NCBI GenBank assembly: GCA_035693225.1
Contig: DASSGV010000086.1
Coordinates: 1,335 to 65,334, forward strand
Direction of reading: 5' to 3'
DNA length: 64,000 nt
Source of the DNA: Gemmatimonadales bacterium
GTDB taxonomy: Bacteria; Gemmatimonadota; Gemmatimonadetes; Gemmatimonadales; GWC2-71-9
Shown here: one piece after another, positions 1-64,000 of the stretch
Layout: every line of letters begins with the position of its first letter
Numbering within the stretch: position 1 is the first letter of the stretch
Notes under the pieces: generated by a model
Told to the model about the DNA's origin: nothing
The model's input: only the letters and a program-made list of their open reading frames with translations
Database searches by the model: none
Made by a program: the position numbers and the translations under genes

Positions 1-994
1 CTGGAATCGGCTCACCAGCGCCATCGCCACGACCGCGGGAGTCCGGAGCGTCGGAGCGACGAGCAACATCCCCTTCGGCGGCAACTGGTCCACCTCGAGC
101 TTCAATGTGGAGGGCGTTCCCCGCCTCACCAACGGCGCTCCCGGTCCCTGGGGCGACATCCGGATCGTGACGCCGGACTTCCTCCCCACGATGCAGGCGC
201 GATTGATCGAGGGGCGGCAGTTCACCGATGCCGACCGCGACGGGGCCCCGCTCGTGGCCATCGTGGACGATCAGCTGGCCCACCGCTACTGGCCCAACGC
301 CGACGCGATCGGGAAGCGGATCACCTACGATAACCTGACCGATTCGGTGGTCCACTGGATCCAGATCGTCGGCGTGGTGGGCCACCTGGCGCACGAGGGG
401 CTCGACGCGTCGAAGCGCACCCAGGTTTACCTCTCCGCCGCGCAGGCGGGCCGGAGCGGACTCACCTTCGCGGTCCGGACCTCCGGCGACCCCCTCGGTG
501 CCGTCAATGCGATCCGCAGCGTGGTCCAGTCGGTGGATCCGAACCTCGCGATGGCCAACGTCAACACCATGACGGCGCTCGTCGAGTCGTCCACCGGCCC
601 CCGCCGCTTCGCGATGCTCCTCTTGGGCGGCTTCGCGGCGCTGGCCCTCACCCTCGCCGCGATCGGCCTCTACGGCGTGATGAGCTACACCGTCACCCAA
701 CGCACCCGGGAACTTGGCGTCCGTGTGGCACTCGGCGCTGAAGCAGGCCAGGTCCTCGGGCTGGTGCTGGGCCAGGGACTCAGACTGGCGCTCATCGGAG
801 TGGGGATCGGGCTCGTCACCTCGCTCCTGATGACACGCTTCCTCAGCGGCCTCCTCTATGACCTGAGCACCACCGATCCGACCACCTTCGCGGTCCTCTC
901 CGCGCTCCTGGTGCTCGTGGCCCTCCTCGCCAGCTACCTCCCCGCCCGCCGGGCGACGAAAGTGGATCCGATGGTGGCGTTGCGGGCGGAGTAG
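1..994 (+). CDS. ADOP-family MacB/FtsX-type ABC permease, C-terminal part (5' end outside window)
   Basis: The frame is open from nt 2 to TAG 992-994; the listed ORF 107..994 is only the part after the first Met. It has a C-terminal FtsX-type 4-TM module and the family tail [23 protein letters not shown]. Confidence 0.85.
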
Positions 995-1064
995 AGGAAT
1001 AGGCGCGTGAGGCGCATAGGGCGCGTGAGGCGCGTGGACGCAGAAGCTGGCGCGGGAGCAACCA

Positions 1065-1170
1065 CTGTCATCCCGAGCAGAGCGAGGGACCTGCCCCGGG
1101 GTCAGACGGGCATATGATGGCTGGTCCCGATCACCGCTGAGAAGGTCCCTCGCTCCGCTCGGGATGACAG
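1065..1170. repeat. MITE-like palindromic element, GTCATCCCGAG family (full copy)
   Basis: Termini ctgtcatcccgagcagagcgagggacc ... ggtccctcgctccgctcgggatgacag form terminal inverted repeats of ~27 nt around a ~50-nt core. It is flanked by word arrays 997-1040 (ggcgcgtgagg) and 1174-1235 (gctgatag). Confidence 0.85.
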
Positions 1171-1262
1171 CAAGCTGATAGCTGATAGCCGGTGGCTGAT
1201 AGCTCGCAGAGTGCTGATAGCTGATAGCTCGAAAATGATCAATAGCTGCCCAAGGAGCGAGC

Positions 1263-3641
1263 ATGCACACCCTCCTCCACGACCTGCGCTACGCCGTGCG
1301 CTCGCTGCTCAAGGCACCGGGGTTCACCGTGACTGCGGTGCTGACACTGGCGCTCGGCATCGGCGCCACCACGACGGTGTTCAGCGTGGTCGAAGGCGTG
1401 CTGCTGGCATCCCTCCCCTTCCCCCACGCCGACCGACTCGTCGACATCAAGCAGGTCCGCGCAAACAGCGGCGGAGGCGGGACAGCACCGTTCGGCTCCT
1501 ATCAGGTGTGGCAGACCGCCACTCGGAGCTTCGATGGCATCGCCGCATACAGCGGGAACAGCGCTGTCCTCACCGGCCGTGGCCCCGCGGAGCGGGTCAT
1601 GACGTGGAGCGCCACCTCGAGCTTCTTTAAGCTCCTCGGCACTCGACCCTACTTCGGTCGCCTGCTCACTGCCGATGACGACCGCACCGGGAGCGAACCG
1701 GTGGCGGTCCTGAGCCACACCTTCTGGATGTCCCATTTCGGCGGCGACCCGCACGCGATCGGTCGGTCGCTCACGCTCGACACGGTGAGCTACACCATCG
1801 TGGGAATCGCGCCCCCTGACTTTCAATACCCCGCCACGGCAGTGATCTGGTCCAATGTCGGCGCGTACCTGGCCGGCCCTGAAGGGGCACGTCGCGCCCA
1901 CCAGTGGGCCTTCTGGGTGGTCGCCCGCTTGCGCCCGTCGATCTCCCTTGCGCAGGCACAGACCGATCTTGACCTGGTCTCGCGCCAGGCGTGGGACCAG
2001 GCACCAGACCTGAACGGGGCACTGCCAGCCCTCAGTCCGCTGAAAGGCTACCTCGTCGGGCAGGTGCGGAGCGGGCTCCTCATCCTCCTCGGTGCGGTGG
2101 CGCTCCTCTTGCTGATCGCCTGCGCCAACGTGGCCAGCCTTCTCCTCTCTCGCGGCATCGCGCGTCAGCACGAGATGGCCATCCGCGTCGCACTGGGTGC
2201 GGGGCGGGCTCGCGTGGCGTTACTGGTGCTGGCCGAGTCGGCGGTGGTCGCGCTCACTGGAGGCGCCCTCGGGGTCCTTGGTGCGCTCTGGAGCGTGCCG
2301 GCCCTCGTGGCCCTTGCAGGGAGCCAACTCCCGGACATCGCCCACATCGGCGTCAATTTGCCTGTCCTGGCGATGGCGTGCGGTGCCACCCTGGCCGCCG
2401 GCATCCTCGCAGGCGTAGTACCGGCGATCCGTGCGACGCACCGACCGCCGGGTGCGGCGCTCAAGGCCCAGGGGGCCGGCACGACGGCGACGATGCGGAA
2501 TCGATCGGCGAGCGCACTCATCGTTGCACAGGTGGCATTGGCGTTGGTGCTGCTCGTCGGTGCCGGGCTTCTGACACGCAGCTTCCTGCGGCTGGTGGAT
2601 CTTGACCCCGGCTTTGCCGCAAGTCACGTGGTCGTGGCGACACTCGACCTCCCGACCACTCGATACGCCAATGCTGATCGGCGTCGAGTGTACGCGGCCG
2701 AAGCGCTGACCAGCATCGAGGCATTGCCGGGCGTCCTTGACGCGGCGATCGCATCGGGGATCCCGCTCGACGGCGGCGCCATCAGCGGCGTTTCGATCCC
2801 GGGCAGGTCAGAATCGCAGGACCTGCCGTGGGCCTGGTCTGCGGCAGTTTCACCCAACTATTTCCACACCCTGGGCATACCTGTCCTGCGGGGGAATACG
2901 GCGGGTGGTCCGCACACCGTGGTCATCGACGAGGCGGCAGCGCGCGCATACTTTCCCGGTGACGATCCGATCGGGAAGGAGATCAGCTTCTACGGCACGA
3001 GATCAGCGATCATCACCGGCGTGGTCGGCGACACCCGCCAGGAGTCGCTGGCCGAAGCGCCGCCGCCCCACATCTACGAGTCGCTCGACAACGACCCTCC
3101 GGAGTACGTCAAGGCGCTGGTGCGCACCTCCGGAGACCCGGCAGCACTCGTCCGGCCATTGCACGATGCGCTCCAGGCGATCGACCACGATGCGCCCATT
3201 GACCGGGCCGGGCCTCTGTCCGATCGGATCGGTGCCGCGCTCGCCACCGAGCGGCTCTACACCTTGATGCTCGGGCTCTTTGCCGCCGCGGCACTCGCCC
3301 TGGCGGCCACGGGCCTCTACGGTATCGCTGCGCATTCAGTCGCCCAGCGGACCCGCGAGATCGGCATTCGCCGGGCCCTCGGTGCGGAACGCCGGAATGT
3401 GCTGGCGCTGATCATCGGGCGCGGATTGTCGCTCGTAATGGTGGGCCTCACGCTCGGGCTCGCCGGAGCCGTCGTCGGCACCCGTGTCCTCAAGAGTTTC
3501 CTCTTCCAGGTCCAGCCCCTCGATCCGATGGTCATCGGCCTGGTCGGGGTCGCCCTGGCCGCCACCGCCCTCCTCGCCAGCTACCTCCCCGCCCGCCGGG
3601 CGACGAAAGTGGATCCGATGGTGGCGCTGCGGGCGGAATAG
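1263..3641 (+). CDS. ADOP-family (acidobacterial duplicated orphan permease, TIGR03434-like) MacB/FtsX permease
   Basis: 792-aa ORF with the family N-terminus MHTLLHDLRYAVRSLLKAPGFTVTAVLTLALGIGATT and two FtsX-like TM modules. It ends in the same tail as the upstream paralogue. AAGGAG lies 5 nt before the ATG. No ATPase gene is adjacent. Confidence 0.9.
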   Translation: MHTLLHDLRYAVRSLLKAPGFTVTAVLTLALGIGATTTVFSVVEGVLLASLPFPHADRLVDIKQVRANSGGGGTAPFGSYQVWQTATRSFDGIAAYSGNSAVLTGRGPAERVMTWSATSSFFKLLGTRPYFGRLLTADDDRTGSEPVAVLSHTFWMSHFGGDPHAIGRSLTLDTVSYTIVGIAPPDFQYPATAVIWSNVGAYLAGPEGARRAHQWAFWVVARLRPSISLAQAQTDLDLVSRQAWDQAPDLNGALPALSPLKGYLVGQVRSGLLILLGAVALLLLIACANVASLLLSRGIARQHEMAIRVALGAGRARVALLVLAESAVVALTGGALGVLGALWSVPALVALAGSQLPDIAHIGVNLPVLAMACGATLAAGILAGVVPAIRATHRPPGAALKAQGAGTTATMRNRSASALIVAQVALALVLLVGAGLLTRSFLRLVDLDPGFAASHVVVATLDLPTTRYANADRRRVYAAEALTSIEALPGVLDAAIASGIPLDGGAISGVSIPGRSESQDLPWAWSAAVSPNYFHTLGIPVLRGNTAGGPHTVVIDEAAARAYFPGDDPIGKEISFYGTRSAIITGVVGDTRQESLAEAPPPHIYESLDNDPPEYVKALVRTSGDPAALVRPLHDALQAIDHDAPIDRAGPLSDRIGAALATERLYTLMLGLFAAAALALAATGLYGIAAHSVAQRTREIGIRRALGAERRNVLALIIGRGLSLVMVGLTLGLAGAVVGTRVLKSFLFQVQPLDPMVIGLVGVALAATALLASYLPARRATKVDPMVALRAE

Positions 3642-3690
3642 GCGGTAAGGCGGGCGAAGCTGAAGCATCGGAGTTTCGTGTCAAGCAGAT

Positions 3691-3825
3691 CTGTCATCCC
3701 GACCCCGAGCGTAGTCAGAGGGAGGGACCTTGCCGGCGGAGTCTAGAACCTCTATGCCGACCCCGATCGCCGCGGAGAAGGTCCCTCGGGTCTGCGCCTT
3801 CGGCGCAGTTCCCTCGGGACGACAG
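3691..3825. repeat. MITE-like palindromic element, GTCATCCCGA family (variant copy)
   Basis: Termini ctgtcatcccgaccccgagcgtagtcagagggagggacc ... ggtccctcgggtctgcgccttcggcgcagttccctcgggacgacag. It is followed at 3890-3927 by the pyrimidine word array cttcttacttcttacctctcacttcttacc. Confidence 0.8.
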
Positions 3826-3928
3826 ATCGAAATGCGCCGGTCCCTCTTCCCCGCTGCGCCGCTACGCCGCTGACCCGCCCCCTAACACCCCTTCTTACTT
3901 CTTACCTCTCACTTCTTACCTTTCTCCC

Positions 3929-5290
3929 ATGGCCTCTCCCGGTACCCGCATCCTCGTCGCCGATGACGATACCCATGTCCTCGAAGCGCTCCGGCCGCTC
4001 CTCCTGGGCGAAGGGTACCAGGTGGAGAGCGCCACCTCCCCCGGCGGCATCCTCGCCGCGGTCGAGGTGCGCGACTTCGACCTGATCCTGATGGACATGA
4101 ACTACACCCGCGACACGACCGGCGGGCTCGAAGGACTCGACTTGATCTCGAGGATCCAGCGCCTCGACGCCACCCTGCCGCTGATGGTGATGACGGCGTG
4201 GGGGAGCATCGATGGCGCGGTCGAGGCGATGCGTCGCGGCGCCCGCGACTACATCGAGAAGCCCTGGGACAACACCCGCCTGCTCCACGTGGTGGAGACC
4301 CAGGTGGCCCTCGGCCGCGCCATTCGGCAGGGGCAGCGGCTCGAGGCCGAGAACCTGGTGCTGCGACGCCACGGCGCACCCGAACTGATCGCCAGCGCCC
4401 CCGCGATGCAGCCGGTGCTTCGGCTGATGGAGCGGGTGGGACCCTCCGATGCCAACGCGCTCATCACCGGCGAACATGGCACCGGCAAGGAGGTCGTGGC
4501 ACGCTGGCTCCACGCCGCTTCGCCCCGAGCCCACCGGCCGATGGTCACCGTGGACCTGGGAGGCCTGGCCGACGGCGTCTTCGAGAGCGAGCTCTTCGGA
4601 CACGTGAAGGGCGCCTTCACCGATGCCAAGACCGATCGGATAGGCCGCTTCGAGCTCGCCGATGGCGGCACCCTGCTGCTGGACGAGATCGCCAATCTCA
4701 CTATCCCGCAGCAGGCCAAGCTCCTGCGGGTCCTCCAGACCGGCCAGCTGGAACGGGTCGGCTCCTCCAAGACGCGGCAGGTGAACGTGCGGATCCTCGC
4801 CGCCACCAACGCCGACCTCCGCGCCGAAGTGGCGGCGGGGCGGTTCCGGGAGGACCTGCTCTTTCGGGTCGACACGATCGAGATCCACCTGCCGCCGCTT
4901 CGGGAACGCCGGGAGGACATCCCCACCCTGGCGGCCTGGTTCCTCCGCGAGCACGCCGCCCGTTACGGCAAGACGGTCACGGGCTTCCAGGCCGATGCGA
5001 TGCGCGCCCTCCTCGAGTATACCTGGCCCGGCAACGTGCGTGAGCTCTCCCACGCGGTCGAGCGCGCCGTCCTGCTCGCCGAGGGAGGGACGGTCCGGAC
5101 GACGGACTTGAACCTGCGTGCCCCCGGCGACGGGGGGACCCGGATGGAGGACCTGAGCCTTGAAGAAGTAGAGCGGCTCCTGATCCAGAAGGCGCTCGCC
5201 CGGTTCGATGGCAACGTCACCGCGGCGGCGCGCGCGCTGGGCCTCTCCCGCAGCGCCCTCTACCGCCGTCTCCACCGGCACACCCTCTGA
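3929..5290 (+). CDS. sigma-54-dependent two-component response regulator (NtrC family)
   Basis: Receiver domain (ILVADDD, LILMDMNY). AAA+ sigma-54 activator core (GEHGTGKE, ESELFGHVKGAFTDA, RVLQ..ERVG). C-terminal Fis-type HTH (AAARALGLSRSALYRRL). Confidence 0.93.
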   Translation: MASPGTRILVADDDTHVLEALRPLLLGEGYQVESATSPGGILAAVEVRDFDLILMDMNYTRDTTGGLEGLDLISRIQRLDATLPLMVMTAWGSIDGAVEAMRRGARDYIEKPWDNTRLLHVVETQVALGRAIRQGQRLEAENLVLRRHGAPELIASAPAMQPVLRLMERVGPSDANALITGEHGTGKEVVARWLHAASPRAHRPMVTVDLGGLADGVFESELFGHVKGAFTDAKTDRIGRFELADGGTLLLDEIANLTIPQQAKLLRVLQTGQLERVGSSKTRQVNVRILAATNADLRAEVAAGRFREDLLFRVDTIEIHLPPLRERREDIPTLAAWFLREHAARYGKTVTGFQADAMRALLEYTWPGNVRELSHAVERAVLLAEGGTVRTTDLNLRAPGDGGTRMEDLSLEEVERLLIQKALARFDGNVTAAARALGLSRSALYRRLHRHTL

Positions 5291-5312
5291 CCACACCCCG
5301 AGCGACCACACC

Positions 5313-6635
5313 GTGACGCCCCGCGCGCACGAACGCGACATCCTCCGCTTTGCCCTCCTCGGCGGGCTCCCCGCGGTCGTCGTGGCGCTGGTGTTCATCT
5401 GGACCGGCGGCCATTCCGATCGGGTGGAATGGACCCTCTCGCTCGCCATCGTGCTCCCGTGGATCGCCCTCGCGTTCGCCCTGCGGGAGCGCGTCGTCCG
5501 TCCGTGGCAGACGATCTCCAATATGCTGGCGGCCCTCCGCGAGCAGGACTATTCGCTCCGGGGCCGCAAGGCCGACGCCGAGGACTCCCTTGGCCTGGCG
5601 ATGCTGGAGCTCAACATCCTCACCCAGGAGCTCAAGGAGCGCCGACTTGGCGCCCTCGAAGCGACAGCCCTGCTGCGTCGAGTGATGGCCGAGATCGATG
5701 TTGCGGTGTTCGCGTTCGACGAGGAGGGGGTGCTGCGGCTCGCCAACCGGAGCGGGGAACTCCTGCTGGGGCTCCCGTCGGAGCGGCTCCTCGGTCGCGA
5801 CGCGGATGATCTCAAGCTCGGTGAATGCCTGCGGGGCGAGGCCCCCCGGGTGGTGGAGCTGGAGTTTCCCGCCGGTCGCGGCCGGTGGGAGGTGCGGCGT
5901 GGTGGATTCCGCCAGGGAGGCCGGCCCCACCAGTTCGTGGTGCTCGCCGATGTGAGTCGAGCCCTGCGCGAGGAGGAACGCGCCGCCTGGCAGCGCCTGG
6001 TACGGGTGCTGGGCCACGAGATCAACAACTCGTTGACGCCGATCAAGTCGGTGGCCCAACGGCTTCAGCTCCGCATTGCGAAGGAATCCGGAACGCCGCT
6101 CCGCGGTGAACTCGACGAAGGGCTGACGCTCATTGCCGGACGATCCGAGGCGTTGACCAGGTTTCTCGCCGGCTACGCCAAGCTCGCCCGGCTCCCGGCA
6201 CCGGCCCTGGGGCCGGTGGCGGTCGGGGCGTGGGTCGAGCGGGTCGTCCGACTGGAGACGCGGCTGCCCGTCACGATCCTGGCGGGCCCGCCGGTCACGA
6301 TCCGCGCCGACGGCGACCAGCTCGATCAGCTATTGATCAACCTGATCCGGAATGCCGTCGATGCCAGCCTGGAAACGAAGGGGAGAGCGCAGGTCGGGTG
6401 GCGGGTGGCGGGAGGCACGTTCGAATTGATCGTCGAAGATGAAGGACCCGGACTCCCCGAGACCGGCAACCTTTTCGTCCCGTTCTTCACCACCAAGCCC
6501 AACGGCACCGGGATCGGCCTGGCGCTCTCGCGGCAGATCGCGGAGGCCAACGGCGGACGCCTCGTCCTCGAGGGCCGCCGCGACCGCACCGGTTGTCGGG
6601 CGACGTTCTCGATGCGGGTAGGTGGGGGAAGCTGA
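5313..6635 (+). CDS. sensor histidine kinase (TM + HAMP-like linker + HisKA + HATPase_c)
   Basis: H-box LGHEINNSLTPI. N/G boxes LINLIRNAVDA, EDEGPGL, GTGIGLALSRQIA. The ORF is open from 5208, which would overlap the regulator by 83 nt. GTG 5313 is the first start after the regulator stop, so the start is uncertain. Confidence 0.85.
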   Translation: MTPRAHERDILRFALLGGLPAVVVALVFIWTGGHSDRVEWTLSLAIVLPWIALAFALRERVVRPWQTISNMLAALREQDYSLRGRKADAEDSLGLAMLELNILTQELKERRLGALEATALLRRVMAEIDVAVFAFDEEGVLRLANRSGELLLGLPSERLLGRDADDLKLGECLRGEAPRVVELEFPAGRGRWEVRRGGFRQGGRPHQFVVLADVSRALREEERAAWQRLVRVLGHEINNSLTPIKSVAQRLQLRIAKESGTPLRGELDEGLTLIAGRSEALTRFLAGYAKLARLPAPALGPVAVGAWVERVVRLETRLPVTILAGPPVTIRADGDQLDQLLINLIRNAVDASLETKGRAQVGWRVAGGTFELIVEDEGPGLPETGNLFVPFFTTKPNGTGIGLALSRQIAEANGGRLVLEGRRDRTGCRATFSMRVGGGS

Positions 6636-6672
6636 GGGGCTCGGAGCCGACAGCTCCGCTCCGCTCCGCTTT

Positions 6673-6711
6673 GAGAAGATCCCTCGGTCGCGTTGCTCCC
6701 TCGGGATGACA
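6673..6711. repeat. solo right end of the GTCATCCCGA element family
   Basis: gagaagatccctcggtcgcgttgctccctcgggatgaca. No matching left end was found nearby. Confidence 0.6.
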
Positions 6712-6732
6712 CCGAAGTCGGGATGATGTGAA

Positions 6733-6927
6733 GGGGTGGCCGCAGGCCACCCCCTACGGACGTTGTCCCAGGCGTTTGTACGACGAGAATGGGCGGGCGC
6801 CTCGAACATTGTCGGTAGGGGGTGGCCTGCGGCCACCCCTGGCGCACGGAATGTCACAACCAACGGAACCTTGTCGCGGGAGCGCAGCGACCGACGGACC
6901 CCGGGGTGGCCGCAGGCCACCCCCTAC
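6733..6927. repeat. three REP/BIME-like palindromic units in alternating orientation
   Basis: ggggtggccgcaggccaccccctac at 6733-6757 and 6903-6927, with the inverted copy gtagggggtggcctgcggccacccc at 6815-6839. The stem is ggggtggcc/ggccacccc. They lie between the convergent kinase and TonB-receptor genes. Confidence 0.85.
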
Positions 6928-6972
6928 GTTCATCGTCCGAGGTGCCACCCGCGCCTCATGCGCCCCACGCCT

Positions 6973-9255
6973 CTAGAAATCCACGTCATACCCCACCCGT
7001 ACTCCCCGCCCCGGTTGGGGAATGAAGTCCTTCACCACCGACAAATTGTCGCGGTACACGGTGTTGAACAGGTTGTCGACGTGGATAGTGATCTCGTGCA
7101 CTGCTTGTCCCTGAAAAAGCCGGATCCCGACCCCTACGTTCGTGACCGCGTACCCGTCGGTGGGCGTGTCGCCATCGCCGAGGCGGGTCTGCCTGGCGGC
7201 CATCCGTTCCTCGACCATTGCGGACCAACGCTCTCCCTGGTAGCTCCCCCGCAGCAGTCCCCGGAGTGGCGGGATGAAGGGGAGCGGCTGGTCGAGCTTG
7301 GTGTCTTGGGCGTTGACGTAATCGGTGCTGGCCCGCAAGGCGAAGTGCTCCGCCGGCGCCACCGTCACCGCTGCCTCGAAGCCCCAGAGGCGGGCCTCCG
7401 TGGCGGAGAACTGCCGCACCGGGAAGCCCTGGATGGTGTCGCCGCGCAGGAAGCCGAAGATGTAGTTGCTGATGGTATTGAGATACGGCGAGAACTCGAA
7501 CGCCACGGTGCGATAGTTCCCCCGCAGTGATGCGTCGATCCCGGTGCCGTGTTCCGGCGAAAGGGTCGCGGTGCCGACAGAGTAGGTGGCACTCGCGGCA
7601 TCGAGCCCGTCGGCAAAGAGCTCCTGTACGGTCGGTGCGCGGAAGGAGCGGGCCACATCGAGCGAGACGGTCCAGGCGGGAGAGATCTGCTGGATGGCGC
7701 CGAGGGAGGCGGTCATCGCGTTGGAGTTGCGCGACTCATTGCTCGACTGGAACACCGAGTCCGTGGACGACGGATCGGGATGGGTCTGGATCTTGTTGTA
7801 GTCGTACCGGACCCCCGCCTGGAACCGGGTGCGGGGTGACGCGGCATATTCCTCGAAGGCATAGCCGGCCAGGCCGGTGGTGGTGGAATTGGGGCCGAGG
7901 GGTTGGTCGCCGCTGATCGAGAGCTTCTCGATGTCGGTCCAGAGGCCAAGGGTGCCGGAGAGCTTCCCCGCCTGCCGCTGCCGCAGCTGAAGCACCGCGT
8001 TCAGGGTCTGCTTGTGGAAGTGGTTCGCCTGCGGATCGGAGACCCCGGTCGAATCCTGCGCCGTCGGGAATTCGGAGTGGTTGTAATCGTTGTAGCTGGC
8101 GTGGAGCTTGAGCTGGTCGGCAAAACTGCCGTGGAGATTCAAGGCGCCGCGCAACTCCAGCAGGTCCCGCGTCTGGGCAATGCGGGAAGTGGTGGGAGGC
8201 GTCGTCATCCAGTTCGGATTGGGAGGCGTGCCGGGAATGCCGTAATTCATCTCGTAACGCTTGCCGCCGATCCCGAGCATCCCGAACTCGCCCTGGTAGA
8301 CATACCCCGCCCCGGCTTCGTCACTGTGATCGAAGGTCTGCGGCATCCGGTCGAGCTGGAAGGTGCCGCCGGTGCCAGGATCGGTATAAGTGCCGGACGG
8401 GATATGGATGTCACTTCCGTGGAGGCCGGCGCCGAAGACGCTGAGCGCGCTGTGGGCGGTCGAATAGACCACATTGGCCGAGCCGGAGTACTGGTCTGCC
8501 ACGCTGTTCCCTTCCACCTGCGCCGAACCGGAGAGGGGATGGTCGGAGACTGTGGGGACCACGTTGGTGATGACGTTGACCAGCCCGCCGAGGGTGTTGG
8601 GGCCGTAGAGGATCGCGGCGGGGCCGCGAACCACATCGACCTGGGAGATCCCCGACGCCTCGATCGGGGTGGCGTGGGCGGGGTCATAGGTGGCGATGTC
8701 TCCCACCCGCATCCCGTTCTCGAGGACCAGTACCTCGTTGTCGCCGAGGCCGCGGATGATCGGGCGCGAAGGTGCGGAGCCGTTCCCGCGGACCGTCACA
8801 CCGGGAAGATCGGACAGCTTCTCGGCGAAGGTCGATCCCGGGCTGTTCACGAGGTCGCGTGCCGACTTCGACGAGACCGACTGATACGCTTCATCGCTGG
8901 TGCGGGGCTCGGGAGAAGCCGAGACGACCAGGTCACGCACCCGGATCGCGGCGGGGCGAAGGTCGATGGCGAGCGAGGCGCTGTCGCCGGTCAGCGCCAC
9001 CGAATCCCGGGCCGATGCGAAGCCGGGGGCGATGATGAAGAGGTGATACTCCCCCTTCGGGATCTGGTCGAAGCGGAACTCCCCCTGGGCACCGGTCCGT
9101 ACCGTGCGGTCAAGCTCCCCCAGGCGTACCTCGGCACCGACCACCGGGCGGGCGCCGCTTGTGACCGTACCAGAGATGGATTGGGCCGAGGCGGTGGCGG
9201 CGAGGAAGAGCGCCGCAGCGCTGGCAACGAGGGTCGTGGCGATCGGTCGGAGCAT
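6973..9255 (-). CDS. TonB-dependent outer-membrane receptor with N-terminal carboxypeptidase-regulatory-like domain
   Basis: Signal peptide MLRPIATTLVASAAALFLAATASAQS. CarboxypepD_reg-like segment (ISGTVTSGARPVVGAEVRL..KGEYHL). Plug domain (LPGVTVRGNG..RPIIRGLG). Long beta-barrel ending GYDVDF. Confidence 0.92.
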   Translation of the reverse strand: MLRPIATTLVASAAALFLAATASAQSISGTVTSGARPVVGAEVRLGELDRTVRTGAQGEFRFDQIPKGEYHLFIIAPGFASARDSVALTGDSASLAIDLRPAAIRVRDLVVSASPEPRTSDEAYQSVSSKSARDLVNSPGSTFAEKLSDLPGVTVRGNGSAPSRPIIRGLGDNEVLVLENGMRVGDIATYDPAHATPIEASGISQVDVVRGPAAILYGPNTLGGLVNVITNVVPTVSDHPLSGSAQVEGNSVADQYSGSANVVYSTAHSALSVFGAGLHGSDIHIPSGTYTDPGTGGTFQLDRMPQTFDHSDEAGAGYVYQGEFGMLGIGGKRYEMNYGIPGTPPNPNWMTTPPTTSRIAQTRDLLELRGALNLHGSFADQLKLHASYNDYNHSEFPTAQDSTGVSDPQANHFHKQTLNAVLQLRQRQAGKLSGTLGLWTDIEKLSISGDQPLGPNSTTTGLAGYAFEEYAASPRTRFQAGVRYDYNKIQTHPDPSSTDSVFQSSNESRNSNAMTASLGAIQQISPAWTVSLDVARSFRAPTVQELFADGLDAASATYSVGTATLSPEHGTGIDASLRGNYRTVAFEFSPYLNTISNYIFGFLRGDTIQGFPVRQFSATEARLWGFEAAVTVAPAEHFALRASTDYVNAQDTKLDQPLPFIPPLRGLLRGSYQGERWSAMVEERMAARQTRLGDGDTPTDGYAVTNVGVGIRLFQGQAVHEITIHVDNLFNTVYRDNLSVVKDFIPQPGRGVRVGYDVDF

Positions 9256-9621
9256 TGGTCGATCCGGATCGGGATGGATGATGCGACGGGGCGGGATCCT
9301 TCAGGCGCCGGGCCCGCCTGACTCTGCTGCCTACGGAAGAGGAACGCAAGGGGTTTCCGGGGCCGGTGCAGCAGCTCCTTGCAGATCGCGGCCGATTCTC
9401 TGCGGCGCTTTGCGGTGAGCGTGGGATACCCTGTGCGCAGTCCACCAAGCGCATCGAGGACGATCCGGGGGACGTTCAGCCGTGCGTTGGCTTTTTTGTC
9501 CCACGTCGTCGATCCACAGGACGAACCGCCGGCGAGTATGAAGCATCTCGCATTGGCCATGGAAACCCGAACGCGAACGCGGCCCTGATTCCCAGTTCAC
9601 CTGGTTGACCTACTGGGCGCA

Positions 9622-10302
9622 TCAGTGCGCGGGCCAGAGGTGATACCACTCCTCTACGGGCCGCTCCCTGAATCCGTCGACGAGTCGGGTGCGGCCCGCC
9701 TCCAGCGAGTATACCCGATCGGCGAATTCCAGCACCGATGTCACGTCGTGGTCCGCGAACAGCACCGCGAGCTCGTTGCTCGCCCGTCGGCGGAGGAGCG
9801 CACCCAAGGCATCGCGATGAACGGGCGCCAACCCTCGGAACGGCTCGTCGAGGATCAAGGTCGCCGGGCGAGCGGCCAGCGCCACACCAACCTCAGCCAG
9901 GCGCCGCTCCCCTCCAGAGAGGCTGGCCGCGGGCTGCCCGGCGACGCTCCCCAGACCAAGTTCTTCCAGAAGTCCAGTCGGCTCACTCCCCCAGACGCTC
10001 GCGACCGTTCGTGTCACCTCGTCGGGAGAGAGGTGGTCGGGGAGCCAGGCGCCTGAGGGCAGGCTGATCAAACCCATCCGGGCCCATTGGTATAGGCTCG
10101 GCCGCCGGAGATGGCGCCCGTTCCAGCGGACCGTCCCGCCGTGTGGACGCACAGTCCCTTCGATGACGCGGAACAGAGTGGTCTTCCCTGACCCCGATCG
10201 TCCGATCAGGGCGGTGATCACCCCAGGGACCGCATCGATGAAGGCAGATCGAAGGACCTGGCGTTCGCCGAACGCCGCCTGGATCGAGTCAGCGGCCATC
10301 AT
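9622..10302 (-). CDS. ABC transporter ATP-binding protein (stand-alone NBD)
   Basis: Walker A GRSGSGKTT, signature LSGGERR, Walker B LILDEP. The ATGATG start at 10302 overlaps the stop of the upstream membrane ORF (ATGA). The longer version to 10359 would overlap that ORF and was rejected. Confidence 0.85.
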   Translation of the reverse strand: MMAADSIQAAFGERQVLRSAFIDAVPGVITALIGRSGSGKTTLFRVIEGTVRPHGGTVRWNGRHLRRPSLYQWARMGLISLPSGAWLPDHLSPDEVTRTVASVWGSEPTGLLEELGLGSVAGQPAASLSGGERRLAEVGVALAARPATLILDEPFRGLAPVHRDALGALLRRRASNELAVLFADHDVTSVLEFADRVYSLEAGRTRLVDGFRERPVEEWYHLWPAH

Positions 10303-10670
10303 CCGGCCACCAGCCCACCGAAAGCAGCAACCGCGAGCGCCAAGACGCACAAGAGCCACCCAAAGGCCATCGCCTGAATGCCAAGAAGGGCCAGCAGACG
10401 GTCATCGCGCCGATCTCGCACGGTGGCGCGCCAGACGAAGAGCACCAAGCCAATGGCAAGGCACTCGCCGAGAAGGCTGAATTGGAGTGCTGGGTGGTGC
10501 GCACGCACCGCCCCAACGATGAGCGCGAGTTTCGCGACGAGCCAGAGCAGGAAGAAGCGTCCGGCGAGACCACGCCCGAATCGTGACCGCAGCAATACCG
10601 CCCACGCGTGGCGCGCATTCCAGTGGAGAGGCCGGTCAAGTCCAGAAGGTCGGATGTTTGATATGGTCAT
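10299..10670 (-). CDS. small hydrophobic membrane protein, function unknown
   Basis: 123-aa ORF with 3-4 hydrophobic stretches (FFLLWLVAKLALIVGAV, LAIGLVLFVW, AFGWLLCVLALAVAAFGGLV). Its stop is coupled to the ATPase start. No recognisable motif. Confidence 0.5.
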   Translation of the reverse strand: MTISNIRPSGLDRPLHWNARHAWAVLLRSRFGRGLAGRFFLLWLVAKLALIVGAVRAHHPALQFSLLGECLAIGLVLFVWRATVRDRRDDRLLALLGIQAMAFGWLLCVLALAVAAFGGLVAG

Positions 10671-10802
10671 CGACCAACGCTATCAGCGCAGCCACAATTG
10701 CGCCAACGAGTCTCGCCAGCACCACAGGGTCACCGGCCGTTCACCGCGTTACTGGAGATACCCTGCTACCGGCGTCACGGACACCACGGCCCATTTTCGG
10801 AC

Positions 10803-10922
10803 GGAAAACGGAAAGAGGAACGCCCCGCCCGGCAGCAACGCCAAACGGGGCAACGATTTCAGGATTATGGGCCTGGGAAGAGTTGAGCCGCAGGCGAGCG
10901 CAGCTCCACTGACGACCTCACG
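10803..10922 (-). repeat. degenerate second copy of the tRNA-Ile 3' end plus its terminator hairpin
   Basis: The 69-nt block 10818-10886 matches 10936-11004 with 5 mismatches by hand alignment (118-bp period). It includes the last 19 nt of the tRNA (TCAACTCTTCCCAGGCCCA). The fragment continues with cgacctcacgc after a 25-nt insertion that disrupts the T arm. Confidence 0.8.
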
Positions 10923-10928
10923 CGCCCC

Positions 10929-10969
10929 AAGAAACGAACGCCCCGCTCGGCAGCAACGCCAAGCGGGGC
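10929..10969 (-). terminator. hairpin plus T-rich tail immediately 3' of tRNA-Ile
   Basis: Minus strand reads GCCCCGC-(16-nt loop)-GCGGGGC followed by GTTCGTTTCTT. Confidence 0.55.
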
Positions 10970-10985
10970 AACGGTTTCCGGACTA

Positions 10986-11059
<74 letters not shown>

Positions 11060-11143
11060 TCACGCCCGATATGTGGCAACCGGACGGGGCGCGGAGAATA
11101 GCCGGGAACGGCGGGCATCGCAACCCGACCGCTCCCGCCACAT

Positions 11144-11422
11144 TCACTCGAAATCGCCGCCGCCACCGCTCCGCCCGCGGCGCCCCCGCTTGGGCGGGCC
11201 TTCCTCTTCATCGGCCTCCTCGAGGTCGACCTCGTCCTCGTCGGCATCCTCATCGTCGACGTCGTCGTCCCCCTCTTCGTCCTCGTCGTCGAAGTCGTCC
11301 TCGTCCTCGTCCTCTTCGTCGTCGAAGGCAAAGCCGTCGTCCTCGAAGTCGTTCCCGTCATCGTCCAGGGGGCGACGGCGCGCTTCGATGACCTCCAGCG
11401 ACCCCTCTTCCAGGACCAGCAT
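11144..11422 (-). CDS. hyper-acidic small protein (92 aa) with basic RGG-like tail, function unknown
   Basis: AGGAGG lies 4 nt before ATG 11422. Sequence: MLVLEEGSLEVIEARRRPLDDDGNDFEDDGFAFDDEEDEDEDDFDDEDEEGDDDVDDEDADEDEVDLEEADEEEGPPKRGRRGRSGGGGDFE. GC-rich third positions on this strand. It lies between typA and tRNA-Ile on the same strand. The longer ORF to 11620 overlaps typA. Confidence 0.55.
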   Translation of the reverse strand: MLVLEEGSLEVIEARRRPLDDDGNDFEDDGFAFDDEEDEDEDDFDDEDEEGDDDVDDEDADEDEVDLEEADEEEGPPKRGRRGRSGGGGDFE

Positions 11423-11483
11423 ATGTCCTCCTGCCGTTCGGTGCATTTGGTGCGTCATGGGTTGACGAGGCGGACCGCCCGCC

Positions 11484-13334
11484 TCAGGATGCGTTCTCCA
11501 CCCGGGCCGCCGCCCGCGCCGCCTTCTTCCGGTCGTTCGCGGCCAGGAGCCGCTTCCGAAGCCGGATGGTCTGCGGCGTGATCTCGATGAGCTCGTCCTC
11601 CTCGATGTACTCGAGGGCATATTCCAGCGTGATCTGCCGCGGCGGCTCCAGGATCACCATGTCGTCCGACGCGGTGGTCCGCATGTTCGAGAGCTTCTTT
11701 TCCTTCGTCACGTTCACGTCCATGTCGCCGGGTCGGGAGTTCTCGCCGGCGATCATCCCTTCGTACACGTGGTCGCCGGGGGCCACGAACATCTGGGCCC
11801 GCTCCTGCAGGTTGCCGAGCGCAAAGGCCACGACGCTTCCCTCCCGATCGGCCACCAGCACGCCCCGCTTCCGTCCCGCCAGCGGCCCCGCCCAGCCACC
11901 GTATTCCAGGAACCGGTGGTGCATGATCCCGGTGCCGCGGGTGTCGGTCAGGAACTCCGACCGGTACCCGAACAGGCCGCGTGCGGGGATCCTGAAGTTC
12001 ATACGCACCATCCCCTGCCCCGGATTCCGCATCTCGATCATCTCGGAGCGGCGGGGGCCGAGCTTTTCCATCACCGCCCCCATGTAGCCCTCGGGCACGT
12101 CGATCATCAGCTCCTCGTACGGCTCCAGCCGCTCCCCATCCGGCCCGACCTTGGTGATGACCCTCGGCCGCGACACCTGGAACTCGTACCCCTCGCGCCG
12201 CATCGTCTCCATCAGGATGCCCAGGTGCAGCTCGCCCCGCCCGGAGACGGAGTGGGTGTCGGGGCTGTCGGTCTCTTCCACCCGGAGCGCCACGTTCCGC
12301 TCCAGTTCCTTGAAGAGCCGGTCGCGCACCTGTCGGCTGGTGACGTACTTCCCCTCCCGCCCCGCAAAGGGAGAGTTGTTGACGATCACGTCGACCGAGA
12401 TGGTCGGCTCCTCGACCGCGATGCCGAGGAGGCGCTCGGGATGCTCGGGCGCGGTGAGGGTGAGGCCGATCTCGATCCCCTCAAGCCCCGAGAGCACCAC
12501 GATGTCACCCGCCGAGGCCTCGTTCACCTCGACCTTGTTGAGTCCGTCGAAGGTGTAGAGCTTGGTAATCCGCCCGTTCTGTACCTTCTCGTCATTCACC
12601 ATCCCCGGCACGCCGATCGGCAGGAGCGAGACCGCATCGCCCACCTTGAGCCGACCCCGTTCGATCCGGCCGATCGCCATCCGCCCCAGGAAGCTCGAAA
12701 AGTCGAGCGTCGAGATGAGCATCTGGAAGGGACCGTCGGGATCGCCCGAGGGGGGCGGCACGTGGTCCAGGATCGACTGGAAGAGCGGCTTCAGGTCGGT
12801 GCCGGGGTGGTCCAGTTCCGGCGTGGCGGTCCCCGCCCGACTGCTGGTATAAAGGAAGGGAGCGTCCAGCTGCTCCGGGCTCGCGTCAAGGTCGATGAAC
12901 AGGCCCAGCACTTCGTCGTGCACCCGGAAGGGTTCGGCATCCTGCCGGTCGATCTTGTTGATCGCCACGATGGGCCGAAGCCCCAGGGCCAGCGCCTTCC
13001 GGGTCACGAACCGCGTCTGCGGCATCGGCCCCTCGGCGGCATCGACCAGGATGAGGACGCCGTCCACCATCCGCAGGATCCGCTCGACCTCGCCCCCGAA
13101 ATCGGCGTGCCCGGGGGTGTCCACGATGTTGATCTTGGTCCCGCCCCAATTCACCGCCGTGTTCTTGGCCAGGATCGTGATGCCCCGCTCGCGTTCGAGG
13201 GGGTTGGAGTCCATCACCCGCTCCTCGACGTGCTGATTGGCCCGGAACGCCCCCGCCTGGCGGAGCATCTGGTCCACCAGCGTGGTCTTGCCGTGGTCGA
13301 CGTGCGCGATGATGGCGATATTGCGTATGTCCAC
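11484..13334 (-). CDS. typA: translational GTPase TypA/BipA
   Basis: G motifs [34 protein letters not shown], plus the BipA-type C-terminal region. Start set at GTG 13334 ([17 protein letters not shown]) by analogy with homologue N-termini. The ORF is open to 13475, with an alternative ATG at 13415. Confidence 0.93.
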
Positions 13335-13481
13335 AGTACATCCCGTCGAAAAGCCTGTCTGCCCCGGGCCTGGAGGTGCCACCACCGTGGCCCTTCCGGG
13401 GGTGCCGCGCGGCATATATAGACGCCTCACCCGGCCGCCGCAAGACAGCCGGAGGTCGAGTGTGCCGACGGTCACATCCTC

Positions 13482-14435
13482 TTAGTGGTGGTGGTGTCCG
13501 GCGTGGGAATGATGGGTGTGGCCGGCCGCCCCGGCGGGGGCCTCGATCTCGGCGCAGCCCTCGCCGGTCTCGAGCTGGATGGTGATGTGGCCGATGCCGA
13601 GTGCCGCCATCTCGCGCTGGATCCCGGTGAGGGCCTCGGGATGGCGGACCAGGTCGGGCACCACCGCGTGGCCGCTCATCGCCACCAGTCCGCTGGTGAC
13701 GGTCCAGACGTGCAGATCGTGCACCGCGCTCACCCCCGGCAACGCCCGCATCCGGCCCTCGACGTCGGTGAGCGAGATGTGCGAGGGCGTCCCCTCGAGC
13801 AGGATGTCGACGCTCTCCCGCACCAGGCGCCACGCCCCGACCAGCACCAGGAGGGCAATGAGGATCGACACGATCGGGTCGACCATCGTCCAGCCAGTGG
13901 TCAGGATGACGATACCCGCCACCAGCGCGCCCACCGAGCCGAGCGCATCGCCCAATATGTGCAGATACGCGCCGCGGACGTTCAGGTTCTCGGTATGGCC
14001 GGAGTGAAGCGTCAGCAACGACCCGAGGTTGGCCACCAATCCCACCAGCGCCACACCCAGCAGCACGCCCCCTGCCACCGGCGGCGGCGCGTGGAGCCGT
14101 TCAACGGCCTCGACGATGATCCACCCGGCAATGACGAAGAGGGCGGCCCCGTTGATGAAGGCGCCGAGAATCTCCCAGCGGAGATAGCCGTAGGTACGGT
14201 TGGCGTCGGCGGGGCGCTCGGCGATCCACGCGGTGAAGAGCGAAAGCCCGATCGCCGCGACATCGGCCAGCATATGCCCCGCGTCGGCCAGAAGCGCCAG
14301 CGACCCGCTGATGAGCGCCCCGGCCACCTCCACGCCGCAGATGAGGAGCGTCAGCATCAGCACCCACCAGAGCCGCCGGGTGAAGGTCCGGGGGACACGG
14401 ATGAGGCAGAGGGCCGGGGGAGTGGGGGCGGGCAT
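13482..14435 (-). CDS. czcD: cation diffusion facilitator family Zn/Co/Cd efflux transporter
   Basis: Six TM segments with [12 protein letters not shown] and [11 protein letters not shown] motifs, and a His-rich C-terminus [12 protein letters not shown]. Confidence 0.88.
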
Positions 14436-14446
14436 ATGTGGTAGAA

Positions 14447-14660
14447 AGCTAACAGCTATCAGCTATCAGCTATCGGCTACTAGCTATCAGCTATCAGCTA
14501 TCAGTGACTCCGTGCGCAATAAGAAATCGCTAAGACACAAGGGCCCCTCCCTTCAACCGACTGATCGCTGATAGCTCTTTACTGATAGCCGATAGCTGAT
14601 AGCTGGCTGCTGATAGCTGATAGCCGATAGCTGATAGCTCTGTGCTGATAGCTGATAGCT
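14447..14660. repeat. inverted arrays of the 8-nt word GCTGATAG/CTATCAGC around a ~56-nt AT-richer core
   Basis: The left arm 14447-14504 is (agctatc)n. The right arm 14561-14660 is (gctgatag)n, its reverse complement. It lies in the divergent czcD/BNR intergenic region. Confidence 0.85.
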
Positions 14661-14756
14661 CCTTCCCGTTAGCCCATCGCTCACTCAAACGCTAGCGCCC
14701 GACTCGCACCCGACCCATATTCGAATTCCCCCGCCGCCGCCCATCAGGAGCCACGC

Positions 14757-17654
14757 GTGCCCAGCAATCCCTCCGACCCGACCGATCCCGCCTCGCTCAC
14801 TCGCCGCAGTTTCATCGTCCACACCGGCGGTGCCAGCGGTGCCCTGCTCCTGGCTCCGTCATTCAAGCCGATGCTGCGCTCGGTGCTCCGGACCGCACCC
14901 GACGCCCAGCCCGGCACCACCAACGGCCCCGTCGACCCCGCGCTCTTTTCCGGTCTCGACTGGCGGATGCTGGGCCCCTTCCGCGGCGGCCGCACCGATG
15001 CGGTGAGCGGCGTCCCGGGACGCCCCGATGAGTTCTACTTCGGCCACGTCAACGGCGGGGTGTGGAAGACCATCGACGGCGGACGGACCTGGGACCCGAT
15101 CTTCGACTCCCAGCCGGTGGCATCGATCGGCGCCCTCGCGGTGGCCCCCTCGGCCCCCGACGTGGTGTACGTGGGAAGCGGAGAGTCCACCCTGCGCGAT
15201 TCGGTGGGCTATGGCAACGGGATGTACAAGTCGACCGATGCCGGCCGGACCTGGATCCACATCGGCCTCGACGACACCCAGCACATCGGCAAGATCGCGA
15301 TCCACCCGAAGGACCCCGACACGGTATTCGTCGCGGCACTCGGCCACTACTACGGCCCGTCGAAGGAACGCGGCGTCTTCCGGTCGAAGGACGGCGGCAA
15401 GCACTGGCAGCGCGTACTGGAGAAGGGCGACAACGTCGGCGCCATCGAAGTGACGATCGACCCGAATGATCCGAGCGTCGTCTTTGCCGGGCTCTGGAAC
15501 ACCCGGCGGCCGCCCTGGTTCACCTATCCTCCGACCAACGGCCCCGGCGGCGGGATCTTCAAGTCCACCGACGGCGGAGATTCCTGGACCCAGCTTACCC
15601 AGGGCCTGCCGACCGACGGCGTCGGACGCACCGGCATCGCCGTGGCACCCACCGACTCCAAGCGCGTCTACGCCGTCGTGGATTGCCTCACCCCGGTGCC
15701 CGGCGCTCCGGTGGCACCACCCGATCCGAGCGGGTTCGGGCGCGACACGACACCGCGCCAGGGCGGTTTCTTCCGCTCCGATGACGGCGGCGCCACCTGG
15801 ACCCGGCTCTCCGCCGACGAAGCGCTCTGGGGACGCGGCTGGTATTTCGAGCACGTGACGGTCGACCCGACCGACGCGAACGTCGTCTACGTCGCGAACG
15901 TGTCGGTCTCCCGCTCCACCGACGGCGGGCACAGCTGGGTGCCGCTGCGCGGCTCTCCCGGCGGCGATGACTACCATCAGCCCTGGGTCTCGCCCGACGA
16001 CCCCGATACGCTCATCGTCGCGAGCGACCAGGGGACGATCATCTCGCGCAACGCCAGGACCCCCGACCCGCGCGACGTGACCTGGACCTCCTGGCTCAAC
16101 CAGCCGACGGCGCAGATCTATCACGTCTCGGTCGACTACCGCACCCCCTATTGGGTGACCGGCGCGCAGCAGGACTCGGGATCGGTGGCGGTGCGCTCCC
16201 GCGGCAAGTTCGCCGAGATCTCGATGCGCGATTGGGAGCCGATCGGGGCCGGGGGGGAGAGCGGCTACACCGCCGGCGATCCGCTGCACCCCGGCATCGT
16301 CTACGGCGAGGCGGGGACCCGCTTCGACCTGGCGCTCAACCGTGAGGTCGCCGGCACCACGACACCCCAGTCGACCGACAAGGCGCCGGCTCGACACGAC
16401 TGGACCCAGCCGCTCGTCCTCTCCCAGGCCGATCCGCACGCGCTCTACTACGCCGACCAGTTCCTCTTCAAGTCCACCGACGGTGCCAGGAGCTGGATCC
16501 AGATCAGCGGCGACCTGACGCGTACCAATCCGGGGGTCCCCAAGGGCCTCGACGCCGCTGCGGCCGCCGATGTCCAGCAGAACGGTCAGCGCGGCGTGAT
16601 CTACACGGTGGCACCCTCGCCCCTTCAGGCGCCGCTCCTGTGGATCGGCACCGATGACGGCCTGATCCAGGTGAGCGCCGACGGCGGTGCCCACTGGCAG
16701 AACGTGACGCCGCCGGCGCTGAGCGGCTGGAGCCGGGTCACGATGATCGACGCAGGCCATTTTGACGCCGCCGTCGCCTACGCCAGCGTGGATCGCCATC
16801 AGCTCGAGGACTTCGACCCCTACATCTACCGCACCCGGGACCAGGGCCGGAGCTGGCACCTGATCACCGAGGGCCTGCCCAGGGGCGTGTACGTGCACAC
16901 GGTCAAGGAGGACCTGGTGCGTCGCGGTCTCCTCTTTGCCGGCACCGAACGCGGCGCCTTCGTCTCCTTCGACGACGGCGATCACTGGCAACCGCTGCAG
17001 CTCGACCTCCCGGTGACCTCGGTCCGCGACTTCCAGGTGTACCAGAACGACCTGATCGTCGCGACCCACGGCCGAGGCTTCTGGATCCTCGACGACATTT
17101 CGCCGCTCCGCCAGGTCGACGCAGAGGTGGCGGCCGCCGACGCCTGGCTCTTCCAGCCCCCCGATGCGGTGGACCTGACCCAGGGCGACGACAACGGCAC
17201 CCCGCTCCAGAAGGACGAGCCGCAGGCGGAGAACCCGCCGACCGGCGCGTATCTCTATTACTACCTCAAGCGGGACGTGACCTCCCCGGTGACGCTCGAG
17301 ATCCTCGACGCGAAGGGGACGGTGCTTCAGACCTTCTCCAGCGCCCCCGCCACCACGGCCGGCGGGCCTCGCATGCGCTCCTCCGGCATCCCAAGCACCA
17401 CGGCCCTCTGGCGGGAGCCGAGGGCGCCCTTCTCGGCGAGCGCCGGGCTCCATCGCGCGGAGTGGACGCCCAACACTCAGCACCGCCGTGGCTTCGGCGG
17501 GCCGGAGGCGCGGCGGCGCCCGGAGGAGCCGGTGGTGTCGCTGCCGGGCGAGTTCACGGCCCGGCTCACGGTCAACGGCAGGAGCCAGACCCGGACCTTC
17601 CGGGTGGACCCCGATCCCCGAGCCCCCTCGGAGTTGCCCGGCGGAGGCCAGTAG
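14757..17654 (+). CDS. exported BNR/Asp-box repeat protein (sortilin/VPS10-like, glycosidase-like beta-propellers)
   Basis: Twin-arginine-like signal LTRRSFIVHTGGASGALLLAP. About ten S/T-x-D-G-G-x-T/S-W Asp-boxes are present (KTIDGGRTW, KSTDAGRTW, RSKDGGKHW, KSTDGGDSW, RSDDGGATW, RSTDGGHSW, KSTDGARSW, SADGGAHW and others). GTG start. Confidence 0.85.
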   Translation: MPSNPSDPTDPASLTRRSFIVHTGGASGALLLAPSFKPMLRSVLRTAPDAQPGTTNGPVDPALFSGLDWRMLGPFRGGRTDAVSGVPGRPDEFYFGHVNGGVWKTIDGGRTWDPIFDSQPVASIGALAVAPSAPDVVYVGSGESTLRDSVGYGNGMYKSTDAGRTWIHIGLDDTQHIGKIAIHPKDPDTVFVAALGHYYGPSKERGVFRSKDGGKHWQRVLEKGDNVGAIEVTIDPNDPSVVFAGLWNTRRPPWFTYPPTNGPGGGIFKSTDGGDSWTQLTQGLPTDGVGRTGIAVAPTDSKRVYAVVDCLTPVPGAPVAPPDPSGFGRDTTPRQGGFFRSDDGGATWTRLSADEALWGRGWYFEHVTVDPTDANVVYVANVSVSRSTDGGHSWVPLRGSPGGDDYHQPWVSPDDPDTLIVASDQGTIISRNARTPDPRDVTWTSWLNQPTAQIYHVSVDYRTPYWVTGAQQDSGSVAVRSRGKFAEISMRDWEPIGAGGESGYTAGDPLHPGIVYGEAGTRFDLALNREVAGTTTPQSTDKAPARHDWTQPLVLSQADPHALYYADQFLFKSTDGARSWIQISGDLTRTNPGVPKGLDAAAAADVQQNGQRGVIYTVAPSPLQAPLLWIGTDDGLIQVSADGGAHWQNVTPPALSGWSRVTMIDAGHFDAAVAYASVDRHQLEDFDPYIYRTRDQGRSWHLITEGLPRGVYVHTVKEDLVRRGLLFAGTERGAFVSFDDGDHWQPLQLDLPVTSVRDFQVYQNDLIVATHGRGFWILDDISPLRQVDAEVAAADAWLFQPPDAVDLTQGDDNGTPLQKDEPQAENPPTGAYLYYYLKRDVTSPVTLEILDAKGTVLQTFSSAPATTAGGPRMRSSGIPSTTALWREPRAPFSASAGLHRAEWTPNTQHRRGFGGPEARRRPEEPVVSLPGEFTARLTVNGRSQTRTFRVDPDPRAPSELPGGGQ

Positions 17655-17671
17655 GCGCTACTATTGCACCG

Positions 17672-19006
17672 ATGAACGCCACACCCGGCACCTCGATCAC
17701 CTTCGGGCTCGTTTCGGTCGTCGGGTTGGTCCTCGGCAACGCCTTCTTCGTGGCGGCGGAATTCGCCCTCGTCGGGCTCCGCCGCTCCCGGATCGAGGAG
17801 CTCGCCCAGCGCGGGGTGAGCTCCGCGATCCTCGCCCGCCGGGCGGTCTCCTCCCTCGACCGCTACATCTCCGCCACCCAGCTCGGCATCACTCTCGCCT
17901 CACTCGGCCTCGGCTGGGTCGGCGAGCCGGCGCTCGCGTCGCTCATCGGCGGATGGTTCACCGGCCTCCCCGCCGGATTCCAATCCTGGGCCACCCATAC
18001 GGTCGCGGCTGCGTTCGCCTTCGCCCTCATCACGGTGCTCCACATCGTGCTGGGCGAGCTGGTCCCCAAGGCGCTCGCGATCACCTTCCCTGAACGCGTC
18101 AGCGCCTTCACCATCCGGCCGCTCACCGCCTTTCTCTGGGCCATGACCGGCCCCATCACCATCCTCAATGGGGCCGCCGGCGGGATCCTCCGGCTCCTGG
18201 GCGTGCGCCGTCGCACCAGCCAGGCCTCCCTGCATTCGCCCACCGAGCTCCGCATCCTGGTCGAACAGAGCCAGCAGGCAGGAAGCCTGGGGAGCGAGGA
18301 CGCGCGGCTCCTCGAGGGGGTGTTCGAATTCAGCGAGAAGAACGCCGAGCAGGTGATGACGCCGCGCACCCAGATGACCGCCATCGAGGCCGGCTCGTCG
18401 GTCGAGGAGGCCGCCGGTGTCGTGGCCGCGGCGGGGCGTTCACGCTATCCGGTGTACGAGGGATCGCTCGATGACATCGTGGGCGTGGTGCATGCCAAGG
18501 CCATCCTCGCCGCACTGCGCGCGGGCCCGCACCAGCCGGTACGACAGGTCATGCGGCCGCCGCTCTTCGTGCCGGGAAGTCGGGAGGTGGAGGACGTCCT
18601 GACCGACATGAAGCGGGTCAAGTCCCATATGGCCGTGGTGCTCGACGAATACGGCGGGACCGCGGGGCTCGTCACGATGGAGGACCTGCTGGAGGAGATC
18701 GTCGGCCCCATCGAGGATGAATACGACCGGCCCGACCGGGTACCGGCGCCCGCGGACGGGTCGCTGGTCCTCGACGGTGCCCTGCCCATCGCCGAGGCGA
18801 ACGAACGGCTCGACTTGAGGCTCGACGACGCCGAATACACCACGCTGGGCGGATATCTCTTTGGCCAGCTCGGGCGACTCCCCGCCGTCGGCGATCGGGT
18901 GCGGGCGGGTGGCAGGGAATTCGAGATCGCCGAGATGGAGGGACGCCGGGTCAGGCGGGTGCGGGTGATGACGAAGGCGGCAGGCGAGAAGAAGAGTGAA
19001 GAGTGA
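17672..19006 (+). CDS. HlyC/CorC family transporter (DUF21 + CBS pair + CorC_HlyC)
   Basis: N-terminal TM region (FFVAAEFALVGLRRSRIEEL), a CBS pair, and a C-terminal CorC_HlyC domain. ATG 17672 follows the BNR stop. The ORF's upstream extension to 17462 overlaps the BNR gene. Confidence 0.88.
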   Translation: MNATPGTSITFGLVSVVGLVLGNAFFVAAEFALVGLRRSRIEELAQRGVSSAILARRAVSSLDRYISATQLGITLASLGLGWVGEPALASLIGGWFTGLPAGFQSWATHTVAAAFAFALITVLHIVLGELVPKALAITFPERVSAFTIRPLTAFLWAMTGPITILNGAAGGILRLLGVRRRTSQASLHSPTELRILVEQSQQAGSLGSEDARLLEGVFEFSEKNAEQVMTPRTQMTAIEAGSSVEEAAGVVAAAGRSRYPVYEGSLDDIVGVVHAKAILAALRAGPHQPVRQVMRPPLFVPGSREVEDVLTDMKRVKSHMAVVLDEYGGTAGLVTMEDLLEEIVGPIEDEYDRPDRVPAPADGSLVLDGALPIAEANERLDLRLDDAEYTTLGGYLFGQLGRLPAVGDRVRAGGREFEIAEMEGRRVRRVRVMTKAAGEKKSEE

Positions 19007-19053
19007 AGAGTGAAGAGTGAAGAGGGGGAGTGAAGAGAAAGCGTGAAGAGTGG
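18987..19053. repeat. left arm of inverted repeat (GTGAAGAG words) flanking a four-helix-bundle gene
   Basis: Sequence gagaagaagagtgaagagtgaagagtgaagagtgaagagggggagtgaagagaaagcgtgaagagtgg. It is colinear with the reverse complement of 19548-19625 and contains the corC stop codon. Confidence 0.85.
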
Positions 19054-19131
19054 AGCTGGAAGCGCGATCTTCTGCGCTGGGGCGAGCAGGAATGGTTACC
19101 CGCCGATGGGCGGCGCAGGTAAGATCGTCCG

Positions 19132-19518
19132 ATGCGTGATCATACCAGCCTGAAAGCGTGGCAGTGCGCTCGTGCCGTAGCGTTCGGGGTGCTGCGCCTG
19201 GGACGTTCGCACTGGAAACCGTGGGCGGCAACACACTTCGACCAGGCGCTTCGAGCCTCGTTGTCGGTCCAGCTCAACATCGCCGAGGGTTATGCCTTCG
19301 GGGACGGACCCACATTCGTCCGTCATCTCCGGATCGCCTATGGCTCAGCGGTGGAGACGGGGGACATCCTCGTGTTGCTCAGGGATGCAGAGGTGGCAGA
19401 CATCGAGACCCTGGCGTCGCTGATCGATGCCAATGTCGAGGGCAAGGCGTGTTTGCTGGGATTGCTCCGACGGCGGAATGGCTGGCGCCCGGCCCAAGCC
19501 GGCACCCACCGATCGTGA
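19132..19518 (+). CDS. four-helix-bundle protein (PF05635 / TIGR02436, '23S rRNA intervening sequence protein', Avd-like)
   Basis: 128 aa with a diverged family pattern: L.AWQ.A......L......W......Q.LRAS.SV..NIAEGY......F...L.IAYGS..E. Confidence 0.8.
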   Translation: MRDHTSLKAWQCARAVAFGVLRLGRSHWKPWAATHFDQALRASLSVQLNIAEGYAFGDGPTFVRHLRIAYGSAVETGDILVLLRDAEVADIETLASLIDANVEGKACLLGLLRRRNGWRPAQAGTHRS

Positions 19519-19547
19519 CGGCCAATACCTTGCCTCTCCCGTTATCA

Positions 19548-19625
19548 CCCTCCCCTTTTCACTCTTCACTTCTCCTCTTCACTCCCCCTCTTCACTTTTC
19601 ACTCTTCACTTGTCACTTCTCCCCC
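19548..19625. repeat. right arm of inverted repeat (CTCTTCAC words)
   Basis: Sequence ccctccccttttcactcttcacttctcctcttcactccccctcttcacttttcactcttcacttgtcacttctccccc. It contains the last codons and the stop of pdxA on the minus strand. Confidence 0.85.
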
Positions 19626-20518
19626 AGCACCACCGCCAGATCCAGCGCCTTCCGCATGCTCCCGGCGTCTGCCGTGCCGGTCCCTGCGATGTCGAACGCC
19701 GTGCCGTGGTCCGGCGAGGTGCGTGGGAACGGCAGCCCCAGCGTGATATTCACCCCCGCGCCGAATGCCGCCACCTTGATGGCGGTCATCCCGACGTCGT
19801 GATAGGGCGCCAGGACCGCGTCGAACTCCCCCCGCATCGCGCGGACGAAGACGGTGTCGGCGGGAAAGGGACCGGCGGCGCCCAGCATCTTCGCGGCCGG
19901 CGCCAGGATCCGTGTTTCCTCGTCGCCGAAGAGCCCCTGCTCCCCGGCGTGCGGGTTGACGGCACAGAGCGCCAGTCGCGGCGCCGGTATACCGAACCAC
20001 TCCTGCAGGGCGCGGGTCGTCACCTGGCCGGTGCGGACGATCTTGTCGGCGGTGAGGAGGACGGGCACATCGCGGAATGGCACGTGGGTGGTCACCAGGA
20101 CCACCCGGAGGGCGTCGGCGGCGAGCATCATGGCCACCGGCACATCGCCGGCCAGGTGGGCCAGCCATTCGGTGTGTCCGGCAAACGGGAAGCCGGCGAG
20201 CCGGAGGGCGTGCTTCTCCAGCGGCGCCGTCACGATGGCGTCGACCTCGCCGTTCAGGGCGAGCCGGGCCGCGGTCTCCACCGCATGGCCGGCGATCTTC
20301 CCGGCCCGGACGGCGCGAGGGCGGTCGGCGGCGCCTTCGCCGCTTCCCGCCCCCCACTGTCCGACGGCGATCCGCCGTGCCGCCGGGATCTCCGCCACCT
20401 GGTCTTCCGCCCCGACCAGCGTGATCTCCGCATCGAGCGGTGCGGCCAGGGCCCGGGAGACGATCTCCGGCCCGATGCCGCGCGGGTCGCCGAGGGTCAC
20501 GGCGATCCGCCGGGTCAC
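19613..20518 (-). CDS. pdxA: 4-hydroxythreonine-4-phosphate dehydrogenase PdxA
   Basis: Motifs GDPRGIGPEI, GHTEWLA, NPHAGE, SPDHGTAFDIAG. The GTG start overlaps the surA stop (GTGA at 20515-20518). The ORF extension to 20674 lies inside surA. Confidence 0.9.
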   Translation of the reverse strand: MTRRIAVTLGDPRGIGPEIVSRALAAPLDAEITLVGAEDQVAEIPAARRIAVGQWGAGSGEGAADRPRAVRAGKIAGHAVETAARLALNGEVDAIVTAPLEKHALRLAGFPFAGHTEWLAHLAGDVPVAMMLAADALRVVLVTTHVPFRDVPVLLTADKIVRTGQVTTRALQEWFGIPAPRLALCAVNPHAGEQGLFGDEETRILAPAAKMLGAAGPFPADTVFVRAMRGEFDAVLAPYHDVGMTAIKVAAFGAGVNITLGLPFPRTSPDHGTAFDIAGTGTADAGSMRKALDLAVVLGEK

Positions 20519-21843
20519 GGCCCGCGCACCTCGACGAAGTTGTCGCGCCGGAGTCGGGCGATATAGCGCTGGACCGCCAGCTGCTTGGCCAGCTGCGGGC
20601 GCAGCTGGTCCTCCACTTCCTCGAACTTCATCGGCCCCGCGGCGCGTCGGCCGGTCACCATCGCGAAGGCCCACTTGCCCCGCAGGGAGTCGACGGGGTT
20701 GGGCAGCTGGAACACGTCGGTCACCTGCCCCGAGTCGGCCTGGACCACCATCCGGTAGGCGGCCGGCAGCTGATCCAGCGGGATGAAGTCGAACGACCGT
20801 TCCTCGCCGGAATCGGAATAGATCCGCTGCAGGGAGTCGAACGACGCCCCGGCCAGCACCTGGTCGCGCAGCTTCACCGCGAAGGCGCGGGCCGAATCGG
20901 ACTCACCCGCCGTGATGCCCGGGGTGATGAGCACGTGGCGCGCCTCGACCTCGGTGGGCTGCACGCGCTCGACCTGGATCACGTGATAGCCGAACGGCGT
21001 CTCGACCGGGTCGGAGATGACCCCGGGCTTGAGGCGGAACGCGACGTCGTCGAAGGCGCGGACCATCTGGCCCCGCCGGAACCAGCCGAGCTCGCCACCC
21101 TGCTCCTTGGACCCCGGGTCCTCCGAAAAGCGGCGGGCCGCCGAGGCGAAGTCGCCGCCGGCACGGAGCGCCTTCGCGATCGAATCGGCGGTGGCGAACG
21201 CCACCTTGCGGGCCGCCGGTGAGGCGCGGGGGGCCACCACGATCTGCTTGAATGCCACCGAGGCCTTCCGGGCCCCCTTGTCGGCCGCCGTGTTGAAGTA
21301 GTCCCGGAGCTCGCGCTCCGTCGGCGTCACCGGCTTCAACTTCTCGTTGTCGAAGAGCGAGGAGACCAGGTGGTTCTGCAGCAGCGTCCGACGCTGCTGG
21401 TCGGTGAGCCAGCGGCGATACTCCTCCGGGGAGATGAATCCGGCCTTCTTCAGTTCGTTCTTGTAGTCCAGCTCCGAGGCGAAGCTGGTGCGGATCTGGC
21501 GGATGCGCTGGTCCACGGCGTCCGAGACGTCCTGGTCGGTCACGTGGATGGTGGTGTCACGGAGGGCCTGCTGCACCAGGAGCTCTTCGTTGATCAGGTC
21601 GTTCAGGACCTGACCCCGCAGCTTGGCCAGCGAATCCGGATCGGTGGGGACGGCTTGTCCGGCCTGCTGGTCGGAGAAGATCCGCTCCTCGACCTGCGAA
21701 CTCAGGATCGGCACGTTCCCCACCACCGCCACGACGTGATCCACCGCTTCGCCCGTGTCGCCGGGCGCCTGGGCCGCGAGCAGCAGCGGCGCCAGGCACA
21801 GTGTCGACGCCAGGGCGGCGGCGGAGAACGCGCGCATCCTCAC
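20515..21843 (-). CDS. surA: periplasmic chaperone/peptidyl-prolyl isomerase SurA-like
   Basis: Signal peptide MRMRAFSAAALASTLCLAPLLLAAQA, a SurA_N-like region, and a parvulin domain (ARHVLITPG...PFGYHVIQV). Classic surA-pdxA synteny. Confidence 0.85.
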   Translation of the reverse strand: MRMRAFSAAALASTLCLAPLLLAAQAPGDTGEAVDHVVAVVGNVPILSSQVEERIFSDQQAGQAVPTDPDSLAKLRGQVLNDLINEELLVQQALRDTTIHVTDQDVSDAVDQRIRQIRTSFASELDYKNELKKAGFISPEEYRRWLTDQQRRTLLQNHLVSSLFDNEKLKPVTPTERELRDYFNTAADKGARKASVAFKQIVVAPRASPAARKVAFATADSIAKALRAGGDFASAARRFSEDPGSKEQGGELGWFRRGQMVRAFDDVAFRLKPGVISDPVETPFGYHVIQVERVQPTEVEARHVLITPGITAGESDSARAFAVKLRDQVLAGASFDSLQRIYSDSGEERSFDFIPLDQLPAAYRMVVQADSGQVTDVFQLPNPVDSLRGKWAFAMVTGRRAAGPMKFEEVEDQLRPQLAKQLAVQRYIARLRRDNFVEVRGP

Positions 21844-21844
21844 G

Positions 21845-23341
21845 TCACTTCTTCTTGGCGGGCGGAGCCGACGCCGGCGGATTCGACGGGGCCGCCGGTG
21901 CGGCAGAGCCGGGCAGCGGGGCCGGTGCGCCCGCTCCGCGATGGGCGCGCGCCGCGCTGTCCGCCGCCATCTCGCCCGCGGCCTTGATGTTCAGCGCCAG
22001 CTCGACCGCCCGGGCGGTGCCCTGCGGGTCGACCCGGCTCGGGAAGCGGTCCCGCAGGTAGTCCACCATCGGCGCGGGGATCGGGGTCATCCCGACCCGC
22101 GCTGCGAACCCATAGGCCAGGAACTGGTCGACCTTGAGCGCGGCGGCCTTTTCGCGATCGGCGAGCGGGGTGGCCGGATTGGAGATGTCCGCCCCGAGCC
22201 CCATCTTGGCCCGCAAGGTATCGAGCCCTGCCACATACGCCTGCCGCATCGTCTCCTGGTCGGCGGCCGAGACCTTGATGCCGTGCGCCCTGGCATCCTG
22301 GACGAAGAGCACGTTCTCCGCCACCCGGCTGATGAATCCCGAGATCTGCGAGTCGGTGGCCTGGCCCAGTCCGGAGGCGATCTGCGGCGGGAGGACGTTC
22401 ACCCAGCGCACCATCTCCTTGCCCTCGAGCTTGCCGCCGTCATACGTCGCGAACGCGGTGGTCGAATGCCGATACGATTCGGCGTCGGTGAGCAGCTCGC
22501 GGAGCTTGAGCGGCGCCTTGGAGGCCACCTTCAAGTGCTTGGACTTGGCCAGGCTGTCGAAATACATCTGGTCGAGCATCAACCCGGCACGACGATCGAG
22601 GAAATCGAGGAACCGCCCCCGCACCTCCGCCACCGGTGGACGCCGGACGATATGGTACCCATACGGCGTCGACACGATCCCGCTCACGGCCCCCGGCGCC
22701 AGCACCCACGCCGCACTGTCGAACGACGTGACGTAGGCACCCCGCGGCGCCGGATCCATGTAGCCGGAATCCTTGGCGCTGCCGGGATCGCCCGAGAGCT
22801 TGAGCGCCAACGCGCCGAAGTTGGCCCCCGCCCGCACCTGGGCCGCCGCCGCGGTGATCGCCTTGAGGGCCCGGGCCCGGGCGGTGTCCGGCGCGTTGGC
22901 CGGGAGCCGGATCAGGATGTGCTGCACCAGCCGGAGCGCCTGGGTGTCGGTGCTCACGTACGCGCTGTCGACCGATTTGTCGGTGAAATTGGTGTGCCGC
23001 GCAACCACGGAATCGTGCCACTCCCCGGCCAGCCGCTCGGTCATCTCCGGCCACATCACCTCGGCCACCGCGGCGGAATCGGTAGCGATCTTCCCGTCGG
23101 CCACCGCGAGCGCGAACAGGTGGTAGTTGATCCACAGGTTCGCCACGAAATCGGCGGTCGCGGGGGAGAGCTGCGCGCCCTTCAGGCCCGCCAGCGTCAC
23201 CGCGAGCGAGTCCGGCGAGAGGGAGATCGGCCCGGCAGACGCCGCTTCCTTGGCGTGGGCGCTGAACAGGTTGCCGATCCCGCCCCGGCAACCGGCGACG
23301 AGGACCAGGCCGAGCCCGAGGTACAACGTGATGCGGCGCAT
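21845..23341 (-). CDS. parvulin-type peptidyl-prolyl isomerase lipoprotein (PpiC/SurA-N family)
   Basis: Lipobox LVLVAGC. Rotamase domain VQHILIRLPAN...GDPGSAKDSGYM...YGYHIVRR. Ala/Pro-rich C-terminal tail. Confidence 0.82.
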   Translation of the reverse strand: MRRITLYLGLGLVLVAGCRGGIGNLFSAHAKEAASAGPISLSPDSLAVTLAGLKGAQLSPATADFVANLWINYHLFALAVADGKIATDSAAVAEVMWPEMTERLAGEWHDSVVARHTNFTDKSVDSAYVSTDTQALRLVQHILIRLPANAPDTARARALKAITAAAAQVRAGANFGALALKLSGDPGSAKDSGYMDPAPRGAYVTSFDSAAWVLAPGAVSGIVSTPYGYHIVRRPPVAEVRGRFLDFLDRRAGLMLDQMYFDSLAKSKHLKVASKAPLKLRELLTDAESYRHSTTAFATYDGGKLEGKEMVRWVNVLPPQIASGLGQATDSQISGFISRVAENVLFVQDARAHGIKVSAADQETMRQAYVAGLDTLRAKMGLGADISNPATPLADREKAAALKVDQFLAYGFAARVGMTPIPAPMVDYLRDRFPSRVDPQGTARAVELALNIKAAGEMAADSAARAHRGAGAPAPLPGSAAPAAPSNPPASAPPAKKK

Positions 23342-26300
23342 CTAATCTCCCTGGGAGTGTACGGTCGCGTGGACGGCGCTCAGGGCGCGGACCAACGCGG
23401 GGACCAGCGGCTCGCCACCGAGCCGCGTCAGACGAAGGGCGAGTGGGACCGTCCGGCGGACCTCCGCGGCCAACTGGACGTCGTCGAGCGCGCGGGTGAG
23501 GCCGGTCAGGCGGGGAGCGGCACCGGCGCGGAACGACAGCCGCACCTCATCGCCCTGCACCAACACGTTCTGCAGACCCAGCCGGGCGCCCAACACCCGG
23601 AGCCGGGCCACGTCCAGCAACACCGCCACCGGCTTCGGGACCGGCCCGAACCGGTCCCGCAGCTCCTCATCAAGCGCATCAATTTCACCCGATGACGCGG
23701 CCCGCGCCAGTCGGCGGTAGATGTCCAGTTTGGCGTCGTCCGCCGGGACATACCCATCGGGCAGGTGGCTCGGCTGGTCGATGGCCACCTCCGGCGGCAC
23801 CGGCGCATTCCCGCCCTGCACCGCCCCGTGCAACGCCTCGACCGTTTCCTCCAGCCAGCGCAGGTAGAGGTCGAAGCCCACCGCGTGGGCGTGCCCCGAC
23901 TGTTCCGCGCCCAGCAGGTTCCCGGCCCCGCGGATCTCCAGGTCCTTCACCGCGATGCGGTAGCCGGCCCCGAGTTCGGTGTGGTGCTCCAGCACCTTGA
24001 GCCGTTCCTGCGCCATGAGGTCGAGCTCGTCCGGCGCCAGCAGGTAGCAATACGCCCGCCGGTGGCTCCGCCCCACCCGTCCCCGCAACTGGTAGAGCTG
24101 CGCCAGGCCGAACCGGTGCGCATCGTGCACCACCATCGTGTTGGCGTTGGGAACGTCGAGCCCCGACTCCACGATCATCGTCGACACCAGGATGTCGAGC
24201 TCCCCCCGCACGAACGCCTCCATCACGCTCTCCAGCTCCTCCGCCCCCTGCTGTCCGTGCGCCACCCCCACCCGGGCCCGCGGCGCCAGCTTCCGCACCC
24301 GCTGCGCGATCGTCGCGATGGTCTCGATCCGGTTGTGCACCACGAACACCTGCCCGCCCCGATCGAGCTCCCGCGCGAACGCCTCCTCCAGCAAGGCGTC
24401 GTCCCAGGGCTCCACGAAGGTGAGCACCGGCGACCGGTCCCGCGGCGCGGTCTCGATGAGCGTCAGGTCGCGCAGGCCGGTGAGGGAAAGGTGGAGGGTC
24501 CGGGGGATCGGGGTCGCGGTCATCGTCAGCACATCCACCGCCAGCTTGAGCGCCTTGATCCGCTCCTTGTGCTTCACCCCGAAGCGATGCTCCTCGTCGA
24601 CCACGAGAAGTCCCACGTCCTTGAACGACACGTCGGGCGAGAGGAGCCGGTGGGTCCCGATCACGATGTCGGTCTCGCCGGTGGCCAGGCGCGCCAACGC
24701 TGCCGCCTGCTCCTTGCCGGTGCGGAAGCGCGAGAGCACTTCCAGGTGCACCGGAAAGTCGGCCATCCGTTCCTGGAAGGTCCGCCCGTGCTGCTCCGCC
24801 AGGATGGTGGTGGGGACCAGCACCGCGACCTGCTTTCCACCCTGCACCGCCTTGAACGCCGCCCGCACCGCGACCTCGGTCTTGCCGTACCCGACGTCGC
24901 CCACCAGGAGCCGGTCCATCGGTCGCGGCAGCTCCATGTCGTGCTTGACGTCGGCGGTGGCGGTCCGCTGGTCCGGGGTGTCCTCGTAGAGGAATCCCGA
25001 TTCGAGCTCGCGCTGCTGGCGGGTGTCGGGTGGGAACGCATACCCCGCGGTCACCTTGCGCCGGGCATAGAGATCCACCAACTCCCCCGCCATCTGCCGG
25101 ATGGCCGCCCGGGTCCGGTCCCGGGTCTTCTGCCACGCCGATCCGCCGATGGTGTGAAGCTTCGGCGGTGGACGATCGCCGTCGTCCCCGGCGGCGCGAT
25201 AATGTTCGAGCAGGTCGAGTCGGTAGAGTGGCACGTTCACCCGGGTCCCGCCGGCGTATTCCACCATCGCCACTTCAAGCGTCCCCGCGCCGATGGTGAT
25301 GGTCTCGATCCCGCGGTAGATCCCGATCCCGTGGTCCAGATGGACCACGTAATCCCCGGCGGAGAGCGCGCCGGTCGCCGACGACGGCGCGGCGGTGCGG
25401 TACCGCCGGGCCCGCCGGAGCCGCCGGGCACGGCGGAAGATCTCATGGTCGGTCAGCACCCGGAGCGTCGACATCACGAAGCCGCCGTCGAGGGCGCCGA
25501 CCTTGAGCGCGGCATTCACGATGCGCGCACCTTCGGAGAGCAGGTCGTCGAGCCGCTCCCGCTGACCTTCGTTGTCGCAGAGGATGACGCTGGGATGATC
25601 GCCGGACAGGACGGCACGGAGCCGCCCCAGGTCGCGGTCCACCCGCTCCGGCGGCAGGAACCCCATGTCGAGCGCCGGTGCCCGATCGCGGACGGTGAGC
25701 CGGGCGAACTTGCCCAACGCCCGCATCCAGCGATCGGGCGCCTCCAGCACCTCCTCCCGCGCCGGGGCCTCCTCTCCCAACTTCCGCGCCACGGCCAGAT
25801 GATGCTCGGCGTCCCGCCAGGCCCGCTGCACTTCCTCGGCGTCGGGGCCCTCCCGCTCCTGCAGGACAAGGGCGTCGACCGGCAGGAGTTCCAGCAGGCT
25901 CCGCCGCGGCGCCGGGGCTTCTCCCTTGGCCCGCCCCTTTCCGACCACGCCGCGGTCCGGTGCCCGCACCGGCAGGATGGTCACGTCGGCCAGCGGCCCC
26001 AGTGAACGCTGCGTCGTCAGGTCGAACGCGCGCAATGAAATGAGGTCGTCCCCCCACCACTCCGCCCGCACCGGTTGGGCCATCCCGAATCCATACGCGT
26101 CGACGATCCCGCCCCGCACGCTGTACTCGGCCACTGCCGAGACCGTAGGGACCCGCTGGTAGCCCATCGCCTCGAGTCGCTCCGTCACCGACGCGAGCGT
26201 CGGTCCCTCCGCCAGATCCTTGCCGTCCTCCGGCGCACGCAATGTCAGCCGCGCCGACTCCAGCGCAGCCGCCATCGGGGTGCGCTCGGCCGTCGCCCGC

Positions 26301-26710
26301 GCGGTGGTCACCAGGATCCGGATCCGTCCGTGCGCCAGGTCGTCCAAGGTCTCGGCCCGCTCGCCGGCGATCTCGTAGTGCGATTCCTCCTCACCCAACG
26401 ACTCCCGCTGCGGATAGTGCCCCACCGGCAGTTCGGTCAGGTGCTTCAAGTCGGTGAGCCATCGCTCCGCCTCGGCCGGCCCCGGCGCCACGATGGCGAT
26501 GAGCCGCTCCGGATGGGCCCGCGCGAGCGATGCGGCGAGGACCACGGGGCTCGATCCTGGAAGTCCGCCGAGCGCCAGGCGCTCCGCACGGGCGGGGAGC
26601 CGGGGCCCCAGCTCGAATGCCCCGCGGGTCCGGTCGAAGGCGTCGACGATCAGGTCGAGCGGGCCCGACCTGGGTGTGGTCTGGTTGGGCGGACGTACGG
26701 TCGCAGTCAC
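23342..26710 (-). CDS. mfd: transcription-repair coupling factor Mfd
   Basis: 1122 aa with a CarD-like RNAP-interaction domain (GDYVVHLDHGIGIY), SF2 helicase motifs (GDVGYGKTEVA, VVDEEHRFG, TATPIPRT) and a TRG motif. The GTG start overlaps the upstream stop (GTGA). Confidence 0.95.
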   Translation of the reverse strand: MTATVRPPNQTTPRSGPLDLIVDAFDRTRGAFELGPRLPARAERLALGGLPGSSPVVLAASLARAHPERLIAIVAPGPAEAERWLTDLKHLTELPVGHYPQRESLGEEESHYEIAGERAETLDDLAHGRIRILVTTARATAERTPMAAALESARLTLRAPEDGKDLAEGPTLASVTERLEAMGYQRVPTVSAVAEYSVRGGIVDAYGFGMAQPVRAEWWGDDLISLRAFDLTTQRSLGPLADVTILPVRAPDRGVVGKGRAKGEAPAPRRSLLELLPVDALVLQEREGPDAEEVQRAWRDAEHHLAVARKLGEEAPAREEVLEAPDRWMRALGKFARLTVRDRAPALDMGFLPPERVDRDLGRLRAVLSGDHPSVILCDNEGQRERLDDLLSEGARIVNAALKVGALDGGFVMSTLRVLTDHEIFRRARRLRRARRYRTAAPSSATGALSAGDYVVHLDHGIGIYRGIETITIGAGTLEVAMVEYAGGTRVNVPLYRLDLLEHYRAAGDDGDRPPPKLHTIGGSAWQKTRDRTRAAIRQMAGELVDLYARRKVTAGYAFPPDTRQQRELESGFLYEDTPDQRTATADVKHDMELPRPMDRLLVGDVGYGKTEVAVRAAFKAVQGGKQVAVLVPTTILAEQHGRTFQERMADFPVHLEVLSRFRTGKEQAAALARLATGETDIVIGTHRLLSPDVSFKDVGLLVVDEEHRFGVKHKERIKALKLAVDVLTMTATPIPRTLHLSLTGLRDLTLIETAPRDRSPVLTFVEPWDDALLEEAFARELDRGGQVFVVHNRIETIATIAQRVRKLAPRARVGVAHGQQGAEELESVMEAFVRGELDILVSTMIVESGLDVPNANTMVVHDAHRFGLAQLYQLRGRVGRSHRRAYCYLLAPDELDLMAQERLKVLEHHTELGAGYRIAVKDLEIRGAGNLLGAEQSGHAHAVGFDLYLRWLEETVEALHGAVQGGNAPVPPEVAIDQPSHLPDGYVPADDAKLDIYRRLARAASSGEIDALDEELRDRFGPVPKPVAVLLDVARLRVLGARLGLQNVLVQGDEVRLSFRAGAAPRLTGLTRALDDVQLAAEVRRTVPLALRLTRLGGEPLVPALVRALSAVHATVHSQGD

Positions 26711-28506
26711 TCGGTGGAATCCCTCCGCGGCGCGCCAGCGCCAGCAACGATCAGTTCGGCGAACGCCAGGATCAACGCTGCCCAGAGCAGTGGACCGCGC
26801 AGGTCGGTCCGTCCGGCCAGGCCGAATGCGGCCGCCGGCACATCAGCAAGTCCGATCACCCGCGCCGTGGGCCACAGCGCGCGCACGCTCGCGGCGTCGG
26901 CTGGTGTCAGGTCCGACTCCCTCGGATCGGCGTTGGCGGCCAGCGCGCCGACGGTGTCGCCCCGCGACAGCAGCCAGTAGAGGCCGGGCGTCGGCGGGAC
27001 GAACGCCGCGCCACCTTCGACCCGCGCCTTCCGGTCGCTCCAGCGGACAAGGTCGACGGCCGCGGGAAGGAGCACCGGCTCGCCGACCGACCCGTCGATC
27101 GTGGCCTCCTGGCCGAGGGCGATCCGCCCGACCAGCGCATCCACGAACGGGACGAATCCAGCCACCAACGGGAGGTCCGTCCACTCCGGCTCCAGCCGGC
27201 TTCCGAACAGCAGAGCCGACCCGGACCGCACCAGCCACGGTGCGCCATCGACGGAAAGGAGCACCCCGGTCTGACCGCTTCCGGTTGCCTCCAGCCGGTA
27301 GCGCCGGACCACCCGCACCGGACGGAGCCAGACGGAACTGTCGGTCGTGGCGCTGTCCTGGATCGGCGCGCCGTACCTCCACGCCACACCCCGCGCCGCC
27401 AGCTGGCGGTCGAGTGCACCGACTTGTGCGGGGTCGCTCGGCGGCCAGATGATCGACCGACCGCTGCCGAGGCTTCCGAGCCGGATCCCGTCCCCCGGCG
27501 CCACCCGGCCGTCCGCGGCGAGCGTCGCGAGGGCGGCCGCCACGTACCGATCCGCGGGCGACCACGCCACCCGCGCCGGCGGTGCCACACGGATCGCGAC
27601 GGTGCGGGCATCGTCGCCCCGGAGTTCGTCAGGATCGAGGCGCGCCGTGAGCGGATACCACCCGGGCCGCCCGCCCGGCAGGGTGACGACTGCGGGGCGC
27701 CCGAGCCCCACCACCGCCTGACGGGCCGGTCCCGTTCCCAGCGTCACCGCCACCGCAACCGGTGTCGAGTCGTGGTCGCCGGTCACGGTCAGCGTGATCC
27801 TGCCGCCGTCGGGCCCCCACGGTTCTGCGCCGGTGGCGATCGCCGCGATGCCGAGGTTCGGCACCGCAGGTCCACCCGGCGCCGTGACCAGGATCGGATG
27901 ACGGGTCGCGGCGGCGCTCAGCCCGCTCTGCTGCAGGTCCGTCAAGACCACGATCCCACCGGGCCGATCCTCGCCGTCCAGGATCCGGCCGGCCAGATCC
28001 ACGCTCCGGCCCAGGTCCATCCGTCCGGCGCTCACCGGGAGCGAATCGACCATTCGGCCGAGGTCCGCCGGGCCGCCGCGATGGGGAACGCCGTCGGTGG
28101 CGATGAGCCAGAGTCGGTCCCCGGCGCTCGCGCGGGCGAGCAGGGCGCGGGCGGCGCGGCGCAGCCGGTCGATGCGGGGCGTCCCGCCCGCGGTGACGCC
28201 GGTCGAGAGCGAGTTGTCGAACACCAGCACCAGCGCCATCGGTGCGTGCGGTCCGGTCGATCGGAGCGGGAGCGTCGGCCCCGCGGCCGCGAACACCAGG
28301 GCCATCACCAGGAGCGTGCGCAGGAGCAGCAGGAGCCACTGGCGCAGCCGGAGTCGGTGCTGGTGCTGCCGCGACGCGTCCCGCAGGTATCGCACCGCCG
28401 GGAAGAGAACCGTCGGCGGCTCGCGTTGCGCCCGAAAGTGGAGGAGCAGCGGGATCGCCGCAGCCACCAGGCCCGCGAGCGCCCACGGGTACAGGAATCC
28501 GATCAC
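26707..28506 (-). CDS. BatA-N (aerotolerance regulator N-terminal, PF07584/TIGR02226) domain membrane protein with vWA-like region
   Basis: N-terminus MIGFLYPWALAGLVAAAIPLLLHFRAQREPPTVLFPAVRYL, a second TM, and a vWA-like block (MALVLVFDNSLS). The GTG start overlaps the DUF58 stop. Confidence 0.8.
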   Translation of the reverse strand: MIGFLYPWALAGLVAAAIPLLLHFRAQREPPTVLFPAVRYLRDASRQHQHRLRLRQWLLLLLRTLLVMALVFAAAGPTLPLRSTGPHAPMALVLVFDNSLSTGVTAGGTPRIDRLRRAARALLARASAGDRLWLIATDGVPHRGGPADLGRMVDSLPVSAGRMDLGRSVDLAGRILDGEDRPGGIVVLTDLQQSGLSAAATRHPILVTAPGGPAVPNLGIAAIATGAEPWGPDGGRITLTVTGDHDSTPVAVAVTLGTGPARQAVVGLGRPAVVTLPGGRPGWYPLTARLDPDELRGDDARTVAIRVAPPARVAWSPADRYVAAALATLAADGRVAPGDGIRLGSLGSGRSIIWPPSDPAQVGALDRQLAARGVAWRYGAPIQDSATTDSSVWLRPVRVVRRYRLEATGSGQTGVLLSVDGAPWLVRSGSALLFGSRLEPEWTDLPLVAGFVPFVDALVGRIALGQEATIDGSVGEPVLLPAAVDLVRWSDRKARVEGGAAFVPPTPGLYWLLSRGDTVGALAANADPRESDLTPADAASVRALWPTARVIGLADVPAAAFGLAGRTDLRGPLLWAALILAFAELIVAGAGAPRRDSTE

Positions 28507-29426
28507 GCGAGCCCGGGCCGCACCAGCACCTCACGCAACGCCACCCCGAAGGGCGTGTCGGTGGTCACGCGGTGATACCCGATCCCGCGCCGGCCACACG
28601 CGTTCTGCCAGCCGGTCACCACGCCCCGGACCGCGGCCCGATAGGCCGGCGCCCATTCGCGGGGTCGGACCACCACCGCCGCGCCGCTCTCGGGGTCCTC
28701 GTACCGCGCTTCTGCAGGCCCGCCGAGCTCGACCTCCGCGGGATCCATCAGGTGGAGTACCAGCACCTGATGGCCCCGATGGCGGAGGAACTGGAGCGCT
28801 CGCAGCGCCAGCTCCGGTTCGAACAGCAGGTCGGAAATGAAGACCACCAGGCCGCGACGGCGCAGGAGTTCGGTGACCCGCCGCAAGGCTGGCGCGGCCG
28901 CCGTGCCCGCGCCGGGCTCGATCCCGGTCAGGGTGTGGCAGAGCTGCTGCCACTGGGCCGGCCGCGCCCGAGGGGGGAGCACCGCGCGCACCGCGTCATC
29001 GAAGGCGATGCAGCCGGTGGCATCACGCTGTCGGAGGAGCACCAACGCCAGCGCCGCAGCGATCCGGCGTGCGTATTCGAGCTTCGTCACGGTGCGATCC
29101 GGCGCGCCCGACCAGTCCATCGACCGGCTCACGTCGCACACCAGCATCGCGCGGAGGTTGGTCTCCTCCTCGAACTGCTTGACGTAGGGCCGTTCGGTCC
29201 GGGCCAGGAGCCGCCAGTCGAGGTAGCGGGGCTCATCGCCAGGTTGGTACGCCCGGTGCTCCGCGAACTCGACGGAGAACCCCCGGCGAGGCGAACGGTG
29301 CAGTCCTGCGAGGAATCCTTCCACCACTCCTTCGGCGAACAGCTCAAGCCCGCTGAGGCGGGAGGCCTCCAGCGGGTCGAGAAGATCGTACCGGGCGGGA
29401 CGCGCCGCCACGGGAGGTCCTGTCAT
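28503..29426 (-). CDS. DUF58 domain protein (MoxR/Bat-operon associated)
   Basis: Pattern GLHRSPRRGFSVEFAEHRAYQPGDEPRYLDWRLLARTERPYVKQFEEETNLRAMLVCDVSRSM. Start chosen at ATG 29426; the ORF's 82-aa Arg/Gly-rich N-extension looks non-coding. Confidence 0.85.
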   Translation of the reverse strand: MTGPPVAARPARYDLLDPLEASRLSGLELFAEGVVEGFLAGLHRSPRRGFSVEFAEHRAYQPGDEPRYLDWRLLARTERPYVKQFEEETNLRAMLVCDVSRSMDWSGAPDRTVTKLEYARRIAAALALVLLRQRDATGCIAFDDAVRAVLPPRARPAQWQQLCHTLTGIEPGAGTAAAPALRRVTELLRRRGLVVFISDLLFEPELALRALQFLRHRGHQVLVLHLMDPAEVELGGPAEARYEDPESGAAVVVRPREWAPAYRAAVRGVVTGWQNACGRRGIGYHRVTTDTPFGVALREVLVRPGLA

Positions 29427-29625
29427 TCCGGGCCGCAAACTACCCCGACCGGCCGCCGCCGTCAACGCGACCTGCCCTGTCCCGCCGGACGGACACCGGG
29501 CCGGGGCATTGCCGAAGCGACCGCCCCGCAAGCGCCTGAAACACAACAAGTTGACCCGACACTGGCGGGTGGCACGGCTCCTGCCCATCCTTCCGGAGCA
29601 GCCAGTCCCGTCCCTCGGAGGACAT

Positions 29626-31029
29626 ATGCTCCCCTTGTTCGGCCTGGCGGTAGCGCTCGCCGCTCCCGCCACCCACAGCGTGCCGTTGGCGGTCCGGGAA
29701 CGCCGCGACCTGTCGACCGCACCGCTCTATCGCATCATCAGCGATGCGCGGCCCCAGGTGAGCGTCTGGACCAATACGACCGACCCCTACCAGCGCGGCG
29801 ACCGGGCCCGGGTATACGTCTCCGCCGGGACCGACGCCTACGTGATGGTCCTCCGGATCGACACCGACGGACGCGTCCGGGTGCTGTACCCGGTGGAACC
29901 GTGGCAGGATGACTTCGTGCGCGGCGGCCGGACCTTCGAGGTGCTCGGCCGTGACGAGGACAACGCGTTCGATGTCGACGACAACCCCGGCGTCGGCTAC
30001 GTCTTTGCCATCGCTTCCGCTGACCCGATCAAGTTCGACCAGTTCGTGCGGGGCGATCACTGGGATTATCGCACCATCGCCAATGGGCGCGTCGTGGGTG
30101 ACCCGTACGTGGCGCTCACCGACTTTGCCAACCAGCTCGAAGGCGAGAGCGACTGGGACTACGACATCACGTCGTATGATGTCGAGCAGCATTACGACTA
30201 CCCGCGGTTCCTGTGCTACGACTGCCACGCGTATGCCGCGTACTCCTACTGGGACCCCTACGCCCAGCAATGCCCGCGATTCCGGATCGTGATGTACAAC
30301 GATCCCTACTACTACCCCTACTACTACGGCGGGCGCCGGGTGGCGGTGGTGCGTCCCATCCGCCCCCAGCCCCGCTTCGTGTTCAAGGATTACAGCGGCA
30401 CCGGGACGTATGTGACCCAGCTTCCCCGGCGTCCGATACGCCCCATCACGGGTGGAGGTGCCGGTGGCACCGGTCAGGGATTCGCGATCGACCGGGGCCG
30501 TACCGGCGCTGAACTCGGCGGCCGCGGTTCCATCCCGACACCGCAAGGGTACGGTCGGCGGCCGGTGCGGCCCGACGCCGGGGGCGGCAGCGCAGCACCC
30601 CAGGGCCGCCAGGTCCAACCTGACGTCGGCGGGATCGGGCCGATGCGCCGACCGGTGACCGGTGGCGCTGGCCAGGACAACGGACAGGCGCCGAACGTCA
30701 CACCGCGCCCCGACCCCAATGGCGGGCGACGCCCGGAGGTCGATCCGAAGGCGGGCGGTCAGCCCCAGGCCCAACCGCCGGCAGGCCGGCAGGGGCAACC
30801 ACAGGGAGAGCAGCCGCGACCCGAGCGACGCCCGGTGACGCCGCCGCCGCGGATGGAGCCGGAACGCCAGCCGCAGCAGCGGCCGCCGGAAGAGCCGCGA
30901 CGGGTGGAGCCGCGCAGTCAGGCGCCACCGCGGATGGAACGCCCAGCCCCCCCTCAAGCGCGCCCGCGGTCGGAGCCGCCACGGGGCGGCGGGGGCGGGC
31001 AACCGGAGCTCCGCCGCCGGAAGCCGTGA
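29626..31029 (+). CDS. secreted DUF4384-like protein with Tyr-rich segment and long Pro/Arg/Gly/Gln-rich disordered tail
   Basis: GGAGG lies 4 nt before ATG 29626. Signal-like MLPLFGLAVALAAPATH. DUF4384-type core (GDRARVYVSAGTDAYVMVLRIDTDGRVRVLYP). Tyr-rich segment YNDPYYYPYYYGG. The last ~170 aa are low complexity. Confidence 0.7.
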   Translation: MLPLFGLAVALAAPATHSVPLAVRERRDLSTAPLYRIISDARPQVSVWTNTTDPYQRGDRARVYVSAGTDAYVMVLRIDTDGRVRVLYPVEPWQDDFVRGGRTFEVLGRDEDNAFDVDDNPGVGYVFAIASADPIKFDQFVRGDHWDYRTIANGRVVGDPYVALTDFANQLEGESDWDYDITSYDVEQHYDYPRFLCYDCHAYAAYSYWDPYAQQCPRFRIVMYNDPYYYPYYYGGRRVAVVRPIRPQPRFVFKDYSGTGTYVTQLPRRPIRPITGGGAGGTGQGFAIDRGRTGAELGGRGSIPTPQGYGRRPVRPDAGGGSAAPQGRQVQPDVGGIGPMRRPVTGGAGQDNGQAPNVTPRPDPNGGRRPEVDPKAGGQPQAQPPAGRQGQPQGEQPRPERRPVTPPPRMEPERQPQQRPPEEPRRVEPRSQAPPRMERPAPPQARPRSEPPRGGGGGQPELRRRKP

Positions 31030-31095
31030 TCGAAGGCCGCGAACGAGGGCCCGGCGCCGGATCCCAGGCGCCGGGCCTTCTCGTATATTCCACCG

Positions 31096-31446
31096 ATGCC
31101 CGACCCACTCCCTGATTTCAACGCCTTCCGCTCCCGGATGAACGAGCGGATCTTCGGCGCCGACAACCTTGTCATCAACCGATTCTTCCGACTCGACGGC
31201 CAGGCCTACGAGGACGGCGCGCTCGGCCGGAAGACCAAGGAGATGCTCGGTCTCGTCTCCTCGATGGTGCTGCGCTGCGACGACTGCATCACCTATCACA
31301 TCATCCAGTGCGCGGCCGAGGGCGTGAGCGACGAGGAGTTCTTCGAGGTCTTTTCCGTGGCGCTCGTGGTCGGTGGGAGCATCGTGATCCCGCACCTGCG
31401 GCGCGCAGTCGATCGGTTGGACGAGGTGCGGAGAGCGGGCGGGTAG
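31096..31446 (+). CDS. carboxymuconolactone decarboxylase (AhpD-like) family protein
   Basis: 116 aa with the AhpD-type motif [10 protein letters not shown] and a CMD-fold helix pattern. Confidence 0.82.
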
Positions 31447-31533
31447 GACGGGTCGAGCGGGTCTGGGACGATCGAACAGGTGCCACGATCCACCCGCCGC
31501 ACCCGTTTCACCCGCCCTACCCGCTCCACCCGC
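31425..31533. repeat. short inverted word arrays (GCGGGT / ACCCGC words) around a ~23-nt loop
   Basis: Left arm gcggagagcgggcgggtaggacgggtcgagcgggtctggg. Right arm cacccgccgcacccgtttcacccgccctacccgctccacccgc. The CMD-gene stop TAG (31444-31446) lies inside the left arm. Confidence 0.7.
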
Positions 31534-31547
31534 TTATCTTCCCCGCC

Positions 31548-33350
31548 ATGAAGCAGTCGCGGATCCGCAATTTCTGCATCGTCGCGCACATCGACCACGG
31601 CAAATCCACCCTCGCCGACCGGCTGATCGAGGCCACCGGCGCGGTCGAGAAGCGCGCGATGCGGGCACAGATGCTCGACACGATGGACCTGGAACGCGAG
31701 CGCGGCATCACCATCAAGTTGAACGCCGTGCGCATGCAGTATCAGGCCGGGGACGGTCACGCCTACGAGCTCAACCTCATCGACACGCCCGGACACGTCG
31801 ACTTCACCTATGAGGTGAGCCGATCCCTGGCCGCCTGCGAGGGCGCCATCCTGGTGGTGGATGCGTCGCAGGGGCTCCAGGCCCAGACCCTCTCGAACCT
31901 CTTCCTGGCGCTCGACGCGGGGTTGGAGATCATCCCGGTCCTCAACAAGATCGACCTCCCCGGCGCGGAGCCGGAGCGCCGAGCGAAGGAGATCATCGAC
32001 CTGATCGGGGCGCGGCGGGAGGAGATCCTGGCGGTGAGTGCCAAGGAAGGCACCGGGATCCCCGCCCTGCTCGAGGCGATCGTGGCACGGGTGCCTCCAC
32101 CCAGGGGCCGACCCGACACGCCGTTCCGCGCGCTGGTCTTCGACAGCTACTTCGACCGCTACCGCGGCGCCATCCCCAGCATCCGGGTCGTCGACGGCAC
32201 CATCCGCCCCAAGATGCGGATCGCCTTCGGGGCGCATCCGGCCGACGTCTATCTGGTCGATGAGGTGGGCTACCTGCAGCTGGGCCAGCGCCCCACCGAC
32301 GCGCTGGAGGCCGGCGAGGTGGGCTACCTCGTGGCCAATCTCCGCACCGTGGGCGACACCCGCGCCGGCGACACCATCTTCGACGCCGATAACCGCGCCA
32401 CCGAGCTGCTGCCAGGCTATCGCAACGTCAAACCGATGGTGTTCGCGGGGCTCTACCCCACCGACGCCAATCAATATGAGGCGCTCCGCGACGCGCTGGA
32501 GCGGCTCAAGCTGAACGACGCCTCGCTCCAGTACGAGCCCGAGACCTCGACGGCCCTCGGCTTCGGATTCCGGGCCGGGTTCCTGGGCCTCCTGCACATG
32601 GAGATCGTCGGCGAACGGCTGCAGCGGGAGTTCGACCTCGACCTCATCACCACCGTGCCGACGGTGGAGTATCACGTCCATCGCACCAACGGGGAGGAAG
32701 TGATCGTCGAGAACCCCTCGACCCTTCCCGACCCCGGCGGCATCGACCGGATCGAGGAACCGTACGTGAAGGGGCGCATCATGGTCCCCGCCGACTACAT
32801 CGGCGGGATCATGAAGCTGGGCCAGGACCGCCGCGGGGTGTACCTCGGGATGAAGTACCTCGACCCCACCCGGGTCGAGTTCGACTGGGAGTTCCCCCTG
32901 GGCGAGATCGTGCTCGACTTCTACGACCGGCTGAAGAGCATCAGCCGAGGGTACGCGTCGTTCGACTATGAACTCTCGGGGTATCGTCCCAACGACCTGG
33001 TGCGGCTCGACATGCTCATCAACGGGGAGCAGATCGACGCGTTCAGCGTCATCATCCACCGCGACAAGGCCTACGAGTGGGGCCGGAAGGTGGCGGAGAA
33101 GCTCAAGGAACTCATCCCACGGCAGCTCTTTGCCGTGGCGATCCAGGCCGCCATCGGGTCGAATGTCATCGCCCGCGAGACCATCAGCGCCCTCCGCAAG
33201 GACGTCCTGGCCAAGTGCTACGGCGGCGATGTCACCCGCAAGCGGAAGCTGCTGGAGAAGCAGAAAGAAGGAAAGAAGCGGATGAAGCAGATCGGCACCG
33301 TCGAGATCCCGCAGGAGGCGTTCCTGGCGGTGCTGCAGGTGGAGGACTAG
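31548..33350 (+). CDS. lepA: elongation factor 4 (LepA)
   Basis: [40 protein letters not shown], and a LepA C-terminal domain. The ORF extension to 31308 overlaps the CMD gene and a repeat. Confidence 0.95.
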
Positions 33351-33440
33351 GCGCAGGGGCGGAGAGACGCAGGGGCGGAGAGGCGGGTGGACGCAGTAAG
33401 GCGCGTGGACAGGCGCGTGAGGCGCGAGGGTGGAGCGGAG

Positions 33441-33509
33441 CGTCATCCCGAGCAGAGCGAGGGATCTTCTCCGCAGAGAGAGGACCGTCCCACCACGCTG
33501 GGATGACAG
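33441..33509. repeat. MITE-like palindromic element, GTCATCCCGAG family (short copy)
   Basis: Termini cgtcatcccgagcagagcgagggatcttctcc ... ccacgctgggatgacag. It is preceded (33352-33440) by purine word arrays gcaggggcggagag / ggcgcgtgg. Confidence 0.75.
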
Positions 33510-33548
33510 ATCGGTGGACGATCCGCCTGGCCACGAAAGGCGACATGC

Positions 33549-34559
33549 ATGACCGAACCATCCGCCACCCTTGTCATCCAGACCGCCTTCCTGGGCGACG
33601 TGGTACTGACGATCCCGCTCCTCGACGCGCTCGCGGAACGGTTCGGCCCGGTGGATGTGGTGACGACACCGGCGGCAGCCCCCCTGATCGAGACCCATCC
33701 CGCGGTGCGGCGGGTGATCCGCTACGACAAACGGGGCGCCGACCGCGGCTTCCGGCGCTTGCGCCACCTCATTACGACACTGCGGGCCGAAGGCTATGCC
33801 CGGGCATACCTGCCCCACCGCTCGTGGCGTTCGGCGGCATTGGCCACGCTGGCCGGGATCCCGGTGCGCATCGGTTTCCGCGACAGTCCGGCGCGCACGA
33901 CGTACACCGAACGCCGGGAGCGGCCGACCGGCGTACACGAGTCGATCCGACTCCTTGCCCTGCTCGATCCGATCCCGGCGCCGCGCCCTTTCCACCTGGC
34001 ACTGACCGAGCAGGATCGTGGTCGTGCCGCGGCGTGGCTGGCGGCAGCGGGGGTGACGGCGCCGTTCGTGGCCCTGGCCCCCGGCTCGATCTGGGGGACC
34101 AAACGGTGGCCCTACTATGCGGAGCTGACCCAAAAGCTCGATATTGCAGTGGTGGCGATCGGCGGGGCGGATGACGCCGCCCACGGCGCGGCGATCGCGG
34201 CCGCCGCACCAGGCCGAGCGTTCAACGCCGTGGGCGCCCTCTCCCTGCGGGAGTCGGCGGCGCTGATCGAACGCGCGGCGGTGCTCGTGACCAACGATTC
34301 GGCCCCGCTCCACCTGGCGACCGGCGTGGGTACGCCGGTGGTGGCGATCTTCGGCCCCACGGTGCCGGCCTTCGGGTTCGGCCCGCTCGGGCCCGATGAC
34401 GCGGTCGTGGAGCATCACGCGATGCCCTGCCGTCCCTGCTCGCCGCACGGGCCGCAGGTCTGCCCGCTGAAGCACCACCGCTGCATGATCGAACTCGGTC
34501 CCGACCTCGTGGTGCGCGAGGTCCGGCGCATCCTCACCCTCCGCGGAGCTCGTCGGTGA
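33549..34559 (+). CDS. glycosyltransferase family 9 (LPS heptosyltransferase-like)
   Basis: N-terminus LVIQTAFLGDVVLTIPLLDAL and C-terminal LVTNDSAPLHLA..GTPVVAIFGPT, typical of GT9. Confidence 0.85.
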   Translation: MTEPSATLVIQTAFLGDVVLTIPLLDALAERFGPVDVVTTPAAAPLIETHPAVRRVIRYDKRGADRGFRRLRHLITTLRAEGYARAYLPHRSWRSAALATLAGIPVRIGFRDSPARTTYTERRERPTGVHESIRLLALLDPIPAPRPFHLALTEQDRGRAAAWLAAAGVTAPFVALAPGSIWGTKRWPYYAELTQKLDIAVVAIGGADDAAHGAAIAAAAPGRAFNAVGALSLRESAALIERAAVLVTNDSAPLHLATGVGTPVVAIFGPTVPAFGFGPLGPDDAVVEHHAMPCRPCSPHGPQVCPLKHHRCMIELGPDLVVREVRRILTLRGARR

Positions 34560-35527
34560 AGCACATCCTCGGCATCGACCTGGGCGGCACCAACATCAGC
34601 GCCGGCTGCGTGGCCGAGGACGGGTCGCGCGTGGCGGGCCTGGTGACCGAGCCGACCGAGGCGGCGCACGGCGCAGAAGGGGTGCTGGGGCGGATGCTCG
34701 ACCTCTCCCGGCGCTCGATGGCGCTCGCCGGGAAGGAGCACCCCTCGCTCGACGTCATCGGCGTCGGGATCGGGGCGCCCGGGCCGCTCGATGCGGCGCG
34801 CAACATCATCCGGTTGGCGCCGAACCTCGGGTGGCGTGACTTCCCGCTCCGCCAGCGCATCGGCGACGGGCTCGGGATCCCGGCGGTGCTCGACAACGAC
34901 GCCAACTGCGCCGCGCTGGGCGAATGGTGGCAGGGGGCGGCCCGGCGCACCCGCGACGCGATCTGCCTGACGATCGGGACCGGCATCGGCGGCGGGATCA
35001 TCATCGACGGCGCGCTCTATCACGGTGCTTCCAGCGCGGCGGGCGAGCTCGGCCACACCACCATCGACGTCGGCGGGCGCCGCTGCAAGTGCGGCAATTA
35101 CGGCTGCATCGAAGCGTACGCCTCGGGGCCGGCCATCGCGGCGCGCGCGGTCGAAGTGCTGGAGGCGGGTGCCGAGTCGAAGCTTCCCGGGATGGTGGGG
35201 GGCGACTTCGCGAAGATCACCGCCGAGACCGTCTACGACGCCGCCTACGCCGGCGACGAACTGGCGCTGGAAGTGGTGCGGGACACGGCGGTGTACCTCG
35301 GTGCCGCCATTGCCAACTTCATCAACATCTTCAATCCCGAGGTCGTGGTGGTGTGCGGTGGCGTCACCAAGGCGGGTGAGAAGCTGTTCCACCCGCTGCA
35401 GCGGGAAGTGAGCAAGCGCGCCTTCAAGCCGGCCGTCGAGGTCTGCCGGATCGTGCCGGGACAATTGCACGGCACCGCCGGCATCCTGGGCGCCGCCAAG
35501 GCGTTCCTCGACGACAGGCGTACCTGA
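34556..35527 (+). CDS. ROK family sugar kinase (glucokinase-like)
   Basis: GIDLGGTNISAG, GELGH, and the Zn motif CKCGNYGCIEAYASG. The GTG start overlaps the upstream stop (GTGA). Confidence 0.88.
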   Translation: MKHILGIDLGGTNISAGCVAEDGSRVAGLVTEPTEAAHGAEGVLGRMLDLSRRSMALAGKEHPSLDVIGVGIGAPGPLDAARNIIRLAPNLGWRDFPLRQRIGDGLGIPAVLDNDANCAALGEWWQGAARRTRDAICLTIGTGIGGGIIIDGALYHGASSAAGELGHTTIDVGGRRCKCGNYGCIEAYASGPAIAARAVEVLEAGAESKLPGMVGGDFAKITAETVYDAAYAGDELALEVVRDTAVYLGAAIANFINIFNPEVVVVCGGVTKAGEKLFHPLQREVSKRAFKPAVEVCRIVPGQLHGTAGILGAAKAFLDDRRT

Positions 35528-36492
35528 TGCCCCGCATCGGTGTGGTGGGTTCGATGGTGTGGGACGTGATCCACGGCCGCTCCCCCGGCGAGAGCCAGGT
35601 GGAGGAGTGGGGAGGGATCGCCTATGCGCTGGCGGCGATGGATGCGAGCCTCCCCGAGGGGTGGGAGATCGTCCCGCTCATCAAGGTAGGGCAGGATCGC
35701 GCCCGGGCGGCGGCGGAGTTCGCGCAGGGCCTCCGACACTGGGCGCCGGGTGCACGGTTCATCGAGGTGCCGGCGCTCAACAATGCCGTGCACCTCCGCT
35801 ACGACCAGGCGGAGCGGCGCTGCGAGCGGATGGCGGGCGGCGTGCCGGGCTGGACCTGGCCCGAGCTGGGCCCGATGGTCCGTGACCTGGACGGACTCTA
35901 CGTCAATTTCATCTCCGGTTACGAGATGTGCCTTGGCACCGCCCAGGCGCTCCGGGCCGGCTTCCAGCGTCCGATCTACGCCGACCTCCATTCGCTGTTC
36001 TTCGGGATGCGGCACGACGGCATCCGCACCCTGCGCCCGCTGCCGGATGCACCGAGTTGGTTCGGGTGCTTCGACGTGCTCCAGATGAACGAGGACGAGA
36101 TGCGGCAGATCTCCGACGACCCGCTGGCGCTGTCGGTGGACGCGCTCGCCGCCGGGGTCAAGCTCCTCAACGTGACGCTCGGCTCCCGCGGCGTGGCCTA
36201 CGTGGCGGCGCCGGGATTCGAACGGCTCCCTGCGACCCGCGACCCGCGACCGGCGACCGCAGGGATCGGAAGCACGATCAAGACCGCCCGGCTGGCGCCG
36301 CCGAGCGTCGAGATGCTCGACCCGACCGGTTGCGGCGATGTCTTCGGCGCCGCCTGTGCCGCCCGGCTCCTTGCGGGCGACACCTTCGAGGAGGCCCTGA
36401 CCCACGCCAACCGGATGGGGGCCCGGAACGCCGCCTTCCGGGGCGCCGGAGCGCTCAACGCGCACCTGCGGGGGGAGCTGGTGCACGCATGA
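35527..36492 (+). CDS. PfkB-family carbohydrate kinase
   Basis: C-terminal signature DPTGCGDVFGAA. The start overlaps the ROK stop (TGATG). Confidence 0.82.
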   Translation: MPRIGVVGSMVWDVIHGRSPGESQVEEWGGIAYALAAMDASLPEGWEIVPLIKVGQDRARAAAEFAQGLRHWAPGARFIEVPALNNAVHLRYDQAERRCERMAGGVPGWTWPELGPMVRDLDGLYVNFISGYEMCLGTAQALRAGFQRPIYADLHSLFFGMRHDGIRTLRPLPDAPSWFGCFDVLQMNEDEMRQISDDPLALSVDALAAGVKLLNVTLGSRGVAYVAAPGFERLPATRDPRPATAGIGSTIKTARLAPPSVEMLDPTGCGDVFGAACAARLLAGDTFEEALTHANRMGARNAAFRGAGALNAHLRGELVHA

Positions 36493-37388
36493 CCCGCATC
36501 GTCGAGGTCCCCGCGCAGCTCGATGACCGTACCTTCGAGCAGTTCGCCACGAGCTTTGCCGAGGGCGCGCCGACCGACAAGATGCTCTTCGACGCGCGGG
36601 GAGCGAAGTGGTCGTCGCCATACGGATTCACCGGGTTGCTCATTGCCGGCCAGTCGGTGGCGGAGGCGGGGGGACCCAAGCCGCTCTTCACCGTGCCGGA
36701 GGATGAGCAGGTCAAGAGCTACTGGACCAGGATCGGCTTCCTCCGCCACGCCGCCGAGTTCTTCGAGCTCCACGGCAAGGTGCCGCGGGCCCGCGCCCAG
36801 GACGAGAGCGATGTCCTTCTCGAAGTGACGCCGGTGCGGGCGTCCGAGGACGTTCACGCCGTGGTGGAGCGGGTCCAGGATCGCTCCGCCCGGATCGTGA
36901 CCGGCGAGCTGGGGCTCGAGGCGAAGGCCGTGATGGGGTTCGCTATGGCGCTCAGCGAGGCTTGTCAGAATATTGTGGAGCACGCCGGGACCACCGGATG
37001 GGTGGCGATCCAGGCGTACAACTGGAAAAGGCGCCTGGGCCGACGGGTGGTGGTCATTGCCGTGGCCGACGGCGGGGTGGGCTTCCGGAAGAGCCTGGAA
37101 GCGACGCAGGCCAAGCGGATCGGGGAGCGGTGGGGGGATGGTGCCGCGCTCGAGTGCGCGCTGGTCCAGGGGATCAGCCGGTTCCGTGACCCCGGCCGCG
37201 GCCAGGGCCTGGCAGGGATCAAGCGGTATCTTGAACGGTGGGAGGGGAAGATCAGCATCCGCAGCGGCAGCGCCCGACTGGCCATCGTGCCGGCGTGGGA
37301 CGAGGACGTCCCGCTGCGGGAGCATCTGGCCCCCTTCCCCGGCGCCCAGGTCCAGATCGTCATCCCCGCAGCCCAAGGGACCCCCTGA
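36489..37388 (+). CDS. GHKL-fold ATP-binding protein, RsbW/SpoIIAB-like kinase domain with unknown ~125-aa N-terminal region
   Basis: Motif order: N-box EACQNIVEHAG, G1 VADGGVGF, G2 GRGQGLAGIKRYL. ATG 36489 overlaps the PfkB stop (ATGA). The upstream extension of the supplied ORF (from 35928) lies inside the PfkB gene. Confidence 0.75.
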   Translation: MTRIVEVPAQLDDRTFEQFATSFAEGAPTDKMLFDARGAKWSSPYGFTGLLIAGQSVAEAGGPKPLFTVPEDEQVKSYWTRIGFLRHAAEFFELHGKVPRARAQDESDVLLEVTPVRASEDVHAVVERVQDRSARIVTGELGLEAKAVMGFAMALSEACQNIVEHAGTTGWVAIQAYNWKRRLGRRVVVIAVADGGVGFRKSLEATQAKRIGERWGDGAALECALVQGISRFRDPGRGQGLAGIKRYLERWEGKISIRSGSARLAIVPAWDEDVPLREHLAPFPGAQVQIVIPAAQGTP

Positions 37389-37933
37389 TGGTCACCACGA
37401 TCCGTCTCGACTCGCTGCTGCAGGAAGCCCACCCGGCGATGACGCCGAAGAACCTCGTCACTCGTCCCACCGGAGCGGCGGTGCGGACCTCCATCGAGCG
37501 GGAGATGACGCTGCGACGCGCCCAGGTGGCGTTGCTCGACTTCTCCGAGCTCGACCTGGTGGACCTCTCCTGCGCCGATGAGGTCGTGGCCAAGCTGCTG
37601 CAGCGGATGGACGCTACCGACCAGCGCTATGTGGCGCTCACCGGGCTGACCGAGGACCAGGCCGAGGCCATCGACCACGTGCTCTCCCATCACCAGCTCG
37701 GGGTGCAGGCGATCACCCGCGACTCCGCCCGCCCCCGGCTCCTGGGGCACTTCGGGAATGACAGCCGCGCCGCCTTCGATATGCTGATCGACCGCGGTCC
37801 GCTCGACGGTGGCTCCCTTGCCACGGAGCTGGGCTGGCACTCCGATCGGCTGGCCGATGCGCTCCAGGTCCTCTGCCTGCTGGGCGTGGTGATCGGCACC
37901 GGCGGGGCGTTCCAGGCGGTGATGGTGGCGTGA
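37388..37933 (+). CDS. STAS-like DUF4325 (PF14213-like) domain protein with C-terminal extension
   Basis: LVTRPTGAAVRTSIE...VALLDFSELDLVDLSCADEVVAKLL matches the DUF4325 pattern. The ATG overlaps the upstream stop (TGATG). 181 aa. Confidence 0.65.
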   Translation: MVTTIRLDSLLQEAHPAMTPKNLVTRPTGAAVRTSIEREMTLRRAQVALLDFSELDLVDLSCADEVVAKLLQRMDATDQRYVALTGLTEDQAEAIDHVLSHHQLGVQAITRDSARPRLLGHFGNDSRAAFDMLIDRGPLDGGSLATELGWHSDRLADALQVLCLLGVVIGTGGAFQAVMVA

Positions 37934-37997
37934 GGGTGGGGCCGTCCGGCGGGATCTTGCGCTAGACACCCCCCGCCACCGTTCCTATCATTCACGC

Positions 37998-38702
37998 GTG
38001 ATCCAGTTCACCAGCGTCTTCAAGGCGTACCCCAAGGGCCACTTCGGCCTCCGCGACGTCTCGCTCCGGGTCCACAAGGGCGAGTTCGTCTTCCTCACCG
38101 GCCACTCCGGCGCCGGCAAGTCCACCATCCTCAAGCTGATGTTCGCCGAGCAGCGCCCCTCCGAAGGGGAGGTGCGGGTCTCGGGCTTCAACATCGGCGT
38201 CCTCTCCCGGGGTGATGTCCCCAAGCTGCGCCGGCGCCTGGGGGTCGTCTTCCAGGACTTCCGGCTCCTGGAGGACCGCACCGCGCACGAGAACGTCGCC
38301 TTTGCCCTCGAGGTGACGGGGGCCAAGCGCGACAGCATCCCGGGTCGGGTGATGCGGGTGCTCACCCAGGTGGGGCTGGCGGCCAAGGGGCAGGCGTACC
38401 CGCGCGAGCTCTCGGGCGGGGAGCAGCAGCGGGTGGCCATCGCACGCGCGCTGGTGAATGACCCCGCCATCCTCCTGGCCGATGAACCCACCGGCAATCT
38501 CGACGAGCGGGCCACCCGGGGCGTCTTCCAGCTGCTGCGCGACATCAACGCGGGCGGCACCTGTGTCGTGATGGCCACCCACGACCTCGACCTCGTCAAG
38601 TCGGCGCCCTACCGCACCATCGAGATGCGGGAGGGGATGGTGGTGTACGACAGCGGCGACCAGCCGGCTCCCGTCGACGGGGACCAGGAGGACGGCCGGT
38701 GA
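37998..38702 (+). CDS. ftsE: cell-division ABC ATPase FtsE
   Basis: GHSGAGKST, LSGGEQQR, LLADEPTGNLD. Followed by ftsX with overlapping stop/start. Confidence 0.93.
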   Translation: MIQFTSVFKAYPKGHFGLRDVSLRVHKGEFVFLTGHSGAGKSTILKLMFAEQRPSEGEVRVSGFNIGVLSRGDVPKLRRRLGVVFQDFRLLEDRTAHENVAFALEVTGAKRDSIPGRVMRVLTQVGLAAKGQAYPRELSGGEQQRVAIARALVNDPAILLADEPTGNLDERATRGVFQLLRDINAGGTCVVMATHDLDLVKSAPYRTIEMREGMVVYDSGDQPAPVDGDQEDGR

Positions 38703-39565
38703 GGCTCTTCATCCGCGAGGCGTTCCTGTCGTTCCGCCGGACGCCGCTCCTCTCGATATTGTCGATCACCACGATCGCGTTCAGCCTCTTCGTGGTGGGG
38801 CTCTTCGGGCTGGTGGCCGTCAACCTCCGCCAGGCGCTCAAGGGCGTCGAAGAGCGGGTCGAGATCGTGGCGTACGTCCTCCGCGGGACGCCGGCCGAGG
38901 TGATCGCGCAGGCCTCGACCGACATCGCCGCGTTCCCGGAGGTGAAGGAGGTCACCTACGTGAGCGAGGACGTGGCGCTGGCCCGGGCCCGGCGCGAGCT
39001 CACCGAATTCCGCGACGCCTATCGTGACCTCCAGGTCAACCCCCTCCCCGCCTCGCTCGAGATCACCCTCAAGGACGGATCGCGTGACGAGGCGACGGTC
39101 TCGCGGGTCGCGGAGCGGATCAAGGGATACCAGTTCGTGGATGACGTGCGCTTCGGGCGCGACTGGATCGCCAAGCTCGACCGCATCCGTGACATCGCGG
39201 GGCTGGTCGGGTTCGTGATCGGGCTCGCGTTCGCAGTGGTCGCCGTCGTCATCATCGGGACCACCATCCGGATGGCGGTGCTGCAACGGGGGCGGGAGAT
39301 CGGCATCATGCGCCTGGTGGGCGCCTCCAACTGGTTCGTCCGCGGCCCGTTCCTCCTGGAAGGCGCGCTCAAGGGGCTCCTGGGCGGGCTGCTCGCGGTG
39401 GGGCTCTGCTGGCTCGCCTTTTCCGCCGTCCAGGAGACCTCGGGGCTCTTCAGCGGGCTCGTCTTCTTCCAGCCCGAGTACCTCGGCGCCATCGTGCTCT
39501 TCGGTGCCGCGATCGGACTGGGAGGGAGCCTCGTCAGCGTGGGCCGGCATCTCAAGGATGTGTAA
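38699..39565 (+). CDS. ftsX: cell-division permease FtsX
   Basis: One TM, a periplasmic domain and three TM segments, with the RREIGIMRLVGAS motif. Confidence 0.92.
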   Translation: MRLFIREAFLSFRRTPLLSILSITTIAFSLFVVGLFGLVAVNLRQALKGVEERVEIVAYVLRGTPAEVIAQASTDIAAFPEVKEVTYVSEDVALARARRELTEFRDAYRDLQVNPLPASLEITLKDGSRDEATVSRVAERIKGYQFVDDVRFGRDWIAKLDRIRDIAGLVGFVIGLAFAVVAVVIIGTTIRMAVLQRGREIGIMRLVGASNWFVRGPFLLEGALKGLLGGLLAVGLCWLAFSAVQETSGLFSGLVFFQPEYLGAIVLFGAAIGLGGSLVSVGRHLKDV

Positions 39566-39593
39566 CCGCAGGGGCGCAGGGACGCAGGGGCGG

Positions 39594-40859
39594 ATGGGCG
39601 CACGGGCGGACGGGCGCACCAGCGGACGGGCGCGGGGGCGCAGGGGGCTCGGCTTGCTGGTCGGGTTCATCCTGGCGACCGCCTCCGTCGCTGCGCCGCT
39701 CTGCCTCTCCGCCCAGGGCACCATCCAGCAACGGATGCAGGACTCCCAGAAACGCCTCCAGCAGATCCGGGCGGAGCGGGAGCGCCTCCAGCAGCAGCGT
39801 TCCGCGCTCCAGGGTCAGGCGCACGACGTCGAGTCGGAACTCGTCAACATCACCCGCCAGCGGGACGCCACCAACCGCATCGTCAACGAACTCGACCGCC
39901 AGATCGGCGGCCTCAACCAGGAACTTGACCAGGTGAGCGGGAGCCTGGCACTGGCGCAGGACAACCTGGCCGACAAGCGCGCCGTGCTCTACCGGCGCCT
40001 GGTGGACATCTACAAACGCGGACCACTCTACGACTTCCAGGCACTCCTCGCCGCGGAATCCTTCGGCGACCTGGTGAGCCGGTTCAAGTACCTGTACCTG
40101 GGCAGTCGGCAGGATCGGCAGCTGGTGTCCGACGTCGAAGGGCTGCGTGACCGCGTCAATCGCCAGCGCGACGACCTGCTCAACTACCGCGCCAGCCTGA
40201 CCCGCTCACGGGAGGAACGGGACCAGGAGCTCCAGCACTACGGCGACCTGGCCGATGACCAGCGCTCCCGGCTCCGGGACGTACGACGCGACACCCGCAG
40301 CACCGAGACCCGGCTCACGGCGCTCCAGCAGGACGAGGAGGCGCTCAACACCCTCATCGCCACGCTGGAACGCGCCCGGCGCGAGGCCGCGGCCCGCGCC
40401 GCCGCCGCCCGGGCCTCCGGCCGCCGGGTGGCCCCCCCTGCGTCATCGATCACCACCGCCAGCATCGGGAAGCTGGGCTGGCCGATGGACGGCACGGTCC
40501 TCTACGGCTTCGGCACCGACGCCCTCAATTCCGGCGCGGTCATCAAGCACAACGGCATCGCGATCGCCGCGCCACCCGGCACCCCGGTCAAGGCGGTCGA
40601 GGCCGGCACGGTCGAGCTGGTCCAGCCGCTGGGCACCTACGGTCTCTCGGTCGTGCTGAGCCACGGTGGCGGCTACTATTCGATCTACTCCCAGCTCTCG
40701 ACGTCCTCGGTCACCAAGGGACAGACGGTCGTCCGGGGCCAGATGATCGGCACCTCCGGCGGCGCCAACACCGACGAGGGCCCCCACCTCTACTTCGAGA
40801 TCCGCGGCGAGAACGGTGTCGCACTCGACCCGACCGAATGGCTCCAGCGAAGAAAGTGA
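39594..40859 (+). CDS. M23/LytM-domain murein hydrolase activator (EnvC-like)
   Basis: Coiled-coil N-half, then an M23 domain (GWPMDG, HNGIAIAAPPGTPVKAVEAGTV, GLSVVLSHGGGYYSIYSQL, PHLYFEIR). The start is ambiguous (ATG 39558, ATG 39594 or later) because the 5' end runs through a G-rich word array. Confidence 0.85.
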   Translation: MGARADGRTSGRARGRRGLGLLVGFILATASVAAPLCLSAQGTIQQRMQDSQKRLQQIRAERERLQQQRSALQGQAHDVESELVNITRQRDATNRIVNELDRQIGGLNQELDQVSGSLALAQDNLADKRAVLYRRLVDIYKRGPLYDFQALLAAESFGDLVSRFKYLYLGSRQDRQLVSDVEGLRDRVNRQRDDLLNYRASLTRSREERDQELQHYGDLADDQRSRLRDVRRDTRSTETRLTALQQDEEALNTLIATLERARREAAARAAAARASGRRVAPPASSITTASIGKLGWPMDGTVLYGFGTDALNSGAVIKHNGIAIAAPPGTPVKAVEAGTVELVQPLGTYGLSVVLSHGGGYYSIYSQLSTSSVTKGQTVVRGQMIGTSGGANTDEGPHLYFEIRGENGVALDPTEWLQRRK

Positions 40860-41716
40860 CCACGGGCGAACTCCTCGGCGCCCACGTATCCACCGCCGGC
40901 GGGCCCCAGACGGCGCCGCCGCGTGGCGTCGACATCGGCGCCACCGCCATCCAGCTCTTCACCAAGACCCCGAACCAGTGGCGGGAACCGGTCCTCTCCG
41001 ACGAGACGATCGCCGCTTGGCGGAAGGCGTGGACGGAGAGCGGGCTCGGTGTGGCGGTGTCCCACGACAGCTACCTGATCAACCTCGCGTCCCCCGACGC
41101 GGCGCTGCGCAAGCGATCGATCGCCTCCTTCACCGCGGAACTCACCCGCTGCACCCAGCTCGGCATCCCGTACGTGGTGTCCCACCCCGGCAACTTCATG
41201 GACGACCGAGACCAGGGGCTCACCCGGAACGCCGCGGCGTACGCCGAGTGCCTCGAGTCGGTGCCAGGACCGGTGATGGTGCTGATGGAGACCACCGCCG
41301 GCACCGGCACCGCCCTCGGCAGCACCTTCGAGGAACTGGCGGAGCTCCGGGCCCGGATGCCCAAGGCGGTCCAGGCGCGGGTCGGGTACTGTGCCGATAC
41401 CTGTCACATCTACGCCGCGGGATACGACCTCGTCGGCGACTACGACGGCGTCTGGGAACGCTTCGACCGGAGCTGCGGGCTCGAACGGCTCCGCTGCCTC
41501 CACCTGAACGACTCCAAGACGCCGTTCAACTCCCATCGTGACCGGCACGGACTGATCGCGGAGGGATCGCTGGGGGCCGAACCCTTCCGCCGCATCATGA
41601 ACGACCCGCGGATGACCGGCGTGGCCAAGATCCTGGAGACCCCGAAGAGCGAGGATATGGTGACCAACGACCGGAAGATGCTGGCAAGACTGCGGGGGTA
41701 CGTCGGGAAGAAGTGA
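40838..41716 (+). CDS. nfo: endonuclease IV (AP endonuclease family 2)
   Basis: LGAHVS..GG, HDSYLINLAS, VSHPG, ETTAG and CADTCH motifs. It overlaps the preceding gene by 22 nt. Confidence 0.92.
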   Translation: MAPAKKVTTGELLGAHVSTAGGPQTAPPRGVDIGATAIQLFTKTPNQWREPVLSDETIAAWRKAWTESGLGVAVSHDSYLINLASPDAALRKRSIASFTAELTRCTQLGIPYVVSHPGNFMDDRDQGLTRNAAAYAECLESVPGPVMVLMETTAGTGTALGSTFEELAELRARMPKAVQARVGYCADTCHIYAAGYDLVGDYDGVWERFDRSCGLERLRCLHLNDSKTPFNSHRDRHGLIAEGSLGAEPFRRIMNDPRMTGVAKILETPKSEDMVTNDRKMLARLRGYVGKK

Positions 41717-41935
41717 GAAGTAAGAAGTAAGAAGTGAGAAGGAAGAAGTGAGAGGGGAGAGGTAAGAAGTGAGAAGTGAGAAGGGATAGTGAAGGGTGAA
41801 AAGTGAAGAGTGAAGGGTAGTGACGAGTGAAGAGCGAAGAGTAAGAAGCGAGGAGCCCAGGTTTTCGCCGCCCGCTTGTCCCTTCTTACTTCTCACTCTT
41901 AACTCGTCACTTCTCCCCCCCTCCCCCTTCCCCGA
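41714..41935. repeat. purine word array (GTGAGAAG/GTAAGAAG/GTGAAGAG) ending in a hairpin with its pyrimidine complement
   Basis: gtgacgagtgaagagcgaagagtaagaag (left) versus cttcttacttctcactcttaactcgtcac (right) shows 4 mismatches in 29 by hand. The loop is about 30 nt. The nfo stop TGA is the first word. Confidence 0.8.
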
Positions 41936-41979
41936 ACATCCCCCGGCACCACCCCACCGCCGCTATCTTTCTCCCTCTC

Positions 41980-42597
41980 ATGCGAACCGCATCCACCCCC
42001 GCCCTCCGGCGCCTCACGATTCGAACGGCGGTGGCACTTGCCTTCGTTCCCGGAGCCCTCACGGCGCAGGTCCAGTGGACGGCCCGGCTCGGTGCCGTCG
42101 GATCCACCAAGATCGTCAGCGACGCGATCGTCTCCCCGCTCACGGTGACGCCGGCGGTGGCGCCGACGCTCCTCCTCGGCGGCTCGATCCCGATGGATAA
42201 CAAGGGACGACGCTTCAGCGTTGAACTTGGGGTGGCCAGCGGGTCATACAACTCGAAGGAGAACGGGACCACCACGCCGCTGGGCACCTTGCGCACCGCG
42301 ACCCTGACCGCCGGCGCCGAGGGGTTGATGATGCCGCAGCTGCGCTGGCGGGTGGCGCTTGGGTTCATCAAGTACCTGCCGGCGGAGAAGACCGGGATCT
42401 TCCAGGACGGTGCACCCACCCGGCTCGATATCGGGGCGGGGCTCGACTACCGCCACCCCTGGCGGCCGGGGTGGGAGCTGAGCGCCGCACTGCGGTGGGA
42501 CTACCATCGATTCACCACCGCCCACCTGCAGTCGCAGGGATACACCGGGAGTGAGGACGTGCATCGGATCACGCTGGCCATCGGGGTAGTGCATTGA
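41980..42597 (+). CDS. putative outer-membrane beta-barrel protein
   Basis: Signal peptide ...AVALAFVPGALTAQ and an alternating amphipathic beta-strand pattern. No family-specific motif recognised. Confidence 0.6.
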   Translation: MRTASTPALRRLTIRTAVALAFVPGALTAQVQWTARLGAVGSTKIVSDAIVSPLTVTPAVAPTLLLGGSIPMDNKGRRFSVELGVASGSYNSKENGTTTPLGTLRTATLTAGAEGLMMPQLRWRVALGFIKYLPAEKTGIFQDGAPTRLDIGAGLDYRHPWRPGWELSAALRWDYHRFTTAHLQSQGYTGSEDVHRITLAIGVVH

Positions 42598-43310
42598 AGC
42601 GGCGCATCGTGTTCGGCCTCCTGGCCGCCAGCGTCGTGGCGCTCGCCTGCAACGAGCTGTCGGGCCCGATCCGGCCGACCGGGTACGGGTTCACGCTGGT
42701 GGCGCGGGATTCGGTCACTGCGGACACCACCGTGGCCGGCAAGCTCTACCACCAGGACTCGATCTACACCGACACCATCTGGTTCCACTGGCCGGAGTCG
42801 CGACTGCCGGTGCGGATCTGGGCCGACACCGGCGGCGGGCTCGGCCTCCCCGGTCACGTGCGGGACGGCATCGCCCTCTGGGAGCAGGTGCTGCAGTACG
42901 GCGAGTATGACGCCACCCTCGTGGGCGACTCCACCCACGCGGACGTGCTGGTCTATGCAGGCGTGCCCTCGGACACGGCCGGCATCTTCGCGGTCCGAAT
43001 GGGCTCGATGGCGCCCCAGTGCAGCGGGGCCACCGACATCCGGGTGAGCAGCCCCGACCACAAGAAGCTGCTCCTGCCTATCCGGGTCTACATCGAGAAC
43101 AAGTATCCCCTCGGTGAGGACAGCACGACCTGGTGCCTGGGGCTCACCGTGGCGCACGAACTGGGGCACAGCCTGGGGCTTTTCCAGCACAGCGACTCGA
43201 CCGATGACCTGATGTCATCCAACCCGCTGGTCCCCGCGCCGACGGCGCGGGATGTGTCGACGGTGCTCTTCCTCTATCACTTCCGCCCCGACCTCGTTCC
43301 GGTGCCCTGA
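42594..43310 (+). CDS. matrixin-like zinc metalloprotease lipoprotein
   Basis: Signal/lipobox [11 protein letters not shown] and zinc motif [12 protein letters not shown] (HExxHxxGxxH). The TTG start overlaps the upstream stop (TTGA). Confidence 0.75.
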
Positions 43311-43312
43311 CC

Positions 43313-45586
<2,274 letters not shown>

Positions 45587-45628
45587 ATCCACCGGCGGGG
45601 CCGGGGATCACTGACCGAGGGTTCCTGA

Positions 45629-47220
<1,592 letters not shown>

Positions 47221-47227
<7 letters not shown>

Positions 47228-47390
47228 ACGGTCGCGTAACTGATCGCGTGAAAGAACGCGTAACTGATCGCGTGGACGGCCGCGTGAGAGTCGTGTAACT
47301 GATCGCGTAAGAGAACGCGTAACAGAACGCGTGAAAAGCCGCGTGACTGATCGGGTGAAGAGCCGCGTGACTGATCGCGTGGACGGCTGC
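47221..47390. repeat. left arm of inverted repeat (CGCGTAAC/TGATCGCG/TGA.. words)
   Basis: Sequence cgcgtgaacggtcgcgtaactgatcgcgtgaaagaacgcgtaactgatcgcgtggacgg... The pckA stop lies in the first word. Confidence 0.85.
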
Positions 47391-47456
47391 GCGGAAATGA
47401 TCGGTATCGGGTGATTTTGGTTGCCGGTGGGTGGGGGTGACCCGATAACTTGGGGG

Positions 47457-47807
47457 ATGGACCCCTACGAGCGCTTCGACGCGTGGACGCGATCGCACGA
47501 ACTGGCCGTTGCGGTGCACCGCGCTACCCGGAACTGGCCGCCGGACGAACGCTTCGGGCTCGTTGCCCAGGTGCGCCGAGCGGCCTTTTCAGTCCCGGCC
47601 AATATCGTCGAGGGACGTGCCAGAAGGGGGCCCAAGGAATTCCGCCGGTTTCTCGACATCGCGTGGGCGTCGCTCGCCGAAGTCGGTTACACTCTGCGAT
47701 ACGCACACGATGTGGGTTACTTGACGCCTGAAGCACACGCCGAGCTCGAGCACGCACGGGCAAAGGCCGGCCGATCGCTCTACGCCCTGCTTCGCAATAT
47801 GAGTTGA
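47457..47807 (+). CDS. four-helix-bundle protein (PF05635 / TIGR02436, Avd / 23S rRNA IVS protein family)
   Basis: MDPYERFDAWTRSHELAVAVHRATRNWPPDERFGLVAQVRRAAFSVPANIVEGRARRGPKEFRRFLDIAWASLAEVGYTLRYAHDVGYL is a close match to the family consensus. Confidence 0.9.
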   Translation: MDPYERFDAWTRSHELAVAVHRATRNWPPDERFGLVAQVRRAAFSVPANIVEGRARRGPKEFRRFLDIAWASLAEVGYTLRYAHDVGYLTPEAHAELEHARAKAGRSLYALLRNMS

Positions 47808-47813
47808 GCTTTG

Positions 47814-47928
47814 CGCGGTCAGTTACGCGATCACTCACGCGATCATTCACGCGGTCAGTTACGCGATTATGTACGCGGTCAGTTACGCGATCACCCACGC
47901 GATCAGTTACGCGCCATTTCACCCGATC
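47814..47928. repeat. right arm of inverted repeat (CGCGATCAGTTACGCG words)
   Basis: Sequence gcgcggtcagttacgcgatcactcacgcgatcattcacgcggtcagttacgcg..., the reverse complement of the left-arm words. It ends within ~10 nt of the HD-gene ATG. Confidence 0.85.
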
Positions 47929-47936
47929 CGTCCCCC

Positions 47937-49223
47937 ATGCCCATTCCCCCCGACTTCGAGATCGTCCGCGACCCGGTCTGGGACAACATCCGTCTCGACC
48001 GCCCCGTCGCGACACTGGTCGACACACCCACCGTCCAGCGGCTCCGCTACGTGCGCCAGCTGGGCCACGCCTTCCTGGTCTACCCCGGCGCCACCCACTC
48101 CCGCTTCGAACACGCACTCGGCACCTACCACCTGGCCCGGAGCGCCCTGGTGGCGCTGGAAGAGCGGGGCGAACTGGACGGCGTGCCGGAGGAGGAACGG
48201 CTGGCGGTGCGGCTGGCGGCATTGCTGCACGACATTGGCCACTACCCCTTTTCCCACGCGCTCGAAGAGGCAGGCTTTCCCGACCACGAATCGCTGGGCC
48301 AGGCCAAGCTCTCCCGCGGCCCCCTGGGCGACTCGCTCCGCTCCCTCGGCGGCGACGCGCTCATCGCGCGCATCGGCGAGCTCATCCGCGGCAAGAGCGC
48401 GTCGCCGCTGGCGGGACTCATCTCCGGATCTCTTGACCTCGACAAGATCGACTACCTGAGTCGAGACGCGCGGATGTGCGGGGTGCCGTACGGGACCGTG
48501 GACGTCAACCGGCTCCTGGCGGCGCTGGCACTGGTGGAGGTAGGTGGTGGAAGACGGGAGGCGGGGGTTCACGAGAAGGGGGTGAGTGCCCTCGAATCGC
48601 TCCTCTTTGCCAAGTACCAGATGTACCGGAACGTCTACTGGCACCACGCCGTGCGCTCCGCCACCTCGATGTTCAAGCGGGCGGTGCGGAACGCCGTGGC
48701 ACGCAAGGTACTGACCCCCGCGGCAATTGCCGACGCCACCGATGCGAGCCTGGAAGAGGCCCTCCTTCGCGACGACCCGACCGGACTGGCACGGGCGGTA
48801 CACGAACGCCGACTCTACAAGCGGGCCCTCGACATCGCCGCCGCCGACCTTCCCGCCGATATCCAGCCCTGGCTCTCGGAGGACGCCGATCTTCTGGAGC
48901 GGGTCGAGGATGCGCTTGCCAGGGAGCTGGGTCTCAAACCGGGAGAGCTGCTGCTCGACTTCCCGAGCCGCCCCTCGATGCTCTCGGTCGATCTCCCCCT
49001 CCGCACCCGCACCGGCGGCACCGAGCGCCTCACCGACGAGGGGCGTGCCGGCCAGCTCGGCCTCCCCCGCGTGGCGGAAGAGCTCTACCAGAGCGCCCGG
49101 CGGCTCCGGGTGTTCACGGCAGAGCGCGTAAAGAGCGGTTTGGAGCGTGTGCTGGCGGTGGTGACGTTGCCGAGCGCGGAGATCGAGAAGCGGGTGAAGG
49201 AGGGGAAGGCGTTGCTGGCGTGA
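47937..49223 (+). CDS. HD-domain phosphohydrolase (COG1078-type, dNTP triphosphohydrolase-like)
   Basis: HSRFEHALGTYHLA and LAALLHDIGHYPFSHALE. The ORF extension from 47811 translates the repeat arm (GQLRDHSRDHSRGQLRD) and was rejected. Confidence 0.85.
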   Translation: MPIPPDFEIVRDPVWDNIRLDRPVATLVDTPTVQRLRYVRQLGHAFLVYPGATHSRFEHALGTYHLARSALVALEERGELDGVPEEERLAVRLAALLHDIGHYPFSHALEEAGFPDHESLGQAKLSRGPLGDSLRSLGGDALIARIGELIRGKSASPLAGLISGSLDLDKIDYLSRDARMCGVPYGTVDVNRLLAALALVEVGGGRREAGVHEKGVSALESLLFAKYQMYRNVYWHHAVRSATSMFKRAVRNAVARKVLTPAAIADATDASLEEALLRDDPTGLARAVHERRLYKRALDIAAADLPADIQPWLSEDADLLERVEDALARELGLKPGELLLDFPSRPSMLSVDLPLRTRTGGTERLTDEGRAGQLGLPRVAEELYQSARRLRVFTAERVKSGLERVLAVVTLPSAEIEKRVKEGKALLA

Positions 49224-49255
49224 ATGAGAAGAGGAGGCGAAGAGAGGAGGAGAAG

Positions 49256-49286
49256 AACGGGGCTCCGAGCTGATTCGGGGCCCCGT
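49256..49286 (+). terminator. terminator-type hairpin H1 (family AACGGGGCTCCG-loop-CGGGGCCCCGT)
   Basis: aacggggctccgagctgattcggggccccgt lies 33 nt after the HD-gene stop. The stem is better on plus-strand RNA (G-U pair rather than a C-A mismatch). Confidence 0.55.
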
Positions 49287-49804
49287 CGTCGCACGTCGGC
49301 CGATACCGCTGCGTCGAGCGGGGCCAGCCCGTGCACCAACAGGCCCGGCGTTTCGAGCGGCCGGTGGGGAGCGCCTCAGTGACCGCGCGCCGCCGCTGCG
49401 CCACGGTCACCACTCTTGTCCTGGCAAGTCCTTGCGAACCAGGAGGTTGGACGCCTGGTCGGGCACCACCCGCATCGGTCCTCCTCGGTGAGGGCCGGTA
49501 AGAATATCTAGGTCCAGCCGGTGGGGGTCACGTCAGAAGGTCTATGGCAACCGGCGGGATTTGGCAAACTGGGAGTGCACCAAAGCTTGCCGTTGCGTCT
49601 TGCTGTCTAACTTTGTGACGGTCGTGAATTCTCCACGTGTGCGATTTCTGATGGTTGACTCCACGCATTCCAATCAATACACTGGCATCTGTGCATGATG
49701 CTAGATGACACTATCGTGTAGAAGCCCGTATCGGCTGTCGATTCTGGCCTCGGCCGCACGAGTTCGTGGCGAGTGCGACCGGTCAAGTTTCTGAGCGAGA
49801 CGAT

Positions 49805-50407
49805 ATGCGAACATCCACTCCATTGTCGATCTCCCGACATCGTATCAGCATTGGGGCGCTGATCTTTGCGCTTGCCATGGTGTCCGATTGTTCGTCGCTA
49901 ACGGCTCCGCGGCCGTTACCGACGGTACTCGTCACAAACACGATGTGCGATGCTGCCCACTGCGGCACGCTCGAGATTCGAGCGTTTGTCTGGAAGTTCA
50001 CAGTCCCACAGCAACCTTGGGGGCTGGAGGTGCTGGGATATGTGCGGCCCGGGCAGGCATGCCTCACGTTTCCGGCATCGTGGCCTTTCAGTATCATCGG
50101 CCCTGACAGCACGGGCCGAATTGACACCACGACGATCACCTGGACCCCGAATGATACGATCCCGATCTATTTAATAGCGGTCGATTCCACGTTCTTCCAC
50201 TCGCAGCTCGACAGCGCACAGATCGACAGCGTGCAACGAGGAATTTGGCCCTTTGATGGTGTCGCTTCCGGGAGCGTTGGGGAAACGGGGAACTTTGTAC
50301 CCGGAGATGCACCTGGTTGGAGCATCACCTTCCCGAGCCCACCGGGCGCGCCAACCCTCTTCCAGGGCGGTGTTCGAATTACAGCGGACAGCGTATGCAA
50401 GCCGTGA
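49805..50407 (+). CDS. secreted hypothetical protein (200 aa)
   Basis: Signal-like RHRISIGALIFALAMVSDC. No recognisable motif. Lower-GC codon usage. The alternative start at 49766 is less likely. Confidence 0.5.
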   Translation: MRTSTPLSISRHRISIGALIFALAMVSDCSSLTAPRPLPTVLVTNTMCDAAHCGTLEIRAFVWKFTVPQQPWGLEVLGYVRPGQACLTFPASWPFSIIGPDSTGRIDTTTITWTPNDTIPIYLIAVDSTFFHSQLDSAQIDSVQRGIWPFDGVASGSVGETGNFVPGDAPGWSITFPSPPGAPTLFQGGVRITADSVCKP

Positions 50408-50486
50408 ATACCTGGCAAACGGCTTTACCGTTCCCTACTTCACGACATATCTGGCCAACCAAGAGCGGCTACTGCGGAGGTTTCGT

Positions 50487-51764
50487 ATGGCGCCACGCCG
50501 AACTACGTTCACGCTACTCGCGCTAGTCTTACCCTCACTGTTGCTCGTCTCCGCCTGCGGTGAGACATCAACGCAGCCCAACACACCGCTTGGTGGAATG
50601 AGCCGATCCAATGCGGCTCCGCCAAGTGACTATGTTGCAACCCCAGCGGGCTGGTATCATCGCTCGTGTGTTCATGAGATTCCCAATGGCGCCCGTGTGG
50701 ACGCCAAGGGACTCGTCACCCGTAGCGACCGAAGCACCTTTCAAATCCCTCAGTGCTCGTACCCCATCTATCCTAGCGCACCGGGGCTCAGCGCACAGGC
50801 CATACCGGCTTCGCCCACAAACAATGGTTGGATCGAATTCGCGTCCTACCAGTTGCCCTCCGGCAACAGCTTCCGTCAACTCACCGCGGGCTGGCATATC
50901 GGAGCCGCGCCAACAGGTGCTTACACTGGTACGCAGCTTTTCTACAGTTTTCCCGGTCTCGAAGATCTTCTAGATCCGACGGTCTATATCATCCAGCCGG
51001 TGATTCAATATGGCTACAATGGCAGCTTCGGCGGATCGTACTGGACCGCAGCGTCGTGGCGCTGTAACTCCGGAAGCGATTGCCGGTATGGGACTCCGAT
51101 CGTCGCAGCCGTCGGGGACTCTGTGTACGGAAGTGTGCAGGCCAGCGCGTGCGTGAACGGTATATGCACCTGGACAATTTCCGTGGTAGATGTGACCAAG
51201 GGCACGCGCTCCGATTGGACGGCCGATGATACGGACAACTACGATTGGGTGACAGGCGGGGCTGTTGAAGTCAACGACCTCACCGAATGCAACCAATACC
51301 CCGATACCGGCGTGTATTATTCGAGCATCTCGCTGTACGATCGATACGGGAGCCGAACCACACCGGCGTGGGCCAACTCCCTGCCGCTGAACCCCAGCCC
51401 GTCGTGTGGGTTTGATGTTGCCTCGGGACCGACCACCGTGAACCTGTTCTACAATAGACCGCCACCGCCGCCACCACCATCACCGCTATCAAACTCCATC
51501 TATGCCAATCCACCATCGTATACTGCACAGCCGACCGGCGGTACCCTGCCGTACAGCTATTCGTGGGAGTGGTGCGCGATCAACTGTTACACGCAATATT
51601 CTCCTGCCAAGGCGAGCAGCTCAGTGCCCGACGTAGTTTCGCAGGGCTGGCATACCTTCTCAACAAGCCGGTCGGTCCAATGGACGATGTCGCAGAGTAC
51701 GTTGCGCTCGACCGTGACTGATGCGCACAGCGCGCAGGCTGTGGCCACGAATTACGTCCAGTGA
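50487..51764 (+). CDS. lipoprotein with possible glutamic-peptidase (G1/eqolisin)-like beta-sandwich domain, poly-Pro linker and PKD-like C-terminal domain
   Basis: GGAGG lies 6 nt before ATG 50487. Lipobox LLLVSAC. Gln-containing motif IIQPVIQYG and Glu-containing motif GGAVEVND are spaced as in G1 peptidases (weak, by eye). PPPPPPPP linker. GGTLPYSYSWEW. Confidence 0.6.
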   Translation: MAPRRTTFTLLALVLPSLLLVSACGETSTQPNTPLGGMSRSNAAPPSDYVATPAGWYHRSCVHEIPNGARVDAKGLVTRSDRSTFQIPQCSYPIYPSAPGLSAQAIPASPTNNGWIEFASYQLPSGNSFRQLTAGWHIGAAPTGAYTGTQLFYSFPGLEDLLDPTVYIIQPVIQYGYNGSFGGSYWTAASWRCNSGSDCRYGTPIVAAVGDSVYGSVQASACVNGICTWTISVVDVTKGTRSDWTADDTDNYDWVTGGAVEVNDLTECNQYPDTGVYYSSISLYDRYGSRTTPAWANSLPLNPSPSCGFDVASGPTTVNLFYNRPPPPPPPSPLSNSIYANPPSYTAQPTGGTLPYSYSWEWCAINCYTQYSPAKASSSVPDVVSQGWHTFSTSRSVQWTMSQSTLRSTVTDAHSAQAVATNYVQ

Positions 51765-51843
51765 CGCCACTGGCATAAACAAGTCAATTGGCTCGAACCA
51801 GGCCACTCACCGCGGCTGTCGCAGCGGGCTTGTCCGCAACGCC

Positions 51844-51877
51844 AACGGGGCTCCGATGTGATTCGGGGCCCCGTTTT
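51844..51877 (+). terminator. terminator-type hairpin H2 (same family as H1) with T-tail
   Basis: aacggggctccgatgtgattcggggccccgtttt lies between the convergent lipoprotein gene and the parE-like gene. Confidence 0.6.
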
Positions 51878-51896
51878 GGTATGCGTCAGCCGGGCC

Positions 51897-52193
51897 TCAG
51901 CCGCGCGACTGCCAGGTATTCGGGTCCCGGCGTGCGTGAACGCATCCGACGACGACCGTGACGGTCTCCTCAGCCACGTAGTAGACGGCGTACGGAAAGC
52001 GCCGGAGGTTCGCCCGACGCACCGTCCCGTGCACTATCGGAAAGAGATCCGGCTGACGCGCGATGGCCGACAGCGTCGCCCGGACGTTCCGGAGGAACTC
52101 GGCGCCCAATCCGATCGACCGCTCCTCGTACCAGGCCCCCGCCGCCGCGAGATCGAGTTCCGCCTCGGGCTCAAGCAACAAGCGCGGCGTCAT
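51897..52193 (-). CDS. type II toxin, RelE/ParE family
   Basis: 98 aa. The LEPEAELDLAAAGAWYEE...RRFPYAVYYVAEETVTVVVGCVHARRDP pattern is typical of ParE-like toxins. Its start overlaps the antitoxin stop by 4 nt. Confidence 0.8.
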   Translation of the reverse strand: MTPRLLLEPEAELDLAAAGAWYEERSIGLGAEFLRNVRATLSAIARQPDLFPIVHGTVRRANLRRFPYAVYYVAEETVTVVVGCVHARRDPNTWQSRG

Positions 52194-52405
52194 CCGCCGC
52201 GCTTCTCGAGATCCCGCATCGCCTCATCCCACGGCCGCCCTCGTTGGGGATCCTGGCGGTGCAGTTCCATCCGGCGATCGAGCTCGGCCCGATGGCTCTC
52301 CAGGATCGGGACGGACTCGGAGGGCAGGCTGTCCCACAGGTCCTCGGCGAGCTGAATGCGCTCAGCGGGGCTCAGACGGCTGAAGTCAAAGGCCGGGGCG
52401 GACAT
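52190..52405 (-). CDS. putative addiction-module antitoxin component (TIGR02574-like)
   Basis: LSPAERIQLAEDLWDSL....HRAELDRR pattern. 71 aa, immediately upstream of the toxin. Confidence 0.75.
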   Translation of the reverse strand: MSAPAFDFSRLSPAERIQLAEDLWDSLPSESVPILESHRAELDRRMELHRQDPQRGRPWDEAMRDLEKRGG

Positions 52406-52573
52406 GGCCGAAATCTTGGGAATCCGGGGCGGGCTGGCAAGAGGGGGCCGGGATCAGGCCGTATGGCGACAATCCCGCGAAGGGGGTGACCCGCGCGGGG
52501 CGAAGCTGGCCCCGGCGGATCTTCCCGGCCTGCTTGATGCTGGCCACCAGTCGCTTGAAATCAGTCGGGTTCA
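52386..52573 (-). pseudogene. possible remnant of an XRE-type antitoxin (N-terminal motif only)
   Basis: GAGGAGG lies 7 nt before ATG 52573. MNPTDFKRLVASIKQAGKIRRGQLRPARVT resembles the N-terminal leader of HTH antitoxins, but no HTH follows and the frame runs into the next gene. Confidence 0.3.
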
Positions 52574-52664
52574 TTTCAATTCCTCCTCGATCAGCCGCCC
52601 AAGAATAAGGAGGCAAGAGAAAAGAGACAACGCAGATCGAGATCAATACAAGATCAGGAATGTC

Positions 52665-52697
52665 AAACCGGGCTCCGAAGAATTCGGAGCCCCGTTT
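52665..52697 (-). terminator. terminator-type hairpin H3 (same family)
   Basis: aaaccgggctccgaagaattcggagccccgttt lies downstream of the orphan antitoxin gene on the minus strand. Confidence 0.5.
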
Positions 52698-52794
52698 CAT
52701 TCACATTACTCCCAGCCCAGGTGCCTGGCCTGATACCAAGAAAAAGCCTCCGCGACGTCCGCGAAGGCCTCGTTCCGAAAGCGGATCGCGACAG

Positions 52795-53013
52795 TCACTC
52801 TTGCCGCCGGAGGCGCTCCAGGACCTCTTCCCATGGAAGGCTTGGAGCCGCAGACGGGTCATCCAACCGACGATCCAACTCCGCCCGGTGCCAGTCGGGG
52901 ATCGGGACCGCCTCCGGCGTGGCGGCGATGCCATCCCAGATATCCTCGACCAGGCGAAGCCGTTCTTCGAGCGGGAGCCGGCTGATCTCGTCCATAATGG
53001 TCTTGGGCGTCAT
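52795..53013 (-). CDS. orphan addiction-module antitoxin component (TIGR02574-like), no cognate toxin downstream
   Basis: LPLEERLRLVEDIWDGI....WHRAELDRRL, a paralogue of 52190..52405. About 100 nt of non-coding sequence and hairpin H3 follow instead of a toxin ORF. Confidence 0.7.
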   Translation of the reverse strand: MTPKTIMDEISRLPLEERLRLVEDIWDGIAATPEAVPIPDWHRAELDRRLDDPSAAPSLPWEEVLERLRRQE

Positions 53014-53072
53014 AGGATTATCTGCGGGTTCCGCGCCCCTGGGGCAAGCGCCGATAGCGGATAGACCGCCCG

Positions 53073-53729
53073 CTACTTCGCCAAACGATACAGGTAGTTG
53101 CGCTGAGCGACCGGCCCGATGCCAGGGATGTCGGTCCGCCGGATGAACGTGACCAGCTTCTTGCTCGAGTCATCAACGCTGTCCTTCACCCAGAACCCGA
53201 CCCGTTTCCCGTCGACCAATCCGACCACCCGATAGGAATTCGCCGCCGCATTGACCTCCACTTCAAATTGCTCCCCCGCCCTCCAGGGGTGAGCGATGCT
53301 GGTGTCGGGCTCGGAACCGAGCGCATTCACCTTGACGTCGAGGTCATAGGAAACCGCGGGGCCGTGGTTCTCGGCGTACCACAGGATCGTGTCCGCCTGG
53401 CCGATGTGGACCCGGTTCGAGTCCACGAGCCGGCACGCAGCCTCCGGCCTGCAGTGCAGGATGCTGTCGCTGACAACGGCGACCATCTCGGACTGGGGCA
53501 GCGGAAAGGCGCTGATGGTGACATTCGGATGGGCGGCCGTTCCGCCCCGGAGCCGCACCTGCGTCGAGCCCGACGAGGGGTGCCATTGGCCGGCCGGGAC
53601 CGTGTAGGTGGTGATGAGCTGCCAACTGTTGTCCGACCCCGCGGCCGGCACGATCGGCTCCCGAGCGCATCCCCCGAGGAGGAGGCTCACACAGGCGGCA
53701 CCGATGGCGTTACCAGACTTGACGGGCAC
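53073..53729 (-). CDS. hypothetical lipoprotein (218 aa)
   Basis: GTG 53729 is preceded by AGAGG. Lipobox SLLLGGC. The rest has no recognisable motif. The ORF extension to 53927 covers the pyrimidine-rich leader. Confidence 0.55.
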   Translation of the reverse strand: MPVKSGNAIGAACVSLLLGGCAREPIVPAAGSDNSWQLITTYTVPAGQWHPSSGSTQVRLRGGTAAHPNVTISAFPLPQSEMVAVVSDSILHCRPEAACRLVDSNRVHIGQADTILWYAENHGPAVSYDLDVKVNALGSEPDTSIAHPWRAGEQFEVEVNAAANSYRVVGLVDGKRVGFWVKDSVDDSSKKLVTFIRRTDIPGIGPVAQRNYLYRLAK

Positions 53730-53996
53730 AAGACCTCTAGCAGGAGACAAGAGAAAAGGGAGAACGCAGATCGGGAAAGCTGCGGAAACAGGGAAACGAA
53801 GAGGGCCCTTGGTCAACCCGGCCCCTTTGAGCGAGCTTACCTGCAAACCAGACCAAGGCCAACACCGCTCCCCAAGTCTATCTGCGCCGGCCCGCCTGAC
53901 GGGGAAGCTTACGGCAGTCCTTAGCAATCAATCATGTCCCGCGCCGCCGCGCCTCCGCCCGGTCAGCAGCAAGCGCGCGTTAGATGGCCGCCCTTG

Positions 53997-55490
53997 TCAC
54001 TGCGATACAACAAACGTCCCGAGCATCGGAAGCAATGCCCGCTCGTATTCTCCTTCGCGCACGCCAGGGTATGGCTTCGACTGCATCCGTACCACAATCA
54101 GGTCGAGCGCCGGTAGGACGTGGATATCTGTGTCAAGGTGTCCGTGAGTCGCGTAGGCGTGCGCCTCCGGGTCAAGCCACCACAGCAGGCCGTAATGTGA
54201 GTTCAGCGGTTGCGGTGTCGTCAGTGTATCCAACGCGTGCTCAGGGAACACTTGCGTCCCGAGCCAGTTGCCACGATGGAGGGCAAGTACTCCGATCCGT
54301 GCAAAATCACGTGCCGTGGTATACATACCCGCATATGTCCACGCGTGACCCGCCTGATCAATGTGCAATGAAGTGTTGCGCATACCAGCGGGACCGAACA
54401 ATCGCTTTGCGGCGTAGGCCTGAATCGGTTCGCCGGCGGCGGCATCGAGAATGGGGGACAACAACTGCGCGCCTTCGTTGCTGTACGCCCAAGTCGTGCC
54501 CGGGGATTCCTTGGGCACCAAGCCGATTACGAACCGGTCTTTGTCGGCAACAAATCCGACACTGCTGTCGGCACGTTGCATTGGCAAACCCGATGTCATA
54601 CTCATCAGCTGGCGGATAGTGACAAGACCCCGAACGCCAGTGCACCAGCTGGCGATATATCTGCATACCGTGTCGTCGAGCCCATGGAGCTTGCCGTCAG
54701 CCCGAAGCATGGTGATCAGGAGGCCCGTCACCGACTTCGTTGACGACATCGCCATCATCGGCTCGGCATATCGGGACGAATACCATTCTTGGACAATTTT
54801 ATCGTGGCGGATCACGAGGCACGCGTCCGCACCCGTACGCTGGCAAAGCTCTAAGTGTGCTTTCAGCGCAGTAGGTGACACCCCGACGGACTCAGCTGTC
54901 GTTAACTGCCAGAAGGTGTCTGCGGCCCGAACAGCGGAAGTCACGGCCCCCGCCCCGCCGCTCACGACGGCGGGCTTCTCGTCGCGCAGGGCGCGGAGCT
55001 CCCGCACGCTTGACGAATCACCGGTGGCCGCACAGAGGCTGTCGGTAGTGCGTAGTGCCACGGTAGCTTCGGCCGTCCTCGACAGGCGGTGCTCGGCGTA
55101 GGTCAATGACACCGCAACGCGGCACCGGTCGGTACCCGAGAGACCCGGCTTGGAGAGCTGTTCGCGAGCAATGCTGGAGGCGGCAACCCATTGACCCACG
55201 CGGTTGAGCTTCATGGCGGTGTCGACCGGTAGCTGCGCAGCCAGCGAGCCCGCGAACGCTAGTACGGCCCCGGCGGTCGCTGACACGACGATGAGGCTGC
55301 TGCCGCCGAAACTCACGAGCCGCCGCACGCCACCTCCAGGCAGCATGAGACTCGGCCATCTAAAGGCCGCGCTTGAGCTGCGGGCCCAAGCCAGCCGTGC
55401 GGATGGAGTGTGACGCGTCGCCGCGCTGCGATTTACCCGTCGAGTGAACAGAACGCCTCCACGGAACGGGCTCGCCAGCGTCATGCGCAT
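53997..55490 (-). CDS. serine hydrolase (beta-lactamase/transpeptidase-like fold) with ~200-aa N-terminal extension
   Basis: SxxK motif (MSSTKS), Y-x-N motif (WAYSNEG), and a third motif variant HGH. TM/signal RRLVSFGGSSLIVVSATAGAVLAFAG. Start uncertain (55490 or ATG 55346). Confidence 0.8.
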   Translation of the reverse strand: MRMTLASPFRGGVLFTRRVNRSAATRHTPSARLAWARSSSAAFRWPSLMLPGGGVRRLVSFGGSSLIVVSATAGAVLAFAGSLAAQLPVDTAMKLNRVGQWVAASSIAREQLSKPGLSGTDRCRVAVSLTYAEHRLSRTAEATVALRTTDSLCAATGDSSSVRELRALRDEKPAVVSGGAGAVTSAVRAADTFWQLTTAESVGVSPTALKAHLELCQRTGADACLVIRHDKIVQEWYSSRYAEPMMAMSSTKSVTGLLITMLRADGKLHGLDDTVCRYIASWCTGVRGLVTIRQLMSMTSGLPMQRADSSVGFVADKDRFVIGLVPKESPGTTWAYSNEGAQLLSPILDAAAGEPIQAYAAKRLFGPAGMRNTSLHIDQAGHAWTYAGMYTTARDFARIGVLALHRGNWLGTQVFPEHALDTLTTPQPLNSHYGLLWWLDPEAHAYATHGHLDTDIHVLPALDLIVVRMQSKPYPGVREGEYERALLPMLGTFVVSQ

Positions 55491-55502
55491 GTTAGAGCCA
55501 TG

Positions 55503-55922
55503 TCAAGACAAGCCAGATGGCGAATCCTTCGCGATGTGCGCCTCATAGCCAGCCACCACGGCGTCATAGACCAAGTCCGCGGATTCAGGAGCTGGGCGAT
55601 TGACAGCAAGGCAAGCATCCCTGATCCCATCTACTTGCATCCTGGCCGCAAACTTCCCTGGGTACCCATCGACGTTGTAGAGGCGCTGCCGAAACATCGT
55701 CATGGTGGATGTCATCACGACATTGGCCAACTTCGGGTCCTTCTTGTTGCGCATGTAGATGAACATGTCTACAAGGTACCACGCCACTTTATCGGCATCG
55801 TCGAAGCTCAGGCCATCCTCGATGTAGGCCGCCCGGATTGCCGAATGAATACGCCTCATCCGTGTCGTATTGAAAAGGAAGAGCGCGCCTGCGCCGAGTG
55901 CCAGCAGCAATATCCAACTCAT
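55503..55922 (-). CDS. hypothetical N-terminally anchored membrane protein (139 aa)
   Basis: ATG 55922, MSWILLLALGAGALFLF. It lies 13 nt upstream of the hydrolase gene. The 99-aa upstream extension of the ORF crosses repeat/leader sequence. Confidence 0.5.
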   Translation of the reverse strand: MSWILLLALGAGALFLFNTTRMRRIHSAIRAAYIEDGLSFDDADKVAWYLVDMFIYMRNKKDPKLANVVMTSTMTMFRQRLYNVDGYPGKFAARMQVDGIRDACLAVNRPAPESADLVYDAVVAGYEAHIAKDSPSGLS

Positions 55923-56136
55923 GATGGGCGGCTCTCCTATGGTCGGCGTACGCCTAACCAGTATTGGATCACAGTCCTGCTGGATACTGTACCGCCCCCG
56001 CAAGTTGCGCCAGTACAGGGGTGACGTGAGCAAACAATGGAGTCTCTCAAATGCGTTAGGCACCTCGTCCACGACCGGAGCTGCGTTTTCTCCTGTCTCT
56101 TTTCTCTCTCTTCTCCTCGCCTCATCCCCAAAAGCC

Positions 56137-56169
56137 AACGGGGCCCCGTCCACCACCGGAGCCCCGTTT
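56137..56169 (-). terminator. terminator-type hairpin H4 (inverted copy of H1)
   Basis: aacggggccccgtccaccaccggagccccgttt. Its reverse complement matches the H1 arms. The stem is better on minus-strand RNA. It lies 40 nt after the PP2C stop. Confidence 0.55.
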
Positions 56170-56208
56170 ACTTTCCCTCGCCTTCCCCCGCTTTCCTCCG
56201 CTTTCCCC

Positions 56209-56937
56209 TCACTCCTCAATCCTCACCACGATCGCCGTGATGTTGTCGAGCCCGCCGCGCCGGTTGGCGTCGGTGATGAGCGCATCGACCCATTCCTGTG
56301 GCCCGCCGGGTGAGGAGAGGATCTTCTGCAGGTGCTCGTCCTCCAGCATCCCGGTGAGGCCGTCGGAGGCGAGGAGGAGGACGTCTCCGGCGCGGAGGGC
56401 GCCGAAGTAGAGGTCGGGAAGCACGTCGGCGTTGGCGCCGACGCAGCGGGTGATGACGTTGCTGTAGGGGTGGACCCGCGCCTGTTCCGGCGTCAGCAAC
56501 CCGGCATCTACCTGTTCCTGCACGTAGGAGTGGTCCTTGGTGACCTGGAGCAGCTGACCATCCCGCAGCAGGTACGCTCGACTATCTCCCACCTGCCCCA
56601 TCAGGTACCGCCCCGCCAGGAGGACCAGCGAGGTGGCGGTGGTGCCCATCCCGCGCTTGTCGTGCTCGGTGAGGGTGCGCTCGAAGATGGCGGCGTTGGC
56701 GGCGCGGATGGCACCGCGCATCCGCTCGCCGACCTCTTCGTCGGTCAGGCCGCGGAGGGCGCCGAGCTCCTTGGCGATCGTGTTGACCGCCATCTCGCTG
56801 GCGACTTCGCCGGCGGCGTGGCCCCCCATCCCGTCGGCCACGATGAAGACGCCGCGATCGTCCTGCATGAGGTAGTTGTCCTCATTGCCGGAGCGGACGA
56901 TGCCGACGTCAGTGCGGGCCGCGCAGGAGAAGCGCAC
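56209..56937 (-). CDS. PP2C-family Ser/Thr protein phosphatase
   Basis: RTDVGIVRSGNEDN, VADGMGGHAAGEVAS, LLASDGL, DNITAIVV. GTG 56937 lies 5 nt after the FHA-gene stop. The ORF extension to 57402 is inside the FHA gene. Confidence 0.9.
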   Translation of the reverse strand: MRFSCAARTDVGIVRSGNEDNYLMQDDRGVFIVADGMGGHAAGEVASEMAVNTIAKELGALRGLTDEEVGERMRGAIRAANAAIFERTLTEHDKRGMGTTATSLVLLAGRYLMGQVGDSRAYLLRDGQLLQVTKDHSYVQEQVDAGLLTPEQARVHPYSNVITRCVGANADVLPDLYFGALRAGDVLLLASDGLTGMLEDEHLQKILSSPGGPQEWVDALITDANRRGGLDNITAIVVRIEE

Positions 56938-56942
56938 GGTGA

Positions 56943-58421
56943 TTATTTGAGGAGGAAGATGAGGACGGCGATGACGACCACGACGCCGATGATCGCCGGA
57001 ACGAGCCACTTGGGGCTCCCACTCCCCGCAGGCTTGGCGGCGGGCTTGGGTGCGGCGGCCGCAGGGGCGGCCGCCCTCGGCGCAGCAGCAGCGGCGGCGG
57101 GCTTCGGCTTGGCCATCGGCTCGGTGGTGCGTGGTGCGGCCGCAGGGGCTGCCGCGGCAGCAGCCGCGGGCTTGGGCGTGGCGGCCGCAGGGGCGGCCGC
57201 CCTCGGCGCCAGCACCGCGACGGCCTGGAGCATCTTGGTGCTCCCGCCCTTCTCGACCCCCGCACCTTCGTCCTTCGGGTCGAAGATGACAGATGCATCG
57301 CCGAAGCGGAGCGTGGCCCCGGGGGTGATCGGTGCTTCCCCCTCGACCCGCTCCCCGTCGACGAACGACCCGTTGGTGGAGCCCAGGTCGACCAGGACCC
57401 ACACCCCTTCCCGCCGCTGCAGCTTGGCGTGCTGGGTGCTGACGCTCTCCTCGGCCAGCACCACGTCGTTGTACTCCGCCCGACCGATGTTGACCACCGG
57501 CACGCGGATCGCGACCCGCTCACCCTTGCGGGCACCGCTGCGAATGAGCAGAGACGCGAGCGGCCCCGGTGCCGGGGCCGCCGCGGCGGCCGCTCCGGAG
57601 GGCGCGCCATGCATCGTGTCGTTCAATCGCTGGCGCGCCCCCGGAGGGGGCGCGGATACCGGCTGGGCGGCGGGAGCGGCGGGCGGCATCGGTGGCGCCG
57701 GCGCCGCGGCCGGGGCCGCACTCGCGGGAGGTGGCGGCGCCGGCTGACCGCCGCCCGGAGGCTGGTCGGCATAGAAGCGGAAATCATCCTCACCGACCCG
57801 GATCACGTCGGCGCGAGCCAGGAGCCGCTGGCCCGCGATCTTCTCGCCGTTGACCTGCACTCCGTTGGTGCTGTGGTCGATCAGCAAGTACCCATTGGGC
57901 GAGGTCATGATCTCGGCGTGCTTCCGGGAGACGTTCTTGCTCTCGACCACGACATCGCAGCTCGCGTCGCGACCGAGGACAAGGGATCCCTTGCTGATGG
58001 CGTACTCCCGGCCGTCGGTCAGGGAGACCAGCCGCCCGTTGACGAGCCCCGCCGTGGGCTTGGCCTTGCCACCCTTCTTCATCCCGGCGACCGCGTTGGC
58101 CAGATCGGAGGCGCTCACGTACTGGGTGCTGCCGCTCCGCTGCGGGTCCACCACCAGCATTTCGTGGGACCCGACCTTGAGCTTGTCGCCGTGGAGGACC
58201 GGATGCGGGTCGCTGGCGACCTTGACCCCGTTGAGCGAAAGCTCCGCCCCGGCCGCCACCAGGCGCACCGACACCGAACCATCCGCCGCGCTGTTGAGGA
58301 CGGCGTGGCGGGGCTGGATCCCGGCCCCGGCCACGGTGATGGCCAGACCGGGGTCACTGCCGATCACCGCTTCAGGGGCCGGGATCGGGTACTTCTGACC
58401 ACCGAACTCAAGCTGCAGCAT
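56943..58421 (-). CDS. triple-FHA-domain protein with Ala/Pro-rich linker and C-terminal TM anchor
   Basis: Three FHA cores (VIGSD..RHAVL..NG, LGRD..VSRKHAEI..STNGVQVNG, IGRA..VSTQHAKL..STNGSFVDG), then (PAAAAAA)n low complexity, then WLVPAIIGVVVVIAVLIFLLK. Confidence 0.88.
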   Translation of the reverse strand: MLQLEFGGQKYPIPAPEAVIGSDPGLAITVAGAGIQPRHAVLNSAADGSVSVRLVAAGAELSLNGVKVASDPHPVLHGDKLKVGSHEMLVVDPQRSGSTQYVSASDLANAVAGMKKGGKAKPTAGLVNGRLVSLTDGREYAISKGSLVLGRDASCDVVVESKNVSRKHAEIMTSPNGYLLIDHSTNGVQVNGEKIAGQRLLARADVIRVGEDDFRFYADQPPGGGQPAPPPPASAAPAAAPAPPMPPAAPAAQPVSAPPPGARQRLNDTMHGAPSGAAAAAAPAPGPLASLLIRSGARKGERVAIRVPVVNIGRAEYNDVVLAEESVSTQHAKLQRREGVWVLVDLGSTNGSFVDGERVEGEAPITPGATLRFGDASVIFDPKDEGAGVEKGGSTKMLQAVAVLAPRAAAPAAATPKPAAAAAAAPAAAPRTTEPMAKPKPAAAAAAPRAAAPAAAAPKPAAKPAGSGSPKWLVPAIIGVVVVIAVLIFLLK

Positions 58422-58553
58422 GGACCTGTCCCGGGGAAGATCAATGAAGGGGGAAAGCTACCGCGGCCCCTTCTACGTGCGCAAGCGAGGTGCAAATACC
58501 TCTGGATCGCGTCATTCTCACGCCATTCCGGCAGGGCGGCACGGGCCCCGATC

Positions 58554-60338
58554 CTATGCCGCCCCCGCCGCCGAGGCGATCTGGAGACGGTAGAGCCGCT
58601 CATAGAGGCCGCCGGCGGCGAGCAGTTCGCGGTGGCTTCCGCGCTCCTTCACTTCGCCGTGGTGGAGCACCAGGATCTCGTCGGCGTGGAGGATGGTGCT
58701 CAGCCGGTGCGCCACCACGATCGACGTCCGCCCCGCCATCAGCTCCGCCATTGCCCGCTGGATCAGCGCCTCCGACTCGGCGTCGACGGAGCTCGTGGCC
58801 TCGTCGAGGAGGAGGATGGCGGGGTCGAGCGCCAGCGCCCGCGCAAAGCTCAGCAGCTGCCGCTCCCCCACGCTCAGGCTCCGCCCCCGCTCTCCCAGCA
58901 CGTGCCCATATCCCGTCGGCAGGCGTTCGATGAACCGCTCCGCCCCGACGCGCCGTGCCGCTTCTCGCGCCCGTTCTTCCGTCACGCCGGTATCGAGGAC
59001 CAGGTTCCGGAGGACATCGCCAGTAAAGAGGAAGAGGTCCTGCTGCACGAATCCGATCAGCCGGCGAAGCTCGCCGAGGTCGAGTTCGCGGATGTCCACG
59101 CCGTCGACCGTCACCCGCCCCTCGGTCACGTCGTAGAAGCGGAGCAGGAGGCTCACGATCGTCGTCTTCCCCGCCCCGGTGTAGCCGACCAGGGCCAGGG
59201 TGCGGCCGGGGCTCGCCGTGAAGCTCACGTCCCGGAGCACCCAGGGACCGTCGGGGGAGTAGCGGAAGGAGACGTGCTCGAAGCGCACCTCTCCCCGCAC
59301 CGGCCTGGGGAGCCGCCGTGGGGCGGCCGGCGCCGGCACCGTGATCGGCTGGTCGAGGAGGGTGAAGATCCGCTCCGAGGAGGCCATCGCGCTCTGCAGA
59401 AGGTTGAACTTCTCCGACAGGTCCTGCAGCGGCTGGAAGAAGCGGCGGGTGAGCTGGATGAACGCCGCGAGCACGCCGACGGTGAGGCTCCCCCCCAGCG
59501 ACCGGAGCCCGCCGTACCAGAGCAGGAGGGCCACCGCCACCGACGCGAGCACTTCCATGATCGGCAGGAAGACGGCGTAGATCGTGATCGACCGGAGGTG
59601 AGCCTCCAGGTGATCTTCGTTGGCCTTGTCGAAGCGATCCCAGGTGGCCTGCTCCTGGCCGAAGAGCTGCACCACGCGCATCCCGGTCAGGTGCTCGGTG
59701 AGGAACGAGTTGAGCCGGGCCAGGCGGGTACGGATGTCGCGAAAGGCCTGACGGACGTGGCGCCGGAAGACGATGGCCACGACGAGGACCACCGGCATCA
59801 CGGCGAACGTGACCAGCGCCAGCTGCCAGTCCATCGCCAGCATCAGGATCATGATCGCCGCGAGCGTCATCACGTCGCCGATGACGGTGACGAACCCCGA
59901 CGAGAGCAGGTCGTTGAGCGTCTCGACGTCGCTGGTGACGCGGGTGAGGAGCCGACCCACCGGATTGCGGTCGAAGTACGGGATGCTCAGGCGCTGCAGG
60001 TGGCCGAAGATCTGGCGCCGCAGGTCGTCCATCACCCGCTGCCCGATGAGCGTGGTGAGGTAGGCGCCGCCGAAGTCGGCGCCGAAGCTCAGGGCCAGTG
60101 CCGCGACGAACACCCCGGCCAGCGTCAGCAGGAGCCCGCTGTCCCCGGCGGGGATCGCCACGTCGATGGCGCGCTTGGTGAGCTCCGGCCCCACCAGCGC
60201 GAGCGCGGCCTCCACCGCCAGGAGCGAGAGCGCCGCGGCGACCAGCCAGCGGTACGGGGCCAGGTAGCGCACCAGCCGCTTGAAGAGCGCCGAGTCGTAC
60301 CCGGCCTGGAGTGCGTCCTCCGAAATGCCGCCGCTCAC
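58554..60338 (-). CDS. ABC exporter, fused permease/ATPase (MsbA/ABCB-like)
   Basis: Six-TM ABC_membrane domain plus an NBD (GYTGAGKTT, LSVGERQ, LLLDEATS). GTG 60338 overlaps the upstream stop (GTGA). The ORF extension to 60710 lies inside the upstream gene. Confidence 0.9.
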   Translation of the reverse strand: MSGGISEDALQAGYDSALFKRLVRYLAPYRWLVAAALSLLAVEAALALVGPELTKRAIDVAIPAGDSGLLLTLAGVFVAALALSFGADFGGAYLTTLIGQRVMDDLRRQIFGHLQRLSIPYFDRNPVGRLLTRVTSDVETLNDLLSSGFVTVIGDVMTLAAIMILMLAMDWQLALVTFAVMPVVLVVAIVFRRHVRQAFRDIRTRLARLNSFLTEHLTGMRVVQLFGQEQATWDRFDKANEDHLEAHLRSITIYAVFLPIMEVLASVAVALLLWYGGLRSLGGSLTVGVLAAFIQLTRRFFQPLQDLSEKFNLLQSAMASSERIFTLLDQPITVPAPAAPRRLPRPVRGEVRFEHVSFRYSPDGPWVLRDVSFTASPGRTLALVGYTGAGKTTIVSLLLRFYDVTEGRVTVDGVDIRELDLGELRRLIGFVQQDLFLFTGDVLRNLVLDTGVTEERAREAARRVGAERFIERLPTGYGHVLGERGRSLSVGERQLLSFARALALDPAILLLDEATSSVDAESEALIQRAMAELMAGRTSIVVAHRLSTILHADEILVLHHGEVKERGSHRELLAAGGLYERLYRLQIASAAGAA

Positions 60339-61417
60339 GTGGCGCCCACCGCCGCGGTCCCGTCGGCATCGATGCTGCGGAGGCCCTGCCGGACCCAGTT
60401 GGAGAAGACCAGGAACCCGAAGGCCAGCGTGTAGTAGCTGAGTGTCAGGCGCCAGAGCAGCGTGTAGAGCGGGAGCGAGGTGCGCGGCACGTATCCCGCC
60501 GCCATCACCGCCGCGGAGAGGAGCTCGGCGATCCCAGACCCGCCGGGCGTCGGCGCGAAGTAGAGCAGAAATGTGATGAGCGTCTGCAGCAGGAGCACGT
60601 CGACGAAGTTGGCTTCGACCCCGATGGCCCGGAGCGCCACATACCCGGCCAGGAGCTTGTTGGCGTGGGAGGGCGCCGAGAGGAGCGTGGCCCACAGGAG
60701 CGAGACCCACCCACGCGGAGTGTTGAACCGGAGCAGGCTCGTGTGGGCCTCATCGATGCCGGCGCCCAGGCGATCCAGCCGCTCGGCCACCCGCGGGTGC
60801 CGGCGTCCGGCCCAGCGGGTGAGCCGATGGATGATGTCCCGGGCGACCCCCGGGAACACCATCACGGCGACCATCACCACTCCGAGCCCCGCGAAGATCC
60901 CGAGGCTGCCGAGGAAGAGGTCGTAGAGCGAAAGGCCGAGGACGTCGCCCTGGGTGCCGAGGGCCTTGCCGGCGCCGAGGACGATGGCGAGCGGGCCCGC
61001 GATGGCAAAGAACGCGACCGTGGCGACGAAGGTCATCAGCGTCGAGGTCATCGCGACCGGGACCGGGACGCCGCTGCGCTTCATCGTGTAGATCATCATC
61101 GGTCCCGCACCCGACTGGACCGGCGTCAGGTACGCGGCCCAGGCGCTCATCCCCCCCGCCAGGATCATTCCGCTGAGCGGCGGCTCCGGATGCACCTGGC
61201 GGGTCACCACCCAGAGCCGGAGTCCCCCGCCGATCCAGTCCATCGACGCCAGACAGAGGCCGATGAACACCCACACCCAATGGACCTGCCCCACCGAGGC
61301 GAGGAAGGCGGGGAGGTTGTTCCCGTAGAGGAGCACCGCGCCGAATCCCGCGAGGGAGATGACGGCGAAGAGTTCGAACCCGCGGCGGAGGAGGGTGGGT
61401 GAAAGGGTTCTGGACAT
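60335..61417 (-). CDS. flippase-like membrane protein (LPG_synthase_TM / UPF0104 family, PF03706-like)
   Basis: Polytopic protein with PTPGGSGIAEL, the family's P-x-GG-x-G-x-E motif. ATG 61417 (MSRTLSPTLLRRGFELF); a TTG at 61456 is possible. Confidence 0.8.
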   Translation of the reverse strand: MSRTLSPTLLRRGFELFAVISLAGFGAVLLYGNNLPAFLASVGQVHWVWVFIGLCLASMDWIGGGLRLWVVTRQVHPEPPLSGMILAGGMSAWAAYLTPVQSGAGPMMIYTMKRSGVPVPVAMTSTLMTFVATVAFFAIAGPLAIVLGAGKALGTQGDVLGLSLYDLFLGSLGIFAGLGVVMVAVMVFPGVARDIIHRLTRWAGRRHPRVAERLDRLGAGIDEAHTSLLRFNTPRGWVSLLWATLLSAPSHANKLLAGYVALRAIGVEANFVDVLLLQTLITFLLYFAPTPGGSGIAELLSAAVMAAGYVPRTSLPLYTLLWRLTLSYYTLAFGFLVFSNWVRQGLRSIDADGTAAVGAT

Positions 61418-61456
61418 GTCGGGCGAAACGTACCGGGAGGGAGCGGGGCGGGTCAA

Positions 61457-62036
61457 CGAGTGGTGAGTGGTGAGTGGCGAGAGGCGAGTGGCGAGTGGTG
61501 AGTGGCGGGTGGCGGGTGGCGGGTGACGAGGGGTAAGGCGTGCGCCAATGAACTGTCATCCCGACCCCGAGCGGCGCGAGGGGGAGGGGCCTTCTCCGCT
61601 GGCCCTCGAACTGGACGACAGTGATTAGTGCGAGTGGCGAGTGGCGAGAGGCGAGGGGTAGGGGGTGCACCAATGAACTGTCATCCCGACCCCGAGCAGC
61701 GCGAGGGGGAGGGACCTTCTCCACTGGCCCCCGAACTGGGCGACAGTGATTAGTGCGAGTGGCGAGAGGCGAGAGGCGAGTGGCGAGGGGCGAGGGGTAG
61801 GGAGTGCGCCAATGAACTGTCATCCCGACCCCGAGTAGCGCGAGGGGGAGGGACCTTCTCCGCTGGCCCCGGATCGGGCGGCACCGGTCCGATGTTGACG
61901 GACAAGGTCCCTCGGTCGGCGCTGCCTCCCTCGGGATGACAGCACATTGTAAGCACGGCCCCCGCGACTCACGCCCACGACCCACTCACCACTAACCACT
62001 CTCCACTCGCCACTCGCCACCAACCACCCGCCACCC
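61457..62036. repeat. composite repeat: GCGAGTGG/GCGGGTGG word arrays + 3 tandem MITE-like half units + closing MITE end + complementary CCACTCGC word array
   Basis: ccaatgaactgtcatcccgaccccgag recurs at 61545, 61670 and 61809 (periods 125 and 139). The closing end ggtccctcggtcggcgctgcctccctcgggatgacag finishes at 61942. The right array 61966-62036 is made of the reverse complements of the left-array words. Confidence 0.85.
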
Positions 62037-62055
62037 AATTATTCTTCCCCCTGCA

Positions 62056-64000
62056 ATGCACCGCTCTTCCATCCGCATCGTCAACGCCCGCCAGCACAAC
62101 CTGCGCGGCATCACGGTCGACCTGCCCCACCGCGCGCTCATCGCGATCACGGGTCCATCGGGTTCCGGGAAGAGCTCGCTCGCCTTCGACACCCTCTACG
62201 CCGAAGGACAGCGGCGCTACATCGAGTCGCTCTCCACCTACGCCAAGCAGTTCCTCGACCGGATGCCCAAGCCGCTGGTCGACCACATCGAGGGGATCGC
62301 CCCCGCGGTCGCCATCGAGCAGCGCAATCCGACCACGTCGAGCCGCTCCACGGTCGGGACGGCGACCGAGATCTACGACCACCTCCGGCTCCTCTGGGCC
62401 CGGGTCGGCATCCAGATCTGCCGCAACTGCGGTGGTCGAGTGCGCCGCGACAACCCCGAAGTGGCCACCGATCAACTCCTCGCTCGCGCGTCAGGGCGCC
62501 TCCAGGTGGCGTTCCCCCTCCCCGCCTCGACCCGGAGCGATCACCACCTCGTCATCGATAACCTGCGCGCGCTCGGCTTCGTGCGGCTCCTGGTCGATGC
62601 CCGGCCGCTCCACCTCGACGAACTCCCCGCCGACACCGACCTGACCAAGGCCGGTGAGGTGCTGGTGATCGTCGACCGACTGACGGCGGAGCCCGCGGCG
62701 CGGGGCCGCATCGTCGACGCGATCGCCACTGCATTCTCGGAAGGGGAAGGTGTCGCCCTCGCCCTCTTCGAGGGCCCCGCCGGCACGGAGCGGATGCGCT
62801 TTTCCGAATTCCCCTCGTGCAGCGTGTGCGATACCCCCGCCGCCACCCTCACGCCGGCGCTCTTTTCGTTCAACAACCCCCGCGGCGCCTGCGCCGGATG
62901 CAAGGGATTCGGCGCGGTGCTCGAGTACGACGAATCGCTCGTCATCCCCGACCCGAAGCGTTCGATCGCCGAAGGCGCCATCGATCCCTGGACCAAGCCG
63001 CGCTACGAGACCCGCCGGAAGCTCCTTCACGACGCCGCCCGGAAGCTCGGCGCTTTGACGGACGTGCCGTGGGGCAAGCTCAAGAAGACCGTCCAGCGGG
63101 AGCTGCTCTATGGCAAGGTGGGGCGCTTCATCGGGATCTTCCCCTTCCTCAAGGGACTCGAGGAGAAACGCTACAAGCAGTACATCCGTGTCTTCCTGCG
63201 GCAGTACCAGCTCGCCAGGACCTGTCCGGTATGCGGCGGCTCCCGCCTCAACGCCGATGCCCTGGCGGTGCAGGTCGCGGGAGAGACCATCGCCGCGGTG
63301 GCGGCGTGGCCGGTGGACCAGCTCGCCACCTGGGTCGACGGGCTCGCCCTCGGCGAATTCGAGCAGCAGATCGCGCAGCTGATCGTGGCCCAGCTCCGCT
63401 CCCGGGTCTCCTTCCTCCGCGACGTGGGACTCGGCTACCTGACCCTCGACCGCCAGACCCGCACCCTCTCCGGCGGCGAGGCCCAGCGCATCTCCCTGTC
63501 CAACGCCCTCGGCTCCGAACTGGTGGACACGTTGTACGTCCTCGACGAACCGTCCATCGGTCTCCACCCCCGCGACATCGACCGCCTCCTCGGTCTCCTC
63601 GACCGGTTGCGCGACCTCGGCAACACCGTGGTCGTGGTGGAACACGACATGGCGGCGATCGCCAAGGCCGACTGGATGGTGGAGCTCGGCCCCGGCGCCG
63701 GGGAACATGGCGGGCAACTGGTCTACGCAGGTCCCGCCTCCGGCGCCGGGAACTCGCTCACCGGACAGTACCTCTCGGGGCGGAAGCGGATCGCGGTACC
63801 GAGCGTGCGGCGGAAGGCCGGCCCGGGATGGCTCCGGATCCGCGGCGCCGCGCTCCACAACCTCCGCGGCGCCGATGCCGACATCCCCCTCGGCACACTC
63901 ACCGTGGTCACGGGCGTCTCCGGCTCGGGCAAGAGCACCCTCGTGCACGACGTCCTGTATCGGCGGCTCGAGGAAAAGCTGCACGGCGCCCACTCCGCCA
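62056..64000 (+). CDS. uvrA: excinuclease ABC subunit A (UvrA family), 3' end outside window
   Basis: Hand translation from ATG 62056: MHRSSIRIVNARQHNLRGITVDLPHRALIAITGPSGSGKSSLAFDTLYAEGQRRYIESLS, FSFNNPRGACAGCKGFG, LSGGEAQRI, second Walker A GVSGSGKSTL. It is absent from the ORF track because there is no stop before the window end. Confidence 0.92.
   Translation, partial: MHRSSIRIVNARQHNLRGITVDLPHRALIAITGPSGSGKSSLAFDTLYAEGQRRYIESLSTYAKQFLDRMPKPLVDHIEGIAPAVAIEQRNPTTSSRSTVGTATEIYDHLRLLWARVGIQICRNCGGRVRRDNPEVATDQLLARASGRLQVAFPLPASTRSDHHLVIDNLRALGFVRLLVDARPLHLDELPADTDLTKAGEVLVIVDRLTAEPAARGRIVDAIATAFSEGEGVALALFEGPAGTERMRFSEFPSCSVCDTPAATLTPALFSFNNPRGACAGCKGFGAVLEYDESLVIPDPKRSIAEGAIDPWTKPRYETRRKLLHDAARKLGALTDVPWGKLKKTVQRELLYGKVGRFIGIFPFLKGLEEKRYKQYIRVFLRQYQLARTCPVCGGSRLNADALAVQVAGETIAAVAAWPVDQLATWVDGLALGEFEQQIAQLIVAQLRSRVSFLRDVGLGYLTLDRQTRTLSGGEAQRISLSNALGSELVDTLYVLDEPSIGLHPRDIDRLLGLLDRLRDLGNTVVVVEHDMAAIAKADWMVELGPGAGEHGGQLVYAGPASGAGNSLTGQYLSGRKRIAVPSVRRKAGPGWLRIRGAALHNLRGADADIPLGTLTVVTGVSGSGKSTLVHDVLYRRLEEKLHGAHSA

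Follow-up and report, generated by a model that had tools for sequence, protein, structure and literature searches.

The window analysed here, a stretch of 64,000 nucleotides from a Gemmatimonadales bacterium, contains numerous tandem arrays of short degenerate words at the ends of its genes and in the spacers between them. With period 7–13, at least 3 copies and a score of at least 40, 21 such arrays were identified; dinucleotide-preserving shuffles (n = 30) had a mean of 0.17 and a maximum of 1. Confident coding sequence accounts for 84% of the window (intergenic sequence, 16%), and 18 of the 21 arrays are located outside it, so that coding repeats could be rejected as an explanation. By TRF, arrays were present at essentially all coordinates quoted in an initial annotation made from the letters alone, but they are not restricted to the periods of 7–8 nt given there, as periods of 9, 10 and 12 were found too. 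CRISPR arrays were also rejected, since the units are contiguous and 7–12 nt long, rather than direct repeats of 24–48 nt with unique spacers of similar length, and so was an assembly artefact, as assemblies made independently, together with finished genomes or plasmids (Xanthomonas, Gemmatirosa, Nostoc), show the same build. At the gathering threshold Rfam gave no family at any array, one tRNA being the sole match in the window.

Coordinates below refer to the + strand, except for array K (- strand) and the separately listed MITE-like elements (no strand assigned). Array A1 (997..1040), purine-rich and of GGCGCGTGAGG type, lies directly 3' of the stop of the first ADOP (FtsX/MacB) gene. It is followed by a MITE-like palindromic element TGTCATCCCGA...TCGGGATGACA (1065..1170) and by A2 (1173..1235), a sense-oriented GCTGATAG array located 27 nt upstream of the second ADOP gene and not complementary to A1. 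The stop of this second gene coincides with a short purine-rich arm, B1 (GGCGGTAAGGCGGGCGAAG; 3641..3665); the loop of pair B holds another MITE-like TGTCATCCCGA element (3691..3826), and the pyrimidine-rich arrays B2/B3 (CCGCTACG and CTTCTTAC; 3851..3925), of which B3 is the complement of the word of H, end 3 nt before the start of a sigma-54 activator gene. Pair C (14447-14660), between a divergent cation-efflux gene (-) and a BNR/sortilin gene (+), has (AGCTATC)x8 as its left hairpin arm (C1, 14447..14504) and (CTGATAG)x14 as its right arm (C2, 14561..14660). In pair D, the purine-rich arm D1 ((GTGAAGA)x9; 18987..19053) spans the corC stop codon and the codons for the final CorC residues, the pyrimidine-rich arm D2 ((TCTTCAC)n; 19555..19618) holds the pdxA stop codon (- strand), and the loop carries a gene, IVP1 (19132..19518), for a four-helix-bundle protein of 128 residues (TIGR02436/PF05635). 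Pair E consists of a purine-rich GCGGGT-type arm of period 9 at the stop of the CMD gene (E1, 31425..31467) and a pyrimidine-rich ACCCGC-type arm (E2, 31489..31534) that ends 13 nt before the lepA start.

The purine-rich F1 (33352..33430), made up of two copies of CGCAGGGGCGGAGAGA followed by GGCGCGTG-type words, is located 3' of the lepA stop, with a degenerate MITE-like GTCATCCCGAGC...GGGATGACAG element 3' of it (33441..33511). Array G ((CGCAGGGG/CGGACGGG)x10; 39566..39650) follows directly on the ftsX stop and overlaps the uncertain start of an M23 peptidase gene. About 20 heptamers (GTGAGAA/GTAAGAA/GTGAAGA) form H1 (41709..41850), which holds the nfo stop; its complementary pyrimidine-rich arm H2 (CTTCTTAC TTCTCAC...; 41875..41915) escaped both TRF and the initial annotation. 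The pckA stop lies in I1 (47221..47390), a 12-mer array (CGCGTAACTGAT/CGCGTGAAAAGC x13), while the complementary 12-mer arm I2 (47814..47928) ends 8 nt before the HD gene start; the loop between them contains IVP2 (47457..47807), encoding a four-helix-bundle protein of 116 residues (TIGR02436/PF05635; PDB relative 2GSC). Downstream of the HD-gene stop lies the purine-only GAGAAGAGGAGG array J (49226..49256), followed by a small GC hairpin (~49258-49287), and the purine-rich arrays of K (56086..56225), 3' of the PP2C stop, are interleaved with two small GC hairpins. Finally, pair L (61457-62036) occupies the spacer between a divergent LPG-synthase gene (-) and uvrA (+): the purine-rich arm L1 ((GGCGAGT)x11; 61457..61535) lies 39 nt upstream of the former, and the pyrimidine-rich arm L2 ((CCACTCA/CCACTCG)n; 61975..62036) ends 19 nt before the start of the latter. 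The loop of this pair (61505..61941) comprises 2.8 copies of a 125-nt unit, itself half a MITE-like element plus a short GGCGAGT array, followed by a full-length MITE-like element (61818-61941).

At least six word families can be distinguished within the 64 kb. The notion that each locus has its own word holds only in part, since several words recur at two or three loci each: GTGAAGA/GTAAGAA is found at D, H and B3, GCGCGTGA is common to A1, F and I, GCTGATAG to A2 and C, and CGCAGGGG to F and G.

Most arrays form two complementary arms, in which a purine-rich (R) arm is followed by a loop and by its pyrimidine-rich (Y) complement. When the two strands were folded to minimum free energy, stable stems were obtained with 32–96 inter-arm base pairs (C, 53; D, 54; E, 35; H, 32; I, 96; L, 51), with z-scores of -3 to -15 (C, -11.8; H, -7.3; L, -14.9), which are somewhat generous because mononucleotide rather than dinucleotide shuffles served as reference. 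No partner arm was detected for A2, F1, J and K, and that of G is weak. Among complementary array pairs from 17 Gemmatimonadota loci, 19 have the R-then-Y order, none the reverse and three are ambiguous; in the window, pair C is the only pair without it. The orientation rule is therefore purine-rich arm first and pyrimidine-rich arm second, on either strand, divergent promoters included. As the hairpin is symmetric, the purine-rich sense faces inward-reading genes on both sides. The initial view of arrays that are non-random, oriented and hairpin-forming is supported. The claim that the purine-rich sense always faces the 3' end of the adjacent gene is wrong, as pairs C and L lie between divergent genes.

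With respect to stop codons, most of what had been annotated was confirmed. For corC, pdxA, nfo, pckA, PP2C and the CMD and HD genes the stop falls within or at the first word, for lepA, ftsX and the two ADOP genes it comes immediately before that word, and the three ORFs quoted as reading through arrays do so. Stops are also strongly one-sided, H1 having 5, 7 and 5 in the three frames of the + strand versus none in any frame of the - strand, and I1 7, 8 and 2 versus none. Stops in all three frames occur in only about 8 of the 23 arms (none in G and J, a single frame in E1 and F1). The asymmetry, which some two thirds of the arms lack, is to be expected of any purine-rich word that contains T, since stop codons consist of T and purines and their complements are pyrimidine-rich; the stop codons of the purine-rich arms are a by-product of composition. 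In practice, they make the ORFs on either side terminate at the array border.

The loops are variable in content, and hold either a short loop sequence, a small GC hairpin, the palindromic TGTCATCCCGA element or a TIGR02436/PF05635 gene. The TGTCATCCCGA element behaves as a sequence family, with 14 matches versus 1.5 expected. Only two of about 12 loci carry an ORF, namely pairs D and I, and this IVP gene appears to have its own promoter. The encoded proteins score 53 bits (IVP1) and 102 bits (IVP2) against TIGR02436, IVP2 matches PF05635 with E=1e-29, and there are weak IVP matches to bAvd and DivGenRetAVD (Avd-like). TIGR02436/PF05635 is the family of the 23S-rRNA intervening-sequence proteins (IVPs), encoded by an ORF within 23S intervening sequences (IVS) that have heptamer stems (PMC4990558). 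A tblastn search with both IVPs against 80 pckA loci gave no further copies, and the association of IVP genes with arrays was therefore tested on a separate metagenome scan. Short loops do not appear to be remnants of an IVP gene, as they gave no tblastn signal. Both the inverted pairing of the arms and the presence of PF05635 genes inside two of the hairpins had gone unnoticed in the initial annotation.

At 62 metagenomic IVP loci, local alignment of the upstream flank with the reverse complement of the downstream flank gave a median score of 49.5, compared to 22 for alignments across loci (Mann-Whitney p=3e-26) and 20 for direct similarity within the same locus. After dereplication, arrays of period 8, 9 or 10 were found at 53–54 of 59 loci, the number of units in an arm having both its median and its mode at four, and the distance from the end of the purine-rich arm to the ATG of the IVP gene is 75 nt (IQR 67–79). 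The same build occurs in Xanthomonas (accB - (GGGAATC)x4 - IVP - complement x4 - accC), in an IVS of the Azospirillum 23S rRNA (arms GGACGGA/GGACAGA), and in Gemmatirosa, Picosynechococcus and Nostoc plasmids. Several elements reside inside probable operons: between accB and accC in Xanthomonas, between ftsX and the M23 peptidase gene in the window, and between cas10 and cmr3 and between cas6 and cas4 in cyanobacteria.

Close relatives do not keep the word of a locus. In orthologous nfo spacers the word is GTGAGAA in the window, GTGAACN in one relative (L164) and GTGAGAC in another (L166); the change affects both arms, while the right flank is conserved. Similarly, the window and L082 have the IVP cassette in the pckA-HD spacer, where L164 has a palindromic element and L166 a different set of arms. 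Words turn over rapidly, and both arms change together. The density of arrays among Gemmatimonadota loci ranges from 0 to 15 per 10 kb, and contigs of near-identical strains differ within an array and break there.

We favour, with moderate confidence, the explanation that foldback (hairpin) elements, built like the IVS of 23S rRNA but located in the spacers of protein-coding genes, have the word arrays as their arms. Such arrays would grow and shrink by replication slippage, which would be a reasonable source of the copy-number variation between relatives. The complementarity of the arms would be maintained by a process at the DNA level, for example ectopic conversion, or template switching from one arm of the quasi-palindrome to the other. 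Selection at the RNA level is the less likely cause, because the stems have no excess of sense-strand G-U wobble (74 sense-compatible versus 91 antisense-compatible transitions, and 221 transversions); the absence of this signature also fits a complete lack of RNA-level function. In a read-through transcript the arms would zip into a duplex of 30–100 bp, which, by extrapolation from the homologous rRNA IVS stems, would probably be cut by RNase III. The cistrons on either side would thereby be parted and the loop lost, and the tolerance of operons and rRNA towards such elements could be understood in this way. Other arm orders may not be tolerated: in the fixed order the C-rich, G-poor arm would be transcribed second and be paired at once, and would not be exposed as a putative loading site for Rho.

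The arrays could also be neutral or selfish DNA, i.e. slippage-prone simple-sequence repeats (SSRs) subject to quasi-palindrome correction, with no host role and with hairpins and an arm order that would merely be the least harmful in a spacer. To this possibility we assign clearly less than an even chance. It is in line with the turnover of word, copy number and cargo seen at about 91–93% protein identity between genomes, with the missing wobble signature, with the breaks and differences between near-identical strains, and with the uneven array density. Neutral slippage alone would, however, hardly produce the architecture that Gemmatimonadota have in common with Xanthomonas, cyanobacteria and rRNA IVSs: about four words per arm, the purine arm first, and an IVP gene 75 nt beyond it. 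This reading largely overlaps with that of IVS-like foldback elements, the sole difference being whether the RNA stem matters. More doubtful is the idea of mobile foldback cassettes, in which arms and cargo would move together and the IVP would recognise or help to make its word arrays. Among pairs of loci that share no flanking ORF, the arms are far more similar where the IVPs are at least 70% identical (median score 34–35 versus 16), and a 10-mer word of GGAGGTTGG type is common to groups of loci with full flanks and, again, no shared flanking ORF; such locus pairs are not phylogenetically independent, though, and their non-synteny is inferred from flanks of about 2.3 kb. Arm words of IVP loci recur at arrays without an IVP (GTGAAGA of D at H and B3, CGCGTGA of I at A1 and F), GCGCTGGG occurs twice in L083, GTGAGAC is present in L166 at two loci where the words of relatives differ, the pckA-HD spacers of close relatives differ in whether they hold the IVP cassette, and the IVP itself is Avd-like. 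Nevertheless, the differences between words in the nfo spacers (1–2 of 7 nt) resemble divergence in place, and the majority of hairpins have no IVP. There is no transposase, recombinase or reverse transcriptase nearby (no transposase domain in the flanking ORFs scanned), and no target-site duplication was seen, albeit with arrays that abut coding sequence. The IVP is a helical bundle of only 116–128 residues, for which we know of no catalytic motif.

The initial annotation mainly proposed all-frame translational stops combined with a hairpin terminator or insulator; bidirectional, factor-independent action of this kind is not supported as stated, and we consider it improbable. Eleven purine-rich arms do begin at or in a stop codon, the stems are long, and on either strand the 3' arm is pyrimidine-rich and would presumably leave a weak RNA:DNA hybrid. 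In addition, canonical hairpin-plus-U sites, with a short GC-rich stem and a 3–8-nt loop before the U tract, are not enriched in the 31–50 kb region (6 sites versus 6.7 expected) and none of them is at a gene end, so that something else must end transcripts there. None of these sites coincides with an array either, and the arrays have no U tracts, which makes a classical terminator role unlikely. Moreover, loops of 430–500 nt contain expressed-looking genes, elements are found between divergent genes (C, L) as well as inside probable operons, only a minority of arms contain all-frame stops, and each flanking gene already has a stop of its own. Least probable, in our opinion, is regulation of the neighbouring genes through G-quadruplexes or protein binding, of the kind suggested for the GGGAATC and TAACTGA repeats. 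The strand polarity matches that of G4-forming repeats in Xanthomonas and Nostoc (PMC4692102), four units per arm are the mode, some words have G runs (CGCAGGGG, GGCGAGT), and the GCTGATAG arrays are sense-oriented just upstream of three genes, like TAACTGA repeats. The four-unit mode is independent of word composition, though, and many words have no GG at all (GTGAAGA, GTAAGAA, GCTGATA, CGCGTGA) with an unchanged architecture, so that the four or more G tracts of a G4 are lacking; only G, F and L are rich in G tracts. The neighbouring genes are, furthermore, functionally unrelated.

If the interpretation as IVS-like foldback elements is extended, TIGR02436 IVPs and tandem-word arms might constitute a single ancient class of selfish hairpin cassettes across phyla, with ORF-less derivatives as the otherwise unexplained heptamer and 8–10-mer repeats of cyanobacteria, xanthomonads, Gemmatimonadota and others; we put this forward as speculation and consider it unlikely. 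In its strongest version the IVP would recognise its own word and take part in making or spreading the arrays, possibly by templated extension of two 3' ends at a break, which would give identical inverted words with the purine-rich strand always running towards the cargo. Three literatures, on the rRNA IVS with its S23p ORF, on heptamer excess and on strand-polar G-rich and TAACTGA repeats, have remained separate and their subjects unexplained for up to three decades. The loci of the window, together with those of Xanthomonas, cyanobacteria and Azospirillum, suggest that these are faces of one architecture. If so, the origin of the IVS and the function of a very widespread orphan protein family would become testable in culturable Xanthomonas (accB-accC) and Gemmatirosa. 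The arrays also have practical consequences: they break short-read assemblies (the loci L081, L082, L167 and L168 all end in or beside one), they shift annotated stops and starts (Nfo homologues range from 286 to 309 residues, and the M23 peptidase gene start is ambiguous), and their pyrimidine-rich strand gives rise to long spurious ORFs.

The initial annotation knew of no described element class with these properties, which proved incorrect: the strand polarity of heptamers (PMC4692102), all-frame stops (PMC4679880) and IVS heptamer stems (PMC4990558) have all been published. Strand-polar heptamers, all-frame stops and IVS hairpins are thus each known, while a description of the connection between them was not found; nor did we find literature linking PF05635/TIGR02436 genes to tandem-repeat arms, or reporting such repeats in Gemmatimonadetes. 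Long SSRs, with their excess of heptamers (Mrazek et al. 2007), and the STRR of Calothrix (Mazel et al. 1990), both as cited in PMC4692102, likewise consist of tandem 7-nt units in non-coding DNA. They are enriched in genomes that are large, GC-rich or cyanobacterial, and have been ascribed to polymerase slippage. Repeats of this kind have one or a few words per genome (STRR1-3; GGGAATC); in the 64 kb of the window there are at least six families, several of them present at two or three loci. The window shows the same enrichment of head-to-tail iterations of 5–11-nt units in non-coding DNA (21 versus 0.17 arrays, 18 of the 21 intergenic), but these descriptions, as summarised in the literature cited here, do not include inverted pairing, a fixed arm order or cargo.

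The GGGAATC and GGGGA(C/T)T repeats of Xanthomonas and Nostoc are intergenic tandem heptamers with a preference for four units, which vary in copy number and sequence between close relatives (Rehm et al. 2015, PMC4692102). Their G-rich strand is the coding strand just after stops and the non-coding strand just before starts, and the window arrays follow the same polarity within 50 nt of stops and starts, respectively. Rehm et al. explain these repeats by G4 formation and do not mention the IVP gene, which in Xanthomonas is flanked by GGGAATC repeats in inverted orientation, as in pairs D and I. A further difference is that those genomes have one dominant word, whereas the window has its six or more families, many of which cannot form G4. 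A single dominant word is also found in the TAACTGA direct repeats that occur in Beggiatoaceae, cyanobacteria and Bacteroidetes (MacGregor 2015, PMC4679880), mostly in 2–6 copies and with only one inverted pair reported, and a role in translational regulation was proposed. Like heptamers of the window they carry stops in all three frames when read one way and leave a frame open when read the other way (LSVISYQ in TAACTGA repeats, SYQLSAIS in the window), and both overlap ORF ends. Their forward orientation just upstream of starts is shared by the GCTGATAG arrays A2, C1 and C2, the only ones so placed in the window (at 11–96 nt). The arrays do not qualify as TAACTGA repeats, the nearest words being CTGATAG, with one mismatch to the rotated word, and GTAACTGAT within the 12-mer of array I.

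REP/BIME sequences and MITEs resemble the window elements in being intergenic, transcribed, hairpin-forming, often located at stop codons and tolerated in operons. They are, however, families of dispersed copies of one conserved sequence, whereas here the arms differ between loci, only the architecture is conserved, and the MITE-like TGTCATCCCGA element is merely cargo. Drosophila foldback (FB) transposons have long terminal inverted repeats composed of short tandem repeats, with a variable length and a variable centre; they are eukaryotic, transposase-dependent and produce target-site duplications. Their likeness to the window elements is one of build, and an analogy only.

In the Coxiella IVS, tandem GACAGAT heptamers that vary in number between strains form a stem of 28 bp, and cleavage of this stem by RNase III was demonstrated in vitro and mapped by RACE (PMC4990558). 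The window elements differ from the 23S IVS in lying between protein-coding genes instead of in helix 25 or 45 of 23S rRNA, in having arms that are often much longer (up to 170 nt), and in the lack of an ORF in most copies. They share with the IVS of Leptospira, Coxiella, Azospirillum and others the same ORF family in the loop and terminal inverted repeats that form a long stem, and with those of Coxiella and Azospirillum a stem of purine-rich tandem heptamers that vary in copy number, with the purine-rich arm on the 5' side.

The window has a G+C content of 68%, and the nearest relatives of its PckA are proteins of Gemmatimonadales MAGs (72% identity). A gene map was built from codon usage and the genes adjoining the arrays were checked with Pfam, which upheld the names initially assigned (ADOP-type FtsX/MacB permeases, corC, pdxA, CMD, lepA, ftsX, nfo, pckA, an HD-domain gene and PP2C). 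Essentially all tandem word arrays of the initial annotation were recovered by TRF at the same coordinates. Under fixed TRF criteria (period 7–13, at least 3 copies, score of at least 40), 21 arrays were identified in the window, compared to an average of 0.17, and never more than 1, in 30 dinucleotide-preserving shuffles. Eighteen of these are located outside confident coding sequence, i.e. in just 16% of the window; one of the three arrays inside coding sequence is a nearly perfect heptamer repeat (GCGACCC, 3.9 copies, 36232–36258) within a PfkB-family kinase gene. An imperfect hexamer/33-mer repeat (TCGTCC, 16 copies, 11226–11327) inside a small minus-strand ORF (11144–11422) is coding, would give an acidic D/E-rich tract, and has no connection with the intergenic arrays. 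Between convergent genes (6732–6925) there are three copies of GGGGTGGCCGCAGGCCACCCC, a perfect palindrome of REP type, which is also present in the lepA-GT9 spacer of L164, a contig of a relative (about 2480–2500).

Most arrays are paired: 25–500 nt beyond a purine-rich (R) array lies a second one, built from the complementary, pyrimidine-rich (Y) word. This arrangement was found in pairs B, D, E, H, I and L (array loci of the window are lettered A to L); the arms of pair C are complementary too, but compositionally neutral. In pair H, the partner arm (41875–41915) of the 'nfo-distal' array had been missed both by TRF and in the initial annotation. The two arms pair when either strand is folded to minimum free energy; on the plus strand, inter-arm base pairs number 53 in pair C (z −11.8), 54 in D (z −7.3), 35 in E (z −3.1), 32 in H (z −7.3), 96 in I (z −7.3) and 51 in L (z −14.9), the z-scores being somewhat generous as they refer to mononucleotide shuffles. 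The order of the arms is fixed: complementary array pairs in 17 Gemmatimonadota loci were R-then-Y in 19 cases and Y-then-R in none, with three ambiguous.

A hairpin reads alike on both strands, and the R-then-Y order therefore turns the purine-rich, stop-bearing sense to inward readers from either side, which explains the earlier impression that this sense always faces the 3' end of the adjacent gene. As a rule the latter does not hold, since two array pairs sit between divergent genes, i.e. pair C between a cation-efflux (−) and a BNR/sortilin gene (+), and pair L between LPG synthase (−) and uvrA (+). For eleven genes the stop codon is indeed part of the first word or immediately precedes it, and the three ORFs quoted as reading through arrays do so. 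Stops are one-sided where the word contains one (e.g. 5, 7 and 5 in the three plus frames of H1, an arm of pair H, and none on the minus strand), but the supposed stop in every frame occurs in just about 8 of 23 arms, with zero in G and J. Periods of 7 and 8 are both present, but so are 9, 10 and 12, and words are not strictly particular to one locus, as several are shared by two or three. What was described initially is genuine, albeit seen from a single side: the element is a hairpin rather than a stop array on one strand, and its stops are a by-product of composition that had previously been noted in print. No canonical terminators were predicted at the arrays in a scan of the window from 31 to 50 kb.

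The loops are short in pairs C, E and H, and those of pairs D and I each contain one small gene of family PF05635 (Pfam)/TIGR02436 (NCBIfam), named '23S rRNA intervening sequence protein' or 'four helix bundle protein' (here IVP), for which the closest solved structure is 2GSC (Xanthomonas XCC0516). At A, B, F and L the cargo is a palindromic element, TGTCATCCCGA...TCGGGATGACA, whose termini have 14 matches in the window versus 1.5 expected; at another locus (L083) this element again sits precisely between an R arm and the matching Y arm. In the loop of pair L (61505–61870) a 125-nt unit, consisting of half a TGTCATCCCGA element and a short GGCGAGT array, is repeated 2.8 times in tandem. At J and K, the R arrays are followed by small GC hairpins.

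The same architecture was found around IVP genes elsewhere. A metagenome scan with the IVP alignment yielded 80 loci, of which 62 had usable flanks and 59 remained after dereplication. Comparison of the upstream flank with the reverse complement of the downstream flank gave a median score of 49.5 for the 62 loci, versus 22 for cross-locus controls (p = 3e-26), while direct similarity of the flanks within a locus had a median of 20. In 53–54 of the 59 dereplicated loci, the IVP gene is preceded by an R array and followed by a Y array. The metagenomic arms have a period of 8, 9 or 10, a median of four copies and a length of about 37 nt, and 75 nt (IQR 67–79) separate the end of the R arm from the IVP ATG. 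The leaders (L084–L163, plus 19090–19131 and 47415–47456 in the window) share a weakly conserved AATGGTTA-like motif around −40 (−42 to −35) and TAnnnT around −10 (−12 to −7) from the ATG, suggesting that the IVP gene has its own internal promoter and a very short leader. Plasmids of Gemmatirosa, a cultured member of the Gemmatimonadetes (with GGGCAGGA arms), of Picosynechococcus and of Nostoc have the same build. In Xanthomonas, four GGGAATC-type heptamers come after the accB stop, followed by the IVP gene, four complement units and the accC start, and an Azospirillum plasmid has a genuine 23S rRNA intervening sequence (IVS) with GGACGGA/GGACAGA heptamer arms. IVP genes are also seen within intercistronic spacers of otherwise tight operons: cas10-cmr3 (L170, Picosynechococcus), cas6-cas4 (L172, a Pseudanabaena plasmid) and accB-accC (L178/L179, Xanthomonas).

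Relatives' contigs L164 and L166 are syntenic with the window from 31 to 50 kb (Nfo 93% and 91% identical, respectively), and L082 spans pckA and an IVP gene whose product is 89% identical to that of the window. In the spacer downstream of nfo, the words are GTGAGAA/GTAAGAA in the window, GTGAACN in L164 and GTGAGAC in L166; both arms have been altered together, with conservation of the CCCCGAACATCCCCCGGCACC stretch to the right of the Y arm. The pckA-HD spacer has 12-mer arms and an IVP gene in the window and in L082, other arrays and the palindromic element in L164, and GGTCGGAT arms with a small hairpin in L166. Behind the HD gene, the window and L164 have GAGGAGAAGA, and in L166 GTGAGAC is repeated eleven times without a mismatch and is accompanied by a Y arm. 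This reuse of the word of its nfo locus, together with the differing words of relatives, indicates that words are shared within a genome and are replaced between genomes. Among pairs of IVP loci that share no flanking ORF, some of which have full flanks, arm similarity has a median of 34–35 where the IVPs are at least 70% identical, versus 16. Complementarity of the arms could be held by selection on RNA pairing or by a process at the DNA level. Stem mismatches were examined for sense-strand G-U-compatible changes, and no excess of these was found (74 sense versus 91 antisense, with 221 transversions), which makes DNA-level upkeep the more likely of the two.

In the region 39566–39700, array G overlaps the possible start of an M23 (EnvC-like) peptidase gene; the counterpart of this array in L166 has just four units, followed by a clear ATG, with the Y partner inside the signal-peptide coding region. 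The start-codon annotation of this gene is unreliable. Nfo homologues at least 81% identical (window 40856–41716; P0121–P0136) vary from 286 to 309 aa; as the first array word contains the nfo stop, changes in the array alter the C-terminus, and nfo terminates in TAA in L168 (98% identity) and in TGA in the window. Short-read contigs of close relatives (L081, L082, L167 and L168) end inside or beside arrays. Assemblies break at the arrays, and metagenomic bins probably under-represent them. A stretch of about 7 kb (49300–56200) has a lower G+C content (59–65%) and mostly unassignable ORFs, with a beta-lactamase-family gene (53997–55490, minus strand). It is missing from L166, in which the HD gene is directly followed by PP2C, and in L164 its place is taken by MarR and CLC-channel genes; the stretch probably represents an insertion or a variable island.

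Beyond the observed anatomy, arm order, cargo, cross-phylum recurrence and concerted change of the arms, we propose that arrays lengthen and shorten through slippage, and that arms would be homogenised via quasi-palindrome template switching or ectopic conversion, both established mechanisms in E. coli. The fixed order may be due to the C-rich, G-poor arm being transcribed last and paired at once; given what is generally known of rut sites, this would possibly leave no exposed Rho loading site in either direction of transcription. Read-through RNA would form a long duplex to be cut by RNase III, by extension from homologous rRNA IVSs, for which such cleavage has been demonstrated (PMC4990558). 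Such cutting could explain why the elements are tolerated inside operons and rRNA.

The Coxiella IVS has tandem GACAGAT heptamers in variable number before its S23p ORF, and a 28-bp stem within which RNase III cleaves (PMC4990558). Rehm et al. (2015) described GGGAATC repeats with equal strand polarity, a preference for four units and variability, and accounted for them as G-quadruplexes (PMC4692102); MacGregor (2015) described TAACTGA repeats with all-frame stops and an open reverse frame (PMC4679880), and the Geobacter metallireducens genome paper reports families of four to five tandem heptamers. No link of heptamer-type repeats to PF05635 genes or IVS hairpins was found in the literature searched; as its coverage was incomplete, this negative result does not show that none has been described. 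The elements are most suitably classed as foldback elements of IVS type located in mRNA spacers, and what merits pursuit is that IVS elements, IVP genes and the heptamer repeats of bacteria appear to form a unity.

Follow-up and report, generated by a model that had tools for sequence, protein, structure and literature searches.

A small four-helix-bundle gene of a Gemmatimonadales bacterium lies in the loop of a long inverted repeat between two convergent genes, corC and pdxA, and the cassette that it forms with the repeat resembles the ORF-containing intervening sequences (IVSs) of 23S rRNA. We favor, at about even chances of being right, the reading that this is an IVS-type hairpin cassette residing outside rRNA: a self-contained unit between convergent 3′ ends that supplies the final codons and the stops. 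The cassette is no one-off. It is a member of a large stereotyped class that is also represented among related soil bacteria, and a second copy is present in the window, by which we mean the whole stretch of 64,000 nucleotides that was analyzed. The features of both copies are as follows:

17672–19006, + strand: gene for a CNNM/CorC-like transporter (Pfam CNNM, CBS and CorC_HlyC)
18987–19053, + strand: left arm, about nine GTGAAGA-type heptads, purine-rich, 48% GC
19054–19131, + strand: leader of 78 nt from the arm to the start codon
19132–19518, + strand: four-helix-bundle gene (PF05635/TIGR02436, S23p family), 128 amino acids, pI 9.6
19519–19547, + strand: short trailer from the stop codon to the right arm
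19548–19625, + strand: right arm, CTCTTCA-type heptads, reverse complement of the left arm
19613–20674, − strand: pdxA, 4-hydroxythreonine-4-phosphate dehydrogenase (maximal ORF; PF04166, 301.8 bits; TIGR00557, 318.9 bits)
47221–47381, + strand: left arm of the second cassette, about 13 units of the 12-nt word CGCGTRANNGAN
47457–47807, + strand: second four-helix-bundle gene, 116 amino acids from the publicly annotated ATG; ORF open from 47421
47814–47928, + strand: right arm of the second cassette, reverse-complement 12-nt words

The original prediction, made by aligning the arms by hand, had placed both of them correctly to within about 8 nt. A repeat search returned an inverted repeat of 74 nt at 18995–19068 and 19544–19617, 81% complementary and with 475 nt between the arms, and TRF reported period-7 arrays at 18991–19052 and 19555–19618. 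An irregular GGGGGA/TCCCCC interruption is mirrored between the left and right arms. With up to two mismatches allowed, the window contains 14 copies of the word GTGAAGAGTGAAGAG, where 0.1 would be expected. Folding of 18980–19630 yields, for either strand, a long arm–arm stem that closes the region (−317 kcal/mol and z = −5.7 for the + strand, z = −10.6 for the − strand); as had been anticipated, the arms fold far better than shuffled sequence, with 0 of 20 shuffles as good. No terminator-like site (a short GC-rich stem and a U tract) was found in 18800–19800, and no RNA family in or near the cassette at Rfam gathering thresholds. The 64-kb window contains no rRNA; Rfam gives one tRNA only.

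Both flanking genes were predicted to end inside the arms, and they do. The last five or so codons of the CNNM/CorC-like gene and its TGA stop (19004–19006) lie in the left arm, where a TGA is present in each heptad unit; this gene model, of 444 amino acids, was taken from an identical strain contig, L171. The final codons and the stop of pdxA (19613–19615, − strand) fall within the right arm. The resulting K/E/S-rich protein tails, which end in GEKKSEE and LGEK, are translated purine-rich array and are missing from cassette-less orthologues. In practice, such cassettes can give neighboring gene models spurious K/E/S-rich tails.

The ORF itself belongs, as proposed, to the PF05635/TIGR02436 family, with profile scores of 54.3 bits (cut-off 33.8) and 53.1 bits (cut-off 24), respectively. 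A homopentameric toroid is regarded as a trait of PF05635/S23p proteins. An AlphaFold2 monomer model of the 128-residue protein (pLDDT 90.5) contains helices at residues 4–26, 30–55, 60–85 and 91–114, and the closest PDB structures found by Foldseek are Xcc0516 (2gsc) and BT_0352 (2rld), with TM scores of 0.73–0.86. The conserved family motif, GxxRxxxSxxxNxxE (PMC3936711), is recognizable: R41, S45, N49 and E52 are invariant in the alignment, while Q38 takes the place of the initial G. Purifying selection acts on the ORF, with dN/dS of 0.03–0.32 overall and 0.14 against L081, a carrier with the same flanks. PADLOC returned no defense-system match for either of the window's four-helix-bundle proteins. 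By analogy with their relative Avd, these proteins probably bind nucleic acids.

The second four-helix-bundle ORF scores 102.5 bits against PF05635 and is 32% identical to the first; P0121 is 100% identical to it. Its arms differ from those of the first cassette, and the region folds with z = −7.4 (47215–47935). Inverted arrays without an ORF and solo arrays are also common in the window (14447–14660, 41709–41915, 61457–62036, 39567–39652 and 33352–33440), so in this genome such arrays are not exclusive to the four-helix-bundle gene. Similarly, heptamer hairpins without an ORF lie downstream of pdxA in L013, L046, L063 and L072. Both observations fit an alternative in which slippage-prone simple-sequence hairpins are a generic intergenic feature of the clade, acting as 3′-end or terminator structures, and the gene lies between two of them by chance.

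We consider such chance placement very unlikely in view of how regularly the arrangement recurs. Of 65 metagenomic homologues whose flanks extend for at least 120 nt on each side, at least 52 lie within an inverted repeat that outscores the 99th percentile of a control made of 400 random intervals from the same clade. Those intervals never attain the scores observed around the gene (control maximum 15, real median 24), and all six of the apparent armless exceptions that were inspected carry arms. In two subfamilies gene and array are associated in nearly 100% of cases, and three other phyla show the association again. Spacing is also fixed from arm to ATG and from stop to arm, with leaders of 61–130 nt and trailers of mostly 0–30 nt in the homologous cassettes. 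At the corC–pdxA junction, where gene and arms had been predicted to go together, all relatives with the gene retain complementary arrays. The neighbors of the cassettes are mostly convergent, an approximate statement because the GC3 orientation heuristic miscalls the window and L081. Many of the homologues lie on contigs of 1–2 kb; for this reason, a practical consequence of the cassettes is that they break short-read assemblies.

The arms follow a pattern that goes beyond complementarity. The heptad consensus is G-T-R-A-R-(C/A)-(G/A), with GTRA as its core, and successive GTRA motifs are spaced by 7 nt in 334 of 381 cases. Reading inward from both sides, 37 of 52 loci present stops in all three frames; reading outward, none of the 52 does. 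This all-frame-stop rule fails in subfamily 2, whose arms are built of GC-rich 8-nt words that contain no stop codon. Cyanobacteria and Chloroflexota also have PF05635 genes with heptad arrays beside them, the cyanobacterial examples having arisen from a tblastn search against plasmids that gave two matches, both cyanobacterial. In these two phyla the complementary array may lie upstream of the ORF, or direct arrays may flank it, so that an ORF in the loop is not universal for the PF05635 family.

The leader of the window cassette contains a −10-like TAAGAT at 19120–19125, that is, at −12 to −7 relative to the A of the ATG. Among unique homologous leaders, 24 of 52 have a TANNNT starting at −12 or −11, compared with 0–3 at each other offset. 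We saw the same placement by eye in the subfamily 2, Chloroflexota and cyanobacterial examples. Judged from its sequence, a TANNNT box 11–12 nt before the start codon suggests that a promoter of its own drives the gene and that the mRNA is leaderless. A scan with the canonical sigma-70 consensus found no promoter, and alignment of the leaders revealed no convincing −35 element and no conserved RNA structure. A promoter of the gene's own inside the loop would mean that the stem forms only in read-through transcripts or in DNA, and an mRNA starting at the ATG would leave the upstream arm outside the gene's own transcript.

The two arms evolve in concert. A locus-specific tail of the repeat word is common to both arms in 36 of 41 loci overall, and six different heptad tails occur at the orthologous pdxA–corC junction. 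Near-identical strains differ by exactly one heptad unit in the left arm. Of the arm mismatches, a G:U pair would be possible on the sense strand in 65 and on the antisense strand in 72, and 90 are of other kinds. There is no strand-specific G:U bias and hence no positive signature of selection for RNA pairing over a DNA-level process.

This lack of an RNA-specific wobble bias would suit an explanation in which the heptad arrays are double-stranded DNA platforms (an operator, insulator or centromere-like site) to which either a host factor or the pentameric four-helix-bundle protein itself binds cooperatively. In that case the arms would be complementary simply because arrays of one site stand in inverted orientation, and no RNA stem would be involved. 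Several other features point the same way. The GTRA core is kept at a strict 7-nt spacing beyond simple complementarity, the arrays lie just upstream of the putative promoter, the proteins are basic (pI 9.6–9.8), and direct rather than inverted arrays flank the ORF in some phyla. There is also a precedent in the omega protein of pSM19035, which binds 7–10 contiguous heptads (5′-WATCACW-3′) in direct or inverted orientation (PMC9499535, PMC2441792). We nevertheless think this explanation unlikely: the tails of the words vary freely across orthologous loci while the protein is conserved, subfamily 2 has unrelated 8- or 12-nt words, and the same architecture is known as an RNA stem in rRNA IVSs. 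In addition, we know of no PF05635 protein for which sequence-specific DNA binding has been demonstrated.

Comparison of the window with L081 revealed a further property of the cassette. The flanks, which are 89–90% identical, align in the minus orientation, whereas 18992–19624 aligns in the plus orientation, so that the cassette is inverted between the two. Orientation calls based on short-read assemblies that span the inverted repeats show at least 13 inversions of the cassette with respect to its conserved flanks. Both orientations occur in seven of nine groups with orthologous flanks, with no inconsistent edges, and parsimony requires minima of 2, 4, 1 and 2 inversions in the four largest groups. 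In subfamily 2, the cassette is flipped between L183 and L186.

Recurrent inversion with breakpoints in the arms is what would be expected of a programmed switch (phase variation), in which each flip decides which flank's read-through is sense or antisense to the gene. Within a strain, however, orientation is uniform: nine independent contigs of the window strain show one orientation and three of the L081 strain the opposite one. Flipping is therefore evolutionary, seen between strains and not within populations. No invertase or recombinase gene was called among the genes next to the cassette, and RecA-mediated recombination between inverted repeats of 30–75 bp would suffice to produce the flips. 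A programmed switch thus appears extremely unlikely.

The corC–pdxA junction also differs in whether it is occupied. In about 25 Gemmatimonadales genomes the stop codons of corC and pdxA overlap or lie 2–30 nt apart, versus about 600 nt here. A profile HMM of close homologues found the gene in only one of 80 species-representative pdxA loci (L029, where it adjoins hisZ), so presence and absence were read from gap sizes and from metagenome contigs. In one other genome, the same junction contains a small PDDEXK_3 nuclease gene (PF13366) within an inverted repeat of its own.

Such polymorphism at a conserved junction, with empty sites whose stops overlap, would be natural for a selfish mobile element, intact or as a remnant, whose terminal inverted repeats would be the arms and whose movement the protein would assist. 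The all-frame stops would be an adaptation by which insertions at 3′ ends do no harm. Ralph and McClelland reportedly raised a mobile-element idea for IVSs, and the hypothesis is cited for them in PMC4990558. The nuclease gene in its own inverted repeat can be read in the same light, as can the occurrence of the same gene subfamily at no fewer than nine different junctions, always with arms, and the GC3 of the ORF, which at 0.73 is lower than that of the flanks (0.83–0.88). Yet near-identical copies are lacking: tblastn of the first ORF against the 64-kb window returns only itself, and the two cassettes of the window share neither close sequence identity nor arms. Inheritance of the cassette at the pdxA–corC junction has lasted long enough that its protein has diverged to about 50% identity among carriers. 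The unit has no transposase, integrase or recognizable nuclease, and strong purifying selection acts on a protein without a known catalytic motif. Relatives with an empty junction have PdxA proteins at most 78% identical, a divergence at which neither insertion boundaries nor a target-site duplication can be defined. Taken together, these features make a mobile element distinctly unlikely in our judgment.

The IVS-type hairpin cassette that we favor would instead work as follows. Each unit comprises a GTRANNN heptad array, a leader of about 75 nt with a putative −10 box at a position suited to a leaderless mRNA, a conserved and basic S23p/PF05635 gene and, directly following its stop codon, a complementary array. 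Transcripts reading in from either flanking gene would hold both arms and could form a double-stranded stem of about 60 bp. The TGA or TAA present in each heptad would release ribosomes at the foot of the stem, from whichever side and in whichever frame they enter, and the stem could then form wherever the cassette sits. By analogy with the Coxiella rRNA IVS, RNase III would cut the stem; cleavage would give the flanking mRNAs their 3′ ends and insulate the four-helix-bundle gene, itself expressed from its own promoter. The arms would change through replication slippage and stay complementary through concerted evolution, for which template switching or gene conversion would account. The loop would be flipped by recombination of one arm with the other, harmlessly, because the unit is symmetric and has its own promoter. 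Finally, the ORF-carrying IVSs of 23S rRNA would be members of the class that landed in an rRNA helix.

A more far-reaching version, which is possible but doubtful, makes the cassette a portable, ancient module of protein plus repeat. Its pentameric protein would bind to the arrays beside its own gene, in RNA or DNA form, and the stop-studded complementary arms would insulate the module, which would be free to flip and would pass slowly from one hairpin site to another. From it would descend ORF-bearing rRNA IVSs, the cyanobacterial STRR arrays beside 'S23' genes and perhaps the interaction of DGR Avd with RNA.

Of the known systems with which the cassette can be compared, Avd, the accessory variability determinant of DGRs, resembles it in the protein. 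Avd is a homologous four-helix bundle, likewise small and basic, and Foldseek aligns 4dwl and 8ub7 with the model at a TM score of about 0.7, although identity is only 12%. The gene had been labeled Avd/IVS-family. Its place in the PF05635 S23p family stands, but the protein is closer to non-DGR S23p proteins than to Avd. A DGR was considered for the locus and rejected. No reverse transcriptase appears among the neighbors, identified by Pfam on gene calls from syntenic contigs as Mfd, two rotamases/SurA, PdxA, CNNM and a BNR/sortilin protein. No direct repeat of at least 45 nt that could be a template/variable pair was found in 9000–30000 (±10 kb). The bAvd model PF22296 does not match the first ORF and gives the second 21.4 bits, below its cut-off of 40.

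Repeats of comparable form are known from several other settings. Cyanobacterial STRRs are intergenic tandem heptamers that have been described as generic repeats of unknown function. In Pseudanabaena, Calothrix and Plectonema, AAAGCTA/TTAGCTG words of this kind directly flank PF05635 genes; both the words and the host phylum differ from ours. The arrays of the ParB/repressor omega share contiguous 7-bp units, a TCAC/GTGA core and a position by promoters, by analogy only: omega is a ribbon-helix-helix protein, whereas in the cassette a gene is enclosed by two long arrays complementary to each other. REP/BIME- or MITE-like palindromes are hairpin repeats between convergent 3′ ends with presence/absence polymorphism. 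Unlike them, the cassette contains a conserved protein gene with a putative promoter of its own, and its tandem arms are locus specific, with no dispersed consensus and no near-identical copies. As with IS elements and MITEs generally, presence and absence alternate at an orthologous site, but near-identical copies are absent within the 64-kb window. An invertible DNA switch would share the inverted repeats and the two orientations, here found between strains; a nearby invertase is absent.

Among the closest counterparts are the ORF-bearing intervening sequences of 23S rRNA, known since 1993. To our knowledge, neither the origin of IVSs nor the function of S23p/PF05635 proteins has been explained so far, and thousands of genes bear the annotation 'four helix bundle protein' without context. 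IVSs of the Leptospira, Coxiella and Xanthomonas/Brucella type likewise hold a PF05635 'S23p' ORF in a stem-loop closed by terminal inverted repeats, at a similar size of about 430–650 nt (PMC4990558). The Coxiella IVS strengthens the analogy originally drawn with an rRNA IVS helix: its ORF belongs to the same family, its terminal inverted repeats make a stem of 28 bp, tandem heptameric repeats (GACAGAT) occur in variable copy number in its 5′ arm, and RNase III cleaves in its stem in vitro (PMC4990558). In the literature library that was searched, we found no paper other than this one that connects PF05635/S23p with repeats of the heptamer or STRR type outside rRNA. The differences lie in the site, helix 25 or 45 of 23S rRNA as against the space between two protein-coding genes, and in the arms, which in the cassette are longer (about 60–75 nt versus 28 bp) and, unlike those of the IVS, give stop codons to the flanking ORFs. 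Moreover, the cassette ORF is under purifying selection, whereas the Coxiella IVS ORF is reported to be decaying and unexpressed. Our comparison points to the IVS architecture, in which a tandem-heptamer stem encloses an ORF in its loop, as the setting where these genes normally occur outside rRNA in Gemmatimonadales; cyanobacteria and Chloroflexota show related arrangements. The GTRA heptad, the all-frame stops, an internal promoter of leaderless type, the concerted evolution of the arms and recurrent inversion are features by which this can be tested, and the rRNA IVS would appear as one particular place where a general cassette came to land.

The first cassette lies between convergent genes for a CNNM/CBS/CorC_HlyC transporter (corC) and PdxA, whose stop codons both fall inside its arms:

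18987-19053: left arm, about nine GTGAAGA-type heptads
19132-19518: ORF of the four-helix-bundle protein
19548-19625: right arm, reverse complement of the left-array heptads

Tandem Repeats Finder reported period-7 arrays at both arm positions, and the GTGAAGA-type word occurs in the whole window about 140 times more often than expected. The inverted repeat around an ORF that the original prediction had described was recovered by a repeat finder as colinear arms of 74 nt (18995-19068 and 19544-19617), 81% complementary and spaced 475 nt. Because the irregular GGGGGA that interrupts the left arm has a mirrored counterpart, TCCCCC, in the right, the arms are inverted copies of one another, beyond mere arrays of one word. 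The arm-arm stem closes the predicted RNA fold on both strands (z = -5.7 and -10.6). The ORF exceeds the curated thresholds of both PF05635 and TIGR02436, confirming its proposed family, and its model is a confident four-helix bundle. Among solved structures, Xcc0516 and BT_0352 are the closest; Avd, the accessory protein of diversity-generating retroelements, matches more distantly. A diversity-generating retroelement is excluded here.

Convergent pdxA and corC are syntenic throughout the Gemmatimonadales, the order of the window's organism. About 25 species representatives have the two ORFs overlapping or separated at their ends by 2-30 nt, where no hairpin could fit; in cassette-bearing genomes their stops are 550-760 nt apart. 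There the PdxA and CorC tails are short and rich in K, E, S and G, being translations of the purine-rich array. Such tails occur only with cassette spacing, so the element does supply both gene ends, as had been claimed. Four-helix-bundle homologues at 93%, 76% and 56% identity occupy this junction too, every one with complementary purine/pyrimidine heptad arrays, as the original prediction required. Elsewhere the gap holds hisG-hisZ, a glycosyltransferase or ORF-less heptamer hairpins (AGGACTG, GCAGTAA, GAGAACG). At the pdxA-corC junction of another genome (L077, 6072-6515), a reverse-strand ORF of the PDDEXK_3 / GxxExxY nuclease family (PF13366, 119.8 bits), noticeably low in GC, is flanked by its own inverted ACAGATTACACAGATG-like words; this is a second gene family inhabiting hairpin loops.

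The architecture recurs widely. A metagenome scan with alignment of homologues gave 80 loci at 50-66% protein identity. Of the 65 loci flanked by 120 nt or more on each side, 52 are bracketed by an inverted repeat that scores above the 99th percentile of 400 random intervals of 360 nt drawn from this clade (median score 24, control maximum 15). The other 13 mostly reflect a stop-codon-extension artefact, and arms were present in all six that were inspected. Between the upstream arm and the start codon lie 61-130 nt (typically about 75), and the stop is usually followed after 0-30 nt by the downstream arm. Of 56 loci, 47 have arm arrays with a period of 7 or 14. When the heptads are phased on GTRA, their consensus is G-T-R-A-R-(C/A)-(G/A), with exactly 7 nt from one GTRA to the next in 334 of 381 cases. 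Since each heptad contains TGA or TAA and seven is not a multiple of three, inward reading from both sides meets stops in all three frames (37/52 loci); outward reading never does (0/52). By a rough orientation heuristic, neighbours are mostly convergent on the cassette. Homologues of both of the window's four-helix-bundle genes lie mostly on 0.5-3 kb contigs, which is consistent with short-read assemblies broken by the flanking arrays, and the family's contexts are thus under-sampled in metagenomes.

Compared with a locus from another genome, L081, the window's flanks are 89-90% identical on opposite strands, while segment 18992-19624 is on the same strand, with breakpoints inside the arms. 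Nine independent public assemblies share the window orientation and three that of L081. Across all fetched cassette loci, both orientations occur in seven of nine orthologous-flank groups with no inconsistent pairwise relations; the 40 loci of the pdxA-corC group split 17 to 23. On gene trees, the four largest groups need at least 2, 4, 1 and 2 flips by parsimony. Adding one for each of three small groups and one for a second Gemmatimonadales subfamily (L183 versus L186) gives at least 13 inversions. They are called mostly from short-read assemblies that span inverted repeats; the arms, however, are imperfect, and a read is longer than an arm.

The two arms of a locus evolve in concert. Near-identical strains of the window organism have left arms differing by exactly one heptad, as expected from slippage. 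The orthologous pdxA-corC group contains six heptad tails (AAA, AGA, GAA, ACA, ACG and GCG), and across four orthologous groups the locus-specific tail is common to both arms in 36 of 41 loci. Either complementarity or the identity of inverted sites is therefore kept up, a pattern that selection on RNA or a process on DNA could each produce. Wobble is neutral in this respect, with 65 sense-compatible G:U mismatches, 72 antisense-compatible and 90 other. In the main rival explanation the heptads would be protein-binding sites on DNA, possibly for the four-helix-bundle pentamer itself, an arrangement likened to omega of pSM19035.

With dN/dS of 0.03-0.32, the ORFs are genuine genes; their GC3 is below that of their neighbours and the encoded proteins are basic. 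Of 52 unique leaders, 24 have a TANNNT box starting at -12 or -11 from the start codon (0-3 at any other offset), and in the first cassette it is TAAGAT (19120-19125). By eye, similarly placed boxes are TAACTT, TAGCGT, TACTAT and TACGGT in the second subfamily, and TATAAT and CATAAT in examples from Chloroflexota and cyanobacteria. This is the placement needed by a leaderless mRNA beginning at the A of ATG, suggesting from sequence that the gene is probably driven by its own promoter. A scan for the sigma-70 consensus found nothing, and no -35 element is evident in the leaders.

The best-supported reading, which upholds the original prediction and extends it to a widespread class, is an autonomous, invertible hairpin of the type found in 23S rRNA intervening sequences (IVSs). 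The arms would pair within read-through transcripts entering from either convergent neighbour, and their in-frame stops would clear ribosomes, letting the stem form in any context. On the rRNA IVS model, RNase III may then cleave the stem. A mobile-element origin of the class is plausible, but recent transposition shows no sign.

The first cassette stands as described but is no one-off, given its relatives and a second cassette in the window:

47221-47381: left arm, about 13 units of the 12-nt word CGCGTRANNGAN
47457-47807: PF05635 gene (102.5 bits)
47814-47928: right arm, complement of the CGCGTRANNGAN units

Its arms are thus 12-nt words, not heptamers, and its predicted fold has z = -7.4. 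Its neighbours, pckA (45629-47227) and an HD-domain gene (47811-), are co-directional, not convergent.

Further arrays in the window are as follows:

14447-14660: ORF-less inverted arrays
41709-41915: ORF-less inverted arrays
61457-62036: ORF-less inverted arrays
33352-33440: solo array directly 3' of a stop codon
39567-39652: solo array directly 3' of a stop codon

The first, upstream of a BNR/sortilin gene, pairs AGCTATC / GATAGCT heptads (14447-14505 / 14561-14660; 59-nt arms, 88% complementary, 75-nt loop). Its stop-bearing strand reads outward, a polarity opposite to the cassettes, and its word AGCTGAT recurs at 1173-1248. The second, about 140 nt of GTGAGAA / GTAAGAA / GTGAAGA heptads directly 3' of the stop of an AP-endonuclease-like gene with a short complementary arm (41881-41915), may be a cassette minus its gene or a solo hairpin. 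In the third, a 125-nt unit repeated three times in tandem (61505-61870) lies between CGAGTGG / CCACTCG arms (53 nt, 83% complementary), each repeat holding a GTCATCCCGA...GAGGGACC element. This dispersed palindrome, with core (T)GTCATCCCGA(G/C)C..AGCGAGGGACC, lies at 1065-1170, 3690-3830, 6701, 33441 and 61555-61940 (11 exact GTCATCCCGA matches against 0.4 expected) and on L033 from another genome. This REP-like family of the clade usually folds into a hairpin of its own and occurs in intergenic regions next to short-word arrays. The solo arrays, with another at 1001-1036, are tandem 8- or 9-nt GC-rich words (CGCAGGGG x10, CGCAGGGGCGGAGAGA, AGGCGCGTG) starting right after the stop, with no inverted partner nearby; CGCAGGGG is also an arm word of second-subfamily cassettes (L183, L186). 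Separately, a 69-nt direct repeat (10818-10886 / 10936-11004; 93% identical, 118 nt apart) ends in or beside the window's only tRNA gene (10986-11059, minus strand), and the opposite strand of a degenerate TCGTCC/TCCTCG region of 9- to 33-nt periodicity (11202-11372) would specify a long low-complexity run rich in acidic residues (D/E).

The second subfamily has inverted arrays of 8-nt GC-rich words, without stops. GCTRANN heptads flank PF05635 genes in Anaerolineales and in cyanobacterial DNA (Pseudanabaena, Calothrix, Plectonema), with a complementary array upstream of the ORF, downstream or both. At positions 1260-1960 of locus L180, from Pseudanabaena galeata plasmid pPg_01, the gene lies between cas6 and cas4. 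An inverted TTAGCTN array and then about 15 AAAGCTA heptads precede the ORF, and about 10 directly oriented AAAGCCA heptads follow it. Since either of the direct arrays could pair with the inverted one upstream, the region may adopt alternative structures. PF05635 genes in cas loci have been remarked on before, without explanation (PMC3936711), and in our literature search no description of such array-flanked genes turned up other than in rRNA. Within rRNA, the terminal inverted repeats of the Coxiella 23S IVS form a 28-bp stem with two or three GACAGAT heptamers, variable in copy number among strains, and RNase III cuts at the first repeat (PMC4990558). The IVS bearing a PF05635 (S23p) gene is a known kind; here it is intergenic and a widespread class, which opens the old question of IVSs and S23p to experiment.

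Follow-up and report, generated by a model that had tools for sequence, protein, structure and literature searches.

Introduction

Bacterial 23S rRNA can carry intervening sequences (IVSs) with a coding region of their own. In the Coxiella IVS, an S23p open reading frame (ORF) occupies the loop of a terminal stem that is cut by RNase III in vitro, and two to three tandem GACAGAT heptamers lie upstream of the ORF (PMC4990558). S23p proteins form PF05635, a large family of unknown function that has so far been treated as a curiosity of rRNA or, because a member gene occurs between cas genes, as cas-associated (PMC3936711). Our literature search, which did not extend to subscription-only papers, returned no description of PF05635/S23p genes with paired tandem-word arrays outside rRNA.

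Other elements combine inverted or tandem repeats with an intergenic location. In eukaryotic Foldback (FB) transposons, arm length varies between copies and the loop is sometimes coding. The Correia elements of Neisseria have a conserved 26-bp terminal repeat and TA target duplications. These small intergenic insertions are co-transcribed with their neighbours, and their RNA hairpins bind RNase III, are cut or protected, and alter the expression of neighbouring genes (PMC2649163). The intergenic STRR/TAACTGA repeats, for which translational or regulatory roles are possible, have been described as direct rather than paired inverted arrays (PMC4679880). The searchable literature on heptamer repeats contains no link to PF05635 and no paired inverted arrays around a payload, and a 2024 review of MITEs makes no mention of heptamer, foldback, tandem repeat or intervening sequence.

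Here we describe a PF05635 gene enclosed by inverted arrays of short words in a 64-kb stretch of Gemmatimonadales DNA (the window, meaning the whole stretch that was analysed). What is new relative to an earlier note on this DNA is the insertion into a tightly coupled gene pair, the occurrence of an rRNA-IVS architecture in an operon, and the presence of promoter-like motifs belonging to the cassette itself.

Results and Discussion

Inverted word arrays flank a PF05635 gene between pckA and an HD-domain gene

The features of the locus, together with a second cassette given for context, are as follows.

45629..47227, + strand: pckA (ATP-dependent PEP carboxykinase), upstream host gene; PF01293 2.7e-216, NF006822 831 bits
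47221..47391, + strand: left (5') arm, 14 tandem 12-nt words; from TRF, word split and inverted-repeat pairs I1-I19
47392..47456, + strand: spacer; its promoter-like motifs lie at distances from the ATG that are typical of the family
47457..47807, + strand: PF05635/TIGR02436 four-helix-bundle gene, 116 aa ('23S rRNA intervening-sequence protein'); from profile matches
47814..47928, + strand: right (3') arm, 9 tandem 12-nt words; from TRF, inverted pairs and word list
47937..49223, + strand: HD-domain phosphohydrolase (HD + HD_assoc_2), downstream host gene; PF01966 5.1e-11, PF19276 1.2e-27
18991..19618, + strand: cassette 1 (context); from arms, PF05635 ORF and fold

The left-arm words of the pckA-HD unit (cassette 2) have the form CGCGTRAnnnnn, where R is G or A (for example CGCGTAACTGAT and CGCGTGAAAGAA), and the right-arm words are their reverse complement (for example GTCAGTTACGCG and ATCACTCACGCG), as the earlier note had recognized. 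The 8-nt word length given there proved wrong, since the actual unit is 12 nt with a 24-nt super-period. TRF reports period 12 for both the left arm (47221-47381, 13.5 copies) and the right arm (47814-47913, 8.3 copies), and for the latter also period 24 with 4.8 copies, reaching 47928; the word counts listed above come from splitting the arms at the CGCGT core. The left arm is 60% purine and the right arm 56% pyrimidine, and the longest inverted pair (47292-47380 versus 47825-47913) spans 89 nt with 78% complementarity. The whole unit of ~710 bp fits closely between its host genes. The pckA TGA (47225-47227) lies inside the first left-arm word, again in agreement with the earlier note, and the HD-gene ATG at 47937 is 8 nt past the right arm, close to the ~10 nt estimated there.

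Because both arms are repetitive and have a common CGCG palindromic core, their pairing might reflect chance complementarity of low-complexity stretches, or else an assembly artefact, given that MAG assemblies can collapse or chimerise repeats. Against this, local alignment of the left flank with the reverse-complemented right flank yields a score of 83, compared with maxima of 22 for 200 shuffles and 21 for the right flanks of 15 other loci, and with 17 in direct orientation; complementarity beyond low-complexity expectation had been set beforehand as a test. A contig from an independent assembly (Logan L001), although it ends within the right arm, matches 46576-47843 at 99.76% and covers, gap-free, the left arm, the ORF and the beginning of the right arm, which shows that the left arm is no assembly artefact. 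The same architecture is seen again in orthologues and on finished plasmids from cultured strains. These controls refute chance or artefact as an explanation, and we assign it a negligible probability.

An exact-sequence look-up of the window protein returned a 1.3-kb Logan contig only. Rfam gave no match in 47000-48100 at E up to 1, and across the 64-kb window it recovered one tRNA only and no rRNA.

The encoded four-helix-bundle protein is conserved

The cassette-2 protein matches PF05635 at 1.2e-29 (103 bits, cut-off 33.8) and TIGR02436 at 2.7e-29 (101.6 bits, cut-off 24), which bears out the TIGR02436 resemblance given in the earlier note. By sequence similarity only, it also matches PDB 2GSC (XCC0516, a solved structure) at 1.4e-21. 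Family membership was judged by the motif G-x3-Q-x-R-x4-S-x3-N-x2-E-G, also given in PMC3936711, within a protein of about 110-130 aa; here the motif is present as GLVAQVRRAAFSVPANIVEG in 116 aa. Residues G34, Q38, R40, S45, N49, E52 and G53 are invariant among 22 relatives. As judged from dN/dS values of 0.05-0.10 against orthologues, the protein is kept by purifying selection. The family is extensive, with the window-protein query reaching 15,731 clusters at 50% identity. Homology to the Avd proteins of diversity-generating retroelements is distant (bAvd 2.6e-4, DivGenRetAVD 1.2e-4), at 22 bits compared with cut-offs of 40 and 80.

The unit was inserted and then inherited vertically

In five more distant Gemmatimonadales genomes (L008, L010, L011, L015 and L023), pckA and the HD gene are adjacent without the cassette. 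Their spacers measure about 0-25 nt, the stop and start codons overlap or abut (GTGA, TTGA, TGATTG), and the junction carries no array. Because the pckA stop abuts or overlaps the HD start in these genomes, the ~710-bp unit is an insertion, and this gene-order comparison shows that it entered exactly at the pckA-stop/HD-start junction in an ancestor of this Gemmatimonadales lineage. The cassette is found at the same junction in L002 and in L003-L006 and has been stable there over a pckA dS of about 0.45. As comparison with L002 and L003 shows, it has been passed on vertically since insertion. The arms of these two orthologues are far weaker, with scores of 33 and 37 compared with 83 in the window.

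An insertion with clean empty sites would also be expected of a DNA-level foldback element, in which the inverted arrays are functional ends of mobile or recombinogenic DNA, as in eukaryotic Foldback transposons. Cruciform or hairpin DNA would then be the agent of insertion, excision or rearrangement, and any pairing in RNA would be incidental. We regard this as unlikely. The cassette has not moved from the pckA-HD junction over the dS given above, no target-site duplication is recognizable at the divergence of the available empty sites, which come from other species, and a Pfam scan of 10 ORFs of at least 180 aa in 36-58 kb revealed no transposase, integrase or reverse transcriptase (RT).

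Other word arrays in the window

The arms of cassette 1 consist of (GAAGAGT)n at 18991-19052 and its reverse complement at 19555-19618. They enclose an ORF (19132-19518) that matches PF05635 at 1.7e-14 (54.3 bits), and they are paired in the predicted fold (z = -7.6). Cross-complementarity between the two cassettes reaches 14-16, versus 81 within each, consistent with the earlier proposal that they have the same payload family and geometry but no common arm sequence. The proteins of cassettes 1 and 2 are too diverged for mutual detection by tblastn. A tblastn search of the window with the cassette-2 protein (E up to 10) detected neither a second copy nor any remnant within the ORF-less hairpins.

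Altogether, the window contains five inverted array pairs, each with private words. Two of these lack an ORF (14447-14660 and 41709-41925) and have loops of just 40-57 nt, and the pair at 61457-62036 encloses a different repeat element. Scores within a locus range from 40 to 83 and cross-scores between loci from 8 to 33, except that the loci of the B/C pair, which have related words, cross-score 55 compared with 40 for C itself. Single unpaired arrays adjoin a TGTCATCCCGA hairpin element.

Such arrays would be expected if word-array hairpins were a host feature, arising locally as intergenic insulators or terminators, with PF05635 genes landing or surviving in their loops and with arms and payload independent. 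Agreeing with this are the private words of the five pairs, three of which enclose either no ORF or the other repeat element, and the unpaired arrays beside the TGTCATCCCGA hairpin. In addition, L014 and L017 carry small word hairpins without the four-helix-bundle gene at the pckA-HD junction, and in Gemmatirosa the left array is already paired with a partner array of its own ahead of the ORF. However, the five empty-site genomes have no array of any kind at that junction, ORF-less hairpins could equally be decayed remnants of cassettes, and the near-constant geometry in 62 of 68 relatives is hard to obtain by random landing. We consider independent origins of arms and payload to be distinctly improbable.

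Most PF05635 relatives have the layout

Arms are present in 62 of 68 metagenomic loci, in the sense that the inverted score exceeds all 100 shuffles; this count applies when the search begins inside the 3' end of the ORF, and is otherwise about 50 of 68. Several relatives' ORFs run on into the right arm, giving tails rich in P, S and T. Of 12 plasmid-borne homologues, a set that includes finished plasmids from cultured strains, 11 likewise have arms; these loci include Nostoc, Calothrix and Gemmatirosa as well as cas10/cmr3 and cas6/cas4 junctions, cyanobacterial cas operons among them. One group of cassettes is located at the 3' end of tRNA-Thr. A true 23S rRNA IVS, that of Azospirillum lipoferum AZO_p2 (L092), also one of the plasmid loci, exhibits the same layout with GACGGAT/GACAGAG heptamers and a fold z of -10.4.

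Across relatives, the arms have a median length of 36 nt and are 89% complementary, with word periods of 7-12 nt among which 8 and 10 nt predominate. The geometry is near-constant: a median of 75 nt separates the end of the left arm from the ATG, and 0-20 nt usually lie between the stop codon and the right arm. Purines dominate the left arm in 61 of 62 loci (median 0.76), and the right arm has a median C/G ratio of 3.5. A link between the purine-rich 5' arm and the orientation of the ORF was considered and dropped, because the polarity of an inverted repeat is identical on both strands. Flanking inverted arrays around other PF05635 genes, a check fixed beforehand, were thus found for both genes of the window and for the metagenomic and plasmid loci counted above. 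These surveys of genomic sequence show the layout around most relatives of the gene, in several phyla, each locus using words of its own.

Concerted evolution of the arms within a locus

Among orthologous pckA-HD cassettes, the CGCGTGA core is kept and other letters have changed. In the window copy, the CGCGTAACTGAT/C word is expanded in both arms, to about 4 copies each including one variant. In a set of 34 loci with orthologues, more 8-mers are common to the two arms of one locus than to an arm and its orthologous counterparts (Wilcoxon p = 0.002), and one 8-locus group gave a permutation p of 0.009. This pattern indicates that paired arms undergo concerted evolution. It fits the second of two alternatives offered by the earlier note, namely that arms diversify while remaining self-complementary. 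The accompanying argument against copy-paste of a single MITE also stands, given that arm words are private and similar-armed loci are orthologous; many copies with a common terminal repeat were not found. Shared arm words had been considered as a sign that cassettes move together with their arms, but comparison of outer flanks revealed that most such loci are orthologous.

Mismatches within arms are G-U-compatible in 50 cases and A-C in 47, and therefore show no bias. Since there is no G-U excess, we do not claim compensatory selection at the RNA level, and the numbers match complementarity kept at the DNA level. The lack of G-U bias and the concerted arms, as templated correction of DNA would give, are both compatible with the foldback element considered above. 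So are two decay forms (L115 and L117) in which the right arm and the 3' end of the ORF are deleted jointly, the 85 locus pairs with at least 70% protein identity and no detectable flank homology on either side, and the cassette group at tRNA-Thr. On the other hand, arms that are private to each locus provide no common end for an enzyme to recognize, and cassettes with similar arms almost always represent orthologous loci rather than new insertions.

The arms might instead be arrays of binding sites for a pentamer of the encoded four-helix-bundle protein, serving autoregulation or an action on the words, with the protein co-evolving with its words. Gene and arrays almost always occur together, the homologue Avd is a pentamer that binds nucleic acid and RT (PMC10053308), and for the heptamer repeats of Nostoc a binding partner yet to be identified has been postulated (bioRxiv 10.1101/2022.06.06.494920). 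However, proteins that are 68% identical are flanked by unrelated words with different periods (CGCGTGAnnnnn with period 12 in the window, GCGCTGGG with period 8 in L007), periods vary from 7 to 12 nt, and the words change between orthologues even where the proteins are 80-96% identical. We judge this explanation to be very unlikely.

Promoter-like motifs and pairing of the arms in RNA

The cassette-2 spacer contains AATGA at 47396 (-61), TTGGT at 47417 (-40) and TAACTT at 47446-47451 (-11) relative to the ATG, and cassette 1 has ATGGT at -40 and TAAGAT at -12. Of 70 loci, 35 have TAnnnT at -13/-12, compared with a background of 0.6 per position, and 25 have WTGGW at -41/-40, compared with a background of 0.9. 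The positional motifs are thus present in both window cassettes despite proteins that have diverged beyond the reach of tblastn. Consensus scans of the two cassettes yielded no sigma-70 promoter and no intrinsic terminator. It is the positional enrichment of motifs that suggests a promoter in the spacer and a leaderless mRNA.

Folding of 47205-47945, which the earlier note had called for, predicts that the arms pair, with a minimum free energy of -375 kcal/mol (z = -12.3) and pairing in both the MFE and centroid structures. The whole-cassette fold of the L003 orthologue reaches only z = -1.6, so the strong signal is specific to long-armed copies such as that of the window.

Our preferred reading, to which we give slightly better than even chances, is that the unit is an IVS-type cassette resident in an operon. 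On this reading, its arms would base-pair in RNA that reads through the unit, and the resulting RNase III-type stem would insulate the insert. The gene would be transcribed from its own spacer promoter. Should that promoter be real, the left arm is absent from the mRNA that the cassette itself makes, and only read-through RNA can form the stem. In transcripts reading through from pckA, the arms would form an imperfect duplex of ~100 bp. By analogy with rRNA IVSs, this duplex could be an RNase III substrate, such that the insert is excised or insulated from the host transcript. Read on either strand, the 5' arm is rich in purines, so a transcript initiated in the loop would exit through an unpaired C-rich, G-poor array. 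As far as composition tells, this exit array is similar to a site of Rho loading, and it could keep cassette transcription out of the neighbouring genes. Complementarity of the arms would be kept at the DNA level, through slippage in the arrays and templated correction of one inverted arm from the other, and not through compensatory selection at the RNA level. In six relatives (L107, L109, L130, L138, L157 and L168), a GC hairpin followed by a T-run lies between the left arm and the promoter; this would place the two arms on different transcripts, and counts against a stem in RNA. Further points against the preferred reading are the weak arms of L002 and L003, the low fold z of L003, the balanced arm mismatches and the lack of a sigma-70 match.

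Implications

A stereotyped self-complementary envelope in rRNA, beside tRNA, in cas operons and between metabolic genes points to one kind of self-contained insert, and annotations of PF05635 genes through 'guilt by association' consequently need care. The long-standing IVS questions, what the ORF is for and where IVSs come from, become testable outside rRNA. The cassettes also give a tangible clue to how intergenic tandem heptamer-type repeats originate, and their arms are a clean natural case of inverted arrays that diverge between loci but remain complementary within a locus.

A far broader proposal, which we put forward as speculation with a low probability of being correct, is that PF05635 cassettes are phylum-spanning bacterial elements of foldback type, of which the 23S IVS would be the rRNA-resident special case. 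An Avd-like pentamer would act on its own word-array hairpin, by binding or by recruiting a polymerase or RT, to build, homogenise or move the arms. ORF-less hairpins and part of the intergenic heptamers of Cyanobacteria, Beggiatoaceae, Bacteroidetes and Gemmatimonadota would then be cassette footprints.

Comparison with known systems

The likeness to diversity-generating retroelements is confined to the distant four-helix-bundle homology with Avd. The Avd match is below cut-off, the 10 large ORFs in 36-58 kb include no RT, and 46.9-48.3 kb contains no long near-identical direct repeat pair that could serve as TR/VR. Long inverted arms of tandem short repeats recall FB transposons. Those elements are eukaryotic and transposase-dependent, with arm repeat families common to their copies, whereas there is no sign of transposition here.

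Like the Correia repeat-enclosed elements, which are Neisseria MITEs, the cassette is a small intergenic insertion with inverted repeats. Correia elements, however, are non-coding and have one terminal repeat common to >120 copies (PMC10969869), whereas the arms described here are private tandem-word arrays around a conserved gene. Intergenic tandem heptamers (STRR, TAACTGA) of Cyanobacteria, Beggiatoaceae and Bacteroidetes resemble the arms in that short tandem words directly follow stop codons or closely precede start codons (PMC4679880). The TAACTGA word is embedded in the CGCGTAACTGAT unit of the window, and the cyanobacterial PF05635 cassettes examined are flanked by heptamers. Relative to the heptamer type, units are 7 nt in cassette 1, 12 nt including TAACTGA in cassette 2, and 8-10 nt in relatives.

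The 23S rRNA IVSs of Leptospira, Coxiella, Xanthomonas and Azospirillum are similar in having an S23p/PF05635 ORF in the loop of a stem formed by terminal inverted repeats, and in being placed where the host RNA tolerates interruption. Their arms are likewise made of short purine-rich tandem words, such as GACAGAT in 2-3 copies in Coxiella, where copy number varies (PMC4990558). In contrast to these IVSs, the window cassette lies between protein-coding genes rather than in 23S helix 25 or 45, its arms of 115-170 nt with a 12-nt unit compare with roughly 28-40 nt, and its spacer contains promoter-like motifs with a probable leaderless start. Finally, the ORF of the Coxiella IVS is reported to be decaying and untranslated (PMC4990558), whereas the window protein is under purifying selection.

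Complementary word arrays flank the cassette 2 gene

Reading of positions 46900-48300 revealed the complementary arrays that an earlier note had described on either side of a short ORF, arranged as follows:

47221-47391, + strand: left array, 14 words of 12 nt arranged head to tail, pattern CGCGT(G/A)Annnnnn
47457-47807, + strand: PF05635 ORF, 116 aa
47814-47928, + strand: right array, 9 words, reverse complement of the left words

The repeat unit of this unit, cassette 2, is 12 nt with a super-period of 24 nt, rather than the 8 nt given by the note. Other details of that description were accurate, as the pckA stop codon is located within the first left-arm word, and the ATG of the HD-domain phosphohydrolase gene is 8 nt downstream of the right arm (~10 nt had been estimated). 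The ORF matches TIGR02436 at 2.7e-29, as had been proposed, and PF05635 at 1.2e-29, and by these profile matches its product is a member of this four-helix-bundle (4HB) family. The protein also matches the solved XCC0516 (2GSC) at 1.4e-21.

The earlier note had allowed that the complementarity might be no better than expected for low-complexity sequence. Local alignment of the left flank with the reverse-complemented right flank yields a score of 83, compared with maxima of 22 for 200 shuffles and 21 for right flanks taken from 15 other loci, and with 17 for the direct-orientation control. The longest ungapped inverted pair spans 89 nt with 78% complementarity. RNA folding of 47205-47945, a check that the note had recommended, places both arms in a long stem with interruptions (-375 kcal/mol, z = -12.3). 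An independent assembly matches 46576-47843 at 99.76% without gaps. These findings exclude both chance complementarity and an assembly artefact as the source of the arms, and the reported cassette is real.

Cassette 2 was inserted between two coupled genes

The closest database relatives of the cassette 2 protein are from Gemmatimonadales MAGs, and the cassette is present at the same pckA-HD junction in the orthologous loci L002 (4HB 89% identical) and L003-L006 (76%). No cassette separates pckA from the HD gene in five Gemmatimonadales genomes that are more distant (L008, L010, L011, L015, L023); the two genes are direct neighbours there, at a spacing of ~0-25 nt, and the pckA stop codon abuts or overlaps the HD start codon (GTGA, TTGA, TGATTG). 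This tight coupling at the empty sites indicates that a tightly coupled pair is the ancestral state. The ~710-bp unit, including its arms, was placed precisely between the two genes by insertion. Three further genomes (L013, L014, L017) have spacers of 80-170 nt and all lack the 4HB gene; small word hairpins are present in the L014 and L017 spacers, and L013 and L014 have a GC-rich hairpin in common.

The 4HB gene is under purifying selection, with dN/dS of 0.05-0.10 among the three pckA-HD orthologues and a group median of 0.08 for a second set of orthologues. Its synonymous divergence from the orthologues (dS 1.1-1.8) exceeds that of pckA (0.45) and the HD gene (0.73), and its GC3 is 0.73 versus 0.93 and 0.86, respectively. 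These differences could stem from weak bias in codon usage or from the replacement of alleles within a stable envelope, by which we mean both arms together.

The same envelope surrounds relatives of the gene

This is a large gene family: from the cassette 2 protein as a single query, 15,731 clusters at 50% identity were reached. A scan with an alignment of relatives yielded 80 metagenomic loci (45-65% identity), 68 of them usable. The search window for the right arm was opened inside the 3' end of the ORF because several ORFs, having lost their stop, read into the arm. Inverted flank complementarity beats all 100 shuffles at 62 of the 68 loci, and the same layout is found for 11 of 12 plasmid-collection homologues, whose carriers include Gemmatirosa kalamazoonensis and several Nostocales. 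The alternative that other PF05635 genes lack inverted arrays, which the earlier note had raised against its own reading, is not borne out by these counts. The median metagenomic arm is 36 nt long (range 20-85) and 89% complementary, with words mostly of 8 or 10 nt (e.g. GACGGAAG, GGAGGTTGGT, GGCGGTAA, GAATGATG); the longest arms of the sample are those of the window. The left arm ends a median of 75 nt before the start codon, and the right arm usually begins 0-20 nt past the stop. One of the 11 plasmid homologues, a genuine 23S rRNA intervening sequence (IVS) from Azospirillum lipoferum, has GACGGAT/GACAGAG heptamer arms and a fold z of -10.4.

The sole plasmid homologue of the 12 without matching arms is L090 (Nostoc sp. 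PCC 7120 plasmid gamma, 600-1080). There, the ORF lies ~80 nt downstream of the end of an ISL3-family transposase gene, and of the arrays only the right one, (CTTCTGC C)n, is left; the left arm was probably lost to IS insertion. L088 (Gemmatirosa kalamazoonensis plasmid 1, 520-1060) carries a left purine array, (GGCAGGA)n, followed immediately by its own complementary array as a local hairpin, then a spacer, the ORF and a second pyrimidine array. This order leaves the ORF flanked by direct pyrimidine arrays plus an inverted purine array.

The 11 homologues also include heptamer-armed PF05635 cassettes at cas10/cmr3 or cas6/cas4 junctions in Picosynechococcus PCC 7003 (L093), Pseudanabaena galeata (L175) and Anabaena sp. 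90 (L177). PF05635 genes in cas loci have been interpreted as having cas-associated functions (PMC3936711); their envelope suggests that they are inserts. Six related metagenomic cassettes (L128, L148, L158, L161, L164, L173) have a tRNA-Thr(CGT) gene directly 5' (e.g. L161 698-1395). Having lost the stop, several ORFs of this group extend into the right arm, which is pyrimidine-rich, and so encode C-terminal tails rich in P, S and T.

Arms are private to each locus and evolve in concert

Cassette 1 (18991-19618), 28 kb upstream of cassette 2, has (GAAGAGT)n words around a PF05635 ORF with the same geometry. Cross-complementarity between the arms of the two cassettes is at background level, consistent with the earlier observation that they share payload family and geometry and no arm sequence, and their proteins are too diverged for mutual detection by tblastn.

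The 5' arm is purine-rich at 61 of 62 loci (median 0.76), and the median C/G ratio of the right arm is 3.5. Because the polarity of an inverted repeat is identical on both strands, this composition belongs to the hairpin and does not depend on ORF orientation. Loci with common arm words are mostly orthologous, as judged by homologous outer flanks, and within orthologous groups word variants and copy numbers vary from genome to genome. The CGCGTAACTGAT/C variant occurs ~4 times per arm of cassette 2 (on the left, three exact copies and one CGTGTAACTGAT variant) and barely in L002 or L003. The arms of the orthologues are weaker, with flank scores of 33-37 and an L003 fold z of -1.6.

The k-mer overlap between the two arms of a locus exceeds their overlap with orthologous arms, both in one 8-locus group (Jaccard 0.219 versus 0.115, permutation p = 0.009) and at 34 loci with fixed unbiased windows (0.033 versus 0.021, Wilcoxon p = 0.002), where both p-values are indicative only because the loci are not independent. 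These results support the suggestion of the earlier note that arms diversify while staying self-complementary. Arm mismatches comprise 50 G-U-compatible and 47 A-C pairs, and thus exhibit no G-U bias. Together with the concerted evolution, this points to complementarity being maintained at the DNA level.

These data bear on two further explanations. That the arms are binding sites for the encoded pentamer is unlikely, as unrelated words and periods surround proteins that are 68-96% identical, which fits this explanation poorly. In favour of a DNA-level foldback element are the insertion itself, the existence of decay forms, and 85 pairs of similar proteins that have unrelated flanks. Against it are the lack of a recombinase among the neighbouring large ORFs scanned, ends that are private to each locus, and long vertical persistence.

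Other word arrays in the window

Two inverted tandem-word hairpins, at 14447-14660 and 41709-41925, have no ORF in the loop. One comprises (AGCTATC)n and its reverse complement around a 57-nt loop between divergent genes; the other, (AGAAGTG)n with a short reverse complement, begins at the stop codon of a gene for an AP endonuclease. Decay of former cassettes could have left these hairpins behind, or they could belong to the host independently of the cassettes. At 61457-62036, a (CGAGTGG)n/(CCACTCA)n inverted pair surrounds a 125-nt unit that is repeated 2.8 times in tandem and is made of a word array and one arm of the TGTCATCCCGA element. The resulting composite repeat lies in an intergenic region between divergent genes.

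Such arrays could indicate that the gene lands in pre-existing host hairpins. The ORF-less pairs, the pair enclosing a different repeat element, and the small word hairpins of L014 and L017 are consistent with this possibility, whereas the empty sites are clean and the arms keep a constant geometry relative to the ORF, which argues against it.

The TGTCATCCCGA element is a MITE-like hairpin with ends TGTCATCCCGA(G/C)C ... GGGATGACA (11 occurrences versus 0.48 expected). Tandem-word arrays adjoin it at four of five places, the exception being the 6699 copy, beside which none was observed:

1066-1169, 3692-3830, 6699, 33441-33510, 61554-61941: TGTCATCCCGA hairpin element
1001-1036 and 33399-33425: (AGGCGCGTG)n, adjoining the element
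1173-1248: (AGCTGAT)n, adjoining the element
3891-3921: (CTTCTTA)n, adjoining the element
61457-61530: (CGAGTGG)n, adjoining the element

A REP-like palindrome, GGGGTGGCCGCAGGCCACCCC, is present at 6733-6925 in three copies ~80-100 nt apart.

Promoter-like motifs and a proposed mechanism

Among 70 upstream regions anchored at the start codon, 35 carry TAnnnT at -13/-12 (background 0.6 per position) and 25 carry WTGGW at -41/-40 (background 0.9), with an AATGR motif near -62. Cassette 2 carries AATGA at -61, TTGGT at -40 and TAACTT at -11, and cassette 1 carries ATGGT at -40 and TAAGAT at -12. These motifs do not match in a sigma-70 consensus scan, and resemble the Bacteroidetes-type -33/-7 promoter. 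The -10-like box ends ~6 nt before the ATG, which suggests that the gene has its own promoter and a leaderless mRNA. Six loci (L107, L109, L130, L138, L157, L168) carry, in the upstream 100 nt, a GC-rich hairpin and a run of 7-8 T residues between the left arm and these motifs; if they act as terminators, they would put the two arms on different transcripts.

Given an inserted unit with a stereotyped envelope, a conserved gene and concerted, locus-private arms, the best-supported interpretation is that cassette 2 is an IVS-type cassette that colonised an operon junction. We infer the following mechanism from these features. In pckA read-through RNA, the arms would fold into a long duplex that RNase III may recognise, separating the insert from the host message, by analogy with rRNA IVSs and Correia elements (PMC4990558, PMC2649163). 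The cassette gene would be expressed from its internal promoter, and any transcript started in the loop would exit via the unpaired C-rich, G-poor array, whose composition makes a Rho-dependent stop that shields the neighbours plausible. Upkeep of the arms at the DNA level might involve slippage within arrays and templated correction between inverted arms. The weaker arms of the orthologues, the low fold score of L003 and the terminator-like hairpins of some relatives weigh against the proposed mechanism.

Comparison with known systems

Two known classes were considered and rejected for cassette 2. A diversity-generating retroelement is not indicated, as models of the accessory protein Avd give weak matches under their cut-offs, none of the neighbouring large ORFs scanned is a reverse transcriptase, and a TR/VR pair is lacking. 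A classical MITE would have a shared terminal repeat, which is lacking here, in keeping with the remark of the earlier note that copy-paste of a single MITE hardly explains both cassettes.

The closest likeness is to rRNA IVSs. In the Coxiella IVS, the loop of a terminal stem contains an S23p ORF, RNase III cleaves this stem in vitro, and there are 2-3 tandem GACAGAT heptamers whose copy number varies by strain (PMC4990558). However, cassette 2 is not in rRNA, the location that defines an IVS, and is therefore classed as an IVS-like cassette. Intergenic heptamer repeats of Cyanobacteria, Beggiatoaceae and Bacteroidetes also overlap with these arrays, as TAACTGA lies within a word of the window, but they were described as direct repeats and without a link to a PF05635 gene (PMC4679880). 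No description of a paired word-array envelope outside rRNA was found in the openly searchable literature. The occurrence of this envelope across the family ties IVSs in rRNA to inserts in operons and to intergenic word repeats.
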